The position numbers and the translations under genes are program-made. From assembly GCA_013152715.1 (NCBI GenBank), contig JAADFU010000097.1, positions 1,276-65,275 of the forward strand: a stretch of 64,000 nt of DNA, given 5' to 3'. Within the stretch, counting starts at the first letter, position 1. Each line of letters starts with the position of its first letter. The DNA is from Calditrichota bacterium (lineage in GTDB: Bacteria; Zhuqueibacterota; Zhuqueibacteria; Thermofontimicrobiales; Thermofontimicrobiaceae). Shown one piece after another: positions 1-64,000 of the stretch. Under the pieces are notes generated by a model. It worked only from the letters and a program-made list of their open reading frames with translations. It searched no databases and had not been told where the DNA came from.

Positions 1-231
1 ACTGCTCGCGACGGAAAAATTCCTTTCAACACCACAGGAGGACTCATCGGCTGGGGACACCCCACAGGCGCCACTGGTGTGCACCAGGCAGTAACTATCT
101 GGGAACAATTAACCGGGAACGCCGGCGATGCACAAATTGAAATTTCCCCGGATCGACCTTATGGCATGTCCATTAACATGGGCGGCGATGATAAGACGTT
201 GGTGGTGATTGTTTATCGGCGAGGGGAATGA
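1..231 (+). CDS. 3' end of a thiolase-like (acetyl-CoA acetyltransferase / SCP-x type) gene. Start lies upstream of the window.
   Basis: Frame 1 reads ...NTTGGLIGWGHPTGATGVHQAVTIWEQLTGNAGDAQI...VYRRGE*, stop TGA at 229-231. The GG(L/K)xxxGHPxGATG block is the thiolase C-terminal signature and is paralogous to the C-terminus of the 6379-7536 ORF. Confidence 0.7.
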   Translation, partial: TARDGKIPFNTTGGLIGWGHPTGATGVHQAVTIWEQLTGNAGDAQIEISPDRPYGMSINMGGDDKTLVVIVYRRGE

Positions 232-273
232 TCGAAAAAAATTAAGAAATTTTTGAATAGACCATAGATGAAC

Positions 274-307
274 GCGGATTTGGCGGATTTTCGCGGATAA
301 AATCCGC
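274..307. promoter_or_regulatory. Three direct GCGGAT repeats at 9-10 bp phasing, followed by an inverted ATCCGC copy. Iteron-like candidate transcription-factor binding array.
   Basis: GCGGAT at 274, 283 and 293; ATCCGC at 302. A related array lies at 7947-7979. Confidence 0.4.
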
Positions 308-439
308 AAGGATCCGTTTAATCAGTGTGAATCCATGTTTTTTAGATGCAATTATTTTAAATTCAAGTTTCTTATTAATTTTTGCTGAGTTATTTTGTTC
401 ATACATCAATTTCAAAAATAGATAAATAAGGAGGTATCT

Positions 440-2821
440 ATGAAATCGAGTAAATTGATGAAAGCTATTATTTTTTGGATATTTATTCTCTCTTTACCGG
501 CTTTCTCACAAAATTCAAAAGTTATTCTGAACCAATTAAAAAAGGAATATCAAAAACTCGATGAAATTTTTTCTCAAATGAAATTTTCAAATTCACAGAT
601 CCACAAGAAATTTCTTTCTCATACAAAATTTAATATTGATAGTTTAAAAAATGTGTTAAGAAAACAAGGAGTTGAAAACAGAGATATAGTATTCTGTATA
701 AATTCAATTGATTTAGACGATAATTTTGAATTGCTTGATTTTAATTTACATGATTGGAGTGAAGATACATATCGAGTTACAGCGAGATTGAGATGCAAAA
801 CAAAAATATATACAGATTTTGTAAAGCTAACATATCAATTTTATAAAGATAACGTACTTGTTGGCGCGGATTACACTTTTGTTGATTTTGTAACGTATGG
901 ATATTCTGGAATGTCACCTTATCAAACTTCATTTCTAACTGATTATGCTGAAAAATATGATTTTGATAATATTTTATTTTTTATATCTTATTATGAGGAG
1001 GATGGTTCAGATGATATATATTGGGATCAACTTATGAAATTAACCAATGTGGTGATTAATAAAGAAGATAACCTAAATCATTGGATTGGAACAGTGGAGA
1101 ATCGCTCAAATTATTCATTTACTTTCCCTAAAATTTTTGCAGCAATTTTTAAAAATGATAAAATGGTAGAACTGGATTATACATATTTGGATTTACTTTA
1201 TGCTCCATCTGATTCCATAAAAATTTTCTCGGTTACTGCTTACCCAACTGAAGCAGAACAAGTTTCTATTAAAAATTATTCAAATAAAGAACTACAAGAT
1301 AGATTTCTACCTCACACAACAGCAACATTTGACTCTTACATAAATTTACCAGATGAATATGATAGAATAAAATATTACCTTAATTACGCCTTATACTCAT
1401 TAGAAGGATCAGGAAATATCCCTCCAAATTTCCCCGTTTTTACGGATACTGCATATTCCACAGTGGAACGTACCAATTTTTCTCCGTCGATATTTTTGCT
1501 CGATCATGAGGGAGATTACTTAAATGTGGAATTAAATTGGGGTGATAATTCAGCAATCAATTGGTCTAACCCAATATTGTCAAATTCTGTAATATCATTT
1601 GATCACTCCTATACGGAATCTGACGTGTACTACATTATCGCTAAAGCAAAAGATGACTCTGGCGGCGTAACAGAATGGAACGATAGCATTAAAGTTAGTA
1701 TTTCCCCGATTGAAAATTTATCAATAATTCAAAAGCAACTTAAAAATGGAGAATTCAAAAAAAGTTATGATGACACTATAGAAGTCATGGGTGGCATTCC
1801 CCCTTACAAGTGGCAGATTATTGATGGCAATTTGCCAAATGGTGTAATTTTGAATTATAATACTGGAAGAATTTATGGTTCTCCTTTTGAATCAGGGAAA
1901 TACGATTTTATTGTTAAGGTTATTGATAATGGAGTGCCAACAGATGCTGACTCTGCTGAATTTTCATTAGAAATTTTTAATAATCCCCCAGCTATTGTTT
2001 CTTCAGATTCTATATCCGTTTATGAGCATCAGCAGATGACTTATACAATCAGAGCGATTGATCCTGATTCAAATGTCATTTTTTTCAACTTTAAGAATTT
2101 CCCAAGTTGGACAGAAATTAAAAATGACAGCAGTCTATATGGAATACCACCGGAAGGAGCAATTGACACCTCATTTCTCGCGATTGCCTCTGACGGAGAA
2201 CTTAGCGATTCCATAAATGTTAATGTAATTGTTATTCCTGTAAATGATCCGCCCAAAATAACCAATATTGAAGATTTTAGTTTTCTAAATACTGAAACTT
2301 ACAAGATTAATTTAGATACTTGTGCTACAGATCCAGATAATACCATTGAGTCTTTAGACTGGATTGTTATTTCAGCAGACTCAAATTTAATTATAGACAC
2401 TAACAACCATATTGTCCAATTTAGTGCATCAAATTGGTCTGGAACGGCAAAAGTAAAGTTTGTTGTTGAAGATTCCCTTGAAGGTAAAGATAGTTTGTCT
2501 GTCAATGTGACCGTCAATTACCCTTCTCAAATTTTATTACAAAAGGATAATCTCCCTGATACATATTTTCTTGGAAAAATTTATCCCAATCCGTTTAATT
2601 CAACTTTGTCAATATCTTTCGGTTTACCAGAGCCTACCAATGTTGCAATTGGCATCTACAATGTGATTGGTGAAAGAGTCGCTCAATTGGTGAATGGAAA
2701 AAATTATGCGGGCTATTACAAGATTAACTGGAATGCTAATGATAGACCTTCAGGAATATATATCATAATAATGAAAACCAAAAAATATGTTAAGAGTCAA
2801 AAGTGTCTTTTGATAAAGTAG
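440..2821 (+). CDS. Secreted cell-surface protein with cadherin-like/Ig-like repeats and a type-A T9SS C-terminal sorting domain.
   Basis: N-terminal signal peptide (MKSSKLMKAIIFWIFILSLPAFSQ). Repeated 'GGIPPYKWQIIDGNLPNGV...YGSP' putative-Ig segments. C-terminus YPNPFNSTLSISF...IYNVIGERV...SGIYIIIMKTKKYVKSQKCLLIK is a canonical T9SS CTD. RBS GGAGG before the ATG. Confidence 0.75.
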   Translation: MKSSKLMKAIIFWIFILSLPAFSQNSKVILNQLKKEYQKLDEIFSQMKFSNSQIHKKFLSHTKFNIDSLKNVLRKQGVENRDIVFCINSIDLDDNFELLDFNLHDWSEDTYRVTARLRCKTKIYTDFVKLTYQFYKDNVLVGADYTFVDFVTYGYSGMSPYQTSFLTDYAEKYDFDNILFFISYYEEDGSDDIYWDQLMKLTNVVINKEDNLNHWIGTVENRSNYSFTFPKIFAAIFKNDKMVELDYTYLDLLYAPSDSIKIFSVTAYPTEAEQVSIKNYSNKELQDRFLPHTTATFDSYINLPDEYDRIKYYLNYALYSLEGSGNIPPNFPVFTDTAYSTVERTNFSPSIFLLDHEGDYLNVELNWGDNSAINWSNPILSNSVISFDHSYTESDVYYIIAKAKDDSGGVTEWNDSIKVSISPIENLSIIQKQLKNGEFKKSYDDTIEVMGGIPPYKWQIIDGNLPNGVILNYNTGRIYGSPFESGKYDFIVKVIDNGVPTDADSAEFSLEIFNNPPAIVSSDSISVYEHQQMTYTIRAIDPDSNVIFFNFKNFPSWTEIKNDSSLYGIPPEGAIDTSFLAIASDGELSDSINVNVIVIPVNDPPKITNIEDFSFLNTETYKINLDTCATDPDNTIESLDWIVISADSNLIIDTNNHIVQFSASNWSGTAKVKFVVEDSLEGKDSLSVNVTVNYPSQILLQKDNLPDTYFLGKIYPNPFNSTLSISFGLPEPTNVAIGIYNVIGERVAQLVNGKNYAGYYKINWNANDRPSGIYIIIMKTKKYVKSQKCLLIK

Positions 2822-2862
2822 TATAAAGTTGTCAAAATCGGACTTTTTTAAGAGGTTTATGA

Positions 2863-4044
2863 ATGAAATTTAATAAAAAATTCGCATCCATTTTACTAAT
2901 TTCTTTCTTTGCTTCTATTACTTTCGCCCAGGAAAAACAACCTCCGTTAGAGCCCTATTTGCAATTTGTCGTCGAACCTTATTTGCAGCAATCCACGCAA
3001 ACGACAATGACCATCATGTGGGAAACAAATTTATTGTCAAATTCGATCGTGGAATACGGGCAGGAAATTCCTTTACAAAACAGGAAACAAAACGACAATC
3101 TAAAAACCATCCACGAAATGACTCTGACCGAACTTGCGCCGGAGACGAAATATTTTTACCGGGTAATTTCTCAAGACAAAAAAGGCGATTTCATTGCCAG
3201 CAAACTTTTCACTTTTCAGACTGCCGTGAAAGAAAAGTCTGCTTTCTCTTTTGTCGTATTTGGCGATTCACGGACTTACCCGGAGACATTCCAGCGCATT
3301 GCCGAGCGCGTTTTTGCTGAAAGACCCAATTTCGTGATTCATGTCGGAGACGTCGTTACTAACGGCACTAAAAAAGAACAGTGGGTTCGCGAGTACTTGC
3401 AGCCAGCATCTATTTTCATGAGTCGTTTTTCAACCTATGTGGCCATCGGAAATCACGAACGAAACGCCCACTGGTTTTATGATTACTCCAGCTATCCTGA
3501 CCCGGAAAATTACTATTCCTTCCGATACGGCAACGCGGACTTTTTCATCGTGGACACCAATGAAGACCTGAAGCCGGACAGTGAGCAGATGAAATGGTTA
3601 AAATACGGATTGGCACATTCCAAAGCCAAATGGAAATTCGTCGCGCACCATCATCCGCCCTATTCTTCAGATTCCAACGATTACGGTGATACGTTCAACG
3701 GGACAATTTCTCCTCTGGGTGATTTGAAAGTGAGGAAAGCGCTGGTGCCGCTCTACGAAAAATACGGCGTGGACATCGTCTGGGTGGGTCATATTCACAA
3801 TTACGAACGCACTTTTCCCATTCGAAATGGCAAAGTTGCGGATGGGAAAAAGGGTGTCATTTACATTCAAACCGGCGGCGGTGGCGCCGAATTGGAGCCG
3901 TACGCGCCCACGCGAAGCTGGTTCACGGCAAAATTGCTGAAAAATTGGCAGTATTGTTTGGTCACCATTCACGGCAATTCGTTGCGCATGATGGCTTACG
4001 ACATTGACGGAAAGATGTACGATTTTTTGGAAATAAAAAAGTGA
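2863..4044 (+). CDS. Secreted purple-acid-phosphatase-like metallophosphoesterase.
   Basis: Signal peptide present. FN3-like PAP N-domain (TKYFYRV). Metallophosphatase motifs GDSR, HVGDVV, GNHE, HHHPPYSS and GHIHNYER. Confidence 0.8.
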   Translation: MKFNKKFASILLISFFASITFAQEKQPPLEPYLQFVVEPYLQQSTQTTMTIMWETNLLSNSIVEYGQEIPLQNRKQNDNLKTIHEMTLTELAPETKYFYRVISQDKKGDFIASKLFTFQTAVKEKSAFSFVVFGDSRTYPETFQRIAERVFAERPNFVIHVGDVVTNGTKKEQWVREYLQPASIFMSRFSTYVAIGNHERNAHWFYDYSSYPDPENYYSFRYGNADFFIVDTNEDLKPDSEQMKWLKYGLAHSKAKWKFVAHHHPPYSSDSNDYGDTFNGTISPLGDLKVRKALVPLYEKYGVDIVWVGHIHNYERTFPIRNGKVADGKKGVIYIQTGGGGAELEPYAPTRSWFTAKLLKNWQYCLVTIHGNSLRMMAYDIDGKMYDFLEIKK

Positions 4045-4240
4045 TTCTTTGCCACAGGAACGCAGTTGGTTCGGAGATGAAATAAAAAATAACTGCGGAG
4101 AGAATTGGTAAAAACATAAACATGAACAGAGAATAAGGGGCGGGATTATAAAAATTAGTTAGCCGCTTTAAAAATCTGGCGCAAGCAAAACGCCAAATTT
4201 GTGCAAACAAAAAAACGGGAAAAATCCCGGGGAGGCACTC

Positions 4241-4969
4241 ATGAACAAGAGAATTCAAATTGTTGGAATTTTCACAGTAGCCCTCGTGTTTATCGCTTTC
4301 AGCTTACTCATGGCTGATGAAAATTCTTTCAAAAAAGCCGGCGGTTCTGGATATTTTTCCATTGGGATGTCAAAGCTCGATATTGGGGATCTTAATTCCA
4401 GATTGGCGGCAAAAGGCTATCCTGAATTTTCCGACAATTTCCTCTCTATGGGCGGCGGCGGGCACACTTTTAGGGATAAACTGGTGATTGGCGGCGAGGG
4501 ATTCGGGCTTACAGCGAGCGAAGAAAAATTTTCGCTGGGAAATACAGCGTACAAAGCGAATTTAGCCGTTGGTTACGGTTTTTTTGACATTGGCTACATG
4601 TTGTTTTCAAGTAAAAAAGTCAATATTTTTCCCATGTTAGGAATTGGCGGGGGCGGCGCATCGATAACCATTATCCAATCGGGCACAGCTTCTTTTGATG
4701 ATGTTTTGTCAAACCCGAAAAGAAACACGGAGCTTAGCAAAGGTGCGTTCCTGCTTAATTTGTCTTTGAACGCCGAATATTTTATTACCTTCAAGGAAAG
4801 CAAAGAAGGCGTCGGCGGTCTTCTTTTGGGCGTTCAGGCGGGCTACACAATAGCGCCTTTTACTTCTGACTGGAAAATTGACGAGTACGATGTAACCGGC
4901 GGCCCTGATTTTAACTTTAGCGGCCCTTACCTGAGAATAGAATTCGGCGGAGGTGGCATGGGACGATGA
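4241..4969 (+). CDS. Glycine-rich hypothetical secreted or membrane protein.
   Basis: ORF in track frame. ATG at 4241 preceded by GGGGAGG. N-terminal hydrophobic segment. Repeated GGGG tracts. No family recognised. Confidence 0.5.
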   Translation: MNKRIQIVGIFTVALVFIAFSLLMADENSFKKAGGSGYFSIGMSKLDIGDLNSRLAAKGYPEFSDNFLSMGGGGHTFRDKLVIGGEGFGLTASEEKFSLGNTAYKANLAVGYGFFDIGYMLFSSKKVNIFPMLGIGGGGASITIIQSGTASFDDVLSNPKRNTELSKGAFLLNLSLNAEYFITFKESKEGVGGLLLGVQAGYTIAPFTSDWKIDEYDVTGGPDFNFSGPYLRIEFGGGGMGR

Positions 4970-5245
4970 ATTTTGTAGTGACAAAATTCAATGTTAATTG
5001 GTCAGATTTACTCCGAACAAATAATCCCGCTCTTTTTTTTAAGACGAAGGCGTTAAAGTTTTTTTGAAAAGAGAAATTCATGAGTCCGGTCTGAAAAACT
5101 GGTTTTTTGGCTTTTTTAGAGCAAACACAGAAACGGATAAGCAATTATTTTTACAACATTTTATTAACATAAGCCTGGATTTTAGTTTCGATCCATTAAA
5201 AAAAGCACAAAAAAATAATCAATCGAAATTCTTAAGGAGAATTTT

Positions 5246-6308
5246 ATGGTTGGAATAGTAGGTTATGGCACACAAATACCGCGTTATCGGATTCGTGTCG
5301 AGGAAATTGCCAAAGTGTGGGGTTGCCAAAGTGTGGGGCGCAGATGCTGAATCTTATCGTCGGGGCTTGGGTTTGAAGCAAAAATCCATCCCGGCGCCAG
5401 ACGAAGACACAGCGACGCTCGCAGTGAATGCAGCTCGCAATGCCGTATTGCGTGCCGGAATTGATCCGGCGCAAATTGGCGCTATTTATGTGGGGAGTGA
5501 ATCGCATCCCTATGCAGTAAAACCCACGGGTACAATTGTCTCTGCTGCGCTTGGCATGACGCCGCATACCCACACTGCAGATTTGGAATTTGCCTGCAAA
5601 GCCGGTACTGAAGGGCTTTTTATCGCCATGCAGGAAGTAATCGCCGGAGCCATCGAATATGGCCTTGCCATCGGCGCAGATACATCTCAGGGCGCTCCGG
5701 CTGATGCATTAGAATATTCTGCCGCAGCCGGCGCAGCCGCGTTCGTAGTCGGAAATAAAGATTTAGTCGCCGAATTAGTAGATACGCACTGTTTTATGAC
5801 AGACACTCCTGATTTTTGGCGGCGGGAACACGCAAATTACCCGAAACACGGGGGGAGATTCACCGGAGTCCCGGCGTATTTCCGGCACGTCAAAGGGGCT
5901 GCCTGGGCGTTGATGGAAAAAGTAAATATGAAACCGGAAGATATCGATTATGTCATTTTTCACCAACCTAACGGGAAATTTCCGGTAACTGTGGCAAAAC
6001 AGTTGGGTTTTAAGGAAGACCAGTGGAAACACGGACTTTTGTCTCCTACTTTGGGAAACACTTACTCTGGCGCATCGCCCATGGGATTCGCTGCGACGCT
6101 GGATGTGGCAAAACCCGGCGAATTGATCATGTTGGTTTCTTTTGGATCGGGCGCTGGCAGTGACGCTTTTCTTTTTCGAGCCACAGACAGACTCAAGCAC
6201 GTGCGCGAAAAAGCGCCGTTAGTGCGAAAACAATTGGATGATCATATTATTCAGGTTGATTACGGCACTTACGCGAAATTCAGAAAGAAAATTTTGCGCG
6301 CCGAGTAA
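5246..6308 (+). pseudogene. Hydroxymethylglutaryl-CoA synthase (archaeal/bacterial MvaS type), interrupted by a +1 frameshift caused by a 16-bp tandem duplication.
   Basis: AAGGAGA RBS, then ATG at 5246 encoding [26 protein letters not shown], which terminates at a TGA near 5348. The remaining 347 aa (track ORF 5265-6308, ...[28 protein letters not shown]...[11 protein letters not shown]...) lie in the +1 frame. The junction is an exact TTGCCAAAGTGTGGGG x2 repeat at 5307-5338. Confidence 0.8.
5307..5338 (+). repeat. Perfect 16-bp tandem duplication (TTGCCAAAGTGTGGGG x2) inside the HMG-CoA synthase gene.
   Basis: Seen directly in the sequence. The track translation [16 protein letters not shown] confirms both copies are present. 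Confidence 0.85.
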
Positions 6309-6378
6309 TTTTACTTAAAAATGTGCTTGAGTCAATTATGACACGAGAAATTTAAACTCGTTTACAGGAGGTAAATCC

Positions 6379-7536
6379 ATGCGAGAAGTTGCAGTTATCG
6401 GAGTTGGCATGATAAAATGGGGCGAACTCTGGGAAAAATCAATCAGAGATTTATGTGTCGAAGCGGCGTTAAATTGTTTGGACGACGCTGGCGTGGATCG
6501 CTTTGATGCGATCACCGTGGGGACCATGTCCAGCGGATTGTTCGTGGGACAGGAACACCTTTCCGCGATGGTGGCAGATTATCTTGGAAATAAACACGCC
6601 GGAGCAATGCGCGTGGAGTCAGCATGTTCGTCCGGTGGACAGGCAGTGCGAAGTGCGTTTTTGGAAGTGGCGTCGGGCATGGCAGACTATGTGTTGGCGA
6701 TCGGCGTAGAAAAAATGACAGATGTCGATGGCGAGGAAGCGACTTATGCTCTGGCGACCGCAGCAGATCAGGAATGGGAAGTGTTTCACGGCGTGACTTT
6801 TCCCGGACTTTATGCGATGATGGCGCGTCTCCACATGGAACGTTATGGTACGACGCGGGAGCAGCTCGCAGAAGTCGCTGTAAAAAATCATCACAACGGC
6901 AGTTTGAATCCCAATGCGCAATTTCCGTTCGAAGTTACCCGCGAGCACGTGATGTCTTCGACAATGGTAGCGGACCCGCTGCGGTTGTTTGACTGTTCAC
7001 CTATTACCGACGGTGCGGCTGCTGTTTTGCTGGCTCCGTTGGAAGAAGCGAAAAAACTGAAAAAGCATGCTCCCGTGGTCATTTCCGGCGTTGGAAATGC
7101 AACGGATACTATCGCACTGGCGCAACGGAAAGACTTGCTCAAATTAGAAGCAGTTAACCTTTCCATCGAACGCGCGCTAAAAATGGCAAGTCTGAAAATT
7201 GAAGATGTTGATTTTGCCGAAGTGCACGATTGTTTTACAATCGCCGAGTTGATGATTATGGAGTCTATGGGAATTGTGAAAGAAGGAGAGAGCGGCCCGG
7301 CGGTGATGGATGGCATGACTGCTCTTGACGGAAAATTTCCCATCAATCCATCCGGTGGGCTAAAGGCAAAAGGCCATCCGGTAGGCGCGACTGGTGTGGC
7401 GCAGATTTGCGAAGTGGTTACGCAATTGCGCGGTGAAGCCGGAAAACGGCAAATCAAAAACGCGCGTATCGGAATGACACAAAACATGGGAGGCTCAGGC
7501 GCCAGTTCTGTTTCACATATTTTGGAGGTGAAATAA
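6379..7536 (+). CDS. Acetyl-CoA acetyltransferase (thiolase), SCP-x/archaeal type, partner of HMG-CoA synthase.
   Basis: [11 protein letters not shown]...SACSSGG (catalytic Cys block)...[11 protein letters not shown]...[17 protein letters not shown] 8 nt upstream. Confidence 0.85.
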
Positions 7537-7934
7537 TGCATATACCACGATTTTGGCGGGAAATACCGCGACGTTATCGAATGGAAGCAGAAAAATGTGT
7601 ACAATGCGGTCATATTGCATTCCCGGGACGATTGATCTGTCCGGAGTGCGGCAGCCGGCAATTTGAAAAAATAACTCTTTCCGGAAAAGGAAAATTGGAA
7701 ACATTCACAATTATTCGTGTAGCTCCTACTGGTTTTGGCGATCAGGTGCCTTATGCAGTTGGAATTGTCGAGTTGGACGAAGGCGTCCGGCTCATGGCAC
7801 AAATCACCGATTGCGATCCGAATCACCTGAAAACAGGAGACCGACTGATTGCCAAATTCCGTCGCATCAACGAGGAGGGAAAAACCGGGGGGATTATGTA
7901 CGGATACAAATTTGTGCCGGATGTGGGGGTGTGA
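7536..7934 (+). CDS. DUF35 OB-fold / zinc-ribbon protein, the scaffold subunit of the thiolase/HMG-CoA synthase complex.
   Basis: CVQCGH...CPECGS zinc ribbon plus an OB-fold. TAATG overlap with the thiolase stop gives translational coupling. The conserved HMGCS-thiolase-DUF35 order is as in archaea. Confidence 0.8.
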   Translation: MHIPRFWREIPRRYRMEAEKCVQCGHIAFPGRLICPECGSRQFEKITLSGKGKLETFTIIRVAPTGFGDQVPYAVGIVELDEGVRLMAQITDCDPNHLKTGDRLIAKFRRINEEGKTGGIMYGYKFVPDVGV

Positions 7935-7946
7935 TTTAATAGCACG

Positions 7947-7979
7947 CGGATGACACGGATGAAACGGATTTTCGCGGAT
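7947..7979. promoter_or_regulatory. Four phased CGGAT(G/T) direct repeats (9-10 bp spacing) upstream of the carboxylase genes.
   Basis: CGGAT at 7947, 7956, 7965 and 7975. Same motif family as 274-307. Confidence 0.4.
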
Positions 7980-8212
7980 TTACAAATTTAATCAAATAAT
8001 AATCTCTGGTAATCTGCGAACAGACGGCGTTGGAATCAAAAAAATATTTAAAACCACAACAAACACGAAGCGCACAAAGGATAAATTTGAATTTGTAATT
8101 GTCAATGTATGAATCTCTGTGTCTCCTTCGCGTCCTTTGTGGTTTTAAAATTGATTCGATAGCTCCGATCCGCGTCCCTCCGTGTGCTTATGAAGTAATT
8201 TCGAGGACAAAG

Positions 8213-9592
8213 ATGCCGACAAACCAAAAATTATTCAAACGAATTCTCATCGCCAACCGCGGCGAAGTGGCGCTGCGAATCATTAAGGCCTGTCAGGAAT
8301 CGGGGATTGAAACTGTTGCTGTTTACTCTGAAGCAGACGAGAATTCTCCCCATTTAGAGCAGGCGGATTTTACTGTTTGTATTGGACCTGGTCCCAGCAA
8401 TCAGAGTTATTTGAACAAAGAGGCAATCTTGCAGGCGGCGATAAATTCCGAGTGTCAGGCCGTCCATCCGGGGTTTGGCTTCATGGCTGAAGATGCTCTT
8501 TTTGCCTATATGTGCGAACAGAACAAACTCAGTTTTATAGGCCCTTCGGCAAATTCCATTCGATTGATGGGGAATAAATCTGTCGCAAAAGTGACAATGA
8601 AAAATGCCGGCTTGCCAACCATCCCCGGTAGTGACGGAAATGTAAAAGCTGTGAACGATGCGCTAACTGTCGCGGAAAAAATTGGCTATCCTGTGCTATT
8701 GAAAGCAACTGCCGGCGGCGGAGGCAAAGGTATTCGCCCCTGCAAAAATGAGGCGGAGCTGAAAAATCTGTTCGCGCAAGCGAGTATGGAGGCAGAAAAA
8801 GCCTTCGGCGATCCGGCGCTGTATCTGGAAAAATTGATTCAGCACGGCAGGCATATCGAATTTCAAATTTTAGCTGACTCTTACGGAAACGCCATCCATT
8901 TGGGAGAACGCGAGTGTTCTGTTCAACGAAAAAATCAAAAACTCATCGAAGAATCGCCTTCTCCGGCTGTGGATGACAATTTGCGAAAGAAAATGGGGGG
9001 GATCATCTGCGATGCTGTGGCAAAAATCGGTTATACTAATGCAGGGACAATTGAGTTTTTAATGGATGAAAATAAAAATCTCTATTTTATGGAAATGAAT
9101 ACCCGCTTGCAGGTGGAGCACCCGGTAACAGAGATGATCACCGGATTTGATATTGTGAAAGAGCAAATAAAAATTGCCGCGAATTATCCGCTTTCTTTGA
9201 CGCAAGACGATGTAAATTTTTCGGGTCACGCCATCGAGTGCCGCATCAATGCTGAAGATCCGCAGAATAATTTTTTACCATCGCCGGGCCGGATTACTGA
9301 ATTTGAAATTCCCCAAAACGAGGGTCCGGGAAAAATTCGTGTGGACACACACGTTCGCACAGGATATGAGATTCCCACTTATTATGATTCCATGATTTGC
9401 AAAATAATTGCCTGGGGAGAAACGCGCCAGAATGCAATCGAAACTATGATCAATGCATTGAAAAAATCTTCGATCAAGGGGATTAAAACTACCATTCCTT
9501 TGCATCTGGAGATTTTGTCGCATCCGGATTTTATCAGCGGAAATTATCACACGGCATGGTTAATGAATACGTTTTTTAACGAGGAAAAATAA
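8213..9592 (+). CDS. Biotin carboxylase subunit of an acyl-CoA carboxylase.
   Basis: ILIANRGEVALRI, ATP-grasp motifs, GGGGKG, EMNTRLQVEHPVTE. I place the start at the internal ATG (MPTNQK...), not the track's upstream 8099. Confidence 0.8.
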   Translation: MPTNQKLFKRILIANRGEVALRIIKACQESGIETVAVYSEADENSPHLEQADFTVCIGPGPSNQSYLNKEAILQAAINSECQAVHPGFGFMAEDALFAYMCEQNKLSFIGPSANSIRLMGNKSVAKVTMKNAGLPTIPGSDGNVKAVNDALTVAEKIGYPVLLKATAGGGGKGIRPCKNEAELKNLFAQASMEAEKAFGDPALYLEKLIQHGRHIEFQILADSYGNAIHLGERECSVQRKNQKLIEESPSPAVDDNLRKKMGGIICDAVAKIGYTNAGTIEFLMDENKNLYFMEMNTRLQVEHPVTEMITGFDIVKEQIKIAANYPLSLTQDDVNFSGHAIECRINAEDPQNNFLPSPGRITEFEIPQNEGPGKIRVDTHVRTGYEIPTYYDSMICKIIAWGETRQNAIETMINALKKSSIKGIKTTIPLHLEILSHPDFISGNYHTAWLMNTFFNEEK

Positions 9593-9636
9593 TTTTTAAT
9601 TTTATCGAAACAGGAAGGCAATAGGAGCAGCAGCCA

Positions 9637-11364
9637 ATGGCAAAAGTGATCTTGGAGCGAATTGGTTCGACCATTTCTAATTTTATGGGAGTTGAGGATT
9701 TCAACAAGAATCTGAAAGAGAATGAAAATCTCAATGAGAGATATTTAAAGGCGAGGGAGGAAATTCGCGCTGGTTGGGGGAAAACCTATGTGGAGCGAGT
9801 TCACAGAAAAGGCAAGTTAACCACGTGGGAGCGCATCGAAGCTTTGAAAGATGAGGGCAGCAAAGTTTTCCCCATCGGCACTTTTGTCAACTATGGCATT
9901 GAATTTTTTGACGGAAAGACAAATCGCACCTCGCCCGCGGCAGGTGTAATCACCGCATTCGTGAAAATTGAAGGCAGATACACGGTTGTGATTGCCAATG
10001 ATAACACAGTTGCTTCCGGCGCCTGGTGGCCTTTGACGCCGGAGAAAATTGAACGGGCGCAGGAAATAGCACTGCGGCTGCGGATACCCGTGGTCTATTT
10101 GATCGATTGCAGCGGGCTCTTTTTGCCGGAACAGGCGAAAACATTCCCCGGGAAAACCGGTGCCGGGTATATTTTCAAAATGAATGCTTTGCTCAGCGCC
10201 CAGCAAGTACCGCAAATTGCCGGTGTTTTCGGAGATTGCATTGCCGGCGGCGGATACATGCCAATCATCAGCGATGTGGTTTACATGACTGAACAAGCCT
10301 ACATGGTGATCGCCGGTGCCGCATTGGTAAAGGGGGGCAAAAGTCAAAAAATCACGTCGCTGGACATCGGCGGCCCGGATATCCATGTGCATCTTTCCAA
10401 TTGCGCGGATTTTCGCGTGCCCGATGATCGGGCAGCATTGAAAAAAATTCGTTCTGAAATTGCAAAGTTGCCGACTCCGGCGAATGACTATTATCGCTAC
10501 GGACAGGAACCAGCGCCTCCTCATTTTTCATCAGATGAAATTCCTGGAATTTTGCCTCCTGACCATCGCGTGACCTATGACATGCGTCAGATCATTGCCC
10601 GTATTCTGGATCATAGCTTGTTCTGGGAGCTTTTCCCTCATAAAGGGAAGGAAATCATCTGCGGCGTCGGCAGAATCAATGGAAATTATGTGGGAATTAT
10701 TGCTAACAACGCTTTTCTCACGGATCACCCGGTGCATCGCAGTACACGCCGTCCCGGCGGAATTCTCTATCGCGACGGCATCGCTAAAATGACCAGCTTC
10801 GTGCGCGCCTGTAACGACGATGGAATCCCGCTTATCTGGCTGCAGGACGTGGCGGGATTTGACATCGGACTCGAAGCGGAAAAAATGGGATTGTTGGGTT
10901 ACGGTTCCGATCTTTTGTATTCCATTTCCACTTCCACTAATCCAGTGATTACCGTGCTGCTGCGCAAAGCTTCTGGCGCTGGCTACTATGCAATGAACGG
11001 CAGACCCTACGAGCCGATTGTACAATTTTCCACGCCGTTGACGAGGCTGGCTGTAATGGAAGGCAGAACTCTGGCGATTGGTGCTTATCGCACGAAATTG
11101 GACGATGATTTTAATATTATTTTTACGAATAAGGAAGAATACGAAGCAATTAAGCGAGGGATGGAAGGAGTTGAGCAGCGAATCACGAAAGATATGGATC
11201 CAATTTTATCGGCGCGACAGTTGGATACAGACGAAATTATTCTGCTTCACGAATTGCGGCCTTATTTGGAAACGATGATTGACATGAGCTATCAAAGTAT
11301 TGGCTATCGTCGCGTGAAAAATCCGCGCATCTGGTCGATGCATGATATTAAAGCACTTTATTGA
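9637..11364 (+). CDS. Acyl-CoA carboxylase carboxyltransferase subunit (methylcrotonyl-/propionyl-CoA carboxylase beta-like).
   Basis: 575 aa with both CoA carboxyltransferase N- and C-domains (..GGAYMP.., ..GRINGN..AN...GG). Sits between the biotin carboxylase and BCCP genes. Confidence 0.75.
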
Positions 11365-11978
11365 CGAAACCAAAATCTCTGACAGCAACCAAAGTCGAAG
11401 AGGAAGAGATGATTGCTCTGATTGAAAAAGAAGATTCCCAAATTCGAATTTTATCTCCTGCGGTTGGATTTTATTCTGAAATGCCGCGAGAAAAAACTTT
11501 TGTCACCGGCGGCGCAATGATCGGCAAACTGACTGTATTGAATACGAGTTTTTTTATCTATTTGCCGGAAAATGTGAGTGGAATTGTGAGTTACAGCGAA
11601 TCTCCGGATCGAATTGTCAACGTCGGCTATCGCGATGAACTATTTCGACTGACAGCGGAACAGACGGAGATCGTCCGGCAGATTTCGGGCGCTGAAAAAA
11701 TTGAGAGCAATGATGAATTTGCAGAAAACGGTTTTGTGGTGCGCGCATTTACCACGGGTATTTTTTATCGTAGACCTTCTCCTGACGCCGCGCCTTATGT
11801 GGAAGAAGGTCAGCAAATTGAAAAAGGAAAAGTTCTGGGCTTAATTGAAGTAATGAAGACGTTCAATCACATCATTTTTCAAGGCACGGAAAATTCAAAT
11901 AGTGGAGTAGTCAAAAAAATTCTGGTCCAGGACGGCCAGGAGGTGAAGTTAGATCAGCCGTTGTTTGTTATTAGTTAG
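11361..11978 (+). CDS. Biotin carboxyl carrier protein (biotinyl domain). Start uncertain: TTG at 11361 or ATG at 11409.
   Basis: C-terminal biotinyl-lysine motif [10 protein letters not shown] (the EAMKM family). The TTGA start overlaps the upstream stop. Confidence 0.6.
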
Positions 11979-12061
11979 TGGACACTAAAAATTGAGTGGG
12001 GTTCTGGAAACTAATTTTAATTCTGACTTTTTTATTTTAAAACCTATCATGGGAGGAATCC

Positions 12062-13228
12062 ATGTCGCTAAATTTTGACCTTCCCGAAGAAGCGAACATG
12101 ATTCGCGATACGGTACGTGAGTTCGCCGAGCAAGTGATCAGACCAAAGGCAAAAGAATTGGACGACGCAGAGGAGTTTTCGCCGGAAATCACGCGTCAAT
12201 TGGGCGAGTTGGGATTATTTGGGTTTTGCATTCCTGAAGAATATGGCGGGAACGGCTTTGGATATATTCCTTACATTATCGCTGTAGAAGAATTAGCACG
12301 AGTCGATGGTTCTCAGGCGGCTACGGTGGCGGCTCATAATTCGTTGGGCATCGGGCCTATTTATATTTTTGGAAATGAAGATCAAAAAAGAAAATATTTG
12401 CCTCAGCTCACTACCGGAGAAAAGGTCTGGGCGTTTGGCCTTACGGAACCCAATGCAGGTTCTGATGCTGGCGGGACAAAGACTGTCGCCAAAAAGGAAA
12501 AGGACGGCTGGCGCATTAATGGTTCGAAAATATTTATCACCAACGGTTCAGGAGAAGCCTCGCTGGGAGTGACGGTGCAGGCAGTGACCGGCACCCGTCC
12601 CGATGGGAAAAAAGAATACACTTGCTTTCTGGTCGAACAAGGCACGCCCGGTTTCACGGCAAAAACGATGCATGAAAAAATGATGTGGCGCTCGTCTATT
12701 ACCTCGGAGTTGTTTTTCGAAGACTGCCTTGTGCCGGAAGAAAGCATGCTTGGCAAAAAAGGCGAGGGGTTTCGTCAAATGCTGGACACGCTGGATCGCG
12801 GCAGGCTTTCTATCGCAGCGATGGGACTTGGGTGTGCTCAGGGCGCCTATGAATTAGCGCTGAAATACGCCAAAGAACGAAAACAATTCGGAAAAGCAAT
12901 CTCCACGTTTCAAGCCAATGCTTTCAAATTAGCTGATATGGCAACGGAAATCGAAGCCGCGCGCTATCTTCTCTACCGCGCCGCGTGGCTGTGCGATCAA
13001 AAACGGGACGAATACAAAAAATTAGCGTCCATGGCAAAATTGTACTGCTCAGAAGTGGCGCATCGCTGTGTCAATCAGGCGCTTCAAATTCACGGCGGCT
13101 ACGGTTTGATGAAAGAGTACGATATCGAGCGATTTTATCGCGACCAGCGCTTGCTGGAAATCGGCGAAGGAACCTCTGAAATTTTACGATTGGTCATTTC
13201 CAGAAGAATTGGGTGTTATGATGTTTGA
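12062..13228 (+). CDS. Acyl-CoA dehydrogenase. By context, isovaleryl-CoA / short-branched-chain acyl-CoA dehydrogenase.
   Basis: ACAD N/M/C domains with GLTEPNAGSD and QIHGGYG motifs. GGAGG-like RBS. Confidence 0.8.
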   Translation: MSLNFDLPEEANMIRDTVREFAEQVIRPKAKELDDAEEFSPEITRQLGELGLFGFCIPEEYGGNGFGYIPYIIAVEELARVDGSQAATVAAHNSLGIGPIYIFGNEDQKRKYLPQLTTGEKVWAFGLTEPNAGSDAGGTKTVAKKEKDGWRINGSKIFITNGSGEASLGVTVQAVTGTRPDGKKEYTCFLVEQGTPGFTAKTMHEKMMWRSSITSELFFEDCLVPEESMLGKKGEGFRQMLDTLDRGRLSIAAMGLGCAQGAYELALKYAKERKQFGKAISTFQANAFKLADMATEIEAARYLLYRAAWLCDQKRDEYKKLASMAKLYCSEVAHRCVNQALQIHGGYGLMKEYDIERFYRDQRLLEIGEGTSEILRLVISRRIGCYDV

Positions 13229-13263
13229 AAAATTAGAACCCAGTTATTTTCGAAAATAGTTTT

Positions 13264-13336
13264 TTCAATCTAGACATCCCCCCTGTCCCCCCTTCAAAGG
13301 GGGGAACTCTAAAAGTCCCCCTTTGAAGGGGGATTT
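13264..13336. terminator. GC-rich nested palindromic element (two CCCCCC-loop-GGGGGG hairpins inside an outer ACATCCCCC/GGGGGATGT stem). Likely an intrinsic terminator or attenuator between the acyl-CoA dehydrogenase and enoyl-CoA hydratase genes.
   Basis: Inverted repeats 13264-13272 / 13328-13336, 13277-13282 / 13289-13294 and 13307-13311 / 13318-13322. A related C-rich motif lies at ~47178. Confidence 0.45.
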
Positions 13337-13391
13337 AGGGGGATGTTCAAAGCTAGTCTGAACAAGCAAAAACATAAATTTTGAGGCTTTT

Positions 13392-14180
13392 ATGCAAAAA
13401 AAATTTCAGACCATTCGTTATCATATCGAAAATAAAGCAATCACCATTTGGCTGAACAGGCCTGATGTGCACAATGCCTTTAACTCGACCATGCTGAAAG
13501 AATTGTCGGAAATTCTGGAATGGATCGCAGGATCGGACGAGGTGCGCGTGGTCATTTTTACCGGAGAGGGAAAATCTTTTTCAGCCGGCGCTGATTTGAA
13601 TTGGATGAAAGAGATCATCAATTATACTTACGAAGAAAATTTGCAGGATTCTGAGCTTATTTCTCAAGTGTTTTATTTGATTTACACCTGTCCCAAGCCA
13701 GTGATTGCTGCCATAAACGGCGCTGCTGTCGGAGGCGGTATGGGATTTGTCGCCGCGTCAGACATCGTCATTGCTTCTGAACGGGCGAAATTCAGTCTGT
13801 CTGAAGTCAAAATCGGACTGGTTCCTTCCTGCATTTCTCCGTATCTGTTCAAAAAGGTCGGCGAAGGAGCGCTAAAAGAATTATTCATTTCAGGAATGCG
13901 TTTTGGCCCGGACAAGGCGCTAAAGATTAATTTGATCAATTATGTTGTTGAACATGAAAAGCTGCTCGATTTTGCGCAGGAGAAAGCCCGAGAATTGCTG
14001 GTCTGCGGTCCCCAAGCCATTGCTATTTGTAAAAAATTATTTTTCGAAGTTCAGGAAATGGATTTGCAAACAGCTTATCACTACACAGCGGATTTGATTG
14101 CAAAAATGAGAATTTCCGACGAAGCACAGGAAGGCATGCACGCATTTTTGGAAAAGAGAAAACCCAATTGGCATCCCTAA
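13392..14180 (+). CDS. Enoyl-CoA hydratase/isomerase (crotonase family). By context, 3-methylglutaconyl-CoA hydratase-like.
   Basis: Crotonase fold motifs (AAINGAAVGGG, oxyanion hole region). 262 aa. Confidence 0.75.
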   Translation: MQKKFQTIRYHIENKAITIWLNRPDVHNAFNSTMLKELSEILEWIAGSDEVRVVIFTGEGKSFSAGADLNWMKEIINYTYEENLQDSELISQVFYLIYTCPKPVIAAINGAAVGGGMGFVAASDIVIASERAKFSLSEVKIGLVPSCISPYLFKKVGEGALKELFISGMRFGPDKALKINLINYVVEHEKLLDFAQEKARELLVCGPQAIAICKKLFFEVQEMDLQTAYHYTADLIAKMRISDEAQEGMHAFLEKRKPNWHP

Positions 14181-14263
14181 AAACTTCATTATAAATCGGA
14201 AGAGGGGTCTAAAAAACAGGTGAATTATTTTTTAACAAACTCTAATTTAAAGAGGAGGATCGT

Positions 14264-14926
14264 ATGATCAAAAAGGCCAATCAAGCATTATCAGCAGTAC
14301 TCTTCATCACATTTATCTTTTTTCTCTCTACGGCTAACGCTCAACAAGCTCCGGTTGCACAGGATGTTGGTCTTTTGGATGTGGAATACTCAAGCTTGAC
14401 CAAGCAAGTCTGTCAGGATTGTCATGGCACCTCTCTCGCCGATACCCATCATGAAACGCAAATTGCTCAATCCGGGCAGTGTGTCACCTGTCATAGTGTC
14501 TCAACCACTCCCGGACAAATGGGGGTTGTTCTGCAAAGGGACTGTATGAAATGTCATACAGAGACTCCGCATCATAAGACCGAAGCGGCGCTTAATAACG
14601 AATGTACTAATTGCCACGATAGTCCGGGGCTGAATGATTACAGCACTTCTGTTGCGACCTACCCTGTTTCTATGGTTACTCCGGCTGTGGCAAATTGTAA
14701 AAAATGCCATGATAACGGAGAGGCTGCAGGGCTTCAGGTTGTAGATTTCAAGGAAACTCATCATGGAATTTCCATTGATAATTGTGACATCTGCCATGAA
14801 GGAACCGAAACTAAAACAACAAACATTCGGATCTGCGAAAGATGCCATAACCAGGAAGTCATTCACCAGGTCGCTCCTCATATTGAAGCACAAAATTGTG
14901 TTGTATGCCATCTGACTAAAAAATAA
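14264..14926 (+). CDS. Secreted octaheme c-type cytochrome (small multiheme cytochrome).
   Basis: Signal peptide MIKKANQALSAVLFITFIFFLSTANA. Eight CxxCH motifs (CQDCH, CVTCH, CMKCH, CTNCH, CKKCH, CDICH, CERCH, CVVCH) in 220 aa. AGGAGG RBS. Confidence 0.85.
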   Translation: MIKKANQALSAVLFITFIFFLSTANAQQAPVAQDVGLLDVEYSSLTKQVCQDCHGTSLADTHHETQIAQSGQCVTCHSVSTTPGQMGVVLQRDCMKCHTETPHHKTEAALNNECTNCHDSPGLNDYSTSVATYPVSMVTPAVANCKKCHDNGEAAGLQVVDFKETHHGISIDNCDICHEGTETKTTNIRICERCHNQEVIHQVAPHIEAQNCVVCHLTKK

Positions 14927-15458
14927 CGCATGGCGTGCTCATGAAATTTGAGTGAGACGAGCAAATTTTAACCCTGGCGGGGCGCCAGTCACGAATTTAA
15001 TTATAAAAATTAATCAATTCATTACCGATTCACCTGTTTCGTCCGTGCTGGCACCCGCTGGATTTTTAATTTTTTCTTAATTTTTGGTAACAGCGTTTTT
15101 TTTGGTAATTTTACTCACGAAATTTTTGTGAATTTCTCTGTTATCCGCCAAATGTTGAACGAATTTTAATAAAAGCGAGGAGGATATCAGGCTATTTCGG
15201 AATTAGAACCGACTTTATTCTTTGGTAAAATGAAGACTGATTAAATCTACATTAGCCACTATCTCGTCCTTTCGGGACTTAGAAGAGTCTGGTGCAAAAG
15301 CTGAGTTTCAAAAGAACGAGATACGGGAAATTGTCAGAACATTTTTTATTATAGAATACCAAAATTAAAATTGAATAGACCGCAACCTTCGCATCGAAGA
15401 AAAACCAGAATTTATTAAGTCATTTTTTGACTTTAAAGATAAACCATGAGGAGGAAAA

Positions 15459-16601
15459 ATGGATTATTTGTTGACCGAAGAGCAAAAAATGCTCCGAGAA
15501 ATGGTATCCAAATTTGCCAAGGAAGAAATTGCGCCTGTGGCTTCTGAAAATGAGGATAAGGAGATATATCCGGAAAATATTGTACAACAATTGGGCGAAT
15601 TGGGGATAATGGGCATTGCTTATCCTGAGGAGTACGGCGGCGCCGGGATGGATTACGTTTCTTACATGCTGGCTGTGGAAGCAATTTCTCAGTATTGCGC
15701 ATCGACAGGAGTAATTGTCTCTGCGCATTCGTCTCTGGCAGTGGATCCCATTTTTCGTTTTGGCACTGAAGAACAGAAAAAGAAATATCTGCCTGACATG
15801 TGTTCCGGGAAAAAGATCGGTTGCCATGCGCTGACTGAACCAGGTGCGGGATCCGATGCAGGCGCGGTAAAAACAACAGCGAAATTAGAGGGCGATAAAT
15901 GGGTGCTTAATGGTACAAAACACTTCATCACCAATGGCGCGAATGCGGATGTAGCAGTGGTCTTTGCTTCCACTGACATGGAACAAAAACACCACGGCAT
16001 CAGTGCTTTTATCGTGGAAAAGGGCACTCCCGGATTTCGCGTGGGGAAATTAGAAAATAAATTAGGCATCCGCGCATCGACGACAGCGGAATTGATTTTC
16101 GAAGATTGCGCCATTCCCAAAGAAAATTTGCTCGGCGAGCTCAATAAAGGTTTTAAAATAGCCATGATCACGCTGGATGGCGGCAGACTGGGAATAGCGT
16201 CACAAGCGCTGGGGATTGCCAAGGCGGCAATTGAGGATTCGGTTGCTTACGCTAAAGAGCGTCAGCAATTTGGCCAGCCCATTGCTAAATTTCAGGCGAT
16301 TCAGTGGATGATTGCCAATATGACAACTGAATATGAAGCAGCCTGGCTTTTGACCTATCGGGGATCTGTGATGAAAGATAAAGGCCTGCGCTACTCAAAA
16401 GAGGCGGCAATGGCAAAGTTAAAAGCTTCGGAGACAGCATCTTTTTGTGCCAACAAAGCAATACAAATTCACGGTGGCTACGGTTTCATCAAAGATTTCC
16501 CTGTGGAACGTTATCTCAGGGATGCCAAAATTACGGAAATTTACGAGGGCACCAATGAAATTATGCGAATTGTGATTTCTGCAAATATGTTGAGAGATTA
16601 G
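15459..16601 (+). CDS. Acyl-CoA dehydrogenase (butyryl-/isobutyryl-CoA dehydrogenase-like).
   Basis: ACAD domains with ALTEPGAGSD and QIHGGYG. GAGGAGG RBS. Lies upstream of icmF. Confidence 0.8.
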   Translation: MDYLLTEEQKMLREMVSKFAKEEIAPVASENEDKEIYPENIVQQLGELGIMGIAYPEEYGGAGMDYVSYMLAVEAISQYCASTGVIVSAHSSLAVDPIFRFGTEEQKKKYLPDMCSGKKIGCHALTEPGAGSDAGAVKTTAKLEGDKWVLNGTKHFITNGANADVAVVFASTDMEQKHHGISAFIVEKGTPGFRVGKLENKLGIRASTTAELIFEDCAIPKENLLGELNKGFKIAMITLDGGRLGIASQALGIAKAAIEDSVAYAKERQQFGQPIAKFQAIQWMIANMTTEYEAAWLLTYRGSVMKDKGLRYSKEAAMAKLKASETASFCANKAIQIHGGYGFIKDFPVERYLRDAKITEIYEGTNEIMRIVISANMLRD

Positions 16602-16612
16602 ATTTATCAAGT

Positions 16613-16641
16613 CCTTTCAAATGTTCGAGACCTTTGAAAGG
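16613..16641 (+). terminator. Hairpin (CCTTTCAAA / TTTGAAAGG) after the acyl-CoA dehydrogenase stop. Weak intrinsic-terminator candidate.
   Basis: 9-bp stem, 11-nt loop, no clear U-tract. Confidence 0.3.
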
Positions 16642-16684
16642 GTAAATTAGCGTGAAAAGAAAATATATCTTTTAAGGAGGAGAA

Positions 16685-19600
16685 TTGAACCACATAAGAG
16701 TCATCACAGCAGCGGCGTTATTCGACGGGCATGACGTTTCCATAAATATTTTCAGAAAATTGATGCAAAAACGCGGCGCGGAAGTCATCCATTTAGGTCA
16801 TAATCGCTCGGTGCGTGAAGTAGTTACTACTGCCATTCAGGAAGATGCCGACGCCATACTTGTCAGTTCTTATCAGGGCGGACACAATGAATTTTTCCGC
16901 TACATGGTGGACAAACTCAAAGAATCGCACGCGGAAAGAATTATGGTCTTCGGCGGCGGCGGCGGCGTGATTTTGCCGTCGGAAATTGAAGCCCTGGAAA
17001 CCTACGGCGTGGAACGATTGTACCATGCGCTCGACGGACAAAAATTGGGCATCGACGGTATTGCTGACGACATCATCAAACGCATTCACAAACGAAAATC
17101 AGCGGAAAAGCAGTTGTTCGGCAAATTCATTGGCGAAAAAGTAATTGAGGGAAATTCACCTAAAAATCATTTGACGATTGCGCAGCAGATTTCATTTTTT
17201 GAGGATCACATCGGCGAAAAACAAATCACGACGCCAATTTTAGAAAAATTGCAGCAGCACGACAAAGGAAAATCTGTAGTGCTCGGCGTTACCGGTACTG
17301 GCGGCAGCGGCAAAAGCTCGCTCATCGACGAACTGGTGAATCGTTTCCTGAAAATTGTGCCGGACATGACCATCGGAATTCTGACTGTGGACCCGTCAAA
17401 GCGAATTTCCGGCGGCGCGCTGTTAGGCGACCGCATTCGCTACAACAACATTTATGACGATCGCGTTTATTTTCGCAGCTTTGCCACACGGGAGTCTGCC
17501 AGTGAAATCAGTCTCGCGCTCACCGACGCCATCGCCGTGCTCAAAAGCTGTGGCTTTGACGTCATCTTTGTGGAAACCAGCGGCATTGGTCAGGGCGACA
17601 GTCAGGCGGTGGATGTGAGTGATTTTTCCGCTTATGTGATGACTTCGGAGTACGGCGCCCCGTCGCAGTTGGATAAAATCGACATGCTGGAAATTGCCAA
17701 CTACATTGTGATCAACAAATTTGAAAAGCCGGGCTCTGAAGACGCCATGCGCGAAGTGATGATCAATTACATTCGCAATCATGGCGTGAAAGTGTCGCAT
17801 CGCGAATCTCTGTTTGAACTCGATTTGCCGGTTTACGGAACCAGCAGTAACCAATTCAACAATCACGGCGTCAACCGTCTTTTTAAAGATTTGCTTGATT
17901 TAATTTTGAAGCAAAATAAGAAAAAATATCAGATAAAAGAAAATCTGCTGAAAATTTTACCGACAAAATTGGAGTTCGAGTACGGCCTCATCCACAGCCG
18001 ACGCGTGAATTATTTGACGGAAATTGCCGACACCGTGCGTAAATATCACGAGCGCGCCAGGCAGGAATCGGAGCTTGCCGGTAAATGTTACAGTTTGAAA
18101 AAAAGCATGGATTTGATCGAAGATGCAGCCATAAAAGAAACGCTACACCAAAAATTTGATGAGCTTTGGAAAAAATTGTCCCAGCAGTCAAAAGATTTTC
18201 TGGAAAATTGGCTTGAATTGAAAGAGCGCTATCAGCAGAAAAAATTTCGCTACAGAGTGCGGCATCGGGAAATTGAAGTGGATTTATTCAATCGCTCGCT
18301 TTCCGGCTTGAATATCCCGAAAGTAACGCTGCCGAATTTTTCCGATTGGGAAGAGTTGCTCAAATTTTATTACAAAGAAAATTTGCCGGGCTGTTTTCCT
18401 TACACCGGTGCTGTTTATCCCTTTCGCCGCACCGGAGAGGATCCGCGACGCCAATTTGCTGGTGAAGGCAGCGCAAAAAGAACGAACAAGCGTTTTCATT
18501 ATTTGACCAGAGATGACCGCGCCAAACGGCTTTCCGTGGCGTTCGACGGCATCACGCTCTACGGCGAAGATCCGGCGACGGAACCGGACATTTACGGCAA
18601 AATCGGTGAAAGCGGCGTAAGCATTTGTACCATCGATGACATGGATCAACTGCTGGAAGGCTTCGATCAAACCGATGCGTTGACTTCAGTGTCCATGACC
18701 ATCAATGCCCCGGCGCCAATTATGTTGGCGATGTATTTCATGGTTGCGTTTCGCCGGGAATTGAAAAAAGCAGAAGCGCAAGGCAGAAAATTGTCCTCTG
18801 AAGAAAAAGAAAAATTAAAAATTGAAACATTCCGCAAATTGCGCGGCACTGTTCAGGCAGACATTTTGAAAGAAGACCAGGGGCAGAACACCTGCATTTT
18901 TTCCGTCGATTTTGCCATGAAATTGATTGGCGATGTGCAGGAATATTTTTCTAAAAATGATATTCGAAATTATTATTCAATCAGTATCAGCGGCTATCAC
19001 ATCGCTGAAGCCGGCGCCAATCCGATCACGCAGTTGGCTTTTACCCTGGCGAATGGCTTTACTTATGTGGAGTATTTTTTAAATCGCGGTTTAAAAATCG
19101 ATCAGTTTGCGCCGAATTTGTCCTTCTTTTTCAGCAATGGAATGGAACCGGAATATGCCGTCATCGGACGCGTTGCCCGGCGAATCTGGGCTATTGCCAT
19201 CAGAGATTTGTATGGCGGAAATGAGCGGAGTCAAAAGTTAAAATACCACATTCAAACATCCGGTCGGTCTCTACACGCACAGGAAATTGAATTAAACGAC
19301 ATCCGCACGACGCTACAAGCCTTGATGGCTTATTACGATAATTGCAATTCTTTGCACACCAACTCCTATGACGAAGCGATCACTACGCCGACTGAGGAAT
19401 CAGTGCGCCGCTCAGTAGCGATTCAGATGATTCTTGCCAATGAGATGGGAATGGTGAAAAACGAAAATCCCAATCAAGGATCTTTTATCATTGAACAGCT
19501 TACCGATTTGGTGGAAGAGGCGATATTGAATGAATTTCATCGTATTTCACGACGCGGTGGCGTGCTTGGAGCGATGGAAAAGCAATACCAACGCTCGAAA

Positions 19601-19942
19601 ATCCAGGAAGAGTCTCTCTATTATGAGGATTTGAAGCAGTCCGGCGAATATCCGATTATAGGCGTGAATAAATTCGTGCGTGAGACAGGGGAGACGCCGT
19701 ACGACAATATGAATATTACCCGCGCCAGCGATCAGGAAAAGCAAGGAATTCTTGAAAATTTGACATCGTTCCAGTCAGAAAATCAGTCCGGAGCAAAAGA
19801 GGCGCTGGAACGACTGCGCGAAACAGCGCTGGCGAACGGGAATGTTTTTGAGGAACTGCTCAATACTGTCGAGCGCGCATCTCTGGGACAAATTACGCAT
19901 GTGTTGTACGAAGTTGGCGGGAAATATCGGAGAGGAATCTGA
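16685..19942 (+). CDS. icmF: Fused isobutyryl-CoA mutase IcmF (B12-binding domain + MeaB-like G-protein + mutase substrate domain).
   Basis: N-terminus ...[34 protein letters not shown]...VSSYQGGH matches the IcmF B12 domain. P-loop [12 protein letters not shown] of the MeaB GTPase. ~500-aa C-terminal mutase domain. TTG start with AAGGAGG 6 nt upstream. Confidence 0.85.
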   Translation: [1085 protein letters not shown]

Positions 19943-20022
19943 GCAAAATTCGCGTAGGTGTGGCACACCTTTAAGCTGTACTACACCTTGGCTGCTTTTA
20001 CAAAATCACGAAAGGGAACCGA

Positions 20023-20538
20023 ATGACTCAAGCTGACAGAATCGAAGACCTGTCAAAGGATGAGCTTTTTCAACTATTGAACATTTACGCTAAAAACTGG
20101 CTCGCTCACGATGGCTGCTGGTTTCTTTCGGTAGAGGAAAAATTCGGTCTGGAAGAGGCCATCGACCGCGATCGGGAGAGTTGGCGAAAATTTACTGTCG
20201 TTGAAGCAAAACGACTGATTGATTTTTTGGGGCTGCCGCCGAATTCAGGAATTTCAGGACTGGCGCGCGCTTTGAAATTTCGTTTGTACTCGAAATTGAA
20301 TGAAGATGAAATTTTCATCGATGGAAATGTACTGGAATATCGCGTACGCACCTGCCGCGTGCAGGCAGCGCGGCGCCGCAAAAAACTGCCCGATTTTCCG
20401 TGCAAATCCGTTGGCATTGTGGAGTACGGATTGTTCGCCAAAACAATTGATGAACGATTCGAGACCGAGGCGGTCAGTTGTCCGCCAGAAATTACGAATG
20501 AAGATTATTATTGCATCTGGCGATTTACGTTGAAGTGA
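20023..20538 (+). CDS. Conserved hypothetical cysteine-containing cytosolic protein (possibly ATC-hydrolase-like). Function unknown.
   Basis: 171-aa ORF with no signal peptide. The family assignment is tentative. Confidence 0.45.
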   Translation: MTQADRIEDLSKDELFQLLNIYAKNWLAHDGCWFLSVEEKFGLEEAIDRDRESWRKFTVVEAKRLIDFLGLPPNSGISGLARALKFRLYSKLNEDEIFIDGNVLEYRVRTCRVQAARRRKKLPDFPCKSVGIVEYGLFAKTIDERFETEAVSCPPEITNEDYYCIWRFTLK

Positions 20539-20566
20539 TTAATGCGCACGATGAATCAAGACAATT

Positions 20567-23500
20567 TTATTTTAAAATCAAACATTTTTTTGTCGCTGAA
20601 TATTCACCAGCGCTGATATGGTAGAAATATAAACCTGAAGCTGCTGTATTAGCATCCCACTGAACGGAGTAATGTCCCGCACGTTGTTGCGCATCCACCA
20701 GCGTCTTGACAATTTGGCCGGAAATGTTATAGATTACTAATTTGACATGTGCTGGTTTGGATACGTGATAGGAAATTGTTGTGTTCAAATTAAACGGATT
20801 CGGAAAATTCTGCTTCAAATCAAACCCCACGATTACCTGTCCGGTGTTGTCTTGCTTAACCGATACTGGTTCCGTCTGAAAAAATGCAAATTGAGAAAGT
20901 TGCACGGAAGTTGTCTTATTTTCACCATTGAATCGGACGGCCGGGTCTGATGGTACTGTTTCACAAACCTTTTTTGCGCTGCCAAAATTAAACAAAGAAA
21001 TGTAAAAATTATTCACGCCATGAAACCCGGGTGACGTGCGAGGAATTTTGATTTCCACGAAATCCTTATCCGCGCTATGGGCAAATTCGCCGCCGGTGGG
21101 TAACGAGCCATATCCTCCGGTGTGTTGCACCCAACTTCCGCTGTTCCAAGTGTAATATTTGGGACTGCTTCCCGACCACCCTCCGGTATCTTTGTGATAC
21201 GCATAAATTGAAATGTCCGGAAGATGTCGTGGTACGGCAGTGACGTCACATGTCCATTTGTCATAAGTTCCGCCCGACCCGACGATATTGTCCGTGTCAA
21301 TGTAAATCCCAAAATGCAAGCCAATGTTCTGGCAGGGCGTCCGGAACCCGAAATAAACATTGACGCTATCCATGTAAACATAGAGCGAGTCTAACTGATA
21401 TTCTGGATTGAGCTGGGCACTATCCGTGTCAACTGCTAACGGCTCGATACCCATTGACAACCAGTCCGACGGATCCCCGTCAATGCAAATTGTGTTGGAA
21501 TCAGGTTTTTCCTCGTTGCTCATATTGAAACCATAAAAATTGGTCAAAACAGTTATGGCAGTGGATTTATTTTCTGCTGTAAATTGAATGGAAGAATCTG
21601 AAGGAATTGATTCCGATGCGCCGGCGCCGCTGGTTTCGCCCACCGTGAATAGTTCCACAAAAAAACTATCTGTGCCGTTAAAACCGGGCGCAGTTTTAGG
21701 GATTGCTAATTCAAAAAAGCGATTGGTGCTGTCGATGGAAAAAATTCCGCCTGTGGGCAGACTGCCCATGCCGCCGGAAGCACTTATCCATTGCGAGTTA
21801 GCCTGATCCCAGTGATAGAATTTGGGGCTGCTGCTTGACCAGGTATCGTCATTTTTGTGATAGGCGTAAATTTCAATTTCCGGCAGATGACGGGAAACAG
21901 CGGTAATTGCCTTGCCCCAGCGGTCGGTCGTTCCTCCTGATCCCGGTATATTGTCGGTGTCGATATACATTCCGTAGGAAATTCCCTTTGTCCGGGCAGG
22001 AGCGTCGAATCCGAAGTAAAAATAATTGGCATCCTGTGTAATGAAAAAACGTTCCAATTTCAGTTCGGGATCTGTCTGGAGATTGTCTGTGTCTTCTATC
22101 GGAGCAATTTTCCATGAATGCCAGTCTTTGTCGTTCCCGTCCGTTTGCATGGAATAATGCACATCTCCTACGCTGCCGTTTTGACGAATCATTTCGACCC
22201 ACAGGTTATCCCGGGTGACGTAAATTTTGCAATAGTGAAATACTTTTTCGACATATACAGAAAAAGGATTAATCCCCGGATAGTAGTCGTAAAGAGTGGC
22301 TCCTGCTCCGCCGGTGGTAATGTATGGTATTCCATTAATGATACTTCGTTCGTAAAGATGGTTGTGTCCGCAAAAAATCAGATCGACACCGTACTCCTCA
22401 AAGATGGGGAGCAAGTATTGTTGCACTTCAAGATTGCCGCCATGCTTACCGGAGCTGTAAGGCGGTTCATGGAAGAATACGATAGTGTAAGAAATCTCCT
22501 CGCCAATGGATTGAAGGTCATTTAGCAACCAATCTTGTTGCTCACTTCCTGCTTTAAAATCCTGGTAAATATCCAAGCCAATAATATGAACGTTGTTATA
22601 GTCAAAAGAATACCAATGCCCCTGGTAGCTATCGGAAGAACTGTTGTCGGGAAATGTGAAAAAACTTGTCAAATAGGGTGAATTTTCCTCGTGATTACCA
22701 TAAATAACCATCATTGGCGTGGTACTTGTGAGATTTTGATGGTCATGCAAGACATCAAACCATTGATTGAGCTGGGTGCCGTCTTGCACCAGATCACCGG
22801 TATGAAGCACAAACGTCGGATGTTCCCGGATAATGTTATTTAAAATTGTAGTATTGACCGCAGGCTGGTTGTCGCCAAAGGCAATGAACATAAATGAGCT
22901 ATCCTGCGGCGGCGCCGTGGTGAAACTCAACGTATCGCTTTGATAAATTCCCTGAGTTTCTACTTGATAAAAATATGTTGTGTTGGGTTGCAGATCAGTC
23001 AAACGGGCGACGTGAATCAAGCTGTCGTTTTTTGTGACCATATCCCGACTTTCTTCCACGACAAGTTGATTCTCGCTAATGTCGTTAATCCCATAACGAA
23101 CGGTGTTCGTGCCTTTTGCTGCAGAAGCCCAGGTGATTGCTATGGAAGTTTGCGGGGAATCATTGTAAATTGTAACGACCGGATCGACATTTTCCGGAGT
23201 CACCGGATTTAATACATCCCGCCAGGTGGAAACGGTATCATTAATCGTGATGGCGTAAAACGGTACATGAACTTCACGATTGTCAATTTCGTTGCCCTGT
23301 TCGTCTTTTTCCACGCTATTCCAACTGCCTCGAGTGTATTTGTATTCATAAGTATTATTCGGTGATAACGAAAGCGTCAATTGCCATTGATTGGCTGAAA
23401 TTTTTGTCATGGGTAAATCATCGGAGGAAGAGCCTTCTCCTGATCCGGGGTCCCAATTATTCATGGTTCCGGCGATAAAAACAGTATCACTTTCAGGAGT

Positions 23501-23638
23501 ATTTTCCGGAACGGTGACTATGAAAGTTACAAATACATCTAATTTCCCTTCCGGGTGATTTTCAGCAATCAAGACATTAATATTGATAACAAGGGCAAGA
23601 AATAAGATGCTAATAGCAAGAAAGAAATTTTTTTTCAT
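20567..23638 (-). CDS. Large secreted metallophosphoesterase with an N-terminal carbohydrate-binding-like domain, a PAP FN3-like domain, two tandem ~170-aa repeat domains and a T9SS CTD.
   Basis: Signal peptide. CBM20/48-like W-rich domain. Metallophosphatase motifs (HTGDLVQDG, GNHE, GHNHLYER). Internal duplication TDNIPGSGGTTDRWG.../TDNIVGSGGTYDKWT... C-terminal NFPNPFNLNTTISY...LYFYHISAGEYSATKKCLILK. Confidence 0.75.
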   Translation of the reverse strand: MKKNFFLAISILFLALVININVLIAENHPEGKLDVFVTFIVTVPENTPESDTVFIAGTMNNWDPGSGEGSSSDDLPMTKISANQWQLTLSLSPNNTYEYKYTRGSWNSVEKDEQGNEIDNREVHVPFYAITINDTVSTWRDVLNPVTPENVDPVVTIYNDSPQTSIAITWASAAKGTNTVRYGINDISENQLVVEESRDMVTKNDSLIHVARLTDLQPNTTYFYQVETQGIYQSDTLSFTTAPPQDSSFMFIAFGDNQPAVNTTILNNIIREHPTFVLHTGDLVQDGTQLNQWFDVLHDHQNLTSTTPMMVIYGNHEENSPYLTSFFTFPDNSSSDSYQGHWYSFDYNNVHIIGLDIYQDFKAGSEQQDWLLNDLQSIGEEISYTIVFFHEPPYSSGKHGGNLEVQQYLLPIFEEYGVDLIFCGHNHLYERSIINGIPYITTGGAGATLYDYYPGINPFSVYVEKVFHYCKIYVTRDNLWVEMIRQNGSVGDVHYSMQTDGNDKDWHSWKIAPIEDTDNLQTDPELKLERFFITQDANYFYFGFDAPARTKGISYGMYIDTDNIPGSGGTTDRWGKAITAVSRHLPEIEIYAYHKNDDTWSSSSPKFYHWDQANSQWISASGGMGSLPTGGIFSIDSTNRFFELAIPKTAPGFNGTDSFFVELFTVGETSGAGASESIPSDSSIQFTAENKSTAITVLTNFYGFNMSNEEKPDSNTICIDGDPSDWLSMGIEPLAVDTDSAQLNPEYQLDSLYVYMDSVNVYFGFRTPCQNIGLHFGIYIDTDNIVGSGGTYDKWTCDVTAVPRHLPDISIYAYHKDTGGWSGSSPKYYTWNSGSWVQHTGGYGSLPTGGEFAHSADKDFVEIKIPRTSPGFHGVNNFYISLFNFGSAKKVCETVPSDPAVRFNGENKTTSVQLSQFAFFQTEPVSVKQDNTGQVIVGFDLKQNFPNPFNLNTTISYHVSKPAHVKLVIYNISGQIVKTLVDAQQRAGHYSVQWDANTAASGLYFYHISAGEYSATKKCLILK

Positions 23639-24065
23639 ACTGAATTTCCTTTAAACGATTGGGCAATCTTCAACAGAAGGCCTATTTGAATTTTTGGCTG
23701 GTAAAAAATTCTGGCGATAGTCAAATTTATTTTGTAACAATTGATAATTGTGGACCATTTGCCATTCTTTGCATAACCTGTAATTTAATTTCATTGAAGC
23801 TTGGTTTGATTTCAGATGATTTAAAAATGTTTTCTGAAGAATCTATATGCGCAATAAAGATTATTTCCGCAGATAATGATAAGTAACTTTATCCCAAAAT
23901 TCTAAATTAAAGTCATAAAAAGTATGTTGCAAACTATTGAAACGGTTTTTTGGATCTTGGTTGCTTAATGACATAACAACCGAATTAATAGTTCGGATGT
24001 TATGCCATCAAACCCCAAAACATGAAACTACTTCAACAGTTTTTTATAGCGGTCAATTCATAAAT

Positions 24066-25568
24066 TTAGCTTTTGCTAAAAGTTTCCTTGGTAATTTTAG
24101 ATACAATACCCGATAAAAATAGTAATCCTATCAGGTTTGGAATTGCCATAATTGCATTGAAGCTGTCTCCCAGATTCCAAATGATGTCCATGTAATGACC
24201 AGTGAGCAAAGCACCAAAAAATAGCAAACCAATGAAAATTGTACGATAAATCTTGTCAGATTTCACACCCCAGATGTACCCGAAACATTGCTCACCATAA
24301 TAGGCCCAGCCCAAAAGCGTGGTGTAGCCGAAAATCAGCGAGCCGATAGCGATGATGATGCCGCCGAACGGAATGACTGAATTAAACGCTTCCACAGTGA
24401 GTGCAGTACTGGAGAGGCCTCCGGCAGAAATATCATAGCCGATTTTATGCGCCATATCTATTACTTGCGGATGGAGATTATTAATAACATCAGGCGTTAA
24501 TTTTTGTCCTTCCTTTACTAATGCGACGCCGCACGCTGGTGTCAGTTTCCACACACCAGTAACAACAATGGTCAGAGTCGTCAGCGTGTTGACCAGAATG
24601 GTGTCGATGAAAACGCCGGTCATGCCGAGAAGTCCGTTGAACGTCGGGTCCGGCGATTTTGCTGCGCTCTGAGCAATGGCAGCGGAGCCAAGACCCGCTT
24701 CGTTGGAAAGCACGCCGCGCCGCACGCCCAAACTGATCGCTTTTTGCACCGAGGTGCCGATGAGCGCGCCTCCGGCGGCTTGCAGGGAAAATGCGGATTT
24801 GAAAATGAGTACAAAAGCATCGTCAATTTGAGTGAATCTCGCAATTAAAATTGCCAGTGCGCCGGCAAGGTAGAAAATGATCATCGCCGGAACTAACTTT
24901 TCTGCCACGGCGCCGATTCTTTTGATGCCGCCCAAAATAACAATTCCGACTAAAACAGTGATTACGATGGCACTGATTAAAGTGGGGACGCCAAACTGCT
25001 GTTTCATTGCCAGCGCCATGGAATTGGACTGCATCATATTTCCTGTCCCGAAGAGAGCAGTCATCCCACCCCCGACTGCGAATAACATACCCAAAAATTT
25101 AGCAAATTGCTTCTTTTTAATGCCGTAACGGATGTAGTACATGGGGCCGCCTGCCATAGAACCGTCTTTTGCAACTTTGCGGTATTTGACGCCAAGAAAG
25201 CACTCCGCATATTTCGTTGCCATGCCAAACAATCCCGACACCCACATCCACAATGGCGCCCCGGGACCGCCGGTGGCAATCGCCGCGGCGACGCCGGCAA
25301 TATTCCCGTTTCCCACTGTGGCGGCTAAGGCGGTCATTAGCGCGGCAAAAGGCGAAATATCGCCTTCAGTGTCTTTAAGAACTTTGCTTTTTTTGCCGCC
25401 CTGAAAAAGATATTTCAGCGAAAGGAAAAATTTTCTGAACTGAATAAACCGCGTCATCAAACTGAGCAAAATGCCCGTGCCTACCAACAGTGCAATCATC
25501 CAGTTGCCCCACATGAATTTTACAAATGAATCCATGAAAGCATAAACAGCATCCAAAATTCCAGACAT
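24066..25568 (-). CDS. Sodium:alanine (amino-acid:cation) symporter, AGCS family.
   Basis: ~10 TM helices. AGCS signature region ...ALMTALAATVGNGNIAGVAAAIATGGPGA... Confidence 0.8.
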   Translation of the reverse strand: MSGILDAVYAFMDSFVKFMWGNWMIALLVGTGILLSLMTRFIQFRKFFLSLKYLFQGGKKSKVLKDTEGDISPFAALMTALAATVGNGNIAGVAAAIATGGPGAPLWMWVSGLFGMATKYAECFLGVKYRKVAKDGSMAGGPMYYIRYGIKKKQFAKFLGMLFAVGGGMTALFGTGNMMQSNSMALAMKQQFGVPTLISAIVITVLVGIVILGGIKRIGAVAEKLVPAMIIFYLAGALAILIARFTQIDDAFVLIFKSAFSLQAAGGALIGTSVQKAISLGVRRGVLSNEAGLGSAAIAQSAAKSPDPTFNGLLGMTGVFIDTILVNTLTTLTIVVTGVWKLTPACGVALVKEGQKLTPDVINNLHPQVIDMAHKIGYDISAGGLSSTALTVEAFNSVIPFGGIIIAIGSLIFGYTTLLGWAYYGEQCFGYIWGVKSDKIYRTIFIGLLFFGALLTGHYMDIIWNLGDSFNAIMAIPNLIGLLFLSGIVSKITKETFSKS

Positions 25569-25722
25569 TGGCGTCTCCTCACTGTTACTCGCGTTTTCTG
25601 TTGCTAATTACTTGAGATGCAATAAATACTAAAATAAAATTTATCTTTAATTATGCAAGCAAAAAATGTCAAAGAAATAAAATAAGTAGCGGTCGGTTCA
25701 CGGAGAAAAGCGATTCCCCCCC

Positions 25723-28002
25723 TTACTTTCTCTTAATTTTTCCGCGCTCTTTTTGCAACAGCTTGACAAATTCAGGATGAATCTGGTAACCCAAATTTTT
25801 TGCCAGTTGAATATGCTGCCAGGCGAGATCGATTTTTCCTGCGCTGTGATAAGCGACGGCGAGATTGTTGTGCGCTTTGGCAAGATTGGAATTCAACGAA
25901 ACCGCAGTTTCCAGACTCTCAATTGCTTCCTTCAACATCTTTTTCCGATAATAACAAACACCGAGGCTGGAATAGGCGTCGGCGTAATCCGGCTGGCATT
26001 GAATGGCTTTTTTGAAATAGACAATGGCGGAATCCGTTTTAAATTGCTCAAAAAGCACCAGCCCTAAATCATAGTAGGCCTCGGCGTAATTCGGATTATA
26101 GGAAATTGCCTTTTTGAATTCTTCAAGCGCTCGGTTGTAATTGCCTTGCTTGTGATAGATGACACCCAACCCTTCGTGCGCGTGCGGGTAGTCAGGTTTC
26201 AGTTTGATCGCTGCTTGGTAAGCTTTTTTTGCTTCCTCCAGCTTGTTTTGAATGTAATAAATTCGCCCAATGTTGGATTGCGAAACATAGTCTTCCGGGT
26301 CTAATTCCAATGCTTTCTGATAATTTTTCATAGCTTCATCCGGAAAGCCGGAATTTTCCAGCGCAAAACCTAAATTGGTGTAAGATTCGGAAAAACCGGA
26401 ATTCAGTGCAATCGCTTTTTTGAAATAACCAATGGCTTTGTCGAGCTCGCCGTTTTTCACCGCGCTGTTTCCGATCATGTAATAATATTCGAAATTATTT
26501 TTCAGCGAAACGGCGTTGCGGCGCAAAATGTCATATTTTTCTTTTTCTTTTCCTGCCCAGCCGAGCACCTTGGCGAGGTTCAAAATTCCTTCTTTAAAAT
26601 AATTTGTCGGCAGCTTTTGCAATTCAGCGGCATAAATTTTGTGCAATTTTTTTTGATCAATCTGATTCTGCGTGGGAACGAGCTGTTTTTGCTTCAGCGT
26701 TTCGGCAATTTTTTCTGCGATCATCTGCTGCGCCCGAATTGTCGGATGCACGTGATCGATGAAATAGCGGCTTCCGGGGATGGAATGATTTTGTGCATCG
26801 GCAAAAAGCGGTTCCAGATCGACGAGCGGAATTTGATATTGGGCGCTCAAATTCCGAATCGCCTGGTTGATTCCGGCGGGTGCACGCAAAGGACAAACGT
26901 CCAATTCCTGTGCGAGGAAAAAATATTTTTTAGCTAATTCAAATTGATTTGTGGCGTACAAACACTGCGCAATGCGAAAAGCCAATTCTGCGTACTGATC
27001 GTCAATGGAAAAATCTTCATAGTAATTCGTCAGCGCTTCTGTAAAATTCCGCTGTTCTTGAAATTGGATTCCCTTTTGAAAATATTTGTCCCAAGTTCTG
27101 ACTTGTTCAGCGGAAAGGTCTGATTTATGCTCTGATTTGAACGGGGAGAAATCTTTGACATTGCTGACGACGGTACACAAAATCAGAGGTATGGCGCGCT
27201 CGCGCGAGAGTTGAATGATGCGTTCCAGATTGTAGCGAAAATGGGAAATTGTTTGTTTTTTTTGAATGCTTTCTCTGGTGTAACGATCCAGCCCGGCGCT
27301 GGCGTCGAGTATGGCGCTGACTTCACCTTTCAGCTTTGTTTTTTTCGGTTTGATTTTTTGTTTGATGGCATTGACGGATTTGCGCAGCAAGCGGTAGGTT
27401 TGAAATTTGTCAAGAAGAACACGTACCTTTTTGAGACGCGCATCTTGTTTTAAAATGTTTTCGTACGTTCTTGCTTCCAGAAATTCATTGTGGCCGCTGT
27501 AAACGATGAACAAATCAGGTTGATAATTGGCAGCTTCTTTGACCAGGTTGACGATGCGATAGCTGGCGTAGGAAATTCCGCCGCAATTGATGACTTCGTA
27601 GTGGTGCGTTGCATCCGCCAAATTGAGGTTGATCTCCAGCCAACGGGGAAACGCAGTTTCGGCGCGGTACGGTCTGCCGTAAGTCGTGGAGCCGCCGAAA
27701 CAAAAAATGCGAAAAACGCTGTCCGGTTTTGCTTTGAAAAATTGCTGGTCGTTGAAAAATGACAATTTATTGGAATTTGTGCGATAGATTTTTTCCCCAT
27801 TTGGCGCTTTCTTCTCACCGAACAGCGGATAAACGTTTTCGAATCCGACAAAGGGGTCTGCTTCGGAAAAGCGATCGGCGACGTCAAACGCTTGCAATAG
27901 CAATTCAATTATTAAAATCACGAGCAAACCAAAACCGATGAGCAATATTTTCTGCAACAAAGTCGTATTTTTTGCCGTCGTAGATTTGCTTTTCGCCGCC
28001 AT
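25723..28002 (-). CDS. Membrane-anchored SGNH/GDSL-like hydrolase domain fused to a C-terminal TPR repeat array.
   Basis: N-terminal TM helix. FCFGGSTTYG...VYSGHNEF...IDHVHP blocks. At least 8 TPR units (AYYDLG, AHNNLAV and others). Confidence 0.6.
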   Translation of the reverse strand: MAAKSKSTTAKNTTLLQKILLIGFGLLVILIIELLLQAFDVADRFSEADPFVGFENVYPLFGEKKAPNGEKIYRTNSNKLSFFNDQQFFKAKPDSVFRIFCFGGSTTYGRPYRAETAFPRWLEINLNLADATHHYEVINCGGISYASYRIVNLVKEAANYQPDLFIVYSGHNEFLEARTYENILKQDARLKKVRVLLDKFQTYRLLRKSVNAIKQKIKPKKTKLKGEVSAILDASAGLDRYTRESIQKKQTISHFRYNLERIIQLSRERAIPLILCTVVSNVKDFSPFKSEHKSDLSAEQVRTWDKYFQKGIQFQEQRNFTEALTNYYEDFSIDDQYAELAFRIAQCLYATNQFELAKKYFFLAQELDVCPLRAPAGINQAIRNLSAQYQIPLVDLEPLFADAQNHSIPGSRYFIDHVHPTIRAQQMIAEKIAETLKQKQLVPTQNQIDQKKLHKIYAAELQKLPTNYFKEGILNLAKVLGWAGKEKEKYDILRRNAVSLKNNFEYYYMIGNSAVKNGELDKAIGYFKKAIALNSGFSESYTNLGFALENSGFPDEAMKNYQKALELDPEDYVSQSNIGRIYYIQNKLEEAKKAYQAAIKLKPDYPHAHEGLGVIYHKQGNYNRALEEFKKAISYNPNYAEAYYDLGLVLFEQFKTDSAIVYFKKAIQCQPDYADAYSSLGVCYYRKKMLKEAIESLETAVSLNSNLAKAHNNLAVAYHSAGKIDLAWQHIQLAKNLGYQIHPEFVKLLQKERGKIKRK

Positions 28003-28103
28003 TTTTTCCTCAGTTTATTTTCAGGGGAAAGACAAACGGGCATTGCGCCCGTTTATTTGAAAAAAATTTCTTTTTAGTATGACTTTTCAATCAAACAAAA
28101 ACA

Positions 28104-29462
28104 TTATCGCGAAATACGAATTTCACCCCGCCAGTTGGGATTGTAAATTTCCTGACGTTCACCATTTTGCAGATCGGAATGCACGAGTTGGTAATTTCCC
28201 TGAATGCCTAAATCGACGAATACAAATTGGACGAGCGACTGTCCGCGCATGTGCTCGTAGTACCAAATTTCGTACGCCCGCGTTGACAGACTAGCGGGGT
28301 GGCGATCGACGTCGTCCGGCGGACCGTACATGATGTAAACTCTGCCGCGATCGGTCTTCCAGCCTTTAAGCGTGGGGGAACTGAAACGTTCTTTGGCAAT
28401 GTAAAATCTTTTCAAATGCTCGCTGCGAAACTTCGGGTCGATATTTTTCCAGAAATTATTGATATAATTGATTTTCGCCGGCGTCGCTAATTGATCAAAA
28501 AAGGAGCGCTCGTTTTCATCGACGATGTAGTAAATTTGCGCTTTGAATTCTTCAATATCCTCTTTGCGGTATTGTTTGAACGTCAGCATTTTGTAGGGAT
28601 TGTTGATCCAGAAATCCGCTTGTTGGCGTGCGCTCATTTTACTGGCCGCATCGGTGACAATGAGATGCAAATCATAGCTCCCGGAGATGAGATCGAGAAT
28701 ATTGATTTTTCCCACCCAAACCGATGAACTGCCTCGCGGGGAGATTTGCTTGATGTCGGATTTCACCGTATCGCCGCGATTGTCCACTAAATAATAAGCT
28801 CTGGTGAGCTTTGTGGATTTGTTGTTCATTTGCGGGATGTTGTAAATTTCTCCGTAAAAATAGACAAACGGCGATTCGATGCCGAACGCCCGCGACGGAT
28901 TGGGAATGACGTCGATTTTGTTTTTGACAAATTTGTTCCGCTCGGTTGTTTTTTTAATGGATCGCGCAAATTGGACATCGCTCAAAGCGAGCGAATCGCC
29001 GGAGAAAGCTTTTATTGTTACGGGAATAGCCGCATCGCCGCAAGCTTGTGAATTTAAATCGGTAATGTGAATTTTTGCCTGATAAGTCGCCGGATGCACC
29101 ATAAATGCAGCGATATCTAAAGTGGTCAATCCTTCAGCTTGATTCAGAGAATCAATTTGATTGAATCCCTGCCACTTTTTTTCAGCGGCTAATTTTTCAT
29201 TTGCATCGAATAAAGAAATCGAAATTTCGTAGGCTGCCAAAAAAGATTTCCCCTTGGGCTGATATTTAAATTGATAAGCAGGGATGGAAATATAAATTTC
29301 CAGATAGCCGTTGACGCCGTCGTCGTCGCCTTTAAATGCGGCCTGATCGACATAAAAACGCAATTTTTCAGCAGGAGTTGTCGTTGAATTTTCTGAACCC
29401 CAACCGGCGCTATTGAACAGCACCAGCAGCAAACAAACGTTTGTCACAAATAGCTTCTTCAT
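28104..29462 (-). CDS. GWxTD-domain protein (secreted).
   Basis: Signal peptide. C-terminal GWKTDRGRVYIMYGPPD motif characteristic of the GWxTD family. Confidence 0.6.
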   Translation of the reverse strand: MKKLFVTNVCLLLVLFNSAGWGSENSTTTPAEKLRFYVDQAAFKGDDDGVNGYLEIYISIPAYQFKYQPKGKSFLAAYEISISLFDANEKLAAEKKWQGFNQIDSLNQAEGLTTLDIAAFMVHPATYQAKIHITDLNSQACGDAAIPVTIKAFSGDSLALSDVQFARSIKKTTERNKFVKNKIDVIPNPSRAFGIESPFVYFYGEIYNIPQMNNKSTKLTRAYYLVDNRGDTVKSDIKQISPRGSSSVWVGKINILDLISGSYDLHLIVTDAASKMSARQQADFWINNPYKMLTFKQYRKEDIEEFKAQIYYIVDENERSFFDQLATPAKINYINNFWKNIDPKFRSEHLKRFYIAKERFSSPTLKGWKTDRGRVYIMYGPPDDVDRHPASLSTRAYEIWYYEHMRGQSLVQFVFVDLGIQGNYQLVHSDLQNGERQEIYNPNWRGEIRISR

Positions 29463-29481
29463 TTTGCTTTTCTTCGCTTTT

Positions 29482-30141
29482 TTAGTATTGGTAGGTATTT
29501 AGAACCTTTTGCAAATATTTATTCCAGCCGCTCTGGGGATAACTATCAATGAAATATTTGAAAATCATCGGACGGCTGACGACGTCGCCGTTGGATGCCT
29601 GAAAGCGGTCGATTTTATCATAAGAGCCGTATCTAATCTCTTGATTTTGGAAAAAAGTAAAATAGTTGTGCTTTAAATTGACAATCCGATTTTGTGGCTT
29701 TACGTCAAAAAATTCTCCGCTAAATGCAATATTCTCGCTTGGCCATATTTTGTAATTATCAACAAGAGTGCGAAATTCATTGACAATAGTCAAAAACGCC
29801 TGCCCCGACATGTTGATACGCAGCCCTTTGAGACCGTAGCGGCCGTCCGGCACATTGGGAATGAAGAAGTAACCGTTTTTGTCAGTACGCGTCCATTTGC
29901 CAAAAACTTTTTCTTTGCCATTTTCCTTGTAAATGCCGATAACTGCCACCTCAATGTTGTCAAAATAAATGTCGTTGCGATTTTGATAACCATTGTTCTC
30001 GAAAATGATAGAACCGATAATCAGATTTTTCCCTTCCACCGGCTCGTGCATCGTCGGAAGCGCGCCAGCGCAGCCAATGATAAAAATCAAAAATGGCATG
30101 AGAATTGTTATTTTTTTCATAATTTTGCTTTTGCTCCTCAT
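29482..30141 (-). CDS. Hypothetical lipoprotein. Start is 30141 or the internal ATG at 30120.
   Basis: Lipobox-like ...FIIGCAG. CarboxypepD_reg-like segment YFFIPNVPDGRYGLKG. Confidence 0.5.
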   Translation of the reverse strand: MRSKSKIMKKITILMPFLIFIIGCAGALPTMHEPVEGKNLIIGSIIFENNGYQNRNDIYFDNIEVAVIGIYKENGKEKVFGKWTRTDKNGYFFIPNVPDGRYGLKGLRINMSGQAFLTIVNEFRTLVDNYKIWPSENIAFSGEFFDVKPQNRIVNLKHNYFTFFQNQEIRYGSYDKIDRFQASNGDVVSRPMIFKYFIDSYPQSGWNKYLQKVLNTYQY

Positions 30142-30239
30142 TTCTTATGAGTCGTTTCCCAATTTGCCAAACCCTTCTGTAAGCATACGCCTACCAGAAG
30201 GGTTTGGTTTCCTCACTGCTCTGAATTTTCGAATTAAAT

Positions 30240-31268
30240 TCAAAACCCGATCTGTAAAGTTGTCACATGGACATTGCCTAAGTCGCCGTATTGCGCCATG
30301 GCGTAGTCGAAGCGCAAATCCATGTTTCGGAAAGGTATTTTCAGACCGCCGCCCCAGGTAAACTCGCCCAGATCGTAATTTTGTTTGTAACCCATGCGCA
30401 GCGCCAGAATTTTACGCCACTCATATTCCATCGCCCATTTGGCGCGCATCGGGTTGTCGAACGAATCGTTGATTTCCAAAATGAAAGAGACGCGGTTGCT
30501 CGGGTTCGGGAGAATAACGCTCTCGGCGCCGGCGATATCAAAGGCGACACCCATCTGAAAACTAATGGGCAGCGCATAATCCATGACCTGCAACTGAGCT
30601 TCTAAATTACGGTTTCCCGTTCCCGGCTGATCCGGCAACGGCGCGTAATAAAAGGTCTGCAGAGGCCCGCTATTCATCGCCATGCTTGGGCCAAAATTCG
30701 TAATGCTCATTCCCAATCGCAAACCAGTCAAACCCGGTGTGAAAATCAGTCCGATATCTCCGGAGACGCCGTCTGCTTTTTCCTGCCAGATCTGTTCATG
30801 CACCCAACGGGCGGTGACGCCAAAGGTGATTCGATCAGTCAACACGCGGGCATAACTCAGCCCGACCGCCATACTGAAATTCTGAAAAAACAAGCCGGTG
30901 CCTTCGGGGTCAAATTCCGTTGTTCGTTCTATTTTGCCAATATCCACATAATTGAATGATACGCCGAAATAATTGGCAGAGAACGGAAAAATAATGCCTA
31001 AAAATTGATGACGAATGCCTGCGTAAAGATTGGTATTGCTGTAAATTGCCTTCATTTGATTAGAAAAAGCAATCCCAGCCGGATTCCAATGCAGCGCGGT
31101 GGCATCATTGGCAAGAGCCGTAAACGCGCCGGCCAAAGCGACGGCACGGGCGCCAACCTCAAGTTTCAAGAAATTGGCAGCCGTTGTGCCGACTTTGTTA
31201 ACCTCTTGCTGCGCAAACGCGGAGACGGTTAGCAATAATATGACCAATAAAACTGTGAATTTCTTCAT
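30240..31268 (-). CDS. PorV/PorQ-family outer-membrane beta-barrel (T9SS shuttle/anchor-like), copy 1.
   Basis: Signal peptide. N-terminal GTTAANFLKLEVGARAVALAGAFTALANDATALHWNPAGIA signature of the PorV/PorQ-like family. 342 aa. Confidence 0.55.
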   Translation of the reverse strand: MKKFTVLLVILLLTVSAFAQQEVNKVGTTAANFLKLEVGARAVALAGAFTALANDATALHWNPAGIAFSNQMKAIYSNTNLYAGIRHQFLGIIFPFSANYFGVSFNYVDIGKIERTTEFDPEGTGLFFQNFSMAVGLSYARVLTDRITFGVTARWVHEQIWQEKADGVSGDIGLIFTPGLTGLRLGMSITNFGPSMAMNSGPLQTFYYAPLPDQPGTGNRNLEAQLQVMDYALPISFQMGVAFDIAGAESVILPNPSNRVSFILEINDSFDNPMRAKWAMEYEWRKILALRMGYKQNYDLGEFTWGGGLKIPFRNMDLRFDYAMAQYGDLGNVHVTTLQIGF

Positions 31269-31298
31269 CTTTTTTTATCTCCCATTTGATGGCTGTAA

Positions 31299-34200
31299 TT
31301 ATTTGACGACTGCCATTTTTCCGATACGTTTTTTGCCTGAAGGCGTTTTTACAACGTAGATATAAACGCCAAAGGAAACCTCTAAATTTTCTTTGGAGAG
31401 AAGATCCCAGCGTTCTTCGCCATAAGTGGGACTTGTGTGTTCAAGAGTCCGCACCAAATCTCCGGTTAAAGTATAAATGCGTATCGTGCATTCTGGCGGC
31501 AAATGCGTAAAACGTACTTCGTGCAAATTCCATTGCGAACTTCCCGTGTAAAGCTCCGTGCGAGAGGAGATAACGTACGGATTGGGAACAACTTTGATGT
31601 TCGCCAGATCGTCGTCCTGGATCACCTTTGCGCTGGGTTTGTAAGTTTGAAATCGGAATTGGTCATCTTTAAACGGCTTTTTTGTAGTAAAAGTAAAAAT
31701 GTCGCCAATTGACGGCGGATTTCCTACGCCCCATTCGTCCACAATCGTGGTATCCGTGCCGGAAATGACTGTGTCCGGTTTCCACGAAACGGAAAACACC
31801 CAGGTGAAAGTCCGGGCAGAAGACCCTGGCGTCAAATATTCCCACATTCTCACCTGTCCGCCATTGGGATAGCTTTCCTGCGGCGGTGTAAACAATAAAT
31901 CGATTTGAGTGGGCGGGTCCGTACTGATATTCCAGACTTGGAACGGCAGCGGCATCGTTCCCACAGCGTTGGTGTCGGAATTTTCACCCATAAATCTGAT
32001 TTCGTAATTTGCCGGAATCGCTTTTAGCCCCGTGATGATGTCAACCTGATAATCAGACGTATCGGCAGACACGGAAGTCCAGCGGGTTTCAGATTCCAGA
32101 ATATCTACTTGGTCGTAATTGATGATTTTCAGACCAACGCCGTCAAAGAACGGAAACGGCTCCGGAATAACTCCGCTGGTATCGCTGACGATGTTGGTGC
32201 TGCCGGTGACTTTGAAGACGCCGTCATCCTCGTCGAACACATTGTATTCAAGAAAGCCATTTGTGTCGGTAAAAGATAACGTGTAATTATGGCCGAGAAC
32301 TTCATTGTCATCAACGATCTCCATCTGAATGACGCCGTTGCCCACTCCTTTGATTCGTTGAAAAACAGTGTCACTGTTCGCCGGAATGTAGCCAGCCGGA
32401 TGAACTCCCGAAATAACGTCAACCACATTCAAGTCGCGAGGCGATTTGCCTTTGGAAGTTTCGTTGCAATTAAAAAAATAGGGGTCGTCATACCAGTGAT
32501 CGTAAGCGGTAATGGCGTAGCGATAACGGACGCCATTGACGACGTCATTGTCTGTCCACGAATGGACAATTCCCGTATTATTCCCGACGTAAAACCAGTA
32601 TTGATACGGATCCATTCCTGAATAGTCGTCAATTTTGTCGCATTGAAAAACCGGAACGTAAGCAAGAATATCGCCGATTTCACCGGTTTCGGTCACTTCA
32701 TATATTTCCTGGCCCCAGTCCACGTAGTCCAATTTCCTATCGACGTAGGCCCGATAGATTTTATAACCTTCAAAATCGCGTTTTTTGGTGAGGATATCTC
32801 GGGATTTTTCAGCGATATCGTCCCAGTACAGCGTGACTTTCCCGTTTTCCGTATAAACAATGGGCAAACCATCGTCGTCGACGGTTTTTGTCCCCACCGC
32901 ATTCAGTGTCGGAGTACGAGGAGGACCCGTGCCCTGGAATTTGTTATTGTACAAATCCATTGCTTTGTCAAAATTAGAAATCACATCGGCAAAACGAACC
33001 TCGTACGGATTTGTCGGAAAGCCATCGGCGTCAAGCGCGCCAGGGTTATCCTTCCCGCCGACAATACAGAAATGCAGCGGCAGCGTGTCTCCCGGAGAAA
33101 TGGAGAAAGGCCCCGACGACATCGTAAACCACAGGTCCGGGCGATTACCCGGAGCGACGGATTCCTGAATATCGCGCATTTTTTGCAGATCGTCAAATTG
33201 CGGATCGTCACCATGAAAATATTTTTGTTGCATTTGCGGTGTGAGCAGATCTTTATTGCCGCTTGCCATGGCATACATGATATTTTCCACCTCAATGCCG
33301 CGGTTGGCAGCATCGTAATCTTCCTGAGTGAAGAAATGGTATCCGGTCAAACCTATATCTTTAGGAGTTTTTAAAAAGGCAATGGCATAAGCCGAAACAG
33401 GTCCTTCGGAGTTAATATCATCTGCATCCCGATCATAGCCATCTTTGTCAAACATCAGGAAAATATTTCGTTGTGTATCGGCAAGGCAATAGTCATCTTC
33501 TGCCCAGGGATCCATCGTGTATCCCAACGGATCGCGCCCCGGCAGATCCGGGTCTATCAAAAAGCCAAAATAGAGACTATCGATGGGTTGATCGTAAACT
33601 TGACGCGTCGGGTCTTCGACGGCGACTTCGTCTTTTTTGCGATAGATCAAGTTGTAATTGAAGAAGACGATATCTTTGTAGGCAGTTGTTGAATAGCAAT
33701 AGCCTGATACTTCCATATCAAAGCCAATGGGATAACCCAAATTGTTTTCATCTCCCTGGCGAATTCCATTCCATTTGTCGTCCATGATAAAGAAAATGTC
33801 TTTATCAGAAACAAATTTGTTTTCAATGGGTTTGCCAAAAGTTGGCGACTCCGGGTCGGGATCGATTGCCCAATAACCGGGCCAATGACGCTCACCGGGC
33901 GTTTCAATGAATTGCCCATAAGTGGCTGACATTGGATCTTTATCCCAATATCCTTGAGGCCAGGAATTTGGTCTCGTGCTCGTGGCGATCAAGGGTCTAT
34001 CCGACCAGGTGTCGTCGCCCATGAGCGTTGTGCGCGATCCGTCTTTCGCCTCCCAATCAGGATAATTCGTGTCTTGTTCAGGTTCGCAGAAATAGCAGGT
34101 GATGCTTTCCAGCACGTTGTAGTATTGGCTGCGATCAACGACGTTTCCATCTTCTGTGACAATATTTGTTGCCCAGGGCTGCGGTGGAACGGCAAGAAAA

Positions 34201-34484
34201 GGAATAATCCAGCGTACTTCGCCCCAGTAGCCATGTTTACAATATGGAAAGCCGCGTCTCCCGATCATTCCGTAGTTTTCGACACCATTGACCTGCATCT
34301 CGCCGGCATCCATAAATGCTATTCCCCGGTCGAAGATGCTGGCGGGTTTCTGTAATGTCAAATTTTCGACATCGCCCAGTAATTCTTTGTTCTTCTTCTG
34401 CTGAGCCTGCAATGTCATGGCCCAGAAAAGGAATAACAGGACTGGGATGATTAGATATTTTTTCTCGTTCTTGAAACGTATCAT
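31299..34484 (-). CDS. Large (1061-aa) secreted protein of unknown function with a divergent T9SS C-terminal domain. Cargo A.
   Basis: Signal peptide. FN3-like segments (GYKIYRAY...YRYAITAYD). C-terminus VVPNPYVISS...IRIYTLTGDLVRTL...GVYIYVVKTPSGKKRIGKMAVVK. Paralogous to the 39195-42023 ORF. Confidence 0.65.
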   Translation of the reverse strand: MIRFKNEKKYLIIPVLLFLFWAMTLQAQQKKNKELLGDVENLTLQKPASIFDRGIAFMDAGEMQVNGVENYGMIGRRGFPYCKHGYWGEVRWIIPFLAVPPQPWATNIVTEDGNVVDRSQYYNVLESITCYFCEPEQDTNYPDWEAKDGSRTTLMGDDTWSDRPLIATSTRPNSWPQGYWDKDPMSATYGQFIETPGERHWPGYWAIDPDPESPTFGKPIENKFVSDKDIFFIMDDKWNGIRQGDENNLGYPIGFDMEVSGYCYSTTAYKDIVFFNYNLIYRKKDEVAVEDPTRQVYDQPIDSLYFGFLIDPDLPGRDPLGYTMDPWAEDDYCLADTQRNIFLMFDKDGYDRDADDINSEGPVSAYAIAFLKTPKDIGLTGYHFFTQEDYDAANRGIEVENIMYAMASGNKDLLTPQMQQKYFHGDDPQFDDLQKMRDIQESVAPGNRPDLWFTMSSGPFSISPGDTLPLHFCIVGGKDNPGALDADGFPTNPYEVRFADVISNFDKAMDLYNNKFQGTGPPRTPTLNAVGTKTVDDDGLPIVYTENGKVTLYWDDIAEKSRDILTKKRDFEGYKIYRAYVDRKLDYVDWGQEIYEVTETGEIGDILAYVPVFQCDKIDDYSGMDPYQYWFYVGNNTGIVHSWTDNDVVNGVRYRYAITAYDHWYDDPYFFNCNETSKGKSPRDLNVVDVISGVHPAGYIPANSDTVFQRIKGVGNGVIQMEIVDDNEVLGHNYTLSFTDTNGFLEYNVFDEDDGVFKVTGSTNIVSDTSGVIPEPFPFFDGVGLKIINYDQVDILESETRWTSVSADTSDYQVDIITGLKAIPANYEIRFMGENSDTNAVGTMPLPFQVWNISTDPPTQIDLLFTPPQESYPNGGQVRMWEYLTPGSSARTFTWVFSVSWKPDTVISGTDTTIVDEWGVGNPPSIGDIFTFTTKKPFKDDQFRFQTYKPSAKVIQDDDLANIKVVPNPYVISSRTELYTGSSQWNLHEVRFTHLPPECTIRIYTLTGDLVRTLEHTSPTYGEERWDLLSKENLEVSFGVYIYVVKTPSGKKRIGKMAVVK

Positions 34485-34553
34485 TTTTGATCTCCATATT
34501 ATTATCGGTTTAAAAAATTGAACGTGAATTCAGCGAATTAATAAAAGCAAAAT

Positions 34554-37500
34554 TTAGAGCTCCATTCTTAAACCGAAAGTAATAGATCTACGCGGTCCAA
34601 AATTGTTAATGGAAATGCCATCCATTCGCGTGGCGCTATATTCAGAGTATTGACCGCCAGGATCGGTTGCTGAGCCGGTTCTGGTGTAACCGTCCATCAC
34701 GTTTTTCCTGTCGAAAAGGTTACGAATTTGCACGTAAGCGGAATAGGTCAAACTAAACAGTTTGAAATTTTTGTATGCCCGCAAGTCGATTTGGTGAAAG
34801 AAAGGCCAGCGAGCAGAGTTTTCTTTCGCCACGTAGCCGGCTTCACCTAACGTCGGAGTGTATGGTCTCCCGCTTTCCCCCTGATAAAAAACACTTAGGC
34901 CAGCGCTTGACAATAGCCTTTTGCCGAAAAGAATCGGGCCGGCGTTCCTGGGAACACTGAAATTCAAATAAACACGAATATTGTGCGGCTGATCCCAATT
35001 CGGCTTCGTTTCGCGTTTGGGTATCGTGTTTTTGGTGTCATCGTTCCAGTATCCGTCCCACGAAGTCGGCCGCAAGACGCGCGCCTGAGACCAGGTGTAG
35101 TTAATTGTTCCTGAAAAATAGTGGCTGTACCGCTTACGAATTGCCAGATCAATGCCGCGCGCGGAACCAAAGTTGTTGTTGATGAAAACCGAATATGTAT
35201 AAGGATTCTGATGTTGGGGATCAGAATAAGCCGGCACTTGAATAGAGCCAACCTGATTGGTTGTCTCTTTTGACCAGAGAGTCACATTGATTCCCCAAAG
35301 GTTACCAATTTGATGTTGGTAACCAATTTCGTATTGGATCGACTTTTCCGGTTCCAACAGCGGATTGCCGATTATGTTGCCCAATTGCATACTCACCTGG
35401 CGAATAGCGCCTGAGGCGCGATAAAGATCGCGGTAGTTTGGCTGCTGATAAAAATGTCCAAAATTGAAATGCACGACCGAGGTGGCGGTAATCGGATAAG
35501 CGATACCAATTCGCGGGCTGACTTTCCATTTGCGTTCGCCTTTTTTAAACGGTCGATATTCCAGCCCGGGTTGCGTAAAATCTTGCTCAGCTAACGGATC
35601 CAACGGATTTTCCCACATGGCGACGGTATCCGGGAAGGCATAGTCCAAACGGCCTCCGACATTGATCACGACGCTGGCATATTCGATTTTGTCCATGATG
35701 TACAAGGCGCCTTCTTCAGGCCAGTAATTGTAAATGGTAGGATAAGCGGTAGGCCCGGTAGTGCCCTGATCGTCATGGCGAAATTGGTGAATTTTCGTAT
35801 ATTGACCGCCAAATTTAATCTGATGATGCTTGTTGACCTGGCTGGTAAAATCGATTCTGAAATCGTAGGTGTAACTGGAATCACCGGAGAAATAGCTGTT
35901 GTCATAGCGCATCCGGAAATATCCTTCCCACGGGTCGCGTACGCCATAGGTATTGCGAAAAGCGTACTGATCTTTTTGAAGCACATTCTCCCAGTCCGGA
36001 GCAAAATAATTTTTCATGCCTAAAAGATCGCCATAAGGTTTGGTCGGATCGTTGAGAATCCGCACGCGTCTGGATTCAAAAAATCGTTGAAAACGCACTG
36101 TGTAAAAAGTAGAGGGGCTTAGTGTATGATTCCAGATCAAATTGAGACGATTGCTCGTGCGGATTTGCACGTTGCGTGCCGCCATGCCGGAACGATTTCT
36201 TTGCCAGACTTGAAAATTGGTACTGCCACAGACAGGGCAAGCGTTAGGTGTTGGATCGTGAGCCCGCACCAAATTTCCGTTTTCGTCATAGCGATCGCCA
36301 AGAAGCACAGTTTTTGTGCCGCACTCATCGCAAACTAATAGACGATCGATGTTTTCTCTGGTGTCCACAGGACTCACGTCGATATTGTACCATTCCCCCG
36401 GAAGATGGTAGTAATATCCTGCACTAAAATTGTTATATTGGCTGAATGCATTGTACTGGGAAGCACTGAGCGACAATTTCATTGTTGGGTTAATGCGGTA
36501 AGTTAATTTACCTAACCAGTCAAATGAATTGTTCCAGCCCATGCCATGCCAGCCTTTCCAGATGTCCAGGGGATTGATCCAGCGATCCGCGCCATAAACA
36601 TCTTGAACGATTGTGCTGTGGACTTCTTTCAGTGAAATCGAGTCCATCTTTCCGTCTTCGAGGAAATCTTGAAACAGAACATTCGATGTCGGCAGAGTGC
36701 CGTTTTTTACCAATGGGTGATCGTTCCAGATAATGTCGTCAAATTTATAGACGCTTCCCGCTTTGGTGGAAACTTCGCTGGAAAAGAAAAAAGATAGATT
36801 GCGGACAAATGGCACTGGGCCATTAATGCTAAATTGAACATCCTGATAATTTCGAGCTCTGCCCTGTTCCGTACCTAATGCTTTTACTCCGAAAGGAACG
36901 GATGAGCTGTATTCCAACAAACCAGACAGCCGATTCCCACCCTCGCGCGTCGTTAAATTGATAACACCGGACAATGCGTTGCCATATTCCGGGCTAAAAC
37001 CGCCAGCAGACACAGTCATCTGGTTGATGGCGTTGTTGTTGATTCGTGTGGCAAAACCGCCAAACAACGGGTTCTGTACTTTCATGCCATCAACGAACAG
37101 ACCTACTTCGTTGTTTCTGCCACCGCGCATACGAATATCTTCAATTCCGCGAATGTTGTACCCTCTTTTCGCATACGGCGTGTTAGTGAGAATGGTAATG
37201 TTCGATTGCAGCGCAAGCACGCGAGTCATGTCTTCTACGGGCATGTTTTTGATTTCCTCGTAAGTTACTGTGGAAACCTTTGAAGTAACATCCGCTTCGA
37301 TGAGCGGACGTTCTGCCGTAACAACCACCTCTTCGCCAACATCAAGGACCGTCTCCTCCATAGTGAAATCCAGCTTGGTTGTCTGTCCCACTACAACCTG
37401 AACCCCAGTTTTGGTGAGCGTTTTGTAGCCCATCATGGCGCAAGAGACCGTATAGGTGCCAGGCTGAATATTAATCATGTAATAGTAGCCGTCAATGTCT

Positions 37501-37676
37501 GTGGCTGCACCTAAAGACGTGCCTTTTATCATGACATTCGCGCCGGGTAACGGTTCTCCTGTCTTTGCATCCTTCACATAGCCGGCAATTTTGCCAGCCA
37601 CTTGTGCGGATAAAGCTCCGGCTAATGCAAGCGATACGATAAAGAGCATGCAAAAGAACAGCTTGACCTTTGCCAT
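34554..37676 (-). CDS. TonB-dependent-receptor-like outer-membrane protein (CarboxypepD_reg + plug + barrel) carrying an inserted CxxC...CxxC zinc ribbon. Copy A.
   Basis: Signal peptide. ...GYVKDAKTGEPLPGANVMIKGTSLGAATDIDGYY (CarboxypepD_reg). Plug region ...NIRGIEDIRMRGGRNNEVGLFVDGMKVQNP... Insert LLVCDECGTKTV...ACPVCGST near aa 440-490. GGGGAG RBS. Confidence 0.7.
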   Translation of the reverse strand: MAKVKLFFCMLFIVSLALAGALSAQVAGKIAGYVKDAKTGEPLPGANVMIKGTSLGAATDIDGYYYMINIQPGTYTVSCAMMGYKTLTKTGVQVVVGQTTKLDFTMEETVLDVGEEVVVTAERPLIEADVTSKVSTVTYEEIKNMPVEDMTRVLALQSNITILTNTPYAKRGYNIRGIEDIRMRGGRNNEVGLFVDGMKVQNPLFGGFATRINNNAINQMTVSAGGFSPEYGNALSGVINLTTREGGNRLSGLLEYSSSVPFGVKALGTEQGRARNYQDVQFSINGPVPFVRNLSFFFSSEVSTKAGSVYKFDDIIWNDHPLVKNGTLPTSNVLFQDFLEDGKMDSISLKEVHSTIVQDVYGADRWINPLDIWKGWHGMGWNNSFDWLGKLTYRINPTMKLSLSASQYNAFSQYNNFSAGYYYHLPGEWYNIDVSPVDTRENIDRLLVCDECGTKTVLLGDRYDENGNLVRAHDPTPNACPVCGSTNFQVWQRNRSGMAARNVQIRTSNRLNLIWNHTLSPSTFYTVRFQRFFESRRVRILNDPTKPYGDLLGMKNYFAPDWENVLQKDQYAFRNTYGVRDPWEGYFRMRYDNSYFSGDSSYTYDFRIDFTSQVNKHHQIKFGGQYTKIHQFRHDDQGTTGPTAYPTIYNYWPEEGALYIMDKIEYASVVINVGGRLDYAFPDTVAMWENPLDPLAEQDFTQPGLEYRPFKKGERKWKVSPRIGIAYPITATSVVHFNFGHFYQQPNYRDLYRASGAIRQVSMQLGNIIGNPLLEPEKSIQYEIGYQHQIGNLWGINVTLWSKETTNQVGSIQVPAYSDPQHQNPYTYSVFINNNFGSARGIDLAIRKRYSHYFSGTINYTWSQARVLRPTSWDGYWNDDTKNTIPKRETKPNWDQPHNIRVYLNFSVPRNAGPILFGKRLLSSAGLSVFYQGESGRPYTPTLGEAGYVAKENSARWPFFHQIDLRAYKNFKLFSLTYSAYVQIRNLFDRKNVMDGYTRTGSATDPGGQYSEYSATRMDGISINNFGPRRSITFGLRMEL

Positions 37677-38146
37677 TTGGCTCCCCTTTCTGATTCAATT
37701 AATTATTAAAAAAAAATGCAATTCCAATTGACGAGAAATTGAGAATTGCATTCATGATTTTGGTCAATACATTTGTTATATTTTTCCTCCCTCTAGTATG
37801 CCCTATGTTATTGAATATAAAAAGAAAAAAATTAAAGTCAAGTAAAAAATGATAAAATTAAATTTTTTTTTCTTTGCAAGCAGTAAATGGAAATATTTTT
37901 CCGAAGTTGGCTAACTAACAGTAATTATTTGAGTTACTTGTTGCTCTGTAGCCACTCATTGGCTCCTTCTCATGATCTTTAAGTCGAAAACAAGCTCACT
38001 GATTTCATCCCGGCCGTTAGCCGTCAGAGATTTCACAATCTATTTTGAGCCATACCTCAAAGATGATGCAATAACGACAAAGTAAACGAAGAACTAGCAA
38101 AATCCGGGACGGAAATCAATCCCGCCCCGGCATGACAATTGAAAAA

Positions 38147-39184
38147 CTAAAAAGTTAACCCGAAAGTAAATTGCTGAATATATTTGAAAGTTCCGAATTC
38201 TGCATAAGCGTAGTCAAGGTGCATGTTGATTGTCGGGCTAATAGGAGCGACAAAACCGGCGCCGAAAGTCAGTCCTTCTTCATCGGTTTGCGTTTTATAA
38301 CCGGCGCGAAAAAACATGCGCTCGTTGAAGCTGTATTCTGCGCCGAAATTAAATTGTTCGACATTGTCATTGGGGTGAGCAACATCAAAAATTGCAGTGA
38401 CTCTATTTTTATTACTGACAGCGAACACACCGTTTGCGCCGACAAAATCAGTGGACACAGAAGCGCGAAAAATCGTTGGCAAAGGCCACGATTCAGTACT
38501 CAGTTTGGCTTCGGTGTCCGGATTCAGCGTGCTTTCCGGCATCTGATCGTAGCCGACAATTAAGTCCCTGCCTTCCATTTTCAATTCAGTACCAAAATTA
38601 CTCATGACCATTGCCAACTTGATTCCCTGAATGCCGGTATCCAGCATCATGCCAATATCGATTCCAACACCAGTGGCGTTCTCGTTCCAGATACTCTGAT
38701 AAATGAGTTTCCCGGTGATACCGACCTGAATGAAATCGGTCATTGCTCGTGCATAAGTCACGCCAAACGCGAAATCCTGAGCGCTGAAAAACAGACCTGT
38801 TCCCCGTGGCTGCTCGATTGTCGTTTGTTCAATTTCACCCATGGATTGAAAAACCGCAGAAAATCCGATACTACCTCCCCTTCCCAGGGGAATCACTGCA
38901 CCGGTAAAGCCATGATTAATATCCATGATCCAATTAGTATAGGTGAATGTCACTTCCGGCTCATCCAGCAAAGCGATTCCCGCCGGATTCCAGTAGAGAG
39001 CGGAAGCGTCGCTGGCAATCGAAGAAAAGGCGCCGCCCATGGCAGTGGCGCGCGCTCCGGCGTCGATTTTTAAGAATTGCGCTGCCGTGGTACCGGTCTT
39101 TTTAAAATTATCTCCCGCCATTGCCCCATACGGCAGGAAAACCATTAGCAGCAGTATGATCAAAATATCCCGAATGATTTTCAT
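38147..39184 (-). CDS. PorV/PorQ-family outer-membrane beta-barrel, copy 2.
   Basis: GTTAAQFLKIDAGARATAMGGAFSSIASDASALYWNPAGIA. 345 aa. 11 bp downstream of cargo B. Confidence 0.55.
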   Translation of the reverse strand: MKIIRDILIILLLMVFLPYGAMAGDNFKKTGTTAAQFLKIDAGARATAMGGAFSSIASDASALYWNPAGIALLDEPEVTFTYTNWIMDINHGFTGAVIPLGRGGSIGFSAVFQSMGEIEQTTIEQPRGTGLFFSAQDFAFGVTYARAMTDFIQVGITGKLIYQSIWNENATGVGIDIGMMLDTGIQGIKLAMVMSNFGTELKMEGRDLIVGYDQMPESTLNPDTEAKLSTESWPLPTIFRASVSTDFVGANGVFAVSNKNRVTAIFDVAHPNDNVEQFNFGAEYSFNERMFFRAGYKTQTDEEGLTFGAGFVAPISPTINMHLDYAYAEFGTFKYIQQFTFGLTF

Positions 39185-39194
39185 TATTCCCTCC

Positions 39195-42023
39195 TCATTT
39201 AATCAATGCAAATTTACCCATTTTTTGACGACCATCAGGGGTTTCAACGATGTAAATATAAACGCCAAAAGCTAAATCCTGATTGGAATCGGAGGTGACG
39301 TTCCAGTCCTCGGCGCCGGCGCTATTGGTATGTCTGATAGTTCTGATTTTTTCCCCACGAGTCGTGTAAATCGTAATCGTACATTGCGGAGGTAAAAACA
39401 TAAAACGCATCAGACGAACATTCACTCCCTGTTCCCAGGCTGCGTTCACCACGTAAGGATTAGGAACAACTCGTACTGCGTCAAGTTCGCTGTCGGTAAC
39501 AGCACGAAAAGATTTTGCTGTAAAAGTAATTTTGTACACATCTTGCGGTGTGTGCGCCCGCTGCGTAATGATGGTAACTTTCTGTCCTTCGATGGGGGGA
39601 AGTCCCGCAGAATCCGTCGGCGCATTTTGAATAGTTACTTCCAGCGGCACCTGCTCGAAAAGATTGATCGAATAGGTGCTTCCAATAGTTAATTCCTGAT
39701 AAGGCGCGTTAATAATGTAAATTTTCTCTCCCTCATCAAACTGTAAATTACCATTGTCCTGAATCACAAAATGCACACGAGTATTAAAGGTGGTATTCCA
39801 GACCTGAATCGGTACTTTTTCTGCAATCTGAATGTTTGCGCCTATTCTTGTCCCGATTGCTGAACTGTCCGCGGTGAAACGGATTTCGTAATTCGAAGTT
39901 TTTGCGTCAAAATCTCCCCAGCGTTCCAGCGCTTCAACGTACCAGGAGCCGGTAGTGTCGCTTTTGCCTTTGCCGAACACATCTCTGCCAAATTCGTCGA
40001 CGATAGCGCTGATGCCGCCGTAAGCGTCGTCGCCATTCACGCGGATTCGAAAGCCGTCTCTGACTGGCATTTCGTCGGTGTTGATGGGATAGCTTTCAAG
40101 CAAAGTTGTATTGTCGGTGGCATCGACCAACTGAAAATTAACGCCCGGGCTGTCGGGAAAAACGACGTGGTAGGTGTGATCGGTGATTTTATTCGGGTCG
40201 AGAATTTCCAGGTCAATCGTTCCCTTGCCCATGCCGGCAATGTGCGACACAGAAGCTTCTGGCGGAACAGCGCCCGAAGCCGGCGGTTCCGGAATGACCT
40301 GCACGAAGTTGTCCTCGGTCGCTTTTGTTCCTTTTGAAGATTCAAAAGAAGGGATATTTTTGTTCGGCTGACCTCTGTCGTAAGCGGTGATTGTGTACGA
40401 ATAAGTCACTCCATTGCTGACGTCAGTGTCAGTCCAGCTATGGCGAATTCCGGAGTTGTTTCCCAGATAACTGTTAGCATTCAACGGATCTAATCCCGAG
40501 ATCGTATTTTTTAAATCAAATTGTGCCACCGGGACATACCCCACGAGATTGCCCGCGCCATCCAGTATCTTTTCTCCCCAGGTATTTCCGTTATCGACGC
40601 TGCGATAGATTTTATACCCTTCAAAATCAAGCTCGCCGGTAAAAGGGTCGGCTTTCAGTTCCGGCGCATTGTCCCAGTAAAGCGTGGCCTCACCATCGCC
40701 GGCAACCGCATATAGCTTCGGAGACGCCGGTCCCGAGGGCCCCTGATAATGTTTCAAGTACATTCCTTTGGCAATATCGATATTGGCAAGGAAGTCTTCT
40801 TCATTCTCACCGCCGCTGACAACGAGCACGGCTTTCACGGATTCTCCTGGCTCAAGAGAAAACGGTCCCGTAGTTTCCATGCAAACCCAGTCGTATCCGT
40901 AGGGCGGACTTTGTGTCAGCGTGTAATCGTCCAGATGAACATTGTTGCCGTGAAAATAGTCGCCCTTGGGTACAGGACAATTCGGATCAGAAGGATTACT
41001 GGAGATAATAGGCCATAATTCAGCGTCTGTTGTGGGGCCTGTGTCCAGAAAATAGTGAGAATCGGTAATGCCCATATCTTTTGGCGTTTTAAAATATGCC
41101 ACGCCAAAAGCTCCGGTCTCGAACTCATCTGGTAATGTGCCATTGGGATCATATTCCATCATCACATCCCACTCGCCGGGATTCAGTCCTGTTTTGAAAG
41201 TTTTGTACGCCTCATCCAGATAATCTCCGTAATCAAGATCGTAATAATAGCCCCACCAGCAGCTATCTAATCTCGTGTCGCTGGTGTTCGTAATGGTGAA
41301 ATCATAAAAAATAAAATCCGCGGCGTAGGATCGGCCATATTCATAGGTTTCGATGTCGAGGCGTATTCCCATGGGTTCGCCTTGTAAATCATCTGCATCA
41401 TCCAACGCGGCGTAAATTACGCGATCCGCCGGAAATTCGCCCGGGACTTCCTGACCGTAAGTCGCAGAAGTCGAATCGATGTCGATGCGAAACTTTCCGG
41501 GCCAATGATGTTCGCCGGGCGTGTCGATGAATTGGCCGTTTTCGTCAAAATAGCCTTCGGGCCAGGTCGCCGGAATGTCGCTGACCGCCAGGTGGGGATA
41601 GCCTTGGTGCATGAGTTCTTCGGACTGATTTTTTGCGTGGTAATGTCCCCAGCTTCCATCGACGGGTCCCCAATCTTCCTGGCGATAAGCTGTATAGCCA
41701 TCAACCACATTACCTTTGCAGGCAAAAATCATGGAAAAGTCATCGACACAATTGTCGCCTGCGGAGATGGCCCCTTTGCTTTTGGGCCAGAGGAAATCAT
41801 AAAATTCCGATTGGAAGTAGCCATCGGTAATTTCTCCGAAATTCATAAAACAATTGAGCAGTTCGCCCTTGCCCTGAAGCGCGTAGGCAATATCCGGCCC
41901 CTGTGCGGCAGGTTTTGCGATGCCTGTCGTTTGATCCGTTTCCCTTTTATTCACCTGCTGGGCGAAAGCCAGCGTGAAAATGAGCAAAATCAAAAGTGAT
42001 GAATAAAAAATGTTTTTCCTCAT
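39195..42023 (-). CDS. Large (942-aa) secreted protein with a divergent T9SS CTD. Cargo B, paralog of cargo A.
   Basis: Signal peptide. Shared blocks with cargo A (GEHHWPGKF.., GYKIYRS...YSYTITAYD). C-terminus VVPNPYVVNA...ITIYTTRGEKIRTI...GVYIYIVETPDGRQKMGKFALIK. Confidence 0.65.
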   Translation of the reverse strand: MRKNIFYSSLLILLIFTLAFAQQVNKRETDQTTGIAKPAAQGPDIAYALQGKGELLNCFMNFGEITDGYFQSEFYDFLWPKSKGAISAGDNCVDDFSMIFACKGNVVDGYTAYRQEDWGPVDGSWGHYHAKNQSEELMHQGYPHLAVSDIPATWPEGYFDENGQFIDTPGEHHWPGKFRIDIDSTSATYGQEVPGEFPADRVIYAALDDADDLQGEPMGIRLDIETYEYGRSYAADFIFYDFTITNTSDTRLDSCWWGYYYDLDYGDYLDEAYKTFKTGLNPGEWDVMMEYDPNGTLPDEFETGAFGVAYFKTPKDMGITDSHYFLDTGPTTDAELWPIISSNPSDPNCPVPKGDYFHGNNVHLDDYTLTQSPPYGYDWVCMETTGPFSLEPGESVKAVLVVSGGENEEDFLANIDIAKGMYLKHYQGPSGPASPKLYAVAGDGEATLYWDNAPELKADPFTGELDFEGYKIYRSVDNGNTWGEKILDGAGNLVGYVPVAQFDLKNTISGLDPLNANSYLGNNSGIRHSWTDTDVSNGVTYSYTITAYDRGQPNKNIPSFESSKGTKATEDNFVQVIPEPPASGAVPPEASVSHIAGMGKGTIDLEILDPNKITDHTYHVVFPDSPGVNFQLVDATDNTTLLESYPINTDEMPVRDGFRIRVNGDDAYGGISAIVDEFGRDVFGKGKSDTTGSWYVEALERWGDFDAKTSNYEIRFTADSSAIGTRIGANIQIAEKVPIQVWNTTFNTRVHFVIQDNGNLQFDEGEKIYIINAPYQELTIGSTYSINLFEQVPLEVTIQNAPTDSAGLPPIEGQKVTIITQRAHTPQDVYKITFTAKSFRAVTDSELDAVRVVPNPYVVNAAWEQGVNVRLMRFMFLPPQCTITIYTTRGEKIRTIRHTNSAGAEDWNVTSDSNQDLAFGVYIYIVETPDGRQKMGKFALIK

Positions 42024-42110
42024 GTTTAAACTCCTTCAAGTAAGCTTGTGTGATCAAATCGGTTTGCTGCTTTTTTTCATCAAAAAGAATTTTTCCGCAA
42101 TTCAATCTGT

Positions 42111-44906
42111 TTAAAAAAGAACGCGCGCGCCCACAGAAATTTGCCGCAAGGGACCCACATTCGACGGATTGTGAATTCTGTCCTGCGTGTGGGAAGAAGT
42201 CGGGCCGGCGTCCCAAGCTTTACCCGTTCGCGACCAAACGTAAAAAGTGTTGAGCCGATTGAAAAGATTTTTTACCACCAGAAACAAATTCATGCGAACA
42301 TTTTGGTAGAGATTGACTTCTTTTTGCACGCGCAAATCCACGGTCGAAGTCCACGGCCTTCTGCCGGTGTTTTTTTCCACAAAAATATTTTCCGCTTGTT
42401 CTTCGACAAAAGGCGTGTACGGCAAGCCGCTCGCTGCTTGCGCCAGAATATTGACATCAATATTTCCCAAAGGATTGTACCCGATAAGCGTCGGGCCGAA
42501 ATCTTTGGGAGATTTGAAAATCAAATTCATGGAAATATCATGGCGTCGGTCGAAATCGAGGAAATATTCCCGATTCGGACGCAAAGTAACGTCAACGCCG
42601 CGGTAGTAGTTGTAGCCGTCTCTTGAAGATGATTCATTTCCTTTAGCTATGGATAAAGTGTAGTTAAATATTCCTGAAAAATAACTGCCGTATTTTTTCT
42701 CCAGGCTGAAGTCAATTCCTTTGATACTGCCATAATCGGAATTGTCAAACACAGTAAAATTGTACGGAAAAACAAGTTTGAAAGTGCTGGCCGCCAGATT
42801 CGTGACATCTTTGAAATAAGCATTGACGTCAAAAACCCAATCTTCGGAAAGCTGATATTTTAAACCAAATTCGTACTGCACGGTTTTCTGGCTTTTGATT
42901 TTGGGATTGCCAATAAGCGGGACGCCGCCCGCCGTCACATCGTGATGTTTGTACATTTCATAAAAACTGGGCACTTCGTAAAAGTGGCCATAAGAGGAAT
43001 GAAACACCATACCCGAAGTCACTGGATAAGCGATTCCTATGCGCGGGCTTAAATGAATTTGTGGATTTGCCGGCTCTTCCAGAGCAGGAATCCATTCTCC
43101 TGTCGTTTCATCCAGGTGACCGGGATCATAAATGTCTTCCCACATGGTGTATTTGGGATCAAAATAATCGAGCCGCAGACCGGCATTAATGATGAAACGC
43201 GCATATTCCATTTTATCCTGCACATAGCCGGCAAATTCAACCGGATGATGTTCAAAAATTTCAATGTAATGAGCTGAACCGGGCCAGGGATAGCGCCAAC
43301 GATCTCGCCACACAGTGTGTCTTTTGGCCTGCAATCCGGATTTAATCTGATGATGCCGGGAAACCTGGCTGGTCATATCGAGCTGGAAAGTGAGCGTCGT
43401 CGTTCGGTTGTCCTCGTAGCGACCGCGGTCGCCGCGAACGTAGAAACCGTCGGAATTGGTGCTTCCCTTTTCCCAATCGCTGTAAAGATTGATCACAGAA
43501 TCCATCTTTACCTGGTCATTGCGAATTTCTTCGGGCCAATCGCTGATTTTGAACTTGCGATTGGGGTTCCAGCGATAGAATCGGTGATAGTAATGATAAA
43601 TTTTTGCCGTGTAAAATGTTTTGGACGACAAAGTATGCGTGAACTCAAGTAAATTTCTGTTGGTGATATCCTGCCGATCTTCCAAAGCAAAGGGACGATA
43701 TTTCCAAACATGAGAGTAAGGTTTGTAATACCGCCGCGTAGCGTGGATGTTGTATTTGAGATTGTAATTTCCTTTGGAATAAACTAATTTTCCGTTCAAT
43801 TCGCGCCGTGCGTCGTAACCCCAGGGACGATAATCTTTGAAATTAGAATGGCGCGCGGAGACAAAGAAACTCAAATTGGGGATGAAGGGAACAGGCCCGG
43901 TTAAATTCGTTGTAATGTAACCTAATAATGGATTCCCAAATAGCGTGGGCAAATTGCCAACGCCGGGGATTGCCGTAAAATCAGGCACTTGATAAAAAGA
44001 AGTTCCTAACGGATCGCCAGGTAGGGGGGTAGAAGATGTATCATTGCCGGAAATGTACTGCCTCCACGAATCCCGATATTGATCTTCTTGAGCAGAGGGG
44101 ATATCTACCAGATCCGAGTTCAACATCCAGTCCACTTGTCGAAACGGAGAAGCGTTTAGCCAATGAGATTCGTACTCGACGCGTCCGGAAAAATGTTTGC
44201 GCTGCGGTTCTTTAGTGACAATGTTGATAATTCCGGACATGGCTTGCCCGTATTCGGCGTTGTAAGCGCCGGTAATCAGTTGCATTTCCTGAATCGTATA
44301 TTTGTCCAACTCGATTTGGGCGGCGCCGGCTTTGTAGAACGGATCCTGTACCAGCACGCCGTCGATCATGTAGGCGATTTCCCCCTGTCTGCCGCCGCGC
44401 AAATGCAATTCTCCGCCCTCTCCGGTAGTAATGCCTGCCTGTGCGGCAATCGCGTCGCTGAATTCATTGACCGGCATGTTCTGAAAAGTTTGAAAATCAA
44501 GATAGGAAGTCTTGGATGTAACGTCTCTTTCCACGGCAGGTCTCTCCGCCTGAACCGTTACAACCTGGCCGGAAATAACTGTCGGTTTGAGTTTAAATTC
44601 AATTTCAGTAGTGCGATCAACGATGATTTTCACATTTTCTTTCACTATTGCCGTGTAACCCATCATCGACGCTTTCACTGAATAAGTGCCGGGCGGAATA
44701 TTCAGAATAAAATAGACGCCGTTGATATCCGCGGCTGCTCCGAGAGAAGTGCCAGTAATAAAAACGTTAGCCCCGGGCAGCGGATTGCCGCTCTCAGCGT
44801 CCACGACTTTGCCAGTGAGTTTTCCTGTTGTGCCGCCAAAAACAAAGATTGGGGTGAGAACAAAACACAGAAAAATCACCATCAAGGAAGCTGACTTTGG
44901 TTTCAT
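42111..44906 (-). CDS. TonB-dependent-receptor-like outer-membrane protein (CarboxypepD_reg + plug + barrel), copy B. No zinc ribbon.
   Basis: I place the start at MKPKSASLMV..., which has GAGGAGG 6 nt upstream. The barrel ends ...VGARVLF with a C-terminal Phe. Confidence 0.7.
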   Translation of the reverse strand: MKPKSASLMVIFLCFVLTPIFVFGGTTGKLTGKVVDAESGNPLPGANVFITGTSLGAAADINGVYFILNIPPGTYSVKASMMGYTAIVKENVKIIVDRTTEIEFKLKPTVISGQVVTVQAERPAVERDVTSKTSYLDFQTFQNMPVNEFSDAIAAQAGITTGEGGELHLRGGRQGEIAYMIDGVLVQDPFYKAGAAQIELDKYTIQEMQLITGAYNAEYGQAMSGIINIVTKEPQRKHFSGRVEYESHWLNASPFRQVDWMLNSDLVDIPSAQEDQYRDSWRQYISGNDTSSTPLPGDPLGTSFYQVPDFTAIPGVGNLPTLFGNPLLGYITTNLTGPVPFIPNLSFFVSARHSNFKDYRPWGYDARRELNGKLVYSKGNYNLKYNIHATRRYYKPYSHVWKYRPFALEDRQDITNRNLLEFTHTLSSKTFYTAKIYHYYHRFYRWNPNRKFKISDWPEEIRNDQVKMDSVINLYSDWEKGSTNSDGFYVRGDRGRYEDNRTTTLTFQLDMTSQVSRHHQIKSGLQAKRHTVWRDRWRYPWPGSAHYIEIFEHHPVEFAGYVQDKMEYARFIINAGLRLDYFDPKYTMWEDIYDPGHLDETTGEWIPALEEPANPQIHLSPRIGIAYPVTSGMVFHSSYGHFYEVPSFYEMYKHHDVTAGGVPLIGNPKIKSQKTVQYEFGLKYQLSEDWVFDVNAYFKDVTNLAASTFKLVFPYNFTVFDNSDYGSIKGIDFSLEKKYGSYFSGIFNYTLSIAKGNESSSRDGYNYYRGVDVTLRPNREYFLDFDRRHDISMNLIFKSPKDFGPTLIGYNPLGNIDVNILAQAASGLPYTPFVEEQAENIFVEKNTGRRPWTSTVDLRVQKEVNLYQNVRMNLFLVVKNLFNRLNTFYVWSRTGKAWDAGPTSSHTQDRIHNPSNVGPLRQISVGARVLF

Positions 44907-45141
44907 TATGATCCTCCTCATTTTGATATTTGTATTTCGAGTTTCAGATTTCGGGTTACGAGTTTCGCGTTTTGGGTTTCGAATTAGGAATTTCTTTTTG
45001 CTTTGTTTTTTTGTCGGCCAAATGAAATTCGATGCCGTAAAGCGTTTTGATTCTCCACCCGAAGCAATGAGCCGTCTTATTTAAACGCAGTCGGCGCTTC
45101 ACAACTCTCAACCGTAAACTCTGAATTATGAACTCAAAAAA

Positions 45142-47058
45142 TTATTTAACCAAAAACATTTGTATTGATTGCTGAGTTGATTTTGTTTTCAAATTTAAAA
45201 TGTAACTTCCTGAAGAAACGGCATTTCCGCGAAAATCTGTCCCATTCCATTGGCAAAAATTGTTGCCGGACGATCGCCAGTCTTTCTTGTCCCAGATTTT
45301 TTGTCCTTGCAAATTGTAAATGCTGAATTCAACCAACGAAGATTCATTCAAGTCGAAAACGATTGTCGTCGATGAATTGAATGGATTGGGATAATTGTAA
45401 ATCAATCGGAAATCGCTTGGATTCGTTTCGTAAATATTTTGAGTAATTTCTTCGACGGCAGTGGTAATTTCCAGCCATTCCATCTTTTTTTCTCTATCCA
45501 TGTCGCCGCCGGATGTTGAATTGGAACTGTTGTACGTCCACCAGAGTCCTGTCGCTCCGCCGCCGCCGATGGTGGTGGTGAAAGTCGATTTGCTTTTTGC
45601 GCCAAAATAGAGCGCCTGCTCTACCATGTCGTCTCGGTCATCCCAAGTACAATCGATGGGAATCCAGCCGTAATTGGGGAAATAGACTTGCTGCCAGCGA
45701 TGAAAAACAGTGTCTTCGTAAGGCAACTCATCGCGCAAATGGCTGCCGGCTTCGTAACGCGCAGGAATTCCCTTCGCGCGGCAGAGAGCAATGAACAAAA
45801 ATGAGTATTCCGAACAGGAACCATGTCCCTGCTGGAGAACTTGAGGCGCTGCGTCCCAGCGGGAATCGTTGTTGTAATAAATGTGATCGATGACAAAGTC
45901 GTGTATTTTTCGCACCTGCCAGTAGAGATTCGTTTCATCGCCGACCGCTTCTGCGGCAGCTTGTTGGATAACCGAATCATTAATCTGGTATTTTTCCCCG
46001 TCTCCGGTGTACAAATTAGCGATGGAATCCGGCATTTGTTCCCGTGAACCAACACTGTCGGGATTCAAAAAATAACGAATGGCGTTAATTGTCGCCGGCA
46101 CCTGATACTGATAAACTCGTTGTGATCCGGCGTTAATGTTATGGTAGTAATAGGCAATTTTTTGACCGTATTTGTCTTTAAAAAAATCCAACGGTGGATC
46201 TTTGAAGCGAACAGTGTCCTCAAAAAACTGACTTAGCGACGAGGTCGGGCAGGCGATGTAAGTTTTCGTTTCCATGATTCCGGAGCCGCTATTTCGTATC
46301 GTTACGGTGTAACGTAACAATGCACGTTGAGAAGATAAAATTCGATAGTTTTTGTCGCTGACGAGCGCAATTTTCTGGAGTTGTTTCGCCTCCAGGGAAC
46401 AAACCCAGATATTTTCGCCGTCGTAAGAAATTCCCTGCGGAAAGCGCGAATCGAGCGGAATGATTTGAATGACGCTGCGATGAGAGAAATCGAACAAATA
46501 GAGGCGATTGCTTCGCATATCCGCGATCCAGAATCTTGCGCCATCCCAACTGATTCCTGTGGGCGCAATCCCTGGTGCACGAGTAGAATCAAGATAGCTG
46601 CCAGTCGCCGCATCAAGCTGATAAATCATTTTAGATTGTTGATCAAGATACCAGAGCGATTGGCCAGCAGAAGTGAGTCCTGATGGATTTATTGTGTGAA
46701 GGAAAATTTGATTGGAAAATGTGGAGTCCGCTGGATTAAATTTCGTAATAACGTTATTCTGAGAATCGATTATCCACAAATCACCTTCAAAGAACGCCAC
46801 ATCTCCGGCAAGCGCTCCCTCTGGCATGTGTGTCTCCGATAAAATTTCCCCTGTTGCTGCATCAATTTCAAAAATAGCATTCGCTATCCTATCTGTAAAA
46901 AACAAGCGATTCGCATCCCAGGCCACGCCGATAGGATAATTTCCCGGAACATCCACTGAATAAATAGTTTCACCAATCTCTTGTGCCGGAAGAGGCAAAT
47001 TTCTGAGAAAAACACAACTGACAAATATGAGTATTTTTACGAAACGGACTTTATCCAT
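45142..47058 (-). CDS. Secreted beta-propeller + transglutaminase-like cysteine-protease-domain protein with a T9SS CTD.
   Basis: Signal peptide. Repeated ~45-aa WD/LW propeller blades. TGase core QGHGSCSEYSFLFIALCRAKGIPARY...YGWIPIDCTWDD. C-terminal IYNYPNPFNSST...SGSYILNLKTKSTQQSIQMFLVK. Confidence 0.7.
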   Translation of the reverse strand: MDKVRFVKILIFVSCVFLRNLPLPAQEIGETIYSVDVPGNYPIGVAWDANRLFFTDRIANAIFEIDAATGEILSETHMPEGALAGDVAFFEGDLWIIDSQNNVITKFNPADSTFSNQIFLHTINPSGLTSAGQSLWYLDQQSKMIYQLDAATGSYLDSTRAPGIAPTGISWDGARFWIADMRSNRLYLFDFSHRSVIQIIPLDSRFPQGISYDGENIWVCSLEAKQLQKIALVSDKNYRILSSQRALLRYTVTIRNSGSGIMETKTYIACPTSSLSQFFEDTVRFKDPPLDFFKDKYGQKIAYYYHNINAGSQRVYQYQVPATINAIRYFLNPDSVGSREQMPDSIANLYTGDGEKYQINDSVIQQAAAEAVGDETNLYWQVRKIHDFVIDHIYYNNDSRWDAAPQVLQQGHGSCSEYSFLFIALCRAKGIPARYEAGSHLRDELPYEDTVFHRWQQVYFPNYGWIPIDCTWDDRDDMVEQALYFGAKSKSTFTTTIGGGGATGLWWTYNSSNSTSGGDMDREKKMEWLEITTAVEEITQNIYETNPSDFRLIYNYPNPFNSSTTIVFDLNESSLVEFSIYNLQGQKIWDKKDWRSSGNNFCQWNGTDFRGNAVSSGSYILNLKTKSTQQSIQMFLVK

Positions 47059-47135
47059 TTTTTTTAATGAGAAATGGTCAAGCAGTAGAATATTTGCCTG
47101 ACCATTTCCCGTTTCTCCGCTATTTTGAGTCTGTC

Positions 47136-47250
47136 ATTATTACTACTTAGCAAATTATGTTATTTATGCAATTAACCATCCCCCCTAAGTCCCCCCTCTA
47201 AAGAAAGGCAAGGGCGGATATTCAGATTCAATCTAACTAAGTAGTATTAT
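47136..47250. repeat. ~115-bp segment bounded by a 10-bp perfect inverted repeat (TACTACTTAG / CTAAGTAGTA) and containing the C-rich motif CATCCCCCCTAAGTCCCCCCT. MITE-like or REP-like element.
   Basis: IR-L 47136-47150 and IR-R 47237-47250. Internal motif at 47178-47200 is related to the palindrome at 13264-13336. Confidence 0.35.
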
Positions 47251-48992
47251 TTTGTCAGGATCATCTTCTTTGTTGCTGTAAATGAGCCTGCGGTTAATTT
47301 GTAAATATAGACGCCGCTTGGTAGATCAGAAGCATGCCAGGTGATTCCCTTGAATCCGGCATCCATCTGTTTCTGGTCGATCAGAGTCGCCACTTCTTGT
47401 CCCAGATCGTTGTAAATTTTGAGCGTCACCTTCGCCGGCTGCGTCAGATCAAAGGTGATGTTCGTTGTCGGATTGAACGGGTTGGGGTAATTCTGATGCA
47501 ACTCAAACTCAGTCGGCAAAATTTGTGTGACTTGGTCGTTTACGCCAGTAGCGCGAGCTTTAATGGTATCAGTCGGAACGCCAATGTAGTAAAACTGATC
47601 TGCCTGACTTGTGTTGAAATGACGACGGTAAACAATGTGCAATTTATCCGTGGCAAAACGCGCCATTCCACAAGGCGCATGTCCTGTCCATTTGTCTAAA
47701 ACAGACACTGGTCCATGCCAGGTATCGCCGTTGTCTTCGGAGTACATAATCATAATGTTGTAATTGAAAGCGTAGGGATCGCCCATCGCGCCAGTCGTGT
47801 CAACGACGTCACTGTAGGCATAGTAAAGAGTGCCATCCGGGCCTACTGCCGGGTCGTTAAACAGAAAAAGTTCCTGATCCGGCGAAAAATCACCCAGCGC
47901 AGCCAATCCGTTATCCAGAAAAGACGGAAAAGCGAATTTGTTGATTGACCAAGTGGAACCGTCAAAACGGAAATCGAAGCCACGATAGGGTTCCGGAAAA
48001 TCAGGATAAACGTAGTCCATGGTGTCGGTTCCGAGAGCGAAAATGTGCCAGTTGCCATCTTTGTCCACAAAAGGAGCCGTGAAATTTTTGTACACATCGG
48101 CATTGGCAAATTGCAAAGTTTCGGCGCCGGGGATGATGGAAATCGGCGACCAGGTCATTCCGGCGTCGTCGGATTTGGCGTAAAGAAGACGCCAGAGATC
48201 ATCGTCGCTGTACCATTGTCCCAATCCGGAAACAAAAGCCGCATTGTTGGGACCAAGTCCTACGCCTAATCCGGAAGAAGAAAGATCAATCACGTAATTC
48301 GGTTTGCCGCTGTCTGATTTTGCGATAGAAGCGACAACTTTAGGCCTGCTCCAGGTGATGCCGCCATCTTTAGAAACATAGTAATACAGCCCTTCCCCGG
48401 GAGCCTTGCTAGAGGTGTGATAACTGCCAACGGCCCAGAGTTGGTCATTATCCGGAGCCACAGCGACAGAATTGTAGCGGGAGTAAAGCACGGTGTCCGG
48501 CGTTCCGGAATCATCAACAAAATAGTTAATGAACGCACCGCCGCCCCAACCGGCAATGTCCATTGCCACAACAGGTCTGCTGTCGCGATCGCTTCCGCCG
48601 GGATTCCTGTCAGCATAAACGATAATCGGCGTTGTGGGAGTGCCATATACCGAGGCATAACGCGCATTCATTTCGTCGCCAACGCCAAAGTTGATTTTTT
48701 CGTGAACTGTCCAGGTCTGGCCGCCGTCGATAGATGTGGCAGCAGTAATGCGACGAGGATCAGGCCCGGAACTGTAGTAGCGGTACCAGGCAGTAACCAG
48801 ATTTCCTGTTGTGGGTTCGCAAAAAATCTGCATTTGCACGCCGCGGTAAATTCCATTGTAAACAGCGGAATCCACCAACACCGGCGTCACAATCGACACC
48901 GGTTCCGGTTGTGCCTGTACGAGCTGCGCCGCGAAAAGCAACAGTATGAGCGCTGCAAAGACTGTAGCCTTCTTCATAACAGCCTCCTTCAT
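47247..48992 (-). CDS. BNR/Asp-box repeat (sialidase-like) secreted protein with a T9SS CTD.
   Basis: Signal peptide. Four SxDxGxTW Asp-boxes (SIDGGQTW, SKDGGITW, SDDAGMTW, SEDNGDTW). C-terminal NYPNPFNPTTNITF...SGVYIYKLTAGSFTATKKMILTK. Confidence 0.75.
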   Translation of the reverse strand: MKEAVMKKATVFAALILLLFAAQLVQAQPEPVSIVTPVLVDSAVYNGIYRGVQMQIFCEPTTGNLVTAWYRYYSSGPDPRRITAATSIDGGQTWTVHEKINFGVGDEMNARYASVYGTPTTPIIVYADRNPGGSDRDSRPVVAMDIAGWGGGAFINYFVDDSGTPDTVLYSRYNSVAVAPDNDQLWAVGSYHTSSKAPGEGLYYYVSKDGGITWSRPKVVASIAKSDSGKPNYVIDLSSSGLGVGLGPNNAAFVSGLGQWYSDDDLWRLLYAKSDDAGMTWSPISIIPGAETLQFANADVYKNFTAPFVDKDGNWHIFALGTDTMDYVYPDFPEPYRGFDFRFDGSTWSINKFAFPSFLDNGLAALGDFSPDQELFLFNDPAVGPDGTLYYAYSDVVDTTGAMGDPYAFNYNIMIMYSEDNGDTWHGPVSVLDKWTGHAPCGMARFATDKLHIVYRRHFNTSQADQFYYIGVPTDTIKARATGVNDQVTQILPTEFELHQNYPNPFNPTTNITFDLTQPAKVTLKIYNDLGQEVATLIDQKQMDAGFKGITWHASDLPSGVYIYKLTAGSFTATKKMILTK

Positions 48993-49079
48993 TTGGTTAA
49001 AAGTGAAAAGTGGATTAAAGTGAAAAATTTGAACTCATCTTCATTTTGGGCGTCGCACACATTATGCGACATTTTTTTA

Positions 49080-50492
49080 TTAGCTCCCAATAATTGTTTC
49101 ATCATCCCGAATTTTCGGCGCAATGGCGAATCCTGTGTATCCGTAGATAATCGCGAAAACAAATCCAGTGTAACACATGACCGCCCACGGCAAATAAGTC
49201 AACGTGGAAACTCCCAGCGTTCCCGCCATGAAAACGCCTGCCATGCTCCAGGGAACGAGCGGCACAACCACAGTACCGGAGTCTTCCGTTGTTCGGGACA
49301 AATTTTTTGCCGCCAATCCGCGCGCTTTGAACGCCGGAGAGAAAAGCTCCCCGGGAATGAGAATCGTCAAAAACGAACTACCGGTCATGAGCGCCACAGC
49401 GATGCCGGAAATGACTACCGATAAAATCAATGAGCCGGTCGATTTGGCGACCTGGAGCAAACGCTGAAGCAAAACATCCAGCATGCCGGCCTTTTGCACG
49501 ATTCCGGCAAAAGAGAAAGCGCAAAACGCAATCAAAGTTACGTGCATCATTCCCGCCATGCCGCCGCGGGAAAACAAATTGTCCACGACTTCGACCCCGG
49601 TTTTGGATTCGTAACCCACAGTCATGGCGTTCACCATTTCGACCATGTTTGTTTTCTGGAAAATCAGCCCCAAAATTGTCGCCACCAGGGACGCGATAAT
49701 CATTCCCGGAATCGTTGGCTTTTTGCTAATGGCAAAATACAAAATAATCACCGGCGGCAGCAGCAACAAAATATTGAATTGAAAATTCGACTGCACCGTG
49801 TCCAAAATCAAGGTCATTTGCTGCGATTCCATTGAAGAAGACCCGTAGGAATAGCCGGCGATGAAATAAACAACGAGTCCCAACAGCCACGCCGGCGTTG
49901 TCGTCCAGAGCATGTGCCGAATGTGGTCGAATAGATTGCTTTTTGCGGCGATGGGCGCTAAATTTGTCGTGTCGGAAAACGGAGAAAGTTTATCCCCAAA
50001 ATAGGATCCGGCGACAATCGCCCCCGCCGCGGCACCGGGCGGAATACCCAGTCCGTGGGCGATTCCCATGAAAGCCACGCCCATTGTGCCGACTGTCCCC
50101 CACGAAGTGCCAGTGAATAAAGAAACCACACTGCACACCAGAGAGGCAGTGAGCAGAAAGAATTTTGGAGAAATTATTTTTAGTCCGTAAAAAACCAACA
50201 TGGGAATTGTCCCGGCTGCAATCCACGAGCCGATTAATAGTCCCACACAAATGACAATAAGCATCGCGGGCATGGCTTTGGCGATGCTTTCCACGATTCC
50301 TTCTTCCAATTCTTTCCAATTGTAGCCCAATCTGAGCGCAATAAGTCCGGAACAGAAAGCAGCGGCAATGAGCAAAATTTCCGCGCGCAAACGAAAAACG
50401 CCGTAGCCAATGCCCAGAAAAAGCGCCATCAAAATAAGAGGAAGTAGTGCTTCAAAGAACGTTGGTTGTCGTTTGTCTCTCTGTTTTACCAT
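49080..50492 (-). CDS. nhaC: Na+/H+ antiporter, NhaC family.
   Basis: 470 aa with ~11 TM helices. NhaC-family conserved blocks. Confidence 0.7.
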   Translation of the reverse strand: MVKQRDKRQPTFFEALLPLILMALFLGIGYGVFRLRAEILLIAAAFCSGLIALRLGYNWKELEEGIVESIAKAMPAMLIVICVGLLIGSWIAAGTIPMLVFYGLKIISPKFFLLTASLVCSVVSLFTGTSWGTVGTMGVAFMGIAHGLGIPPGAAAGAIVAGSYFGDKLSPFSDTTNLAPIAAKSNLFDHIRHMLWTTTPAWLLGLVVYFIAGYSYGSSSMESQQMTLILDTVQSNFQFNILLLLPPVIILYFAISKKPTIPGMIIASLVATILGLIFQKTNMVEMVNAMTVGYESKTGVEVVDNLFSRGGMAGMMHVTLIAFCAFSFAGIVQKAGMLDVLLQRLLQVAKSTGSLILSVVISGIAVALMTGSSFLTILIPGELFSPAFKARGLAAKNLSRTTEDSGTVVVPLVPWSMAGVFMAGTLGVSTLTYLPWAVMCYTGFVFAIIYGYTGFAIAPKIRDDETIIGS

Positions 50493-50538
50493 CTAATATC
50501 TCAAATCCATTTTTTTCTTCACGGATCTAATCTTTGAC

Positions 50539-52155
50539 CTATTTTTCAATGGGCTCCCATTCGCCGTAATATTCAGTGTAAATCCGACATTTGCCTTTAG
50601 ATTTCCAGTGGTAGTTGAAATTGTAAGTCCAATCCATATATTCAGAGCCGCCGCCGCTGGTAGTGGTGATGATGTAACGGCGGTCGGTATCGCCAATGCC
50701 GGCGGCTTGATCCGCCGGCCTGGTTTTGTCGCCCTTGTTGGCGTCGAAAGGAATCCAGCCGTAATGGGGCAAATAGACTTCGCACCAACGATGGAAAACT
50801 TCGTCCAGGCTGGCGTCGTCACCGCGGCGAGAAACCGTTCCGACGTAGCGCGCCGGAAGTCCCATGGCGCGACACAGTGCGACAAAAGAAAATGAGTATT
50901 CAGAGCAGGAGGCGGTGCCGCGTTTCAGTACCGTCGGCGCTGTGTTCCAGCCACCGACGGGTTTCAAATTGTAAGAAAGATGGTCGATCAGATAATTGAA
51001 AACTTTTCGCGCGATCCAGTAAGGATTTTTTTCATCACCGACAATTTTTTTTGCCAGATTTTGAATGAACGGATCGCGGATCATTAATTTTTTCCCATCA
51101 ACCAAGTATTTTTGTTTGATGTCACCGGGAATATCATCAAGCGTGCCCGTTTTCGCAGGATCGAGGAAATATTCAATGCCGTAAACTTTTGCCTTCACCG
51201 TCATCGTGGCGCGAAAGAAATTTCCGCTTTTCAAATTTGTGACATGGTAATGGGCGACTCTTTGTCCCCATTGGTCGGTCAAAATGGCCGTCGGCTGCGG
51301 CGCGAAAGAAACCGGTTCAAGGAGTTCCTGATTATCCCGATTTTCCGGAATGGCGATGTACACATCCAGCTCAGTCACGTCGCCTGGGCCGTAATTGCGG
51401 AAGTCGATCGTGTTTTCCAATTTTCGCGCCTGACCTTCGTCACGAGTGAGAATTTCATCATCGTCCAATTTGATCTGATAGATTTTGTCCGACTGGTAAT
51501 CCACATTCCAGAGTGTTTTTCCGTCCCATGCCAAGCCGCGGGCGTAAGGCGCCGGCGCATGAAGAGCACTGATCACCATGCCTGATTTCGGACAAACGCG
51601 ATAGAGCATATCTTTGCCGCGATCAGTGATCCAGAGATATTTTCCGTCAAAAGCCATGCCGTCGGGATTGCCCGCCGGGGACGGAAAATGATCGATCATC
51701 ATGCCGTCCTCCGGATCCACGCTGAGCACCATGTCTAATTTGTCGTCCACGACCCAAAGCAATTTTCCGTCCCAGCAAATGTCTTTCGGGTGGCGCGTGT
51801 ACGATTCGATGATGCGTTCCGCTTCGCCGGTTTTTGTGTTCATGCGGTAGAGGAAATTTTCTTTGTCGTCGATGACCCACAAATAGCTACCGTCCCACGC
51901 CAATCCGGTGACGCTGAAACCTGGCGCGGGCAATGTTTTTGTGACAGCGCCGGTTTTGGGATTAATTTGGTACAGTAAGTCGGTCTTTCGGTCTGCTACC
52001 CATAAATTCTTTCCGTCGAAAGTGAGGCCGGTGGAAAAATGGCCCGGCGCCGGGAAAGACGAAATCACGTCGCCAACCCGTGCCTGAGCCAAAAGAGCAG
52101 TGGACATCACTATTAACAGGGAAACTAAAGCAACTTTGCATTTTTCAGATTTCAT
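50539..52155 (-). CDS. Beta-propeller + transglutaminase-like domain protein (no T9SS CTD), paralog of the 45142-47058 ORF.
   Basis: I place the start at MKSEKCKV..., which has GGAGGT upstream, not the track's 52182. Propeller blades (GLTFDGKNLWV, GLAWDGSYLWV and others). TGase core RGTASCSEYSFSFVALCRAMGLPARY...YGWIPFDANKGD. Confidence 0.7.
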   Translation of the reverse strand: MKSEKCKVALVSLLIVMSTALLAQARVGDVISSFPAPGHFSTGLTFDGKNLWVADRKTDLLYQINPKTGAVTKTLPAPGFSVTGLAWDGSYLWVIDDKENFLYRMNTKTGEAERIIESYTRHPKDICWDGKLLWVVDDKLDMVLSVDPEDGMMIDHFPSPAGNPDGMAFDGKYLWITDRGKDMLYRVCPKSGMVISALHAPAPYARGLAWDGKTLWNVDYQSDKIYQIKLDDDEILTRDEGQARKLENTIDFRNYGPGDVTELDVYIAIPENRDNQELLEPVSFAPQPTAILTDQWGQRVAHYHVTNLKSGNFFRATMTVKAKVYGIEYFLDPAKTGTLDDIPGDIKQKYLVDGKKLMIRDPFIQNLAKKIVGDEKNPYWIARKVFNYLIDHLSYNLKPVGGWNTAPTVLKRGTASCSEYSFSFVALCRAMGLPARYVGTVSRRGDDASLDEVFHRWCEVYLPHYGWIPFDANKGDKTRPADQAAGIGDTDRRYIITTTSGGGSEYMDWTYNFNYHWKSKGKCRIYTEYYGEWEPIEK

Positions 52156-52235
52156 GAATTGACCTCCCTGGAAATTGTACATTTAAATTTTTTGTCCCTC
52201 CAAAAGCTTAAAACCTCTGAAAGGATTCTGCTGCG

Positions 52236-53117
52236 TCATGATTTTGCAAAAAAATCTTTATGTACATCAAAACCAAACTCCGATTGAGCATTTTCAAATT
52301 GCGCCAACGCTTTGAGAGCAAATTCTTTGTCGCTCAAACCCAGCCCAGTAGCCAGAGCGTAAATAATGACAAAAATTGCGCCGATTGAATTGATAAACAC
52401 AATGTTGTGGGTTTTAACAGGGAAAACAACGTCTGAAAACCGCGTAATGGGAGATACGAGTTTGTCGGTGATGGAAATGACTTTTGCCCCGCGAGATCGA
52501 GCGACTTCGGCGGCATTTATGGTTTCAATTGAATAAGGAGGGAGACTGATGCCGATTAAGGCGTCGTTTTCTTGTAAAGAAAGTATTTGTTCGTGGAAGC
52601 TCAAACTACCGTGACTGAAAGCTTTGGCTTTTAACGACAATTTATTCAAAAAATAGGCAGCGATCTGAGAAAGGTACGATGATATCCCTAATCCCATGGC
52701 GTAGATGTGAGGCGCTTCTTTCAAAATGGCCACTGCCTTATCAAATGCCGCCTGATCGAGGGAGTGCAGTGTTTCCTGAATATTCTGGATTTCATCGCTG
52801 GCAATTGTCGTCAGAAATTCGGACCGGAGATGAGAGTTTTGCAATGCGGCTTTAAGTTTATTGGAAGGCTTGAGATCATTGCGCAGGCGATTTGTGAGCT
52901 CTGTTTTTAGCTCAAGAAATCCTTTGTAACCGAGCGATTGCGCCAGCCGCACGACAGTGGCCTTGCCTACGCCCAATTTATCTGCAATCGTATCAATAGA
53001 TGACAGAGCTATTTCTTCGGGATGATCTATCAGAAATTGAGCAATTTTTTTCTGATTTCGAGTGAGATGATCAAAGTTTTTGAGGATCAATTTTTTGTAA
53101 GAAGTTAAATCAGCCAT
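52236..53117 (-). CDS. RpiR/MurR-family transcriptional regulator (HTH + SIS domain).
   Basis: N-terminal HTH_6 (..LSSIDTIADKLGVGKATVVRLAQSLGYKGF..) and C-terminal SIS domain. Confidence 0.8.
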   Translation of the reverse strand: MADLTSYKKLILKNFDHLTRNQKKIAQFLIDHPEEIALSSIDTIADKLGVGKATVVRLAQSLGYKGFLELKTELTNRLRNDLKPSNKLKAALQNSHLRSEFLTTIASDEIQNIQETLHSLDQAAFDKAVAILKEAPHIYAMGLGISSYLSQIAAYFLNKLSLKAKAFSHGSLSFHEQILSLQENDALIGISLPPYSIETINAAEVARSRGAKVISITDKLVSPITRFSDVVFPVKTHNIVFINSIGAIFVIIYALATGLGLSDKEFALKALAQFENAQSEFGFDVHKDFFAKS

Positions 53118-53742
53118 GTCTTTAACTCCAATGAGATTGTGTTTTTATTCTTCAGCCGCAAAGTCTCCAGACTTAAAAAATTGGAAAGATCTTAACGACT
53201 TCTGTTTTTATGCTAAAATTTCTCATATCAGTTTAATCTGGCGACATTAGCGGCATGTTTTTATTTTAGTTTTTTGAACTTGAGAAAATCAACCGATCTC
53301 ACATTTAAAAGAGAAAGCTTGCCGGAAGTTGGTACAAAAAATGTTCTTTGCGTTTGAATTAAATTTTTCAGATGTTAATTACTGTGAAACTTTTGTACCA
53401 CTGCATTATATGTTTTTTTTATTAAAATGTCAAGAAAAATTTAAAAAAAGTGACAATAATTTTGAAATATTTGAATCAATGCTCGTTTCATGTTTGTTGT
53501 CCGAAGGGGGCAGAAAGCAGAAAAAAAATTTCATTGCAAAGCGGAGAGAACACTTCTAAAAAGAAAATCGCCGTAAATCTCCATATTTTCTTTCAATCGT
53601 TGAGTTCCGTCCATTCTGAAAAGATGAGATTTGACGTCGGTGGGTTTAATTCTCTGCCATTGTCAATCCTCATATTTACAAGTTGTCAATTTTCAACTTG
53701 ATTTTGACTTTGATTTTTTGTAAGTTATAAACACAATTCGAG

Positions 53743-54330
53743 TTGAATTCTGATACGACTCCTGAAAGGGGAAGATTGTTGGACAAGAAGCAGATATTCA
53801 CCATACCGAATTTTATTTCGTTCTTTCGCTTGTTGTTGTTAATCCCGGTAGGAATTTTTTTATGGAATGAAAATTATCTTGCCATGGGGCTCATTATTGT
53901 TATTGGAGTTGCTTCAGACTTTTTAGACGGTATTCTCGCGAGGCGGCTCAATCAAATTTCCGAAATGGGAAAAATGCTCGACCCGCTGGCCGATAAATTA
54001 GTGATCGGATTAACGACGGTGATATTGTACCTCAAACATCAAATGCCGCTGTGGTTGGTAATCCTCATCATCGGCAGAGATGTTGCCATTTTGATAGGCG
54101 GTTTATTTTATGCAAAAAGATTTAAATTCATTACGCCCTCGAATCTCATTGGGAAAATAACCGCCAACGTGCTTGCGGTGACTCTTATCAGTTATATTTT
54201 TCAAATCAACGTTCTCAAAGAGATTTTTTCAGCATTAACGGTCATTTTTGTTTTTCTATCCAGTGTCAGTTATTTGATTCGTTTGATTTACCATTTGCAA
54301 GGGAAAAAAGAAGTCGTACCAAAACTTTAA
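53743..54330 (+). CDS. CDP-alcohol phosphatidyltransferase (phosphatidylglycerophosphate-synthase-like).
   Basis: DFLDGILARRLNQISEMGKMLDPLADK matches the D(x)2DG(x)2AR...G(x)3D motif. Multiple TM helices. Confidence 0.75.
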   Translation: MNSDTTPERGRLLDKKQIFTIPNFISFFRLLLLIPVGIFLWNENYLAMGLIIVIGVASDFLDGILARRLNQISEMGKMLDPLADKLVIGLTTVILYLKHQMPLWLVILIIGRDVAILIGGLFYAKRFKFITPSNLIGKITANVLAVTLISYIFQINVLKEIFSALTVIFVFLSSVSYLIRLIYHLQGKKEVVPKL

Positions 54331-54363
54331 TAGCCACTTGTCATTGAAAATGGAGGTTAAGTC

Positions 54364-54567
54364 ATGGAAAAGGCGGGATATATTCTGCTGGGGATTGTCT
54401 TTCTCATTTATGTTGTGGCAATGTTCGTGGGGTTGATTGTAGCTTTTCCCTGGGGTCTTGTCGGATTGGTTGCCATTGCCGGGATCGGGCTGCTGTTCAT
54501 GAAGGTCGTTACTGACCGCATCGAAAACAAAGAAGACGATTACTACGACAAAAATGTTAAATTGTAA
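54364..54567 (+). CDS. Small (67-aa) two-TM membrane protein, hypothetical.
   Basis: ORF with two hydrophobic helices. GGAGG RBS. Confidence 0.45.
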   Translation: MEKAGYILLGIVFLIYVVAMFVGLIVAFPWGLVGLVAIAGIGLLFMKVVTDRIENKEDDYYDKNVKL

Positions 54568-54582
54568 AAAACAGGAGGTCGT

Positions 54583-54906
54583 ATGCTGATTACAACGCAA
54601 GATGAGTTTGCCGATTACCAAATCACGAAAACGCTGGGTTTGGTTCGCGGAAATACCATTCGCGCGCGTCATGTTGGAAAAGACATTCTGGCTGGACTGA
54701 GAATGCTCGTTGGCGGAGAAATTACCGAGTACACGAAAATGCTGGCGGAATCCCGGGAGCAATCACTGGATCGTATGATCAAAGAAGCCGAAGATTTGGG
54801 CGCTGACGCCATCGTTTGCGTCAGATTTACCACGTCCGCTGTCATGCAAGCATCGGCTGAACTGTTGGCTTATGGCACAGCGGTCAAAATAAAACCGAAG
54901 AAATAA
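54583..54906 (+). CDS. YbjQ/UPF0145 family protein.
   Basis: 107 aa with the typical YbjQ fold sequence (ITTQDEF...GLVRG...AESREQSLDRMIKEAEDLGADAIV). GGAGG RBS. Confidence 0.7.
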   Translation: MLITTQDEFADYQITKTLGLVRGNTIRARHVGKDILAGLRMLVGGEITEYTKMLAESREQSLDRMIKEAEDLGADAIVCVRFTTSAVMQASAELLAYGTAVKIKPKK

Positions 54907-54983
54907 ACTCGCCACGATCATAATGACACATTTTTTTATTGGAGATTCTGATTCCCCATACAATAAATCGGAAAGGTCTGTGA

Positions 54984-55769
54984 ATGAACACGGTTCGCTT
55001 ATTATCGTGGAACGTCAACGGAATTCGCGCTGCTCACAAAAAAAATTTCATGGAATGGCTACGCCGCGATCAGCCGGATATTTTATGTTTACAGGAAACA
55101 AAAGCGCAAGACGACCAAATTCCGGGCGACATTCGTGACGCCGAAGGGTATTATTTTTTTCATACTTCTGCCGAGCGCAAAGGATACAGCGGCGTCGCCA
55201 TGCTGACAAAGTTTAAGCCGACGAGCGTAAAATCGGGCATGGGAATTGAGAGCCTTGACAGCGAAGGCCGATTGCTGGAAGCGGATTTCGGGAATTTCAT
55301 TTTGTTCAATATCTATTTTCCAAACGGCAAACAATCTAAAGAGCGGCTGAAATACAAGATGGATTTCTACGAAGCTTTTCTGGATCGCGCCGATCGGCTG
55401 CGCTCTGCCGGGAAAAAAATAATCATTTGCGGCGATGTGAACACGGCGCACAAGGAAATCGATCTGGCGCATCCCAAAGAAAATGAGAAACGCAGCGGAT
55501 TTTTGCCCGAAGAGCGCGCCTGGATTGACAAACTGCTGGCGCACGGATTTGTGGATACATTTCGCCTGTTTGTCGAAGAAGGCGGCCACTACTCCTGGTG
55601 GGATATGCGCACCCGCGCGCGCGAACGGGACATTGGCTGGCGCATCGACTATTTTTTCGTCAGCGAAAATCTGGCGGGAGAAGTGAAAGACGCTTTTATC
55701 GACAAAGAAGTATTGGGCTCTGACCATTGCCCGGTAGGAATCGAGTTGAACGACAGTTTACTGAAATAA
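54984..55769 (+). CDS. xth: Exodeoxyribonuclease III (AP endonuclease Xth family).
   Basis: [16 protein letters not shown], ...[12 protein letters not shown]..., SDHCPV. These are the EEP-family catalytic motifs. Confidence 0.85.
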
Positions 55770-55806
55770 AGTTTTCAAAAACGGGCGGCTGAAAACGCCC
55801 CGTAAC

Positions 55807-56616
55807 TTAGAAGCCCACAAAATAAAAAAATTTCATACAGTCCATGAAATCCTCGCAGGATAAACTTACCGTAAAATCATTTCTTCGCACCACGCCGGGA
55901 TACCAGGCGGCTTGATTGGTAAGGCGCGTTTTTTTGTAAGCTATCTCCATGACATAGGGTTTTTCCAGCCGAAAAGGCGCGATCCGGTCGATTCTTTCCA
56001 TGACAGAAGCGACCCCCTGGCGAATTTTTTCCTGCGCCACCTTGGGATGCAGATTCAAATTTGCTTCCCCAAATCCTTGCTTCACAGTCACCGCTTCGAT
56101 GTCGGGAATCAGTTCTTTTGCCTGTCGACAAATCAAATCATCTCCGGAAACAAAAATGACCGGAACATTCACGTAACCGGCAATGAGCGCATTCCAGCCC
56201 AATTCCGGCAGAGAAATGCCATTCACGCGCAAATCAAAAATATCGCCGCGCATGGTGTGCGACAGTGTCCCTTGCGCCGTCATGGCTTTGGCGTGATAAC
56301 CGATGAAAATCGCCGCAGCGAATGTTTCGTCAATTCCCTCCATCATCACCCACGGGCTATTTGCCCAGGCGCGCAGCAATCTGGCTTTTTCGTGCAGCCG
56401 ATCGGGAATGATGTTTTTTGCGTTGCCGTGAGCGTCGCGAACGACTATTTCCGTGGCGCCCTTTTCCAACGCGCCTTCGATGGCGGCGTTCACTTCGTCG
56501 GTCATGATTTTGCGGAAGTACTGATATTCCGCTTTGTCCGCTTCTGTCTCTGCCCAGTCAACAACGCCGGTGATGCCTTCCATATCAACGGAAATGTAAA
56601 TTTTTTTGTCGCTCAT
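55807..56616 (-). CDS. D-aminopeptidase DppA-like (M55 peptidase family).
   Basis: MSDKKIYISVDMEGITGV...RDAHGN...YHAKAMTAQGTLSHT. I place the start at the internal ATG at 56616, not the track's 56793. Confidence 0.7.
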   Translation of the reverse strand: MSDKKIYISVDMEGITGVVDWAETEADKAEYQYFRKIMTDEVNAAIEGALEKGATEIVVRDAHGNAKNIIPDRLHEKARLLRAWANSPWVMMEGIDETFAAAIFIGYHAKAMTAQGTLSHTMRGDIFDLRVNGISLPELGWNALIAGYVNVPVIFVSGDDLICRQAKELIPDIEAVTVKQGFGEANLNLHPKVAQEKIRQGVASVMERIDRIAPFRLEKPYVMEIAYKKTRLTNQAAWYPGVVRRNDFTVSLSCEDFMDCMKFFYFVGF

Positions 56617-56881
56617 GGCGTTTCCTTTAAAATCAGAATTTTTAACTTCGTTTTTGTCAAAAACTGTCGCAGAGAAAAATAATAAATGAGAAGGTGAAAA
56701 GCAACATTTTTTTTGAAGCGACATCTTATGATCTTTTCCGACGTCGCTCCATGAACAATGCCAAGGCGCAAAAAATATTTTCCAGCGCGCCATTTACAAC
56801 GAATGGTACAAGCAATTGAAAGCCAAGGCTAAAGTTGAATTTGAATAAACTGCCGTATCATTTCATTTGAAGTTGATCAAC

Positions 56882-56927
56882 AAAAAAATGACCGAAGCTA
56901 TTTTTGTCACTCCGGTCATTTTTTTAT
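56882..56927 (-). terminator. Strong hairpin with flanking A/T runs (AAAAAAATGACCG ... CGGTCATTTTTTT). Bidirectional rho-independent terminator downstream of the metallophosphoesterase gene.
   Basis: 12-13 bp perfect stem with adjacent T7 and A7 tracts. Confidence 0.6.
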
Positions 56928-56945
56928 GCTGCTTTTAAAATTATC

Positions 56946-58334
56946 TTACTTAAAAACCATCATCGGCCCCGAGCTATTAGCTGAAATATCGCCGGTTTTC
57001 AGATCGATAGTAACATTGTTGTCCCAGGTCAAATCATTCCACACGCCCATCAGCAACATGCCGAACTGAAACGCTGTGGGATCGCCGCTGGTGATTAATG
57101 AATTTATTCCTGCATTAATTGTGGCATCCTGATAGTTAGGCTCGTCGCCGTGATAGTAGGCGATGAGCGTCGGCGTTACTAACGGCTCCAATTGCTGAGC
57201 GCTCGTGCTGTCCACGCCTAATGACATCAACGTCGCAACTACGAGCGGAGGAAAGCCAGATGCAAGAGAATTTTTCGCATAAGACTGAAAATCCATGCCT
57301 CCGGTGTCGTAGTTAATGCTGGAGACAAACACGCTCGTAATTTTCAAAGTTTGTTTATTGCCGTCAAAAGTAAGCAGACGATAAGGCACCGGATAGCTGA
57401 CCAGCGAACCGGTCTGAACATCGATCACAAAATTATCTCCGTCAACTAATTCGGAAATGTCATTCGCGTGATGGTGCCCGGTAAAGATTATGTTCAATCC
57501 CGCAGCCGCGAAATCTTTTGCTTTATTCTGCCAATCGCTGATGAGATATTCCGGGAAAACCGCTTCCATGTTCGGAAAGTGTTCCACCAGACCGTGGTGC
57601 ATCATGGTGATGACAGTTATTCCTTTTGATTTGGCTTCCTGTAACTTCGACTTAATCCAGGTGATTGATTCCGATTTCAAATCGCCGCCGATCCAGCTAA
57701 TGTCCGCGTATTTCCCGTTGTAATTGCAATCGTCAATCCCCAGAATCCAGATGCTGTCTTTTGGCTGCGCCACATAGCTCAGCGAATTGGGGTCATTGTC
57801 AATTGCTTCGGCGTAGCCAAAGTCGTTGTAAATGGATTTGAATTCTTCCGGCGTCACACTCGGAATCGGTACCGGATCGCCATCGTCCGGGTAGCTCATG
57901 GACGCTGAATTTTGAATGTCGTGATTCCCGGGGATCACGTACACTTTCTTCCCTGCGGCTTCGATTTGCGCCAGATAAGCCGCCATCTGTTCGTGATTTT
58001 GCTTTTCCCCGTCTTTAGTCAAATCGCCGGTGACTAAAACCACCTCAATATCGGCAGCCTTGAGATCGCTCACGACGGATTCCAGCGTGGCTTTGCTCTC
58101 AGCGAGCATTTTGCGGTCTTGAGCAAGATACGCTTTGAAAGCGTCGCTGCTTGTACCCAACGACGGATCATAATAATGGGCATCTGAAAAAATGGCAAAA
58201 TTTAACGACGGGTAATTCCCCTCTTCCGGGCTCACCGGATTATTTTTGTCTTTTGAACAAGAAAAGAGAATCAGACTGATTGACAAAAGCACAATCAGCA
58301 TGACGAAATAGTGAAAAAAACGTTTTTGAATCAT
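56946..58334 (-). CDS. Metallophosphoesterase lipoprotein (calcineurin-like).
   Basis: Lipobox LILFSCS. Motifs FSDAHY, VTGDLTKDGE, IPGNHD, MMHHG and TGHHHAND. Confidence 0.75.
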   Translation of the reverse strand: MIQKRFFHYFVMLIVLLSISLILFSCSKDKNNPVSPEEGNYPSLNFAIFSDAHYYDPSLGTSSDAFKAYLAQDRKMLAESKATLESVVSDLKAADIEVVLVTGDLTKDGEKQNHEQMAAYLAQIEAAGKKVYVIPGNHDIQNSASMSYPDDGDPVPIPSVTPEEFKSIYNDFGYAEAIDNDPNSLSYVAQPKDSIWILGIDDCNYNGKYADISWIGGDLKSESITWIKSKLQEAKSKGITVITMMHHGLVEHFPNMEAVFPEYLISDWQNKAKDFAAAGLNIIFTGHHHANDISELVDGDNFVIDVQTGSLVSYPVPYRLLTFDGNKQTLKITSVFVSSINYDTGGMDFQSYAKNSLASGFPPLVVATLMSLGVDSTSAQQLEPLVTPTLIAYYHGDEPNYQDATINAGINSLITSGDPTAFQFGMLLMGVWNDLTWDNNVTIDLKTGDISANSSGPMMVFK

Positions 58335-58495
58335 GGTTCCTCCAAAGTTGGTGTCAGAAATTATTAATTTTGTCCCTCACCTTAAACAATATTTAATAAA
58401 ATAACCTTTTCTGGCAAAAATGCAAGCTTTTTTTATCAACTCAGCACAACTAACTCGAAACGCGAAACTCAGAACTTGAGAGATGCAACTCGAAA

Positions 58496-60295
58496 CTAAA
58501 TCTTCTTTTCTTCCCCGTACGCAATAATCTCCTTCAAAAATCGCGGCCCGTGCTGTTTCAGTTTTGTCTCACCCATGCCAAAAATCAGCCGCAACTCATC
58601 CCAGGTGGTTGGCATTTTTTCAGCCAATTCCTGCAACGTGCGATCGTGAAAAATCACGTAAGGCGGGACATTTTTCTCATCGGCAATGCGTTTTCTCAAC
58701 TGGCGCAATCGCTCGAATAAATTGTCATCATATTCTGTCGGAGCCGCCGCTCGTTTGGGCCGCTTTTCCACGTAAGGCGTCAGCATCACTTTTTCATCGC
58801 CGAACAGAACATCTCTGCTTTTAGCGGTTAATTTCATTATCGGATAAGTGGTACCCTCAATTTGCAAATAGCCCAAGCGAATCAATTCCTGCGCAAAGGT
58901 GATCCATCTTTTTCTGGGAATTTTTTCGCCAATGCCGTAAGTTGGCAAATCCTGATGGCCATTCTGAAAAATGCGCTCGCTTTGGGAGCCGCGCAGCACA
59001 TCGATGACGTAATTCATGCCAAATCTTTGATTCAGGCGATAGACGCAGGAAAGCATTTTTTGCGCGATGATCGTCCCGTCAAATTTCTGACTGTCGTCTT
59101 CTTTCCTCAGGCAGTTATCGCAGGCACCGCAATTTTCTTGCTCGTACTTTTCACCAAAATATTCGAGAATCAGTTTTCGGCGGCAAACCGGACTCTGGCA
59201 ATAGTCGATGAGTTGGTGCAATTTCTTCAGCGCAATTTTCCGCTCCCGCTCGCTCGGCTTTTCTTTGATAAAATATTCAATCTTCGCCTTATCGCCGTAG
59301 CTGTAAAATAAGATGCAGTCGCTTTTCAAATCGTCCCTGCCGGCGCGGCCTGTTTCCTGATAGTAGCTTTCCAGATTTTTCGGCAAATCGTAGTGAATCA
59401 CAAACCGCACATTGGGTTTGTCAATGCCCATGCCAAAGGCAATCGTCGCCACGATGATGTCCACATTTTCGCGAATGAAGGCTTCCTGGTTTTTCGTGCG
59501 CTCTCCGGTTTCCAGACCCGCGTGATAGGGCAGTGCACGGAATCCGTCGTCGTTCAGCGCATTCGCCAGTCGGTCCACGGTTTTGCGGCTCTGGCAGTAA
59601 ATAATTCCCGATTGCTTGAGATGCGCTTGCAGGTAATCGGTCAGATGAGTGTAGGTGTCCCCTTTCGGCAAAACGCGGTAGAAAAGATTGGCTCTGTTGA
59701 AGCTCGCCCTGAAAATTCGGGGATCCTGCATCTTCAGAATTTCGACAATATCTTTCTGCACTACTGGCGTCGCCGTTGCTGTAAGTGCCATCAGCGGTAC
59801 ATGGTCAAATTTTTCCCGCAAAACCACCAGCTTTCGATATTCAGGCCTGAAATCATGGCCCCATTCGGAAATGCAATGCGCCTCGTCAATGGCGAACAAG
59901 TCAATGCTCAATTTCTCCAAAAATCGCAGAAAAGACTCCAGCACCAATCGCTCGGGCGCCACGTAGAGAATTTTCACCTTGTTTTGCAACAGCCGATTTT
60001 TGACGTCGTCCATCTTTTCGGAAGTCATCGTACTGTTCAAAAACTCCGCCGCAACGCCTAAATCGCGCAGTGTATCCACCTGATCTTTCATCAGTGAAAT
60101 CAAGGGAGAGATGACGACAGTCAACCCCGTCTGAACGATGGCAGGCAATTGGTAACACAGCGACTTGCCGCCGCCAGTGGGCATGAGTACAAAAATATCC
60201 TTACGCGCAAGCGCGGCATCGATGATTTCTTTTTGCAGAGGCCTGAATTCTTCGTAGCCGAAATATTTTTTTAAAGTTTTTTCTAAATTGAACAA
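58496..60295 (-). CDS. recQ: ATP-dependent DNA helicase RecQ.
   Basis: DEAH-box helicase motifs (MPTGGGKSLCYQLPA, DEAHCISEWGHDFR). RecQ Zn-binding cysteines (CRRK...CGACDNC). C-terminal HRDC domain. Confidence 0.9.
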   Translation of the reverse strand: MFNLEKTLKKYFGYEEFRPLQKEIIDAALARKDIFVLMPTGGGKSLCYQLPAIVQTGLTVVISPLISLMKDQVDTLRDLGVAAEFLNSTMTSEKMDDVKNRLLQNKVKILYVAPERLVLESFLRFLEKLSIDLFAIDEAHCISEWGHDFRPEYRKLVVLREKFDHVPLMALTATATPVVQKDIVEILKMQDPRIFRASFNRANLFYRVLPKGDTYTHLTDYLQAHLKQSGIIYCQSRKTVDRLANALNDDGFRALPYHAGLETGERTKNQEAFIRENVDIIVATIAFGMGIDKPNVRFVIHYDLPKNLESYYQETGRAGRDDLKSDCILFYSYGDKAKIEYFIKEKPSERERKIALKKLHQLIDYCQSPVCRRKLILEYFGEKYEQENCGACDNCLRKEDDSQKFDGTIIAQKMLSCVYRLNQRFGMNYVIDVLRGSQSERIFQNGHQDLPTYGIGEKIPRKRWITFAQELIRLGYLQIEGTTYPIMKLTAKSRDVLFGDEKVMLTPYVEKRPKRAAAPTEYDDNLFERLRQLRKRIADEKNVPPYVIFHDRTLQELAEKMPTTWDELRLIFGMGETKLKQHGPRFLKEIIAYGEEKKI

Positions 60296-60324
60296 AAAAG
60301 GAACTTCCTGTTTATTTTAAAGTT

Positions 60325-60357
60325 ACAAACCAGGTTTCTCGGAGAGACCTGGTTTGT
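60325..60357. terminator. Near-perfect 11-15 bp hairpin (ACAAACCAGGT...ACCTGGTTTGT) between the HEPN/MNT pair and recQ. Candidate terminator.
   Basis: Inverted repeat read directly. Located 3' of the HEPN gene on the minus strand. Confidence 0.45.
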
Positions 60358-60445
60358 CCAGTTCATCTTTCATTTTACAATGCCCGCTGGAAACTCACCC
60401 AGCATTTCGAAATGAAATTAATCCCCTTTTTTGCTTTTATTATTA

Positions 60446-60850
60446 TCAATCTGTGTTATCTTTTTTAGATGAAACTTTTTCCAAAATAAAGTTCTGTATT
60501 TTATTCGCATCTTTTATGGCTAACTTCATGTCGTCCATGTTTAAATCCATTAGATAGGGATATCTTATATTAACTCCATAATCTGTAAGGCGCAGGCATT
60601 CTTCTTCAATCCTTTCAAAATCCGCATCGTGCTTACAACATAAATTATTCAGCAATATCAGGTCATGTGTTTTTATTATCTCATGTCCTTTTAATGCCAA
60701 AAAGCCTTTCAAATATTTCTCTGATGATTGCTGACAGTGGTAGCATATTATTTCTATAGGAACAGGATGCATATTTTGTAGGTATTTTGCAGAGGATAAA
60801 TCTACAGCAGCAATATCGAACCATTCTTTGGCTAGTGCTCGATTATCCAT
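60446..60850 (-). CDS. HEPN-domain protein (toxin component of a HEPN/MNT pair).
   Basis: 134 aa with an HEPN fold sequence. Overlaps the upstream MNT gene by 8 nt. Confidence 0.7.
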   Translation of the reverse strand: MDNRALAKEWFDIAAVDLSSAKYLQNMHPVPIEIICYHCQQSSEKYLKGFLALKGHEIIKTHDLILLNNLCCKHDADFERIEEECLRLTDYGVNIRYPYLMDLNMDDMKLAIKDANKIQNFILEKVSSKKDNTD

Positions 60851-61160
60851 ACACTAAAATTCCCTGTTTTAAAATTTTATGCTCTAATGTATTTTGATGG
60901 CGCGCTCTCTCCTCAAATTCTTTATTATCGTAGATTAAAATATCCATTGGTATCTGATAATCCCGAGAGATTTCTCTGCGAATTTCTCTCATTATTTCAA
61001 TTTTTCTTCTATTCATGAGATTAGTAATAATGCATAAGTCCAAGTCGCTATCTTGCCCGGGTTTCCCATAGGCAAAAGAGCCAAACACAAAAATTCTACT
61101 TGTTTTTATTTTTTTTGCAATTCGATTTGCTATGACTTTGATTTGTTTTTCAGAAATCAT
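60843..61160 (-). CDS. Minimal nucleotidyltransferase (MNT, antitoxin component).
   Basis: GSFAYGKPGQDSDLDLCI matches the Pol-beta-type NTase motif G[SG]x9-13Dh[DE]h. Confidence 0.75.
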   Translation of the reverse strand: MISEKQIKVIANRIAKKIKTSRIFVFGSFAYGKPGQDSDLDLCIITNLMNRRKIEIMREIRREISRDYQIPMDILIYDNKEFEERARHQNTLEHKILKQGILVYG

Positions 61161-61452
61161 AGAATACCCTAAATTCTTTAATTGAGAAGCAATAAATATT
61201 TATGGTGTTTTAACATTCAGTGTGCCGTAAAATTCTTCAACAAAGATTTTACTAATGCGTGGATTATATTTTAGCGCTGATAAGTTTTTAATGGAAAAAC
61301 TTTACACAAATATAATCAAAAAAAATCATATCTGCAATATATTTTTGTCAGTTAGGCTCCCCTATCGCTATGAGCCATCCAAGCTTCAAACACAGATAAA
61401 ACAAATTCGATTTCTCCAAGAAACCGGAATCGTCTGGCTCACAAAAATATCC

Positions 61453-64000
61453 CTACCACGCTTGCTGAAAACTCACTAACCAGCGAAATCTGACACTCTG
61501 CTCACCCGGTAAGGGATCGCTGACGTAAATGGGAAAATCGATGCGCAATAGGAAAAAGCGATAAAACGCACGAAAACGCCACTGGCTTCCGATTCCCGCA
61601 TCCGTCAAAGTTGTCCGGTCTCCTTTTTCGTTTCGCAGATAACCGGCATCGGCAAAAACGGAAATATTCACCATGAATTTTCTGCGGAAAAACGGGGACA
61701 AACGAATGGTTGAAGCCTCGACATTGACTGCGGCGATCCGATCCGTGGCAATTCTCTGATCCAAATAACCGCGCAGATTTCCGCCGCCGGGAAGATGGTA
61801 CGGAATCAATTCCGAAAAGCTTCCGCGGCTGCGCAAATAGTATTTTTCAAATTTCTGCTGCGGATTAGCGCCATCAGCGAAAAACATCTTTTGCATCGGG
61901 AAATTGTCTCCCCAGAATCGTCCGCCAAACAGCCGCACCGCAAGATAGCGGCCTCCGCTGCCAAGCCGGTAATCGAGTTGACTTTGCAGACGGGAGTAAC
62001 TGAATTCGCTGCCGGGTATTTTTTCCGATGTTTCAAATTGAATAAGCGCATCGCCAGACCAGCCGGGCTTAAATTGGGAGAAAATGTACGAAATGCTCAC
62101 ATTGTTATTTCTGCCATTCTCCCAAGCAATAAATTTTTTCGTCTCACCTCCGGAACGATATTCCTCAATGACATACTTCCCACCGTCTTTCAGCAACTGC
62201 GCGGAATTGAAAGCAATGTCAAATGAATGAAACGGAGGGAAATTTCTCATTCGACTCCAGGAAAATTTCAGTCCGATTTTTCCGATGGCGCGACCCTCAC
62301 GAGCCGCGGCGCGCAATTGCCATTTGAGTTTTTCACTATTTTTTAGCAGCGGATGCGAAAAATTGAAATCCACGCCCAATTTGCGGGAACGTAGCCCGAG
62401 AGACAAAATTAGTTTTGCGTTTTTGAACCTGTTCATATAGCTGCCGTTGAAACCCATGCCCAGCCATAAGCCGTCCACATCGTTGTACCAAACGTGCGGA
62501 CGATAGCGAATTAGGTAACTATTGCGGGAACGATAAAATTGCGAATAAGGCGTATCCGGAATAAATTTGACGGAAAAATCGCCATTGTTCAACCGGTTTT
62601 TGTCCAAAATCATGTCATCGGGATCGAGCACGACTTTTTTGGGTTTTGCCTTGGTGGTGAATTCTAAAATTCCGTATTTCGCTTTTCCGTCCCAGCGCTG
62701 ACGAATTTCATTATTTTTACTTGTAACTACCAGCACTTCCACCGGCATGATGCCTTCGTCTTTGCGAGCAATTTTCACCGTGGTTTTCCACAACGAATCG
62801 GCCACGCGCACTTTTTTCACACCGGCTAATTTGTAATCCACATTCACGGTTTTGTGCATCCACTCATCGAAAAACCAATCCAGATCCATGCCCGAAACAT
62901 CTTCGCACACCTGTTTGAAACGCTGCTCATTCACGTGCTTGAATTTCCAGCGATCAAAATACTCGTGCGCAATCCGGTCCCAGACGCTGTCGCCGACGAT
63001 ATATTTCAGCATTTCGTAAAAAGTCGAGCCCTTGGTGTAGGCATTCATGCGATAGCCGCCGAGATATTTGTGCGCCGGTAAAGAAAGCGGTTCATTGTAG
63101 CCGCTCGTCGTATAATCTACCAGACGCATCATTTTTCTCTCGTGCCCCGGCGTCGAAGGATTCAGCCATTTTTGCAATTTTGATTTTGGGTGGGAATAGC
63201 CCGGGTAGCCGGCAGACCCATAATGAGTTTGCTGATACCAGCCTTCCTGAAAAGTCGTGAATCCTTCATCCAGCCACGCTTCGTCTAATTCATTATTTGC
63301 CAGCATCCCGTAAAAATAAATATGGCCCACTTCGTGACAAATCAGTCCTTCGCCAGGGCCTGAATCCATTACAATCATCGGATATTCCATGCCGCCGCCC
63401 AAAAGACCGTGAGCAATGGTAAGCTGCGGATAGGGATACAAACCAAATTTTTCGGACAGCCATTTCAAAACGCTTTCGCCGCGCCGCGTTACTTTTTTGC
63501 TCCACGACTTTCGCGCCCGTTTGTCGTAAAGCACATGAATGGGAATGCTGTTCCATTCGCCGCGTTCGTACAAAAAATTTGGCGACGTCAGCCAGGCAAA
63601 ATCGTGAACTTTTTCGGCGTGAAAAACGACCGTTCGTTCCTTTGCCTCTAACGCTTTGAGTTTAATTTGTTTGATCTGTTCTTCGTAAGCCTGCTGCCAT
63701 TCCTCATCGTTGAGCGAAGTGTCCACTTTCACCCACTCCCAGCCGGGATCTCCTTGAACGGGAACGCCGGTCGCGGCGACAATGTAATTGTACGGCAACG
63801 TAATTTCCACATCGAATGTGCCAAACTCGCCGTAAAATTCTCCCTGATTGTGATACTGATCCGGATGCCAGCCCTTCTCGTCGTAAACGACCAATTTGGG
63901 ATACCATTGCGTCAGGTCAAACTGTTTGCCTCGCCAGCCGCCGCGATTGATGATAGCAGAAATTTTCTCGTAAAAACGCAGGTAAAGTTGGACTTCCTGG
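61453..64000 (-). CDS. M1-family (gluzincin) peptidase-like protein with a long C-terminal extension. Partial: the 5' end lies beyond the window.
   Basis: HEVGH...18 aa...WLDEGF zinc-binding motif. The reading frame is open from 63894 to the window edge. The ~400-aa C-terminal region is beta-rich and ends in an aromatic residue (...FQQAW). Confidence 0.65.
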   Translation of the reverse strand, partial: QEVQLYLRFYEKISAIINRGGWRGKQFDLTQWYPKLVVYDEKGWHPDQYHNQGEFYGEFGTFDVEITLPYNYIVAATGVPVQGDPGWEWVKVDTSLNDEEWQQAYEEQIKQIKLKALEAKERTVVFHAEKVHDFAWLTSPNFLYERGEWNSIPIHVLYDKRARKSWSKKVTRRGESVLKWLSEKFGLYPYPQLTIAHGLLGGGMEYPMIVMDSGPGEGLICHEVGHIYFYGMLANNELDEAWLDEGFTTFQEGWYQQTHYGSAGYPGYSHPKSKLQKWLNPSTPGHERKMMRLVDYTTSGYNEPLSLPAHKYLGGYRMNAYTKGSTFYEMLKYIVGDSVWDRIAHEYFDRWKFKHVNEQRFKQVCEDVSGMDLDWFFDEWMHKTVNVDYKLAGVKKVRVADSLWKTTVKIARKDEGIMPVEVLVVTSKNNEIRQRWDGKAKYGILEFTTKAKPKKVVLDPDDMILDKNRLNNGDFSVKFIPDTPYSQFYRSRNSYLIRYRPHVWYNDVDGLWLGMGFNGSYMNRFKNAKLILSLGLRSRKLGVDFNFSHPLLKNSEKLKWQLRAAAREGRAIGKIGLKFSWSRMRNFPPFHSFDIAFNSAQLLKDGGKYVIEEYRSGGETKKFIAWENGRNNNVSISYIFSQFKPGWSGDALIQFETSEKIPGSEFSYSRLQSQLDYRLGSGGRYLAVRLFGGRFWGDNFPMQKMFFADGANPQQKFEKYYLRSRGSFSELIPYHLPGGGNLRGYLDQRIATDRIAAVNVEASTIRLSPFFRRKFMVNISVFADAGYLRNEKGDRTTLTDAGIGSQWRFRAFYRFFLLRIDFPIYVSDPLPGEQSVRFRWLVSFQQAW

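Follow-up and report, generated by a model that had tools for sequence, protein, structure and literature searches.

A perfect 16-nt tandem duplication interrupts the HMG-CoA synthase (HMGCS) gene in a metagenome-assembled genome (MAG) of a Calditrichota bacterium. We suggest that this is probably a real and very recent mutation, carried by the genotype that dominates the sampled population. The repeat unit, TTGCCAAAGTGTGGGG, occurs twice in perfect tandem on the forward strand of the window, by which we mean the whole 64-kb stretch of DNA that was analyzed. Copy 1 is located at 5307–5322 and copy 2 at 5323–5338, and the sequence context is GAGGAAA-TTGCCAAAGTGTGGGG-TTGCCAAAGTGTGGGG-CGCAGATG.

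The duplication and the HMGCS reading frame

Tandem Repeats Finder reports the duplication at 5307–5338 with a period of 16, 2.0 copies, and 100% matches, and direct reading of the DNA gives the same result, so the exact 16-bp direct repeat described in the first-pass annotation is correct in both its coordinates and its sequence. It is the sole perfect tandem duplication with a unit of at least 8 nt in the window, and no perfect tandem duplication with a unit of 12–40 nt was seen in 20 shuffles. A search of the window for further matches to the 16-mer with up to two mismatches found none, where 0.03 would be expected by chance. The ends of the repeat show no microhomology, with A5306 differing from the last G of the unit and C5339 from its first T. 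Furthermore, no hairpin or quasi-palindrome that might promote duplication was found, and the single-copy region folds no better than shuffles (DNA folding z-score, +1.26). Copy 1 extends from the second nucleotide of codon 21 to the second nucleotide of codon 26 and encodes I-A-K-V-W-G. Copy 2 is identical to copy 1 but is present in no relative, and its 16 nt give a net shift of +1 in the reading frame. The repeat is head to tail and internal to the coding sequence, its length is not divisible by 3, and its excision restores the ORF, which is the pattern of a loss-of-function duplication.

The gene opens as the first-pass annotation had described, with a ribosome-binding site and an authentic N-terminus. 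A Shine–Dalgarno-like AAGGAG at 5234–5239 on the forward strand lies 6 nt 5′ of the ATG at 5246 and is identical in five loci of relatives (L001–L003, L084, and L085, see below), and residues 1–29 of the protein are nearly invariant in 120 homologs. The split into a stub and a remainder in the +1 frame was also described correctly. The stub ORF, at 5246–5350 on the forward strand, encodes 34 residues, of which 1–26 are the authentic N-terminus and match that of chain 6ESQ_I, while residues 27–34, CQSVGRRC, are out of frame and are followed by TGA at 5348–5350. The remainder, at 5322–6308 on the forward strand, encodes residues 21–348 of the repaired protein in the +1 frame and carries the motifs GSESHPY, FACKAG, and FHQPNG. 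The disruption comes after codon 26, and the other 322 codons are in the +1 frame, including the motifs of Glu80, Cys112, and His234, which we take to be the catalytic residues. These 322 codons have neither a credible start nor a ribosome-binding site of their own. The open part of the +1 frame extends over 5265–6308, and the mechanical ORF from the ATG at 5265 begins with 20 out-of-frame residues. This ORF is the source of the 347-aa length given in the first pass, and as a gene call (P0001) it was found only in the JGI source; the continuation in the +1 frame stands, but the repaired protein has 348 aa. When one repeat copy is deleted, a 1047-nt ORF encoding 348 aa is obtained, and so the earlier claim that this deletion restores a single full-length HMGCS holds as well. 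In the window as it stands, there is no single uninterrupted HMGCS frame. As read from the DNA, the gene is a disrupted member of its family, either a pseudogene or an artifact, and not a functional one.

What would such an allele produce? The extra 16 nt throw the frame out after codon 26, so that translation from the normal start stops after 34 codons. The only in-frame ATG, at 5265, is 25 nt from the ribosome-binding site, and initiation there would replace the invariant first β-strand with unrelated residues. The allele would then be null for HMGCS. The thiolase and the DUF35 protein encoded downstream could still be translated from the ribosome-binding site of the thiolase gene, and the strain would lose the condensation of acetoacetyl-CoA with acetyl-CoA to HMG-CoA that heads the conserved acyl-CoA cluster.

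The repaired protein scores above the curated NCBIfam equivalog cut-offs of both HMGCS models, with 526.9 bits for NF003274 (cut-off 244; residues 1–345 on model positions 2–345 of 347) and 517.6 bits, end to end, for TIGR00748 (cut-off 353.35), in agreement with the identity assigned in the first pass. Its best solved relative is chain 6ESQ_I (E = 8e-135, residues 2–344 aligned to 4–347), and GSE80SHPY, FAC112KAG, and FH234QPNG are identical to that chain in the alignment. Judged by these matches, the 348-aa protein is an archaeal-type HMG-CoA synthase. It resembles the HMGCS of the Methanothermococcus thermolithotrophicus thiolase/HMGCS/DUF35 complex (PDB 6ESQ/6ET9) in the end-to-end alignment, the near-identical N-terminus, and the three motifs. 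However, the host is a bacterium, known from a Calditrichota MAG, and not an archaeon, and the HMGCS frame in the window is broken.

The numbering of the GenBank records bears on how the gene has been annotated. Between GXO74_08105 (NOZ61632) and GXO74_08150 (NOZ61640), there are eight intervening genes and seven protein accessions (NOZ61633 to NOZ61639), and the thiolase has the accession NOZ61633, directly after NOZ61632 of the upstream gene. Thus, HMGCS would have a locus tag and no protein, like the frameshifted pseudogenes that PGAP flags in MAGs. We infer from this numbering that PGAP has already annotated HMGCS as a pseudogene in GenBank.

Single-copy relatives and the age of the break

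The 90% cluster of the 347-aa gene call has one other member, P0121, an intact 348-aa protein without the frameshifted N-terminus. P0121, from a sister strain, is encoded by three ENA contigs that represent at least two samples, and over 8 kb these contigs share 98.3% identity with the window. The sister-strain loci (L001, L002, and L003) have one copy of the repeat and an intact 348-aa HMGCS, and the alignment with the window shows a gap of 16 columns. The same gap, a single repeat copy, and an intact HMGCS are found in the next relative, with 86% protein identity, which is represented by one GenBank MAG and one Logan assembly (L084 and L085). The comparison with orthologous loci, which the first-pass annotation had proposed as a check, thus gives a single copy in each of the five independent assemblies of relatives.

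Among the best 120 homologs, 110 are exactly 348 aa long, and no indel is seen within the first 45 residues of any of the 120. Residues 1–29 are nearly invariant in this set, and the duplicated IAKVWG is 94–100% conserved, which makes it unlikely that the protein would tolerate an insertion there. The single copy in five assemblies of relatives, together with the lack of decay in the gene, argues that the duplication is derived and very young. On this comparison, the two-copy state appears to be derived, to be confined to the contig of the window, and to lie within the most conserved part of the protein. Both repeat copies carry a window-specific T at a site where the relatives have C, which argues that the extra copy was made from the window strain's own allele.

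How old is the break? Against the sister strain, the repaired HMGCS has a dN/dS of 0.044, with 21 synonymous and 3 nonsynonymous differences, and the other indels over 8 kb are intergenic only. Given a dN/dS of 0.04 and the intact thiolase and DUF35 genes, the break must be either very recent or not real. A long-standing pseudogene is ruled out by the dN/dS and the intact neighbors.

The two-copy allele has been seen in a single assembly; JGI and NCBI list the same 66.8-kb contig, to which exact look-ups assign the neighboring proteins (NOZ61630 to NOZ61643 in GenBank). In a collection of 15 billion proteins, neither the repaired protein nor the 34-aa stub had an exact match. The JGI metagenome contigs contained no match to an exact 35-mer spanning the first repeat copy, in which either strain allele was accepted, and none to an exact 31-mer just downstream of the repeat. 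When genome contigs were scanned, the relatives among the matches listed had at most 74% identity, and none of them was of the window species. Exact matches to the strain-specific neighbor proteins were found on the window's contig alone.

Mutation, heterogeneity, or artifact

The first-pass annotation had put forward a real mutation, heterogeneity in the population, and an assembly artifact without preferring one of them. A real duplication of this kind may have arisen by replication slippage or by a template-switch type of error. Inactivating spontaneous tandem duplications within ORFs are documented for pneumococcal capsule genes (cited in PMC4022640, its references 28 and 33). As in the window, the duplications described there in cap3A, cap8E (wchA), and tts are perfect and internal, have a length that is not a multiple of 3, and truncate the product, and loss of one copy restores it. 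However, the switching in the pneumococcus was demonstrated by experiment and recurs under selection, whereas the window is one consensus from one metagenome. Perfect tandem duplications are intrinsically unstable, and HMGCS would thus be restored if one copy were lost precisely.

If the mutation is real, it need not be fixed. It is possible, although we regard it as doubtful, that one-copy and two-copy alleles coexist in the population. Such heterogeneity would be consistent with the ease with which perfect tandem duplications arise and revert, with cap3A and cap8E as examples cited in PMC4022640, and with the extreme youth that the mutation must have. The mosaic of the contig against the sister strain also suggests that there are several related genotypes in these sediments. 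However, no second assembly of the window strain was found in the collections searched, and the consensus sequence carries no allele frequencies.

Identity to the sister strain in this mosaic is 82–84% over 2411–4050, about 90% over 5221–5390, and about 99.2% over 5390–13000; further 3′, it is 97% over 13389–14173 and 94.6% over 15449–16600. The 242-aa gene at 4241–4969 could not be aligned to the sister strain by blastn. The changes in identity over 2400–16600, relative to L001 and L002, may reflect either homologous recombination tracts or a strain-chimeric contig. The duplication is contained in the stretch at 5221–5390, which is about 10% divergent from the sister strain, and the mosaic boundary at about 5390 lies about 50–80 nt downstream of the duplication and not at it. 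The idea that two strain haplotypes were chimerically joined at the repeat was rejected, given that the two sides of the repeat diverge from the sister strain to a similar degree and that the switch to 99% identity occurs at about 5390.

Could the DNA of the organism have one copy and an intact HMGCS, with the second copy introduced by the assembly, the consensus, or the library? An untrimmed join of contig ends that overlap by 16 nt, a step of local assembly or gap closing, or a chimeric molecule in the library, for example, could lead to this result, and we consider such an origin unlikely. Between a real knockout mutation and a sequencing or assembly error, the error is the less likely. An artifact would be in line with the origin of the two-copy allele in a single assembly and with an operon and window that are clean except for the broken HMGCS, and the lack of decay in HMGCS, with intact downstream genes, is equally expected of an artifact. 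The boundary at about 5390 is close by, and assembly graphs branch at such positions when related strains co-occur. An untrimmed end-to-end join of contigs would, moreover, give a perfect tandem repeat without microhomology. On the other hand, both flanks of the junction are of the same divergent haplotype, the haplotype switch is not at the repeat, and the 64 kb contain no Ns and no further trace of joins or duplications. The general behavior of assemblers would also argue against an artifact. In a de Bruijn assembly with k > 16, the reads must hold the junction k-mers, and bubble-popping keeps the better-covered path. A k or k − 1 of 16 is unusual for widely used metagenome assemblers. Coding sequence makes up 92% of the window, in which no other gene is obviously split, and so it is not an error-ridden assembly. 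General assembly sloppiness was rejected for this lack of further split genes and for the lack of any other indel in coding sequence.

Is the repeat a functional device? The proposal would be either that HMGCS has evolved a reversible ON/OFF phase variation or that a programmed +1 frameshift within 5265–5350 yields a full-length enzyme with a 5-residue insertion, and we find the two, taken jointly, highly improbable. Formally, the repeat is precisely excisable, and a +1 shift at TGC-TGA (5345–5350) would rejoin the frame. However, nothing of this arrangement is conserved, since all of the relatives have one copy and an uninterrupted gene, and the first 45 residues of the 120 homologs are free of indels. 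The relatives have exactly one copy and the window two, and the orthologs have no repeat tract that would predispose the gene to switching; an evolved phase-variable locus was rejected for want of such a tract. In the 5265–5350 overlap, there is no recognizable slippery site and no stable local structure (z-score +1.26, folded as DNA). Programmed frameshifting was rejected on these two grounds and because the frame is uninterrupted in the five assemblies of relatives and in the best 120 homologs.

There is also a very slight chance that a real two-copy allele coexists with revertants and serves the sediment Calditrichota population as a natural OFF switch for HMG-CoA synthesis that can be reversed. 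If that were true, it would mean metabolic heterogeneity in a conserved acetyl-CoA/HMG-CoA/isovaleryl-CoA gene cluster. We continue to favor a real and very recent duplication as the explanation for the broken frame.

The HMGCS–thiolase–DUF35 trio and its surroundings

The thiolase gene, at 6379–7536 on the forward strand, is intact and of the acetyl-CoA acetyltransferase type, with 538.1 bits for NF004720 (cut-off 420) and matches to Pfam Thiolase_N and Thiolase_C_1. With NF053570 (AcCoTHIOL_METTL), it scores 519.3 bits, and the cut-off of that model is 600. The gene follows HMGCS by 70 nt, has its own AGGAGG site, and is 99% identical to that of L001. The DUF35-type gene, at 7536–7934 on the forward strand, is also intact and encodes a protein with a zinc ribbon and an OB fold (PF01796, PF12172). 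Its start overlaps the thiolase stop in TAATG, as expected from the first-pass description of these two genes as translationally coupled.

The order HMGCS, thiolase, DUF35 is also found in L001, L002, L084, and L085 and in about 74 of 80 more distant loci. With genes for the three subunits side by side in this order, the locus resembles the 6ESQ-type system. On the 3′ side of DUF35, there are genes for a biotin carboxylase, a carboxyltransferase, BCCP, an acyl-CoA dehydrogenase, and an enoyl-CoA hydratase of the methylglutaconyl/carboxygeranoyl-CoA hydratase type, followed at the end of the cluster by those for a small multihaem cytochrome, a second acyl-CoA dehydrogenase, and IcmF. Neither an HMG-CoA lyase nor an HMG-CoA reductase was found in the annotated part of the window.

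The archaeal-type trio occurs in many bacterial phyla, among them Zixibacteria, Aminicenantes, Eisenbacteria, Ignavibacteria, Acidobacteriota, and Bacteroidota. In the roughly 5 kb 3′ of the trio, a carboxyltransferase gene is present at 49 of 85 loci, an enoyl-CoA hydratase gene at 47, a biotin carboxylase gene at 43, and an acyl-CoA dehydrogenase gene at 24. In contrast to 6ESQ/6ET9, the bacterial trio usually stands before carboxylase, hydratase, and acyl-CoA dehydrogenase genes and not before mevalonate-pathway genes. Together, the trio and these genes look like a conserved route that joins acetyl-CoA, HMG-CoA, and isovaleryl-CoA and that could run in either direction. A search of the literature for a bacterial cluster of HMGCS with methylcrotonyl-CoA carboxylase found nothing specific.

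The composition of the cluster varies among the relatives. The 220-aa multihaem cytochrome (c7/MtrC-like), encoded at 14264–14926 and followed by a 532-nt gap to 15459, lies inside the acyl-CoA operon; its gene is present in L084 and absent in L001 and L002, where the hydratase gene is directly before that of the second acyl-CoA dehydrogenase. An IS200-type Y1 transposase is found between DUF35 and biotin carboxylase in L084 (5333–5902) and L085 (4874–5443) and is absent in the window and in L001. Two genes of the cluster have TTG starts. One is BCCP, at 11361–11978, and the other is IcmF, a fused isobutyryl-CoA mutase/GTPase at 16685–19942, an intact ORF of 1085 aa that starts after AAGGAGGAG and scores 1592.7 bits for NF045497. 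Between GXO74_08150 (NOZ61640) and GXO74_08165 (NOZ61642), there are two genes and one accession (NOZ61641, acyl-CoA dehydrogenase), and IcmF seems to have no GenBank protein accession. Directly after IcmF, at the end of the acyl-CoA cluster, is a DUF6125 protein (20023–20538; PF19620, 251.8 bits), with homologs of at least 90% identity in other assemblies.

Elsewhere in the window, there are type IX secretion features at 440–2821, 20567–23638, and 30240–31268, namely two large Por_Secre_tail proteins, one of which is a purple-acid-phosphatase-like metallophosphoesterase, and a PorV homolog. These features fit a host of the FCB group, such as Calditrichota. An imperfect 7-nt tandem array of TTTCGAG at 44935–44982, with about 6.9 copies and 69% matches, also scores as a 21-nt period and sits in a 220-nt gap between two minus-strand ORFs. 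The scan of the window for promoters and terminators gave counts at chance level, and no tRNA or Rfam match was found in it.

The duplication itself is an ordinary and apparently already flagged frameshift in an otherwise conserved and intact operon, and it belongs to a known class of inactivating and reverting mutations. If it is real, the strain cannot make HMG-CoA by this route, and metabolic reconstructions from the MAG should omit the step; if it is an artifact, HMGCS counts as intact. Either way, the repaired 348-aa sequence is the right one for comparative work. A perfect short tandem duplication in a MAG needs a check at the level of the reads before a pseudogene is called. The more interesting biology is in the surroundings of the broken gene, where carboxylase, hydratase, and acyl-CoA dehydrogenase genes accompany the trio in many bacterial phyla.

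What the first reader, a model, noticed from the sequence alone, without database searches (positions are those of the whole stretch)
14264..14926. Secreted 8-heme c-type cytochrome embedded in an acyl-CoA oxidation cluster
The 220-aa protein has a signal peptide and eight CxxCH motifs, giving roughly one heme per 25 residues. It is unusual to find this between an enoyl-CoA hydratase and an acyl-CoA dehydrogenase/IcmF pair in an FCB-type genome. It could wire electrons from acyl-CoA oxidation (via ETF/quinone) to a periplasmic or extracellular acceptor.
Basis: seen in the sequence. Interest (0 to 1): 0.55.

Follow-up and report, generated by a model that had tools for sequence, protein, structure and literature searches.

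The report
Minimal OmcZ-type eight-heme cytochrome
The gene encodes a small exported eight-heme protein that is a stripped-down relative of OmcZ, the protein that builds electrically conductive "nanowires" in Geobacter, and it appears to have been inserted by chance into a leucine/fatty-acyl-CoA breakdown gene cluster, not to work with it.

Summary
Window 14264-14926(+) encodes a 220-aa protein with a Sec-type signal peptide and eight CxxCH motifs. It lies between an enoyl-CoA hydratase and an acyl-CoA dehydrogenase/IcmF pair in a Calditrichota MAG.

It is not a generic c3/c7/NrfB cytochrome. Sequence, profile and predicted fold all match only OmcZ, the Geobacter octaheme nanowire cytochrome. 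All eight heme motifs and eight distal histidines are colinear with OmcZ. The protein ends 4 residues after the eighth motif, about where the protease OzpA cuts OmcZ. It has no IPT/TIG pro-domain. No subtilisin-type protease motifs appear in the window or in 22 homologue loci.

The proposed link to acyl-CoA oxidation is poorly supported.
- About 16 distinct homologue contexts in 28 loci (Aminicenantes, Spirochaetota, Poribacteria, Desulfobacterales) contain no acyl-CoA genes.
- Only one sister lineage shares the arrangement.
- The next relatives carry an unrelated T9SS-secreted protein gene in the same slot.
- Elsewhere the gene sits beside other multiheme cytochromes.

Best reading: a cell-envelope electron-transfer module in a lineage-specific insertion slot, possibly co-transcribed with the upstream operon. 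Whether this naturally "pre-cut" OmcZ core forms filaments is open.

The parts
14264..14926 (+). CDS of the 220-aa octaheme c-type cytochrome: an OmcZ-fold core with no pro-domain
   Evidence: ORF. 8 CxxCH, 16 Cys and 16 His. PDB profile hit to OmcZ 8d9m at E 3e-24. AF2 pLDDT 88 with Foldseek matching only OmcZ.
14264..14341 (+). Signal peptide, residues 1-26, with predicted cleavage at ANA|QQ
   Evidence: Read from the sequence. All family members have an equivalent hydrophobic N-terminus and no Cys before the first heme motif. 6 of the 15 amino-acid differences from the sister lineage fall here. No predictor was run.
14181..14263 (+). 83-bp spacer between the ECH stop and the cytochrome start. 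It contains GGAGG at 14254-14258. No terminator was detected, so read-through from the upstream operon is possible.
   Evidence: The spacer length and most of its sequence are conserved in sister lineage L040/L041.
14974..15061 (+). Long-range stem (14974-14989 pairs with 15047-15061) enclosing a conserved interior of about 57 nt, followed by a T-rich run at 15063-15110. Probably a terminator or 3'-end element of the cytochrome transcript.
   Evidence: Single-sequence fold (z = -1.5, not significant alone). Two-lineage consensus of 14 pairs with 2 compensatory changes. The interior motif is unique in the window. No Rfam match. The simple scan flags 15048-15061 plus a T-run.
14927..15458 (.). 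532-bp AT-rich (GC 0.36) intergenic gap before ACAD2. It holds no convincing ORF and no remnant of an OmcZ-type pro-domain.
   Evidence: It is not conserved with the equivalent gaps of L030/L034.
8099..14180 (+). Context only: upstream catabolic genes on the same strand. They are biotin carboxylase, carboxyltransferase, BCCP, acyl-CoA dehydrogenase and enoyl-CoA hydratase (methylcrotonyl-CoA carboxylase-type leucine module).
   Evidence: Pfam. Conserved without the cytochrome in L034.
15459..20538 (+). Context only: downstream block of acyl-CoA dehydrogenase, IcmF (B12-binding/MeaB/mutase fusion) and DUF6125.
   Evidence: Pfam. The same block follows a T9SS-tailed protein gene in L030/L034.

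Best explanation
The gene encodes a stand-alone OmcZ-fold octaheme cytochrome. It is exported by Sec, and its signal peptide is removed after residue 26. The 194-aa mature protein binds eight c-type hemes, each with two intramolecular histidine ligands. Together these form a closely packed heme chain like the one in the OmcZ subunit.

It corresponds to the protease-matured OmcZs core. It ends 4 residues after the eighth heme motif, and it has no IPT/TIG 'self-inhibitory' pro-domain and no partner OzpA protease.

I infer that it works as a general electron-transfer module of the cell envelope, carrying electrons from inner-membrane quinol oxidation towards outer-surface cytochromes or acceptors. 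Its oligomeric state is unknown. I do not think it is a dedicated outlet for acyl-CoA oxidation.

Its position between ECH and ACAD2/IcmF is a lineage-specific insertion into a variable slot between two conserved catabolic blocks. It may be read through from the upstream operon and end at its own stem plus T-run.

Shown: the heme motifs, the homology and predicted fold, the absence of a pro-domain and of protease motifs, and the synteny pattern. Inferred: location, redox partners and transcription.
For: Identity
- The single sequence hits only OmcZ structures strongly: 7lq5 at E 5e-14 and 8d9m at E 1.7e-13, with the next hit (PpcA) at E 0.13.
- The family profile gives 8d9m at E 3e-24 and 7lq5 at E 5e-23, with the next hit (MtrF) at E 4e-8.
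- 8D9M and 7LQ5 are the OmcZ nanowire structures.
- The alignment with the OmcZ fragment and long homologues shows all 8 motifs, the three HH pairs and H201 in the same order. OmcZ's CX14CH aligns with the window's canonical C73VTCH77.
- In a 66-sequence superfamily alignment, all 16 Cys and all 16 His are invariant or at least 90% conserved.
- The AF2 model built on that alignment has pLDDT 88.3 and pTM 0.71.
- Foldseek against the PDB returns only OmcZ: 8d9m at E 1e-8, probability 1.00, TMq 0.63; and 7lq5 at E 1e-7. Nothing else is below E 5.
- The OmcZ fold had no other structural neighbours when it was solved (PMC9473688).

Architecture
- OmcZ is cut by OzpA after FGNSS at residue 284, 8 residues past its eighth motif. 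The window protein stops 4 residues past its own eighth motif.
- Long relatives carry 2-3 IPT/TIG domains.
- No remnant of such domains lies downstream of the short genes.
- An S8-protease motif scan found none in the window or in 22 short-family loci. It did find one 1.2 kb downstream of a distant canonical homologue in Trichloromonas, which served as a positive control.

Selection
- Against the sister lineage there are 57 synonymous and 15 non-synonymous codon differences. The gene is 88% nt identical, compared with 81-82% for the flanking genes.

Context elsewhere
- The closest homologue (65% identity) follows two giant multiheme cytochromes. This parallels ANME OmcZ homologues that sit next to enormous multiheme cytochromes (PMC9012536).
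- In five Aminicenantes contexts the gene lies within 1-5 kb of a cluster of two cytochromes, an NHL-repeat protein and a ~650-aa protein.

Synteny against the acyl-CoA link.
Against: No experiment exists on any member of the short family. Heme occupancy, location, partners and oligomeric state are all inferred.

The window holds no other cytochrome, no ccm genes, no quinol dehydrogenase and no outer-membrane conduit.

The arrangement ECH-83 bp-cytochrome is retained in a sister lineage whose flanks are only about 81% nt identical. Co-expression with leucine catabolism may therefore be real and selected.

The protein lacks a T9SS sorting domain, although this organism's secreted proteins usually carry one. 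That argues for a periplasmic location and against a surface one, but it does not settle the question.
Confidence: 0.62

Rival explanations
1. It is a naturally 'pre-cut' OmcZ subunit. Once exported, it self-assembles without any protease into conductive extracellular (or periplasm-spanning) cytochrome filaments. This would be a minimal nanowire of 194-aa subunits.
For: It has the same fold and heme-ligand pattern as the filament subunit. It ends where OzpA cleavage creates the assembly-competent OmcZs. The C-terminal domain of OmcZ is thought to hinder filament formation sterically, and OmcZs assembles on its own after cleavage (PMC12307469; preprint 10.64898/2026.07.18.739370). An engineered OmcZ with a canonical CxxCH in place of CX14CH, as in this protein, still forms nanowires. 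The three histidine pairs said to tighten heme packing are invariant. The closest homologue sits beside giant multiheme cytochromes, as ANME OmcZ homologues do.
Against: The mature protein is 64 residues shorter than OmcZs, and four loops are missing. Whether these loops form the subunit interface could not be checked, because no coordinates and no multimer prediction were available. There is no secretion signal beyond Sec and no T9SS tail. [quoted passage not shown] Uncontrolled polymerisation in the periplasm would probably be harmful.
Confidence: 0.2
2. One reading: the cytochrome is a dedicated electron outlet for the flanking acyl-CoA dehydrogenases. Electrons would pass through ETF and quinone to a periplasmic or extracellular acceptor, with co-regulation as part of the catabolic operon.
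For: It is on the same strand, only 83 bp after ECH, with no terminator between them. The arrangement and the spacer are conserved in sister lineage L040/L041, and the gene is under purifying selection there. Amino-acid oxidation in an anaerobe needs an electron sink (general reasoning).
Against: None of 28 homologue loci has any acyl-CoA gene within 8-10 kb. The next relatives of the cluster have an unrelated T9SS-tailed protein gene in the same slot, and more distant relatives have no slot at all. No ETF, ETF-QO or quinol-oxidising cytochrome gene was found among the window ORFs scanned. A periplasmic cytochrome cannot accept electrons directly from cytoplasmic ACADs. A 532-bp gap with a conserved stem plus T-run separates it from ACAD2/IcmF.
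Confidence: 0.1
3. It is a generic small periplasmic multiheme cytochrome of the c3/c7, NrfB or OmaB type. On this view the resemblance to OmcZ is only shared CxxCH spacing.
For: The Pfam hits are to the generic models Cytochrome_C7, Cytochrom_c3_2 and MtrC/MtrF II-IV. The weak NCBIfam hits are all far below their cut-offs.
Against: The OmcZ match is 16 or more orders of magnitude better than the match to any other solved cytochrome. Conservation extends to non-heme positions, with Q33, G36, D39, A109, T139, P140, R189 and E192 at least 90% conserved across the superfamily. The predicted fold matches only OmcZ.
Confidence: 0.03

Closest known systems
OmcZ (GSU2076) of Geobacter sulfurreducens, the octaheme nanowire cytochrome (PDB 7LQ5, 8D9M)
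   Same: Both have eight c-type heme motifs in the same order. The same eight distal histidines are present, including three HH pairs. The N-terminal Q-x-x-G-x-x-D segment is conserved. The predicted fold matches only OmcZ. Both use a signal-peptidase-I type signal.
   Different: Sequence identity is about 23-26%. The window protein has a canonical CxxCH where OmcZ has CX14CH. Its mature form is 64 residues shorter, with four loops missing. It has no C-terminal IPT/TIG pro-domain. No adjacent ozpA protease or prolyl isomerase was found. Filament formation is unknown.
OmcZ homologues of ANME-2 / 'Ca. Methanoperedens' and their Borg elements
   Same: They belong to the same superfamily. Some Borg copies also lack the non-canonical heme motif. 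ANME copies lie next to giant multiheme cytochromes, as does the closest homologue of the window protein.
   Different: Those are full-length precursors with beta-strand-rich C-terminal domains, and they sit in conserved omcZ-ozpA-isomerase clusters. The window family has neither feature.
Long OmcZ-like proteins of 450-900 aa with 7-8 CxxCH found in the exhaustive search (e.g. P0057, P0059, P0103)
   Same: Their N-terminal octaheme module is alignable over its full length. P0057 and P0059 share the compact loops of the window family.
   Different: They carry 2-3 IPT/TIG domains after the eighth motif. Complete short forms of 270 aa or less account for only about 4 of the best 150 clusters at 50% identity.
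Triheme cytochrome c7 (PpcA family) and MtrC/MtrF domains II/IV
   Same: Both use bis-His c-type hemes with local CxxCH spacing that the same Pfam models pick up.
   Different: The matches are only marginal: PpcA at E 0.13 and MtrF at E 4e-8, against 3e-24 for OmcZ. The heme number and fold also differ.
Outer-membrane cytochrome clusters of Desulfovibrio ferrophilus IS5 (multiheme cytochromes plus NHL beta-propeller proteins)
   Same: The Aminicenantes neighbourhood of the short OmcZ genes has the same composition: two small multiheme cytochromes plus an NHL-repeat protein (PMC5815863).
   Different: This is a resemblance of composition only, and homology was not tested. No such cluster is present in this window.

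Membership tests
OmcZ superfamily (OmcZ-fold octaheme cytochromes) | Eight heme-binding motifs in the OmcZ order and spacing | tested here: met
   All eight motifs are colinear with G. sulfurreducens OmcZ and with long homologues. The second motif is CxxCH where OmcZ has CX14CH. That variant occurs naturally in Borg homologues and is tolerated in engineered OmcZ.
OmcZ superfamily (OmcZ-fold octaheme cytochromes) | All hemes bis-His, with both ligands from the same subunit (8 distal His, including the His pairs) | tested here: met
   At sequence level only. The protein has exactly 16 His. Eight are in CxxCH motifs and eight are elsewhere (62, 63, 103, 104, 166, 167, 201, 206). All are invariant in the family and at least 90% conserved in the superfamily. 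The OmcZ ligation pattern is from PMC9473688. Actual ligation was not observed.
OmcZ superfamily (OmcZ-fold octaheme cytochromes) | Significant sequence similarity to OmcZ beyond the heme motifs | tested here: met
   Profile against the PDB gives E 3e-24 and 5e-23. The single sequence gives E 5e-14. Conserved non-heme positions are listed.
OmcZ superfamily (OmcZ-fold octaheme cytochromes) | OmcZ three-dimensional fold | tested here: met
   Predicted structure only. AF2 gives pLDDT 88.3. Foldseek hits only 8d9m and 7lq5, with probability 1.00 and TMq 0.63 and 0.52. The model contains no hemes.
OmcZ nanowire assembly system (omcZ-ozpA-prolyl isomerase) | C-terminal beta-sandwich (IPT/TIG) pro-domain that blocks assembly until it is cleaved | tested here: not met
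   The protein ends 4 residues after motif 8. It has no TIG hit, while long relatives have 2-3 TIG domains. No remnants lie downstream.
OmcZ nanowire assembly system (omcZ-ozpA-prolyl isomerase) | Linked subtilisin-like protease OzpA and prolyl isomerase | tested here: not met
   No S8 catalytic motifs appear in the 64-kb window or in 22 short-family loci. The positive control in L026 was found. No protease or isomerase Pfam family appears among the neighbours listed or among the window ORFs scanned. The rest of the genome was not searchable.
OmcZ nanowire assembly system (omcZ-ozpA-prolyl isomerase) | Polymerisation into conductive extracellular filaments | not testable with these tools
   This needs expression plus EM or conductivity measurements, or at least a multimer prediction with hemes.
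Cytochrome c7 / c3 (class III) family | Tri- or tetraheme domain reaching the curated family threshold and having the c3/c7 fold | tested here: inconclusive
   Pfam Cytochrome_C7 scores 43.9 bits (cut-off 24.8), split over 4 short stretches. Cytochrom_CIII is below its cut-off. Neither the PDB comparison (PpcA E 0.13) nor the fold search supports a c7/c3 fold.
OmcA/MtrC, DmsE, NrfH, QrcA, TmcA (NCBIfam models) | Score above the curated cut-off | tested here: not met
   The best is TIGR03507 at 23.3 bits against a cut-off of 209.3. All others are lower.
Leucine/branched-chain acyl-CoA catabolic operon (as a functional component) | Conserved co-occurrence with the pathway genes across lineages | tested here: not met
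   0 of 28 homologue loci contain acyl-CoA genes. The arrangement is present only in sister lineage L040/L041. In L029, L030 and L034 the slot holds a different gene.

The most novel reading that the evidence does not exclude
The short family is a natural, protease-independent OmcZ nanowire subunit. It would be a 194-aa, eight-heme building block that polymerises without a pro-domain, OzpA or a linked isomerase. It occurs in Calditrichota, Aminicenantes, Spirochaetota, Poribacteria and Desulfobacterales. That would extend OmcZ-type conductive filaments to phyla where none are known, and it would provide a minimal scaffold for engineered protein wires.
Probability: 0.18. Interest if true: 0.8.

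Novelty: new variant of a known kind. Interest (0 to 1): 0.55.

Why it matters
OmcZ is described as the most conductive of the known cytochrome nanowires. In Geobacter its assembly is thought to be gated by proteolytic removal of a C-terminal domain. The papers I could read describe only full-length precursors in omcZ-ozpA-isomerase clusters.

A conserved family that consists of the heme core alone, under purifying selection and spread over at least five phyla, poses a directly testable question. One possibility is that the OmcZ core is intrinsically a polymer, so that these organisms make wires without a protease switch. The other is that this is the soluble, non-filamentous form of the fold from which nanowires evolved.

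Either answer informs how cytochrome wires evolved and how small a wire subunit can be. For genome annotation, these proteins are currently labelled 'hypothetical' or 'cytochrome c3 family'. They could be re-labelled as OmcZ-like.

The result also warns against inferring function from gene position. The ECH-ACAD2 junction is a slot that holds different secreted-protein genes in different lineages.

Tried and rejected
- The first AF2 run used the shallow 42-sequence family alignment and gave pLDDT 60.5. Its Foldseek hits were meaningless. This was superseded by the 66-sequence superfamily alignment.
- Gu et al. 2023 (PMC9999484) is not held. Its claims are therefore cited second-hand through.
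- Rfam gave no match in the window at gathering thresholds, and none in 14900-15480 at E<=1.
- The sigma-70 promoter and terminator consensus scans found no more sites than shuffled sequence, so they cannot decide transcription units.
- The single-sequence fold of the downstream region was not significant on its own, with z = -1.5.
- The intergenic regions are not conserved with L030/L034.
- Composition and codon usage of the cytochrome gene are native-like: GC 0.443 and a CAI-like value of 0.768, within the range of the neighbours. There is therefore no compositional evidence of recent transfer.
- I considered using giant multiheme proteins with repeated weak matches to the profile (P0077, P0174 and others) as 'covalent polymer' evidence for head-to-tail stacking. 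The per-repeat scores are weak (5-27 bits) and may reflect CxxCH/His richness, so I did not use them.
- The two-module proteins P0047 and P0053 have TIG domains between modules, so they do not show direct module stacking either.
- The window's MAG is not among the GTDB representative genomes scanned, so ccm genes, ozpA or other cytochromes elsewhere in the genome could not be looked for.
Full report
OBSERVATION

The ORF at 14264-14926(+) is real. It starts at an ATG, with GGAGG 5 nt upstream, and encodes 220 aa. Eight CxxCH motifs begin at residues 50, 73, 94, 114, 145, 174, 191 and 212. The protein has exactly 16 Cys and 16 His, so no Cys lies outside the eight motifs and exactly eight His remain as possible distal ligands. 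In all six frames of the 64-kb window, only one other open frame contains even one CxxCH. The N-terminus (MIKK / hydrophobic stretch / TANA|QQ) looks like a signal-peptidase-I substrate with no lipobox. This was judged by inspection only. The mature protein is 194 aa, or 24 residues per heme.

Upstream are biotin carboxylase, carboxyltransferase, BCCP, an acyl-CoA dehydrogenase and an enoyl-CoA hydratase. Downstream are a second acyl-CoA dehydrogenase, IcmF and DUF6125. The identical protein is NOZ61640.1 (GXO74_08150) from a Calditrichaeota MAG. T9SS sorting domains and PorV-like genes in the window fit an FCB-group organism.

WHAT IT IS

Pfam gives only generic multiheme models (Cytochrome_C7, c3_2, MtrC/MtrF II-IV). 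No NCBIfam model comes near its cut-off.

The solved-structure comparison is specific.
- The single sequence hits 7lq5_A (E 5e-14) and 8d9m_A (E 1.7e-13). The next hit is PpcA at E 0.13.
- A profile of 42 family members gives E 3e-24 and 5e-23. The next is MtrF at 4e-8.
- 8D9M and 7LQ5 are the two cryo-EM structures of the Geobacter sulfurreducens OmcZ nanowire.

I aligned the protein with the OmcZ fragment printed by HMMER and with long homologues. All eight heme motifs, three His-His pairs and H201 are colinear. OmcZ's atypical CX14CH corresponds to the window's ordinary C73VTCH77. In a 66-sequence superfamily alignment, all 16 Cys and 16 His are invariant or at least 90% conserved. So are the non-heme positions Q33, G36, D39, A109, T139, P140, R189 and E192.

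OmcZ has all eight hemes bis-His ligated from within one subunit (PMC9473688). The window protein has exactly the histidines needed for that pattern.

AF2 on the shallow family alignment failed, with pLDDT 60. On the superfamily alignment it gave pLDDT 88.3 and pTM 0.71. Foldseek against the PDB then returned only OmcZ: 8d9m at E 1e-8, probability 1.00, TMq 0.63; and 7lq5 at E 1e-7. Everything else was above E 5. The OmcZ fold had no structural neighbours when it was solved, so this match is specific.

HOW IT DIFFERS FROM OmcZ

OmcZ is made as a ~50-kDa precursor. The subtilisin-like protease OzpA removes the C-terminal part, cutting after FGNSS at residue 284, which is 8 residues past the eighth heme motif. 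The 30-kDa core then self-assembles.

The window protein simply stops 4 residues after its eighth motif. It has no IPT/TIG domain. The long relatives I tested all carry 2-3 such domains. The AT-rich DNA downstream of the short genes holds no remnant of such a domain. The mature protein is 64 residues shorter than OmcZs because four loops are missing.

A motif scan for S8 proteases found none in the window or in 22 loci of the short family. It did find one 1.2 kb downstream of a distant, canonical homologue in a Trichloromonas MAG. No prolyl isomerase or protease family appears among the neighbours of eight homologues.

An exhaustive profile search found 530 cluster representatives at E<=1e-3 and 235 at E<=1e-10. 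Most are 450-900 aa with 7-8 CxxCH. Complete short forms account for only about four of the best 150 clusters. The short form is therefore a minority architecture of a large OmcZ-like superfamily. I found no description of it in the OmcZ papers I could read.

IS IT LINKED TO ACYL-CoA OXIDATION?

Forward test. I collected 28 loci encoding homologues, representing about 16 distinct contexts. Named sources include Aminicenantes, Spirochaetota, Poribacteria and Desulfobacterales. tblastn with all eleven catabolic proteins of the window found no hit at E<=1e-5 in any of them.

Reverse test. I fetched the closest relatives of the cluster through the hydratase.
- L040 (GCA_054040075.1) and L041 are a sister lineage, with 70-95% aa identity in the flanking proteins (most 86-95%) and about 81% nt identity in ECH and ACAD2. 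They have the same ECH-83 bp-cytochrome-gap-ACAD2 arrangement.
- L029, L030 and L034 are the next relatives (ECH 79-82%, ACAD2 85-87%, IcmF about 77%). In exactly that slot they carry a 517-524-aa protein with a signal peptide and a T9SS sorting tail, unrelated to the cytochrome.
- L036 and L037 are more distant, and there ECH is followed directly by the biotin carboxylase.

The ECH/ACAD2 junction is therefore a variable slot that has taken up different secreted-protein genes. The cytochrome insertion is confined to a narrow clade. Within that clade it is maintained: 57 synonymous against 15 non-synonymous codon differences, six of them in the signal peptide, and 88% nt identity against 81-82% for its neighbours. 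Its composition is native-like.

Other points bear on the link.
- No ETF, ETF-QO, quinol dehydrogenase, ccm gene or other cytochrome is present among the window ORFs scanned.
- Upstream, the 83-bp spacer has no terminator and is conserved in the sister lineage. Read-through from the leucine operon is therefore possible.
- Downstream, a 532-bp AT-rich gap precedes ACAD2. It contains a 14-bp long-range stem (14974-14989 / 15047-15061) followed by a T-run. The sister lineage conserves this stem with two compensatory pair changes. With only two lineages this is suggestive, not proven.

Taken together, the cytochrome may be the last gene of the upstream transcript. It is insulated from ACAD2/IcmF, and comparative data give no support for a dedicated mechanistic link.

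WHERE THE FAMILY DOES SIT

The closest homologue outside the clade (65% identity; L001-L003) lies directly downstream of two giant multiheme cytochromes of 1492 and 1250 aa. This echoes ANME archaea, where OmcZ homologues sit next to enormous multiheme cytochromes (PMC9012536).

In five distinct Aminicenantes contexts the gene is always within 1-5 kb of a cluster of two small multiheme cytochromes, an NHL-repeat protein and a ~650-aa protein. TPR and two-component regulator genes are usually nearby, although the other genes are rearranged. That composition resembles the outer-membrane cytochrome clusters of Desulfovibrio ferrophilus (PMC5815863). The resemblance is of composition only, and homology was not tested.

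In Spirochaetota and Desulfobacterales the gene is solitary among unrelated genes. The only recurring association is thus with other extracellular-electron-transfer-type cytochromes.

MECHANISM I COMMIT TO

The protein is exported by Sec, matured with eight bis-His hemes, and acts as a compact heme chain moving electrons through the cell envelope. The window itself shows neither the donor nor the acceptor. I put about 0.6 on this 'general envelope electron-transfer module in an incidental insertion slot' reading.

I put about 0.2 on the more exciting variant, in which the naturally pro-domain-less core polymerises into OmcZ-type filaments without a protease.
- For it: the protein ends where cleavage makes OmcZ assembly-competent. 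A canonical-motif OmcZ still forms wires. The His pairs are conserved.

A generic c3/c7-type reading is essentially excluded.

VERDICT

The protein is a new architectural variant of a known kind, a stand-alone OmcZ-fold core. Interest is moderate to high for specialists in extracellular electron transfer, because one expression experiment would show whether a protease-independent minimal OmcZ wire exists.

Noticed in passing
window 14974-15110 (and L040 8711-8800): A 14-bp long-range stem encloses a strongly conserved interior of about 57 nt (TTAATCAATTCA..GATTCACCTG, unique in the window) and is followed by a T-run. The sister lineage keeps it with two compensatory pair changes. There is no Rfam match. 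It could be an unusual terminator or a 3'-UTR/regulatory RNA element.
   Followed up: partly
L030 8860-10413; L034 8911-10485; L029 (same slot): In the next-closest relatives, the ECH-ACAD2 slot holds a 517-524-aa secreted protein with a T9SS C-terminal sorting domain and no other recognisable domain. The junction between the two catabolic blocks is therefore a hotspot for insertion of secreted-protein genes.
   Followed up: partly
L004, L008/L009, L012-L014, L016, L017 (Aminicenantes): A conserved cluster lies next to the short OmcZ gene. It comprises a ~650-aa protein with no Pfam hit, a 216-aa multiheme cytochrome, an NHL/DUF5128 protein and a 202-aa cytochrome, plus a TPR protein and usually a histidine kinase and response regulator. 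By composition it is a candidate extracellular-electron-transfer complex.
   Followed up: partly
L001-L003, 1-7539: Two giant multiheme cytochromes lie directly upstream of the closest short OmcZ homologue. One is 1492 aa with a Laminin_G_3 domain, and the other is 1250 aa. tblastn detected no OmcZ-like module in them.
   Followed up: partly
P0077 (2378 aa, 88 CxxCH), P0174 (3274 aa, 129 CxxCH), P0085, P0151: These giant cytochromes match most of the octaheme profile repeatedly, with a period of about 190-215 aa. The per-repeat scores are weak. They may be tandem arrays of OmcZ-like modules, or the matches may be an artefact of CxxCH richness.
   Followed up: partly
L026 9416-12654 (Trichloromonas MAG): A distant OmcZ homologue has a subtilisin-type (S8) protease ORF 1.2 kb downstream. 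This is the canonical omcZ-ozpA layout, and I used it as the positive control for the protease scan.
   Followed up: no
window 440-2821: A He_PIG / PKD / T9SS-tailed protein gene has GC 0.31 and GC3 0.24, against 0.43-0.51 for the other genes measured. It may be recently acquired.
   Followed up: no
L040 1222-1791: The sister lineage has a Y1_Tnp (IS200/IS605-type) transposase gene between the thiolase/ChsH2-like genes and the biotin carboxylase gene. No ORF of at least 150 aa lies at the corresponding place in the window.
   Followed up: no
window 5265-7536 and 20023-20538: Upstream of the carboxylase genes is a pair of thiolase-like genes: one of the ACP_syn_III_C/Thiolase_N type and one with Thiolase_N plus Thiolase_C_1. 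A conserved DUF6125 gene always follows IcmF in the relatives. DUF6125 may be a functional partner of IcmF.
   Followed up: no

What the first reader, a model, noticed from the sequence alone, without database searches (positions are those of the whole stretch)
30240..44906. Two tandem three-gene modules: TonB-dependent-receptor-like barrel, giant T9SS cargo and PorV/PorQ-like barrel
On the minus strand, the order [CarboxypepD_reg+plug+barrel OMP (~935-1040 aa)] - [~950-1060-aa secreted protein with a divergent T9SS CTD] - [342-345-aa PorV/PorQ-family barrel] occurs twice in a row (44906-38147 and 37676-30240). Intergenic gaps are 11-87 bp, so these look like operons. All three components are paralogous between the two modules. 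SusC-like TonB-dependent transporters normally pair with SusD-like lipoproteins. Here the partner is a T9SS-secreted giant protein plus a dedicated PorQ/PorV-like barrel, reminiscent of the PorZ-PorQ anchor pair. This points to a modular cell-surface capture/uptake device that I do not recognise as a described system. A lipoprotein, a GWxTD protein and an SGNH-TPR protein follow on the same strand (30141-25723).
Basis: partly seen in the sequence, partly recalled or inferred. Interest (0 to 1): 0.8.

Follow-up and report, generated by a model that had tools for sequence, protein, structure and literature searches.

The report
Three-gene outer-membrane nutrient capture module
Two neighbouring copies of a three-gene outer-membrane set (a TonB-powered import channel, a large secreted all-beta surface protein and a small PorV-like barrel that probably anchors it) belong to a very widespread, unnamed unit of Bacteroidota-related phyla, which probably does the job the SusC/SusD pair does in gut Bacteroides.

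Summary
Two paralogous minus-strand operons, 44921-38147 and 37676-30240, each encode a TonB-dependent receptor, a 942/1061-aa secreted protein and a 345/342-aa PorV/PorQ-family barrel.

The window is from a Calditrichota MAG. The middle protein has no Pfam or NCBIfam family and every homologue is labelled "hypothetical". The family is nevertheless huge: 1,605 clusters at 50% identity with E<=1e-30, and at least 592 genomic hits across FCB phyla.

The gene order is kept in 51 of 54 loci with enough flanking sequence, with median gaps of 23 and 16 bp. The three proteins diversify together (r=0.83-0.88).

The middle protein is modelled with mean pLDDT 86. It has a galactose-mutarotase-like supersandwich head, Fn3 and beta-sandwich domains, and a divergent T9SS C-terminal domain closest to those of PorU and PorZ. 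Those are the two T9SS proteins whose C-terminal domains stay bound to PorV and PorQ.

Flanking genes look like those of a polysaccharide utilization locus: T9SS-CTD proteins, CBM20/48/53, GH13/94/3/10/43/66, sugar-binding proteins and RpiR regulators.

Best reading (inferred, not demonstrated): a SusD-free functional analogue of SusCD, in which a T9SS-delivered protein is docked on a dedicated PorV-like barrel and feeds a TonB-dependent transporter. I found no published description.

The parts
42111..44921 (-). Module A TonB-dependent receptor (936 aa): signal peptide, CarboxypepD_reg N-terminal extension, TonB-box-like QVVTVQA (about 44547-44567), plug, 22-strand-type barrel ending in F
   Evidence: Pfam PF13715 67 bits, PF07715 30.7, PF00593 84.6, PF25183 54.1. 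SusC/RagA TIGR04056 only 56 bits against a cut-off of 368. N-terminus and TonB-box region read.
39195..42023 (-). Module A large secreted all-beta protein (942 aa): SPI-type signal peptide with no lipobox, supersandwich head (residues about 45-425, nt 40749-41891), Fn3-like domain with DFEGYKIYR (about 437-575, nt 40299-40715), further beta-sandwiches, divergent T9SS CTD (about 851-942, nt 39198-39473) with VVPNPY, a family-specific W-E-x3-N-V-R-x2-R-F loop and a conserved Cys881
38147..39184 (-). Module A PorV/PorQ-family outer-membrane barrel (345 aa), proposed cognate anchor for the CTD of the large protein
   Evidence: NF033709 207.5 bits (cut-off 90). PorQ equivalog 106.8 (<220) and PorV equivalog 78.4 (<250). 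Best PDB sequence match is F. johnsoniae PorV 6h3i_F, E 1.7e-5.
38104..38130 (-). Terminator-like hairpin (11 pairs, 8 G-C, T-run) 17 nt after the barrel A stop codon; ends transcription unit A
   Evidence: sequence read. This is a consensus match only.
37814..37841 (-). Sigma-70-like promoter match TTGACT-16-TATATT (10/12) upstream of TBDR B
   Evidence: The total number of such sites in the region is not above shuffled expectation, so this is weak evidence.
34554..37676 (-). Module B TonB-dependent receptor (1040 aa): CarboxypepD_reg, TonB-box-like EEVVVTA (about 37314-37334), plug, barrel
   Evidence: Pfam PF13620 71 bits, PF07715 43.2, PF00593 89. SusC/RagA 82.5 bits against 368..
31299..34484 (-). 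Module B large secreted all-beta protein (1061 aa), a full-length paralogue of the module A protein; CTD at about nt 31302-31613
   Evidence: 27% identity end to end with the A protein, E 3e-103. No family hit. Nearest relatives are in L023 and L025 (815 and 776 bits).
30240..31268 (-). Module B PorV/PorQ-family barrel (342 aa)
   Evidence: NF033709 180.8 bits (cut-off 90). 36% identical to barrel A.
47247..48992 (-). BNR/Asp-box propeller protein with a canonical T9SS type A CTD (581 aa); probable accessory surface protein of the locus
   Evidence: Pfam BNR_2 36.7 bits and Por_Secre_tail 41.9; TIGR04183 48 bits. An orthologous about 520-550-aa BNR+CTD gene directly precedes the TBDR in A-type and B-type loci L001, L002, L004, L008-L011 and L025. 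The window copy is only distantly related (30% identity, E 1e-31, much of it in the CTD).
45142..47058 (-). Beta-propeller plus transglutaminase-core protein with a T9SS type A CTD (638 aa), lying between the BNR gene and module A; a same-strand neighbour not conserved at other loci
   Evidence: Pfam Transglut_core 78.7 bits and Por_Secre_tail 32.5. No non-CTD relatives beside modules elsewhere.

Best explanation
Each triplet is the core of a substrate-specific outer-membrane uptake unit, working like SusCD but built from different parts.

Proposed steps:
(2) That domain is not removed. It stays bound to the co-encoded PorV/PorQ-family barrel, as PorZ stays on PorQ and PorU on PorV, so the protein is tethered at the surface without a lipid anchor.
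(3) Its N-terminal galactose-mutarotase-like supersandwich head, held out on an Fn3/beta-sandwich stalk, captures (and possibly processes) a polymer or oligomer.
(4) The co-encoded TonB-dependent receptor, which has a TonB box and a plug, imports the product into the periplasm.

Different orthogroups of the triplet serve different substrates, alongside locus-specific T9SS-secreted enzymes and binding proteins. The window carries two orthogroups, A-type and B-type, in tandem as separate transcription units. Their substrate is undetermined.

Shown: gene content, paralogy, conservation of order, co-diversification, family assignments, fold of the large protein, CTD relationships and neighbourhood content. 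Inferred: T9SS export, CTD retention on the barrel, surface location, ligand binding, physical coupling to the receptor and direction of transport.
For: - Architecture and paralogy.
- Conserved colinear order: 51 of 54 loci. TBDR upstream in 61/63 and barrel downstream in 65/70, with median gaps of 23 and 16 bp, across many FCB phyla.
- Size of the family: 1,605 clusters at 50% identity with E<=1e-30.
- Modules diversify as units: pairwise-identity matrices of the three proteins over 57 modules correlate at r=0.88, 0.83 and 0.84, Mantel 0/999.
- T9SS is in use in this organism: at least five canonical type A CTD proteins are in the window.
- The CTD of the large protein is homologous to T9SS CTDs (hhalign 97%, E 8e-11). 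17/17 CTDs match the PorU C-terminus (best 9e-8), 16/17 match PorZ (1e-8) and 17/17 match type A (2e-6).
- PorU and PorZ CTDs are retained and bind PorV and PorQ (PMC10947112; PMC10202324). Cognate-barrel anchoring is also documented for type B cargo with PorP/SprF (PMC9143113).
- All 71 small barrels are PorV/PorQ-family.
- The large protein has no lipobox and no catalytic-domain fold; its head resembles carbohydrate-associated supersandwich domains.
- The receptors have a TonB-box-like motif and a plug.
- Neighbours of the triplet in other genomes: T9SS-CTD proteins in 23/51 upstream and 15/44 downstream genes, plus CBM20 (6), CBM53 (3), CBM48 (2), CBM9, CBM4_9, GH94, GH3, GH10, GH43, GH66, sugar-binding SBP_bac_1 (4), RpiR (6) and some peptidases.
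- The Melioribacter locus L045 reads GH13 - PPIase - TBDR - large protein - barrel - CBM20/48+CTD - GH13+CTD - GH9.
- Orthogroup-specific partners: the starch-type orthogroup has a CBM20-type neighbour in 5/5 loci and BNR in 0/5. The BNR propeller is found only with A-type and B-type modules.
Against: - There is no experimental datum for any member. Location, CTD retention, ligand binding and complex formation are all inferred.
- The CTD similarities to PorU and PorZ are weak (PDB E 0.04 and 0.08), and the type A model also matches all 17 CTDs. A normal cleaved CTD is therefore not excluded.
- No complex prediction could be run.
- The head fold is shared with non-binding domains such as the YidC periplasmic domain, so it does not prove sugar binding.
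- The window's own neighbours are not CAZymes. They are transglutaminase-like proteins, a BNR propeller, AgcS, NhaC and an M1 peptidase, so the PUL analogy rests on other genomes.
- The co-diversification signal is what co-inherited neighbours would give even without physical contact.
- The loci were retrieved through the large protein, so how often such receptors or barrels occur without it was not measured.
Confidence: 0.55

Rival explanations
1. Same surface-tethered arrangement, but the large protein is an enzyme (a depolymerase or isomerase using the supersandwich head) rather than a binding or lid protein. The receptor then takes up its products.
Confidence: 0.17
2. The receptor-like barrel is not an importer. 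It is an export or assembly device for the large protein, as proposed for the Myxococcus TonB-dependent protein Oar in secretion of the protease PopC (recalled from my own knowledge of Gomez-Santos et al. 2019; not checked here). The small barrel would be a co-factor.
For: TBDR A and the Melioribacter TBDR hit the Oar-type model PF25183 OMP_b-brl_4 (54.1 and 34.5 bits, partial coverage) and carry the same CarboxypepD_reg N-terminus. Linkage to one large secreted protein is tight.
Against: The large protein carries a T9SS-type CTD, and the organism has canonical T9SS cargo, so an export route already exists. A 100-kDa multi-domain beta protein is an unlikely passenger for a plugged 22-strand barrel. 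PUL-like neighbours, including periplasmic or ABC sugar-binding proteins, fit import. TBDR B gives no PF25183 hit.
Confidence: 0.07
3. The pair of large protein and small barrel is an adhesin or surface-layer unit, analogous to SprB-SprF. It would serve attachment or gliding, and the receptor is merely co-regulated.
For: Fn3 and beta-sandwich arrays resemble adhesins (Foldseek hits to fibronectin and adhesin repeats). Cognate-barrel anchoring is known for the gliding adhesin SprB with SprF (PMC9143113). Starch-type members have Asp-rich Ca-binding-type repeats.
Against: The receptor is kept immediately upstream in 61/63 loci and co-diversifies with the other two, which incidental co-regulation does not explain. 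There are several paralogous modules per genome, each with different CAZyme or CBM partners. The protein is only about 1,000 aa, not the multi-thousand-residue repeat type of SprB.
Confidence: 0.1
4. The small barrel is a FadL-like channel that itself transports a small or hydrophobic substrate, and has no role in holding the large protein.
For: PorV belongs to the FadL superfamily. Barrel A has a sub-threshold Toluene_X hit (29.3 against 29.7 bits, short stretch) and a UPF0164 hit. 2/71 barrels weakly hit the FadL-type FilD model.
Against: 71/71 barrels match the PorV/PorQ model full length, up to E 1e-75. The adjacent gene always carries a PorU/PorZ-like CTD. The median gap from large protein to barrel is 16 bp.
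Confidence: 0.05

Closest known systems
SusC/SusD (RagA/RagB) core of Bacteroidota polysaccharide utilization loci
   Same: A TonB-dependent transporter with a CarboxypepD_reg-type N-terminal extension is encoded immediately before a surface-exposed partner. There are many paralogous copies per genome. The pair sits among secreted GH and CBM proteins, sugar transporters and regulators.
   Different: The receptor does not reach the SusC/RagA model (56 and 82.5 bits against 368). The partner is an all-beta protein of about 1,000 aa with an SPI signal and a T9SS CTD, not an alpha-helical TPR-like SusD lipoprotein. A third obligatory gene, the PorV-like barrel, has no counterpart in SusCD.
PorQ-PorZ and PorV-PorU pairs of the T9SS attachment complex (Porphyromonas gingivalis)
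   Same: A PorV/PorQ-family barrel is paired with a T9SS-exported protein whose CTD resembles those of PorU and PorZ. In the known pairs the CTD is retained and tethers the protein to the barrel (PMC10947112, PMC10202324).
   Different: The barrels fail the PorQ and PorV equivalog cut-offs (106.8 against 220; 78.4 against 250). The partner has neither PorZ's double propeller nor PorU's peptidase domain. The pairs are multi-copy, substrate-locus-specific and fused operonically to a TonB-dependent receptor. They are not part of the secretion machinery itself.
Type B CTD cargo with cognate PorP/SprF-like barrels (SprB-SprF, PG1035-PorP)
   Same: The principle is the same: a dedicated outer-membrane barrel is encoded next to its cargo and anchors it at the surface (PMC9143113).
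   Different: The barrel family is different: PorV/PorQ, with no PorP/SprF hit in 71/71. The CTD class is different: type B model 12.7 bits against a cut-off of 35, matched by only 3/17. The barrel lies downstream of the cargo and a TonB-dependent receptor is always present.
Oar-type TonB-dependent proteins (Myxococcus xanthus Oar; Pfam PF25183)
   Same: CarboxypepD_reg plus plug plus a large barrel of 900-1,100 aa. There is a partial PF25183 match for TBDR A.
   Different: TBDR B gives no PF25183 hit. Oar is not known to be linked to a T9SS cargo or a PorV-like barrel. The Oar export role is recalled from memory and was not tested here.
BamG-BamH of the Bacteroidota BAM complex
   Same: A FadL/PorV-like barrel holds an extracellular protein through its loops (PMC12578637). 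21/71 module barrels give weak BamG-model hits (best 2.5e-8).
   Different: The module barrels score far better on the PorV/PorQ model. There is no BamA context, and the partner carries a T9SS CTD.

Membership tests
TonB-dependent transporter | N-terminal plug domain (PF07715) inside a 22-strand barrel (PF00593) | tested here: met
   Plug 30.7 and 43.2 bits (cut-off 23.9); barrel 84.6 and 89 bits (cut-off 27) for TBDR A and B.
TonB-dependent transporter | TonB box upstream of the plug | tested here: inconclusive
   Motifs QVVTVQA (A, residues 119-125) and EEVVVTA (B, residues 115-121) lie between the CarboxypepD_reg domain and the plug. They were recognised by eye against the usual (D/E)-T/x-V-V-V-T-A pattern, with no statistical test.
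SusC/RagA family (TIGR04056) | Whole-protein score at or above 368.25 bits on the SusC/RagA model | tested here: not met
   56 bits (A) and 82.5 bits (B); only model positions 2-242 and 2-208 of 981 are aligned.
SusC/SusD polysaccharide utilization locus | A SusD-like lipoprotein gene adjacent to the receptor | tested here: not met
   No SusD-family Pfam hit in any window protein scanned, nor among the families listed for genes flanking 51 and 44 triplets (only the top 25 families are shown). The adjacent protein is all-beta with an SPI signal.
PorV/PorQ family (NF033709) | Score at or above 90 bits, full-length match | tested here: met
   207.5 and 180.8 bits over model positions 1-326 of 326. 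71/71 module barrels match, best E 1.3e-75.
PorQ proper (NF033711 equivalog) | Score at or above 220 bits | tested here: not met
   106.8 bits (A) and 81.2 bits (B).
PorV proper (NF033710 equivalog) | Score at or above 250 bits | tested here: not met
   78.4 bits (A) and 72 bits (B). PDB PorV 6h3i_F matches at only E 1.7e-5 over residues 11-161.
PorP/SprF family | Match to the PorP/SprF model | tested here: not met
   No PorP/SprF family among hits at E<=0.01 for the window barrels, or at E<=0.001 for 71 barrels.
FadL/OmpP1/TodX transporters (PF03349) | Score at or above 29.7 bits | tested here: not met
   Barrel A scores 29.3 bits on a 49-residue stretch only; barrel B has no hit.
T9SS type A sorting domain (TIGR04183 / PF18962) | C-terminal domain scoring at or above 23 bits (TIGR04183) | tested here: inconclusive
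   The window A CTD scores 17.7 bits, below the cut-off. All 17 family CTDs match at E<=1 (best 2.3e-6), and profile-profile comparison with canonical CTDs gives 97% probability, E 8e-11. The domain is homologous but divergent.
T9SS type B sorting domain (TIGR04131 / PF13585 CHU_C) | Score at or above 35 bits (TIGR04131) or 27 bits (CHU_C) | tested here: not met
   TIGR04131 12.7 bits, matched by 3/17 members. CHU_C 21.6 bits for A and none for B.
T9SS substrate (functional) | Secretion depends on the T9SS; fate of the CTD (cleaved or retained) | not testable with these tools
   Needs genetics or proteomics in a cultured carrier.
Oar-type outer-membrane barrel (PF25183) | Score at or above 30 bits with full-length coverage | tested here: inconclusive
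   TBDR A scores 54.1 bits, but the best stretch covers only model positions 367-471 of 838. TBDR B has no hit at E<=0.01.

The most novel reading that the evidence does not exclude
These triplets are a previously unrecognised class of outer-membrane nutrient-acquisition machine. A type IX-secreted binding protein is held non-covalently, through a retained PorU/PorZ-like C-terminal domain, on its own PorV-family barrel, which in turn partners a TonB-dependent transporter. That would be an independent, lipoprotein-free solution to the problem SusCD solves. It would be the dominant polymer-uptake system of Ignavibacteria, Calditrichota, Marinimicrobia, KSB1 and related uncultured phyla, and a second physiological role for PorV-family barrels outside the secretion apparatus.
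Probability: 0.45. Interest if true: 0.85.

Novelty: new variant of a known kind. Interest (0 to 1): 0.76.

Why it matters
Glycan and peptide uptake in the FCB superphylum is understood almost entirely through SusCD/RagAB of Bacteroidia. PUL prediction, and the carbon-cycling inferences drawn from metagenomes, depend on finding susC/susD pairs.

The phyla that carry this triplet are abundant in sediments, hot springs, the dark ocean and bioreactors. Their polymer-uptake machinery is largely unannotated. A three-gene signature present in thousands of protein clusters would give a direct marker for substrate-specific uptake loci in these lineages.

It would also:
- assign a function to a very large family of about 1,000-aa "hypothetical" proteins;
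- extend the rule that a cognate PorV-like barrel keeps its cargo's CTD, from two machinery proteins (PorU, PorZ) to a large class of cargo;
- link type IX secretion mechanistically to TonB-dependent import.

The idea is directly testable. Cultured carriers exist (Melioribacter, Rosettibacter, Stygiobacter, Caldithrix), and one orthogroup sits in an obvious starch locus.

Tried and rejected
- **Heads as unrelated folds.** Many tblastn and HMM matches cover only residues about 385-942, so I expected the N-terminal heads to be unrelated folds. All-against-all BLAST instead puts 69 of 70 heads (366-729 aa) in one single-linkage cluster. They are homologous but divergent and length-variable. I dropped the idea of interchangeable head folds.
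- **Starch-locus model.** I modelled a starch-locus member (P0308) to look for a starch-binding head. The model was poor (pLDDT 68.5, pTM 0.44), because the alignment was shallow and long Asp-rich inserts are present. I did not use it for a fold search.
- **AFDB search.** Foldseek against afdb50 was not available.
- **Melioribacter roseus link.** I tried to check whether the "SusC, SusD, SusE (Mros0761-0759)" of the M. roseus genome paper (PMC3534657) are this triplet. The neighbouring genes fit locus L045, but no M. roseus P3M-2 sequence turned up in the clusters examined. This remains a lead, not a result.
- **Literature.** Nine full-text searches found no description of the triplet. The library lacks most subscription journals, so absence is not proven.
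- **Trailing genes.** The lipoprotein, GWxTD and GDSL-TPR genes have no relatives beside modules elsewhere; the GDSL-TPR hits are TPR-only and on the opposite strand. They are rejected as module parts.
- **Regulatory RNA.** Rfam at gathering threshold gave no hit and there are no tRNAs in the window. There is no riboswitch in the 470-bp inter-module gap.
- **Promoter scan.** The number of promoter-like sites does not exceed shuffled expectation (31 against 26.8 +/- 6.4). Only the position of one 10/12 site is suggestive.

Full report
**1. What is in the window**

The minus strand between 44921 and 30240 carries six long ORFs in the order described. Module A is 42111-44921 (936 aa), 39195-42023 (942 aa) and 38147-39184 (345 aa). 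Module B is 34554-37676 (1040 aa), 31299-34484 (1061 aa) and 30240-31268 (342 aa).

- The first gene of each module has CarboxypepD_reg, Plug and TonB-dependent-receptor barrel domains above Pfam cut-offs. A TonB-box-like motif (QVVTVQA in A, EEVVVTA in B) lies between the N-terminal extension and the plug.
- The third gene of each module is a full-length match to NCBIfam NF033709 "PorV/PorQ family protein" (207.5 and 180.8 bits, cut-off 90). Both stay below the equivalog cut-offs for PorQ and PorV.
- The middle genes have no family. They give only a sub-threshold CHU_C hit and a weak match to the C-terminus of PorU.
- All six proteins start with SPI-type signal peptides. The middle proteins have no lipobox.

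The two modules are paralogous gene for gene: 33-39%, 27% over the full length, and 36% identity, with E values of 4e-75, 3e-103 and 2e-69. Gaps inside the modules are 87, 10, 69 and 30 bp. The 470-bp spacer between modules has a strong hairpin with a T-run directly after barrel A and a 10/12 promoter-like site before receptor B. The modules therefore look like two transcription units, although this rests on consensus matches only.

**2. Source and context**

The module A middle protein is 100% identical to a hypothetical protein of a Calditrichaeota MAG (GXO74_08215). The window holds at least five proteins with canonical T9SS type A C-terminal domains, so the organism uses type IX secretion.

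- Upstream on the same strand are a BNR-propeller+CTD protein (47247-48992) and a transglutaminase-core+CTD protein (45142-47058).
- Further up are NhaC, a second transglutaminase-core protein and an RpiR regulator.
- Downstream are a lipoprotein, a GWxTD protein, a GDSL-TPR protein and an AgcS amino-acid carrier.

**3. The triplet is a conserved, very widespread unit**

Homologues of the middle protein are all "hypothetical" with no precomputed Pfam domain. A profile search of 1.84 billion cluster representatives finds 1,605 with E<=1e-30 and 5,158 with E<=1e-10.

They come from Ignavibacteria/Melioribacteraceae, Calditrichota (including Caldithrix), Marinimicrobia, KSB1, WOR-3, Cloacimonetes, Stahlbacteria, Zixibacteria, Kryptonia, Rhodothermales and some Bacteroidota. 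A few MAGs carry labels outside the FCB group, and these may be mis-binned.

In three distant contigs with precomputed gene calls, the order is BNR+CTD, receptor, large protein, PorV-like barrel.

Across 83 loci, BLASTP with the window proteins gave the following:

| Measure | Result |
|---|---|
| Receptor immediately upstream | 61 of 63 loci with room |
| Barrel immediately downstream | 65 of 70 loci with room |
| Both present | 51 of 54 loci with room on both sides |
| Median gaps | 23 and 16 bp |
| Median lengths | 912, 1049 and 342 aa |

Several MAGs contribute two or more loci, and some loci have tandem modules (L029, L070, L076), like the window.

Pairwise identity matrices of the three proteins over 57 modules correlate at r=0.88, 0.83 and 0.84 (Mantel 0/999). 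The modules therefore diversify as units without shuffling of parts. Co-inherited neighbours would give this result with or without physical contact, so it argues against incidental adjacency but does not prove a complex.

All 71 module barrels hit the PorV/PorQ family model. None hits PorP/SprF and only 2 weakly hit a FadL-type model.

**4. What the large protein is**

- There is no (alpha/alpha)6 or other catalytic module.

Foldseek agrees, returning Fn3 arrays, PorZ and GH94/GH116 N-domains.

The family's C-terminal domain is homologous to canonical T9SS CTDs from the same loci (hhalign 97%, E 8e-11), but the window copy falls below the type A cut-off (17.7 against 23 bits). Scanned one at a time against NCBIfam, the 17 CTDs gave:

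| Model | CTDs matching | Best E |
|---|---|---|
| PorU C-terminus | 17/17 | 9e-8 |
| PorZ C-terminus | 16/17 | 1e-8 |
| Type A | 17/17 | 2e-6 |
| Type B | 3/17 | 0.047 |

Among all PDB chains, the CTD profile finds only PorU and PorZ, and only weakly (E 0.04 and 0.08).

PorU and PorZ are exactly the two T9SS proteins whose CTDs are not cleaved and remain bound to PorV and PorQ (PMC10947112; PMC10202324). The latter review explicitly suggests that cognate PorV-like barrels protect CTDs from cleavage.

The family CTD also has two distinctive features. One is a conserved insert (W-E-x3-N-V-R-x2-R-F) that is the only low-confidence stretch of the model's C-terminal part (858-868). The other is a single conserved, apparently unpaired Cys (88% of modules), which aligns with a Cys of PorZ.

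The N-terminal heads vary in length (366-729 aa) but form one BLAST cluster. The C-terminal 496-642 aa are better conserved. Starch-locus members carry long Asp-rich DxDxDG-type inserts in the head.

**5. Neighbourhoods elsewhere point to nutrient acquisition**

I ran a Pfam census of the genes on each side of the triplet.

Immediately upstream of the receptor (n=51, 44 on the same strand):
- 23 T9SS-CTD proteins
- 8 SurA-like PPIases
- 8 BNR propellers
- 6 RpiR regulators
- CBM9, CBM4_9, GH43 and M28

Immediately downstream of the barrel (n=44, 38 on the same strand):
- 15 T9SS-CTD proteins
- 6 CBM20, 3 CBM53, 2 CBM48 and 2 pullulanase X25
- 4 sugar-type solute-binding proteins
- GH94 (2), GH66, GH3 and GH10
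- S51 (3), InhA-like MAM domains (3), M16 and DctM (3)

In cultured Melioribacter sp. OK-6-Me, the locus reads GH13 amylase, PPIase, receptor, large protein (1224 aa), PorV-like barrel, CBM20/48/53+CTD, GH13+CTD, GH9. Orthologues at 60-88% identity are "hypothetical" in Rosettibacter, Stygiobacter and many MAGs.

Partners are orthogroup-specific. The starch-type orthogroup has a CBM20-type neighbour in 5/5 loci and a PPIase in 5/5. The L002-type BNR propeller occurs only with A-type modules (L001, L002, L004, L008-L011) and a B-type module (L025). That BNR gene is a true orthologue between KSB1 and Marinimicrobia (41% identity, E 2e-122). The window's BNR+CTD protein is a more distant relative.

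[quoted passage not shown] The layout matches L045, so those labels were probably given to this triplet by analogy. I could not verify that.

**6. Most likely mechanism**

Probability about 0.55.

1. The large protein is exported by Sec and then by the T9SS.
2. Its PorU/PorZ-like CTD stays on the co-encoded PorV-family barrel, which tethers it at the surface.
3. The supersandwich head, held on a beta-sandwich stalk, captures or processes the locus-specific substrate.
4. The adjacent TonB-dependent receptor imports the product.

This works like SusCD plus surface glycan-binding proteins, but none of the parts is a member of those families. The receptor fails the SusC/RagA model, the partner is not SusD-like, and a third barrel is required.

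The substrate of the two window modules is unknown. The local neighbours (BNR propeller, transglutaminase-like proteins, AgcS, NhaC, M1 peptidase, branched-chain amino-acid catabolism genes) hint only weakly at a non-starch substrate, possibly a glycoprotein or peptide.

Rival readings:
- The large protein is an enzyme rather than a binder (0.17).
- The unit is an adhesin or surface layer (0.10).
- The receptor acts in Oar-like export (0.07).
- The small barrel acts as a FadL-like channel (0.05).

Chance adjacency is excluded by the synteny.

**7. Novelty**

- Pfam (2025) and NCBIfam (June 2026) have no model for the large protein.
- Every source calls it hypothetical.
- Nine full-text literature searches found no description of the triplet. 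The library does not cover most subscription journals.

The principles involved are known: a TonB-dependent transporter working with a surface partner, and a cognate PorV-like or PorP-like barrel retaining a T9SS protein. Their obligatory three-way combination, its spread and its apparent role as a SusD-free PUL core appear undescribed. I rate it a new variant of a known kind, of high interest, with the mechanism still to be demonstrated.

Noticed in passing
window 39381-39383 (Cys881 of the module A large protein); the same alignment column in 88% of 57 modules: There is a single conserved Cys in the CTD (motif LPP-x-C-T-I). No second conserved Cys exists in the large protein, the receptor or the small barrel. 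PorZ has a Cys at the aligned position. This could be an intermolecular disulfide or a covalent attachment site.
   Followed up: partly
L045 6147-9821 and alignment A5 (starch-locus orthogroup): The supersandwich head is interrupted by about 250 residues of Asp-rich repeats (IDNDGDGE, DGIDNDGNG, DDVGLDGVPDTGD), resembling thrombospondin-type-3 or dockerin-like Ca-binding loops. This region is modelled with low confidence.
   Followed up: partly
L045 1755-3464 and 7 other loci (gene immediately upstream of the receptor): A SurA-like double-PPIase gene directly precedes the receptor in 8 of 51 loci, including all 5 starch-type loci. It may be a dedicated periplasmic chaperone for the module's barrels.
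   Followed up: no
Literature: PMC3534657 (Melioribacter roseus genome), genes Mros0759-0761: The 'SusC, SusD, SusE' of the M. roseus starch operon have the same flanking genes as the triplet in Melioribacter locus L045. They are probably this triplet mislabelled by analogy. I could not verify this because the M. roseus sequence was not in hand.
   Followed up: partly
window 5265-19942 (+): This is a branched-chain or leucine-type acyl-CoA catabolism cluster. It contains thiolase-like genes, biotin carboxylase, carboxyltransferase, two acyl-CoA dehydrogenases and a 1085-aa fused B12-binding/MeaB/methylmalonyl-CoA-mutase (IcmF-like) protein.
   Followed up: no
window 45142-47058 (-) and 50539-52182 (-): These are two paralogous-looking proteins, each a beta-propeller plus a transglutaminase-core (cysteine-protease-like) domain. 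The first has a T9SS type A CTD and the second has no detected CTD. They flank an NhaC antiporter.
   Followed up: no
window 2863-4044 (+) and 20567-23638 (-): These are two purple-acid-phosphatase-like metallophosphoesterases. The larger one (1023 aa) carries a T9SS type A CTD, suggesting surface phosphate scavenging.
   Followed up: no
window 28104-29462 (-) and 29482-30141 (-): A GWxTD-domain protein and a 219-aa lipoprotein (lipobox IIGC) follow module B on the same strand. They are not found next to modules in other genomes.
   Followed up: yes
whole window: There are no tRNA genes and no Rfam family at gathering threshold in 64 kb.
   Followed up: yes
L058, L072, L079, L080, L015 (record titles): A few carriers are labelled Verrucomicrobia, Acidobacteriota, Caldisericaceae, Lentisphaeria or Deferribacteres. 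This reflects either mis-binned or mislabelled MAGs, or spread of the module beyond the FCB group.
   Followed up: no
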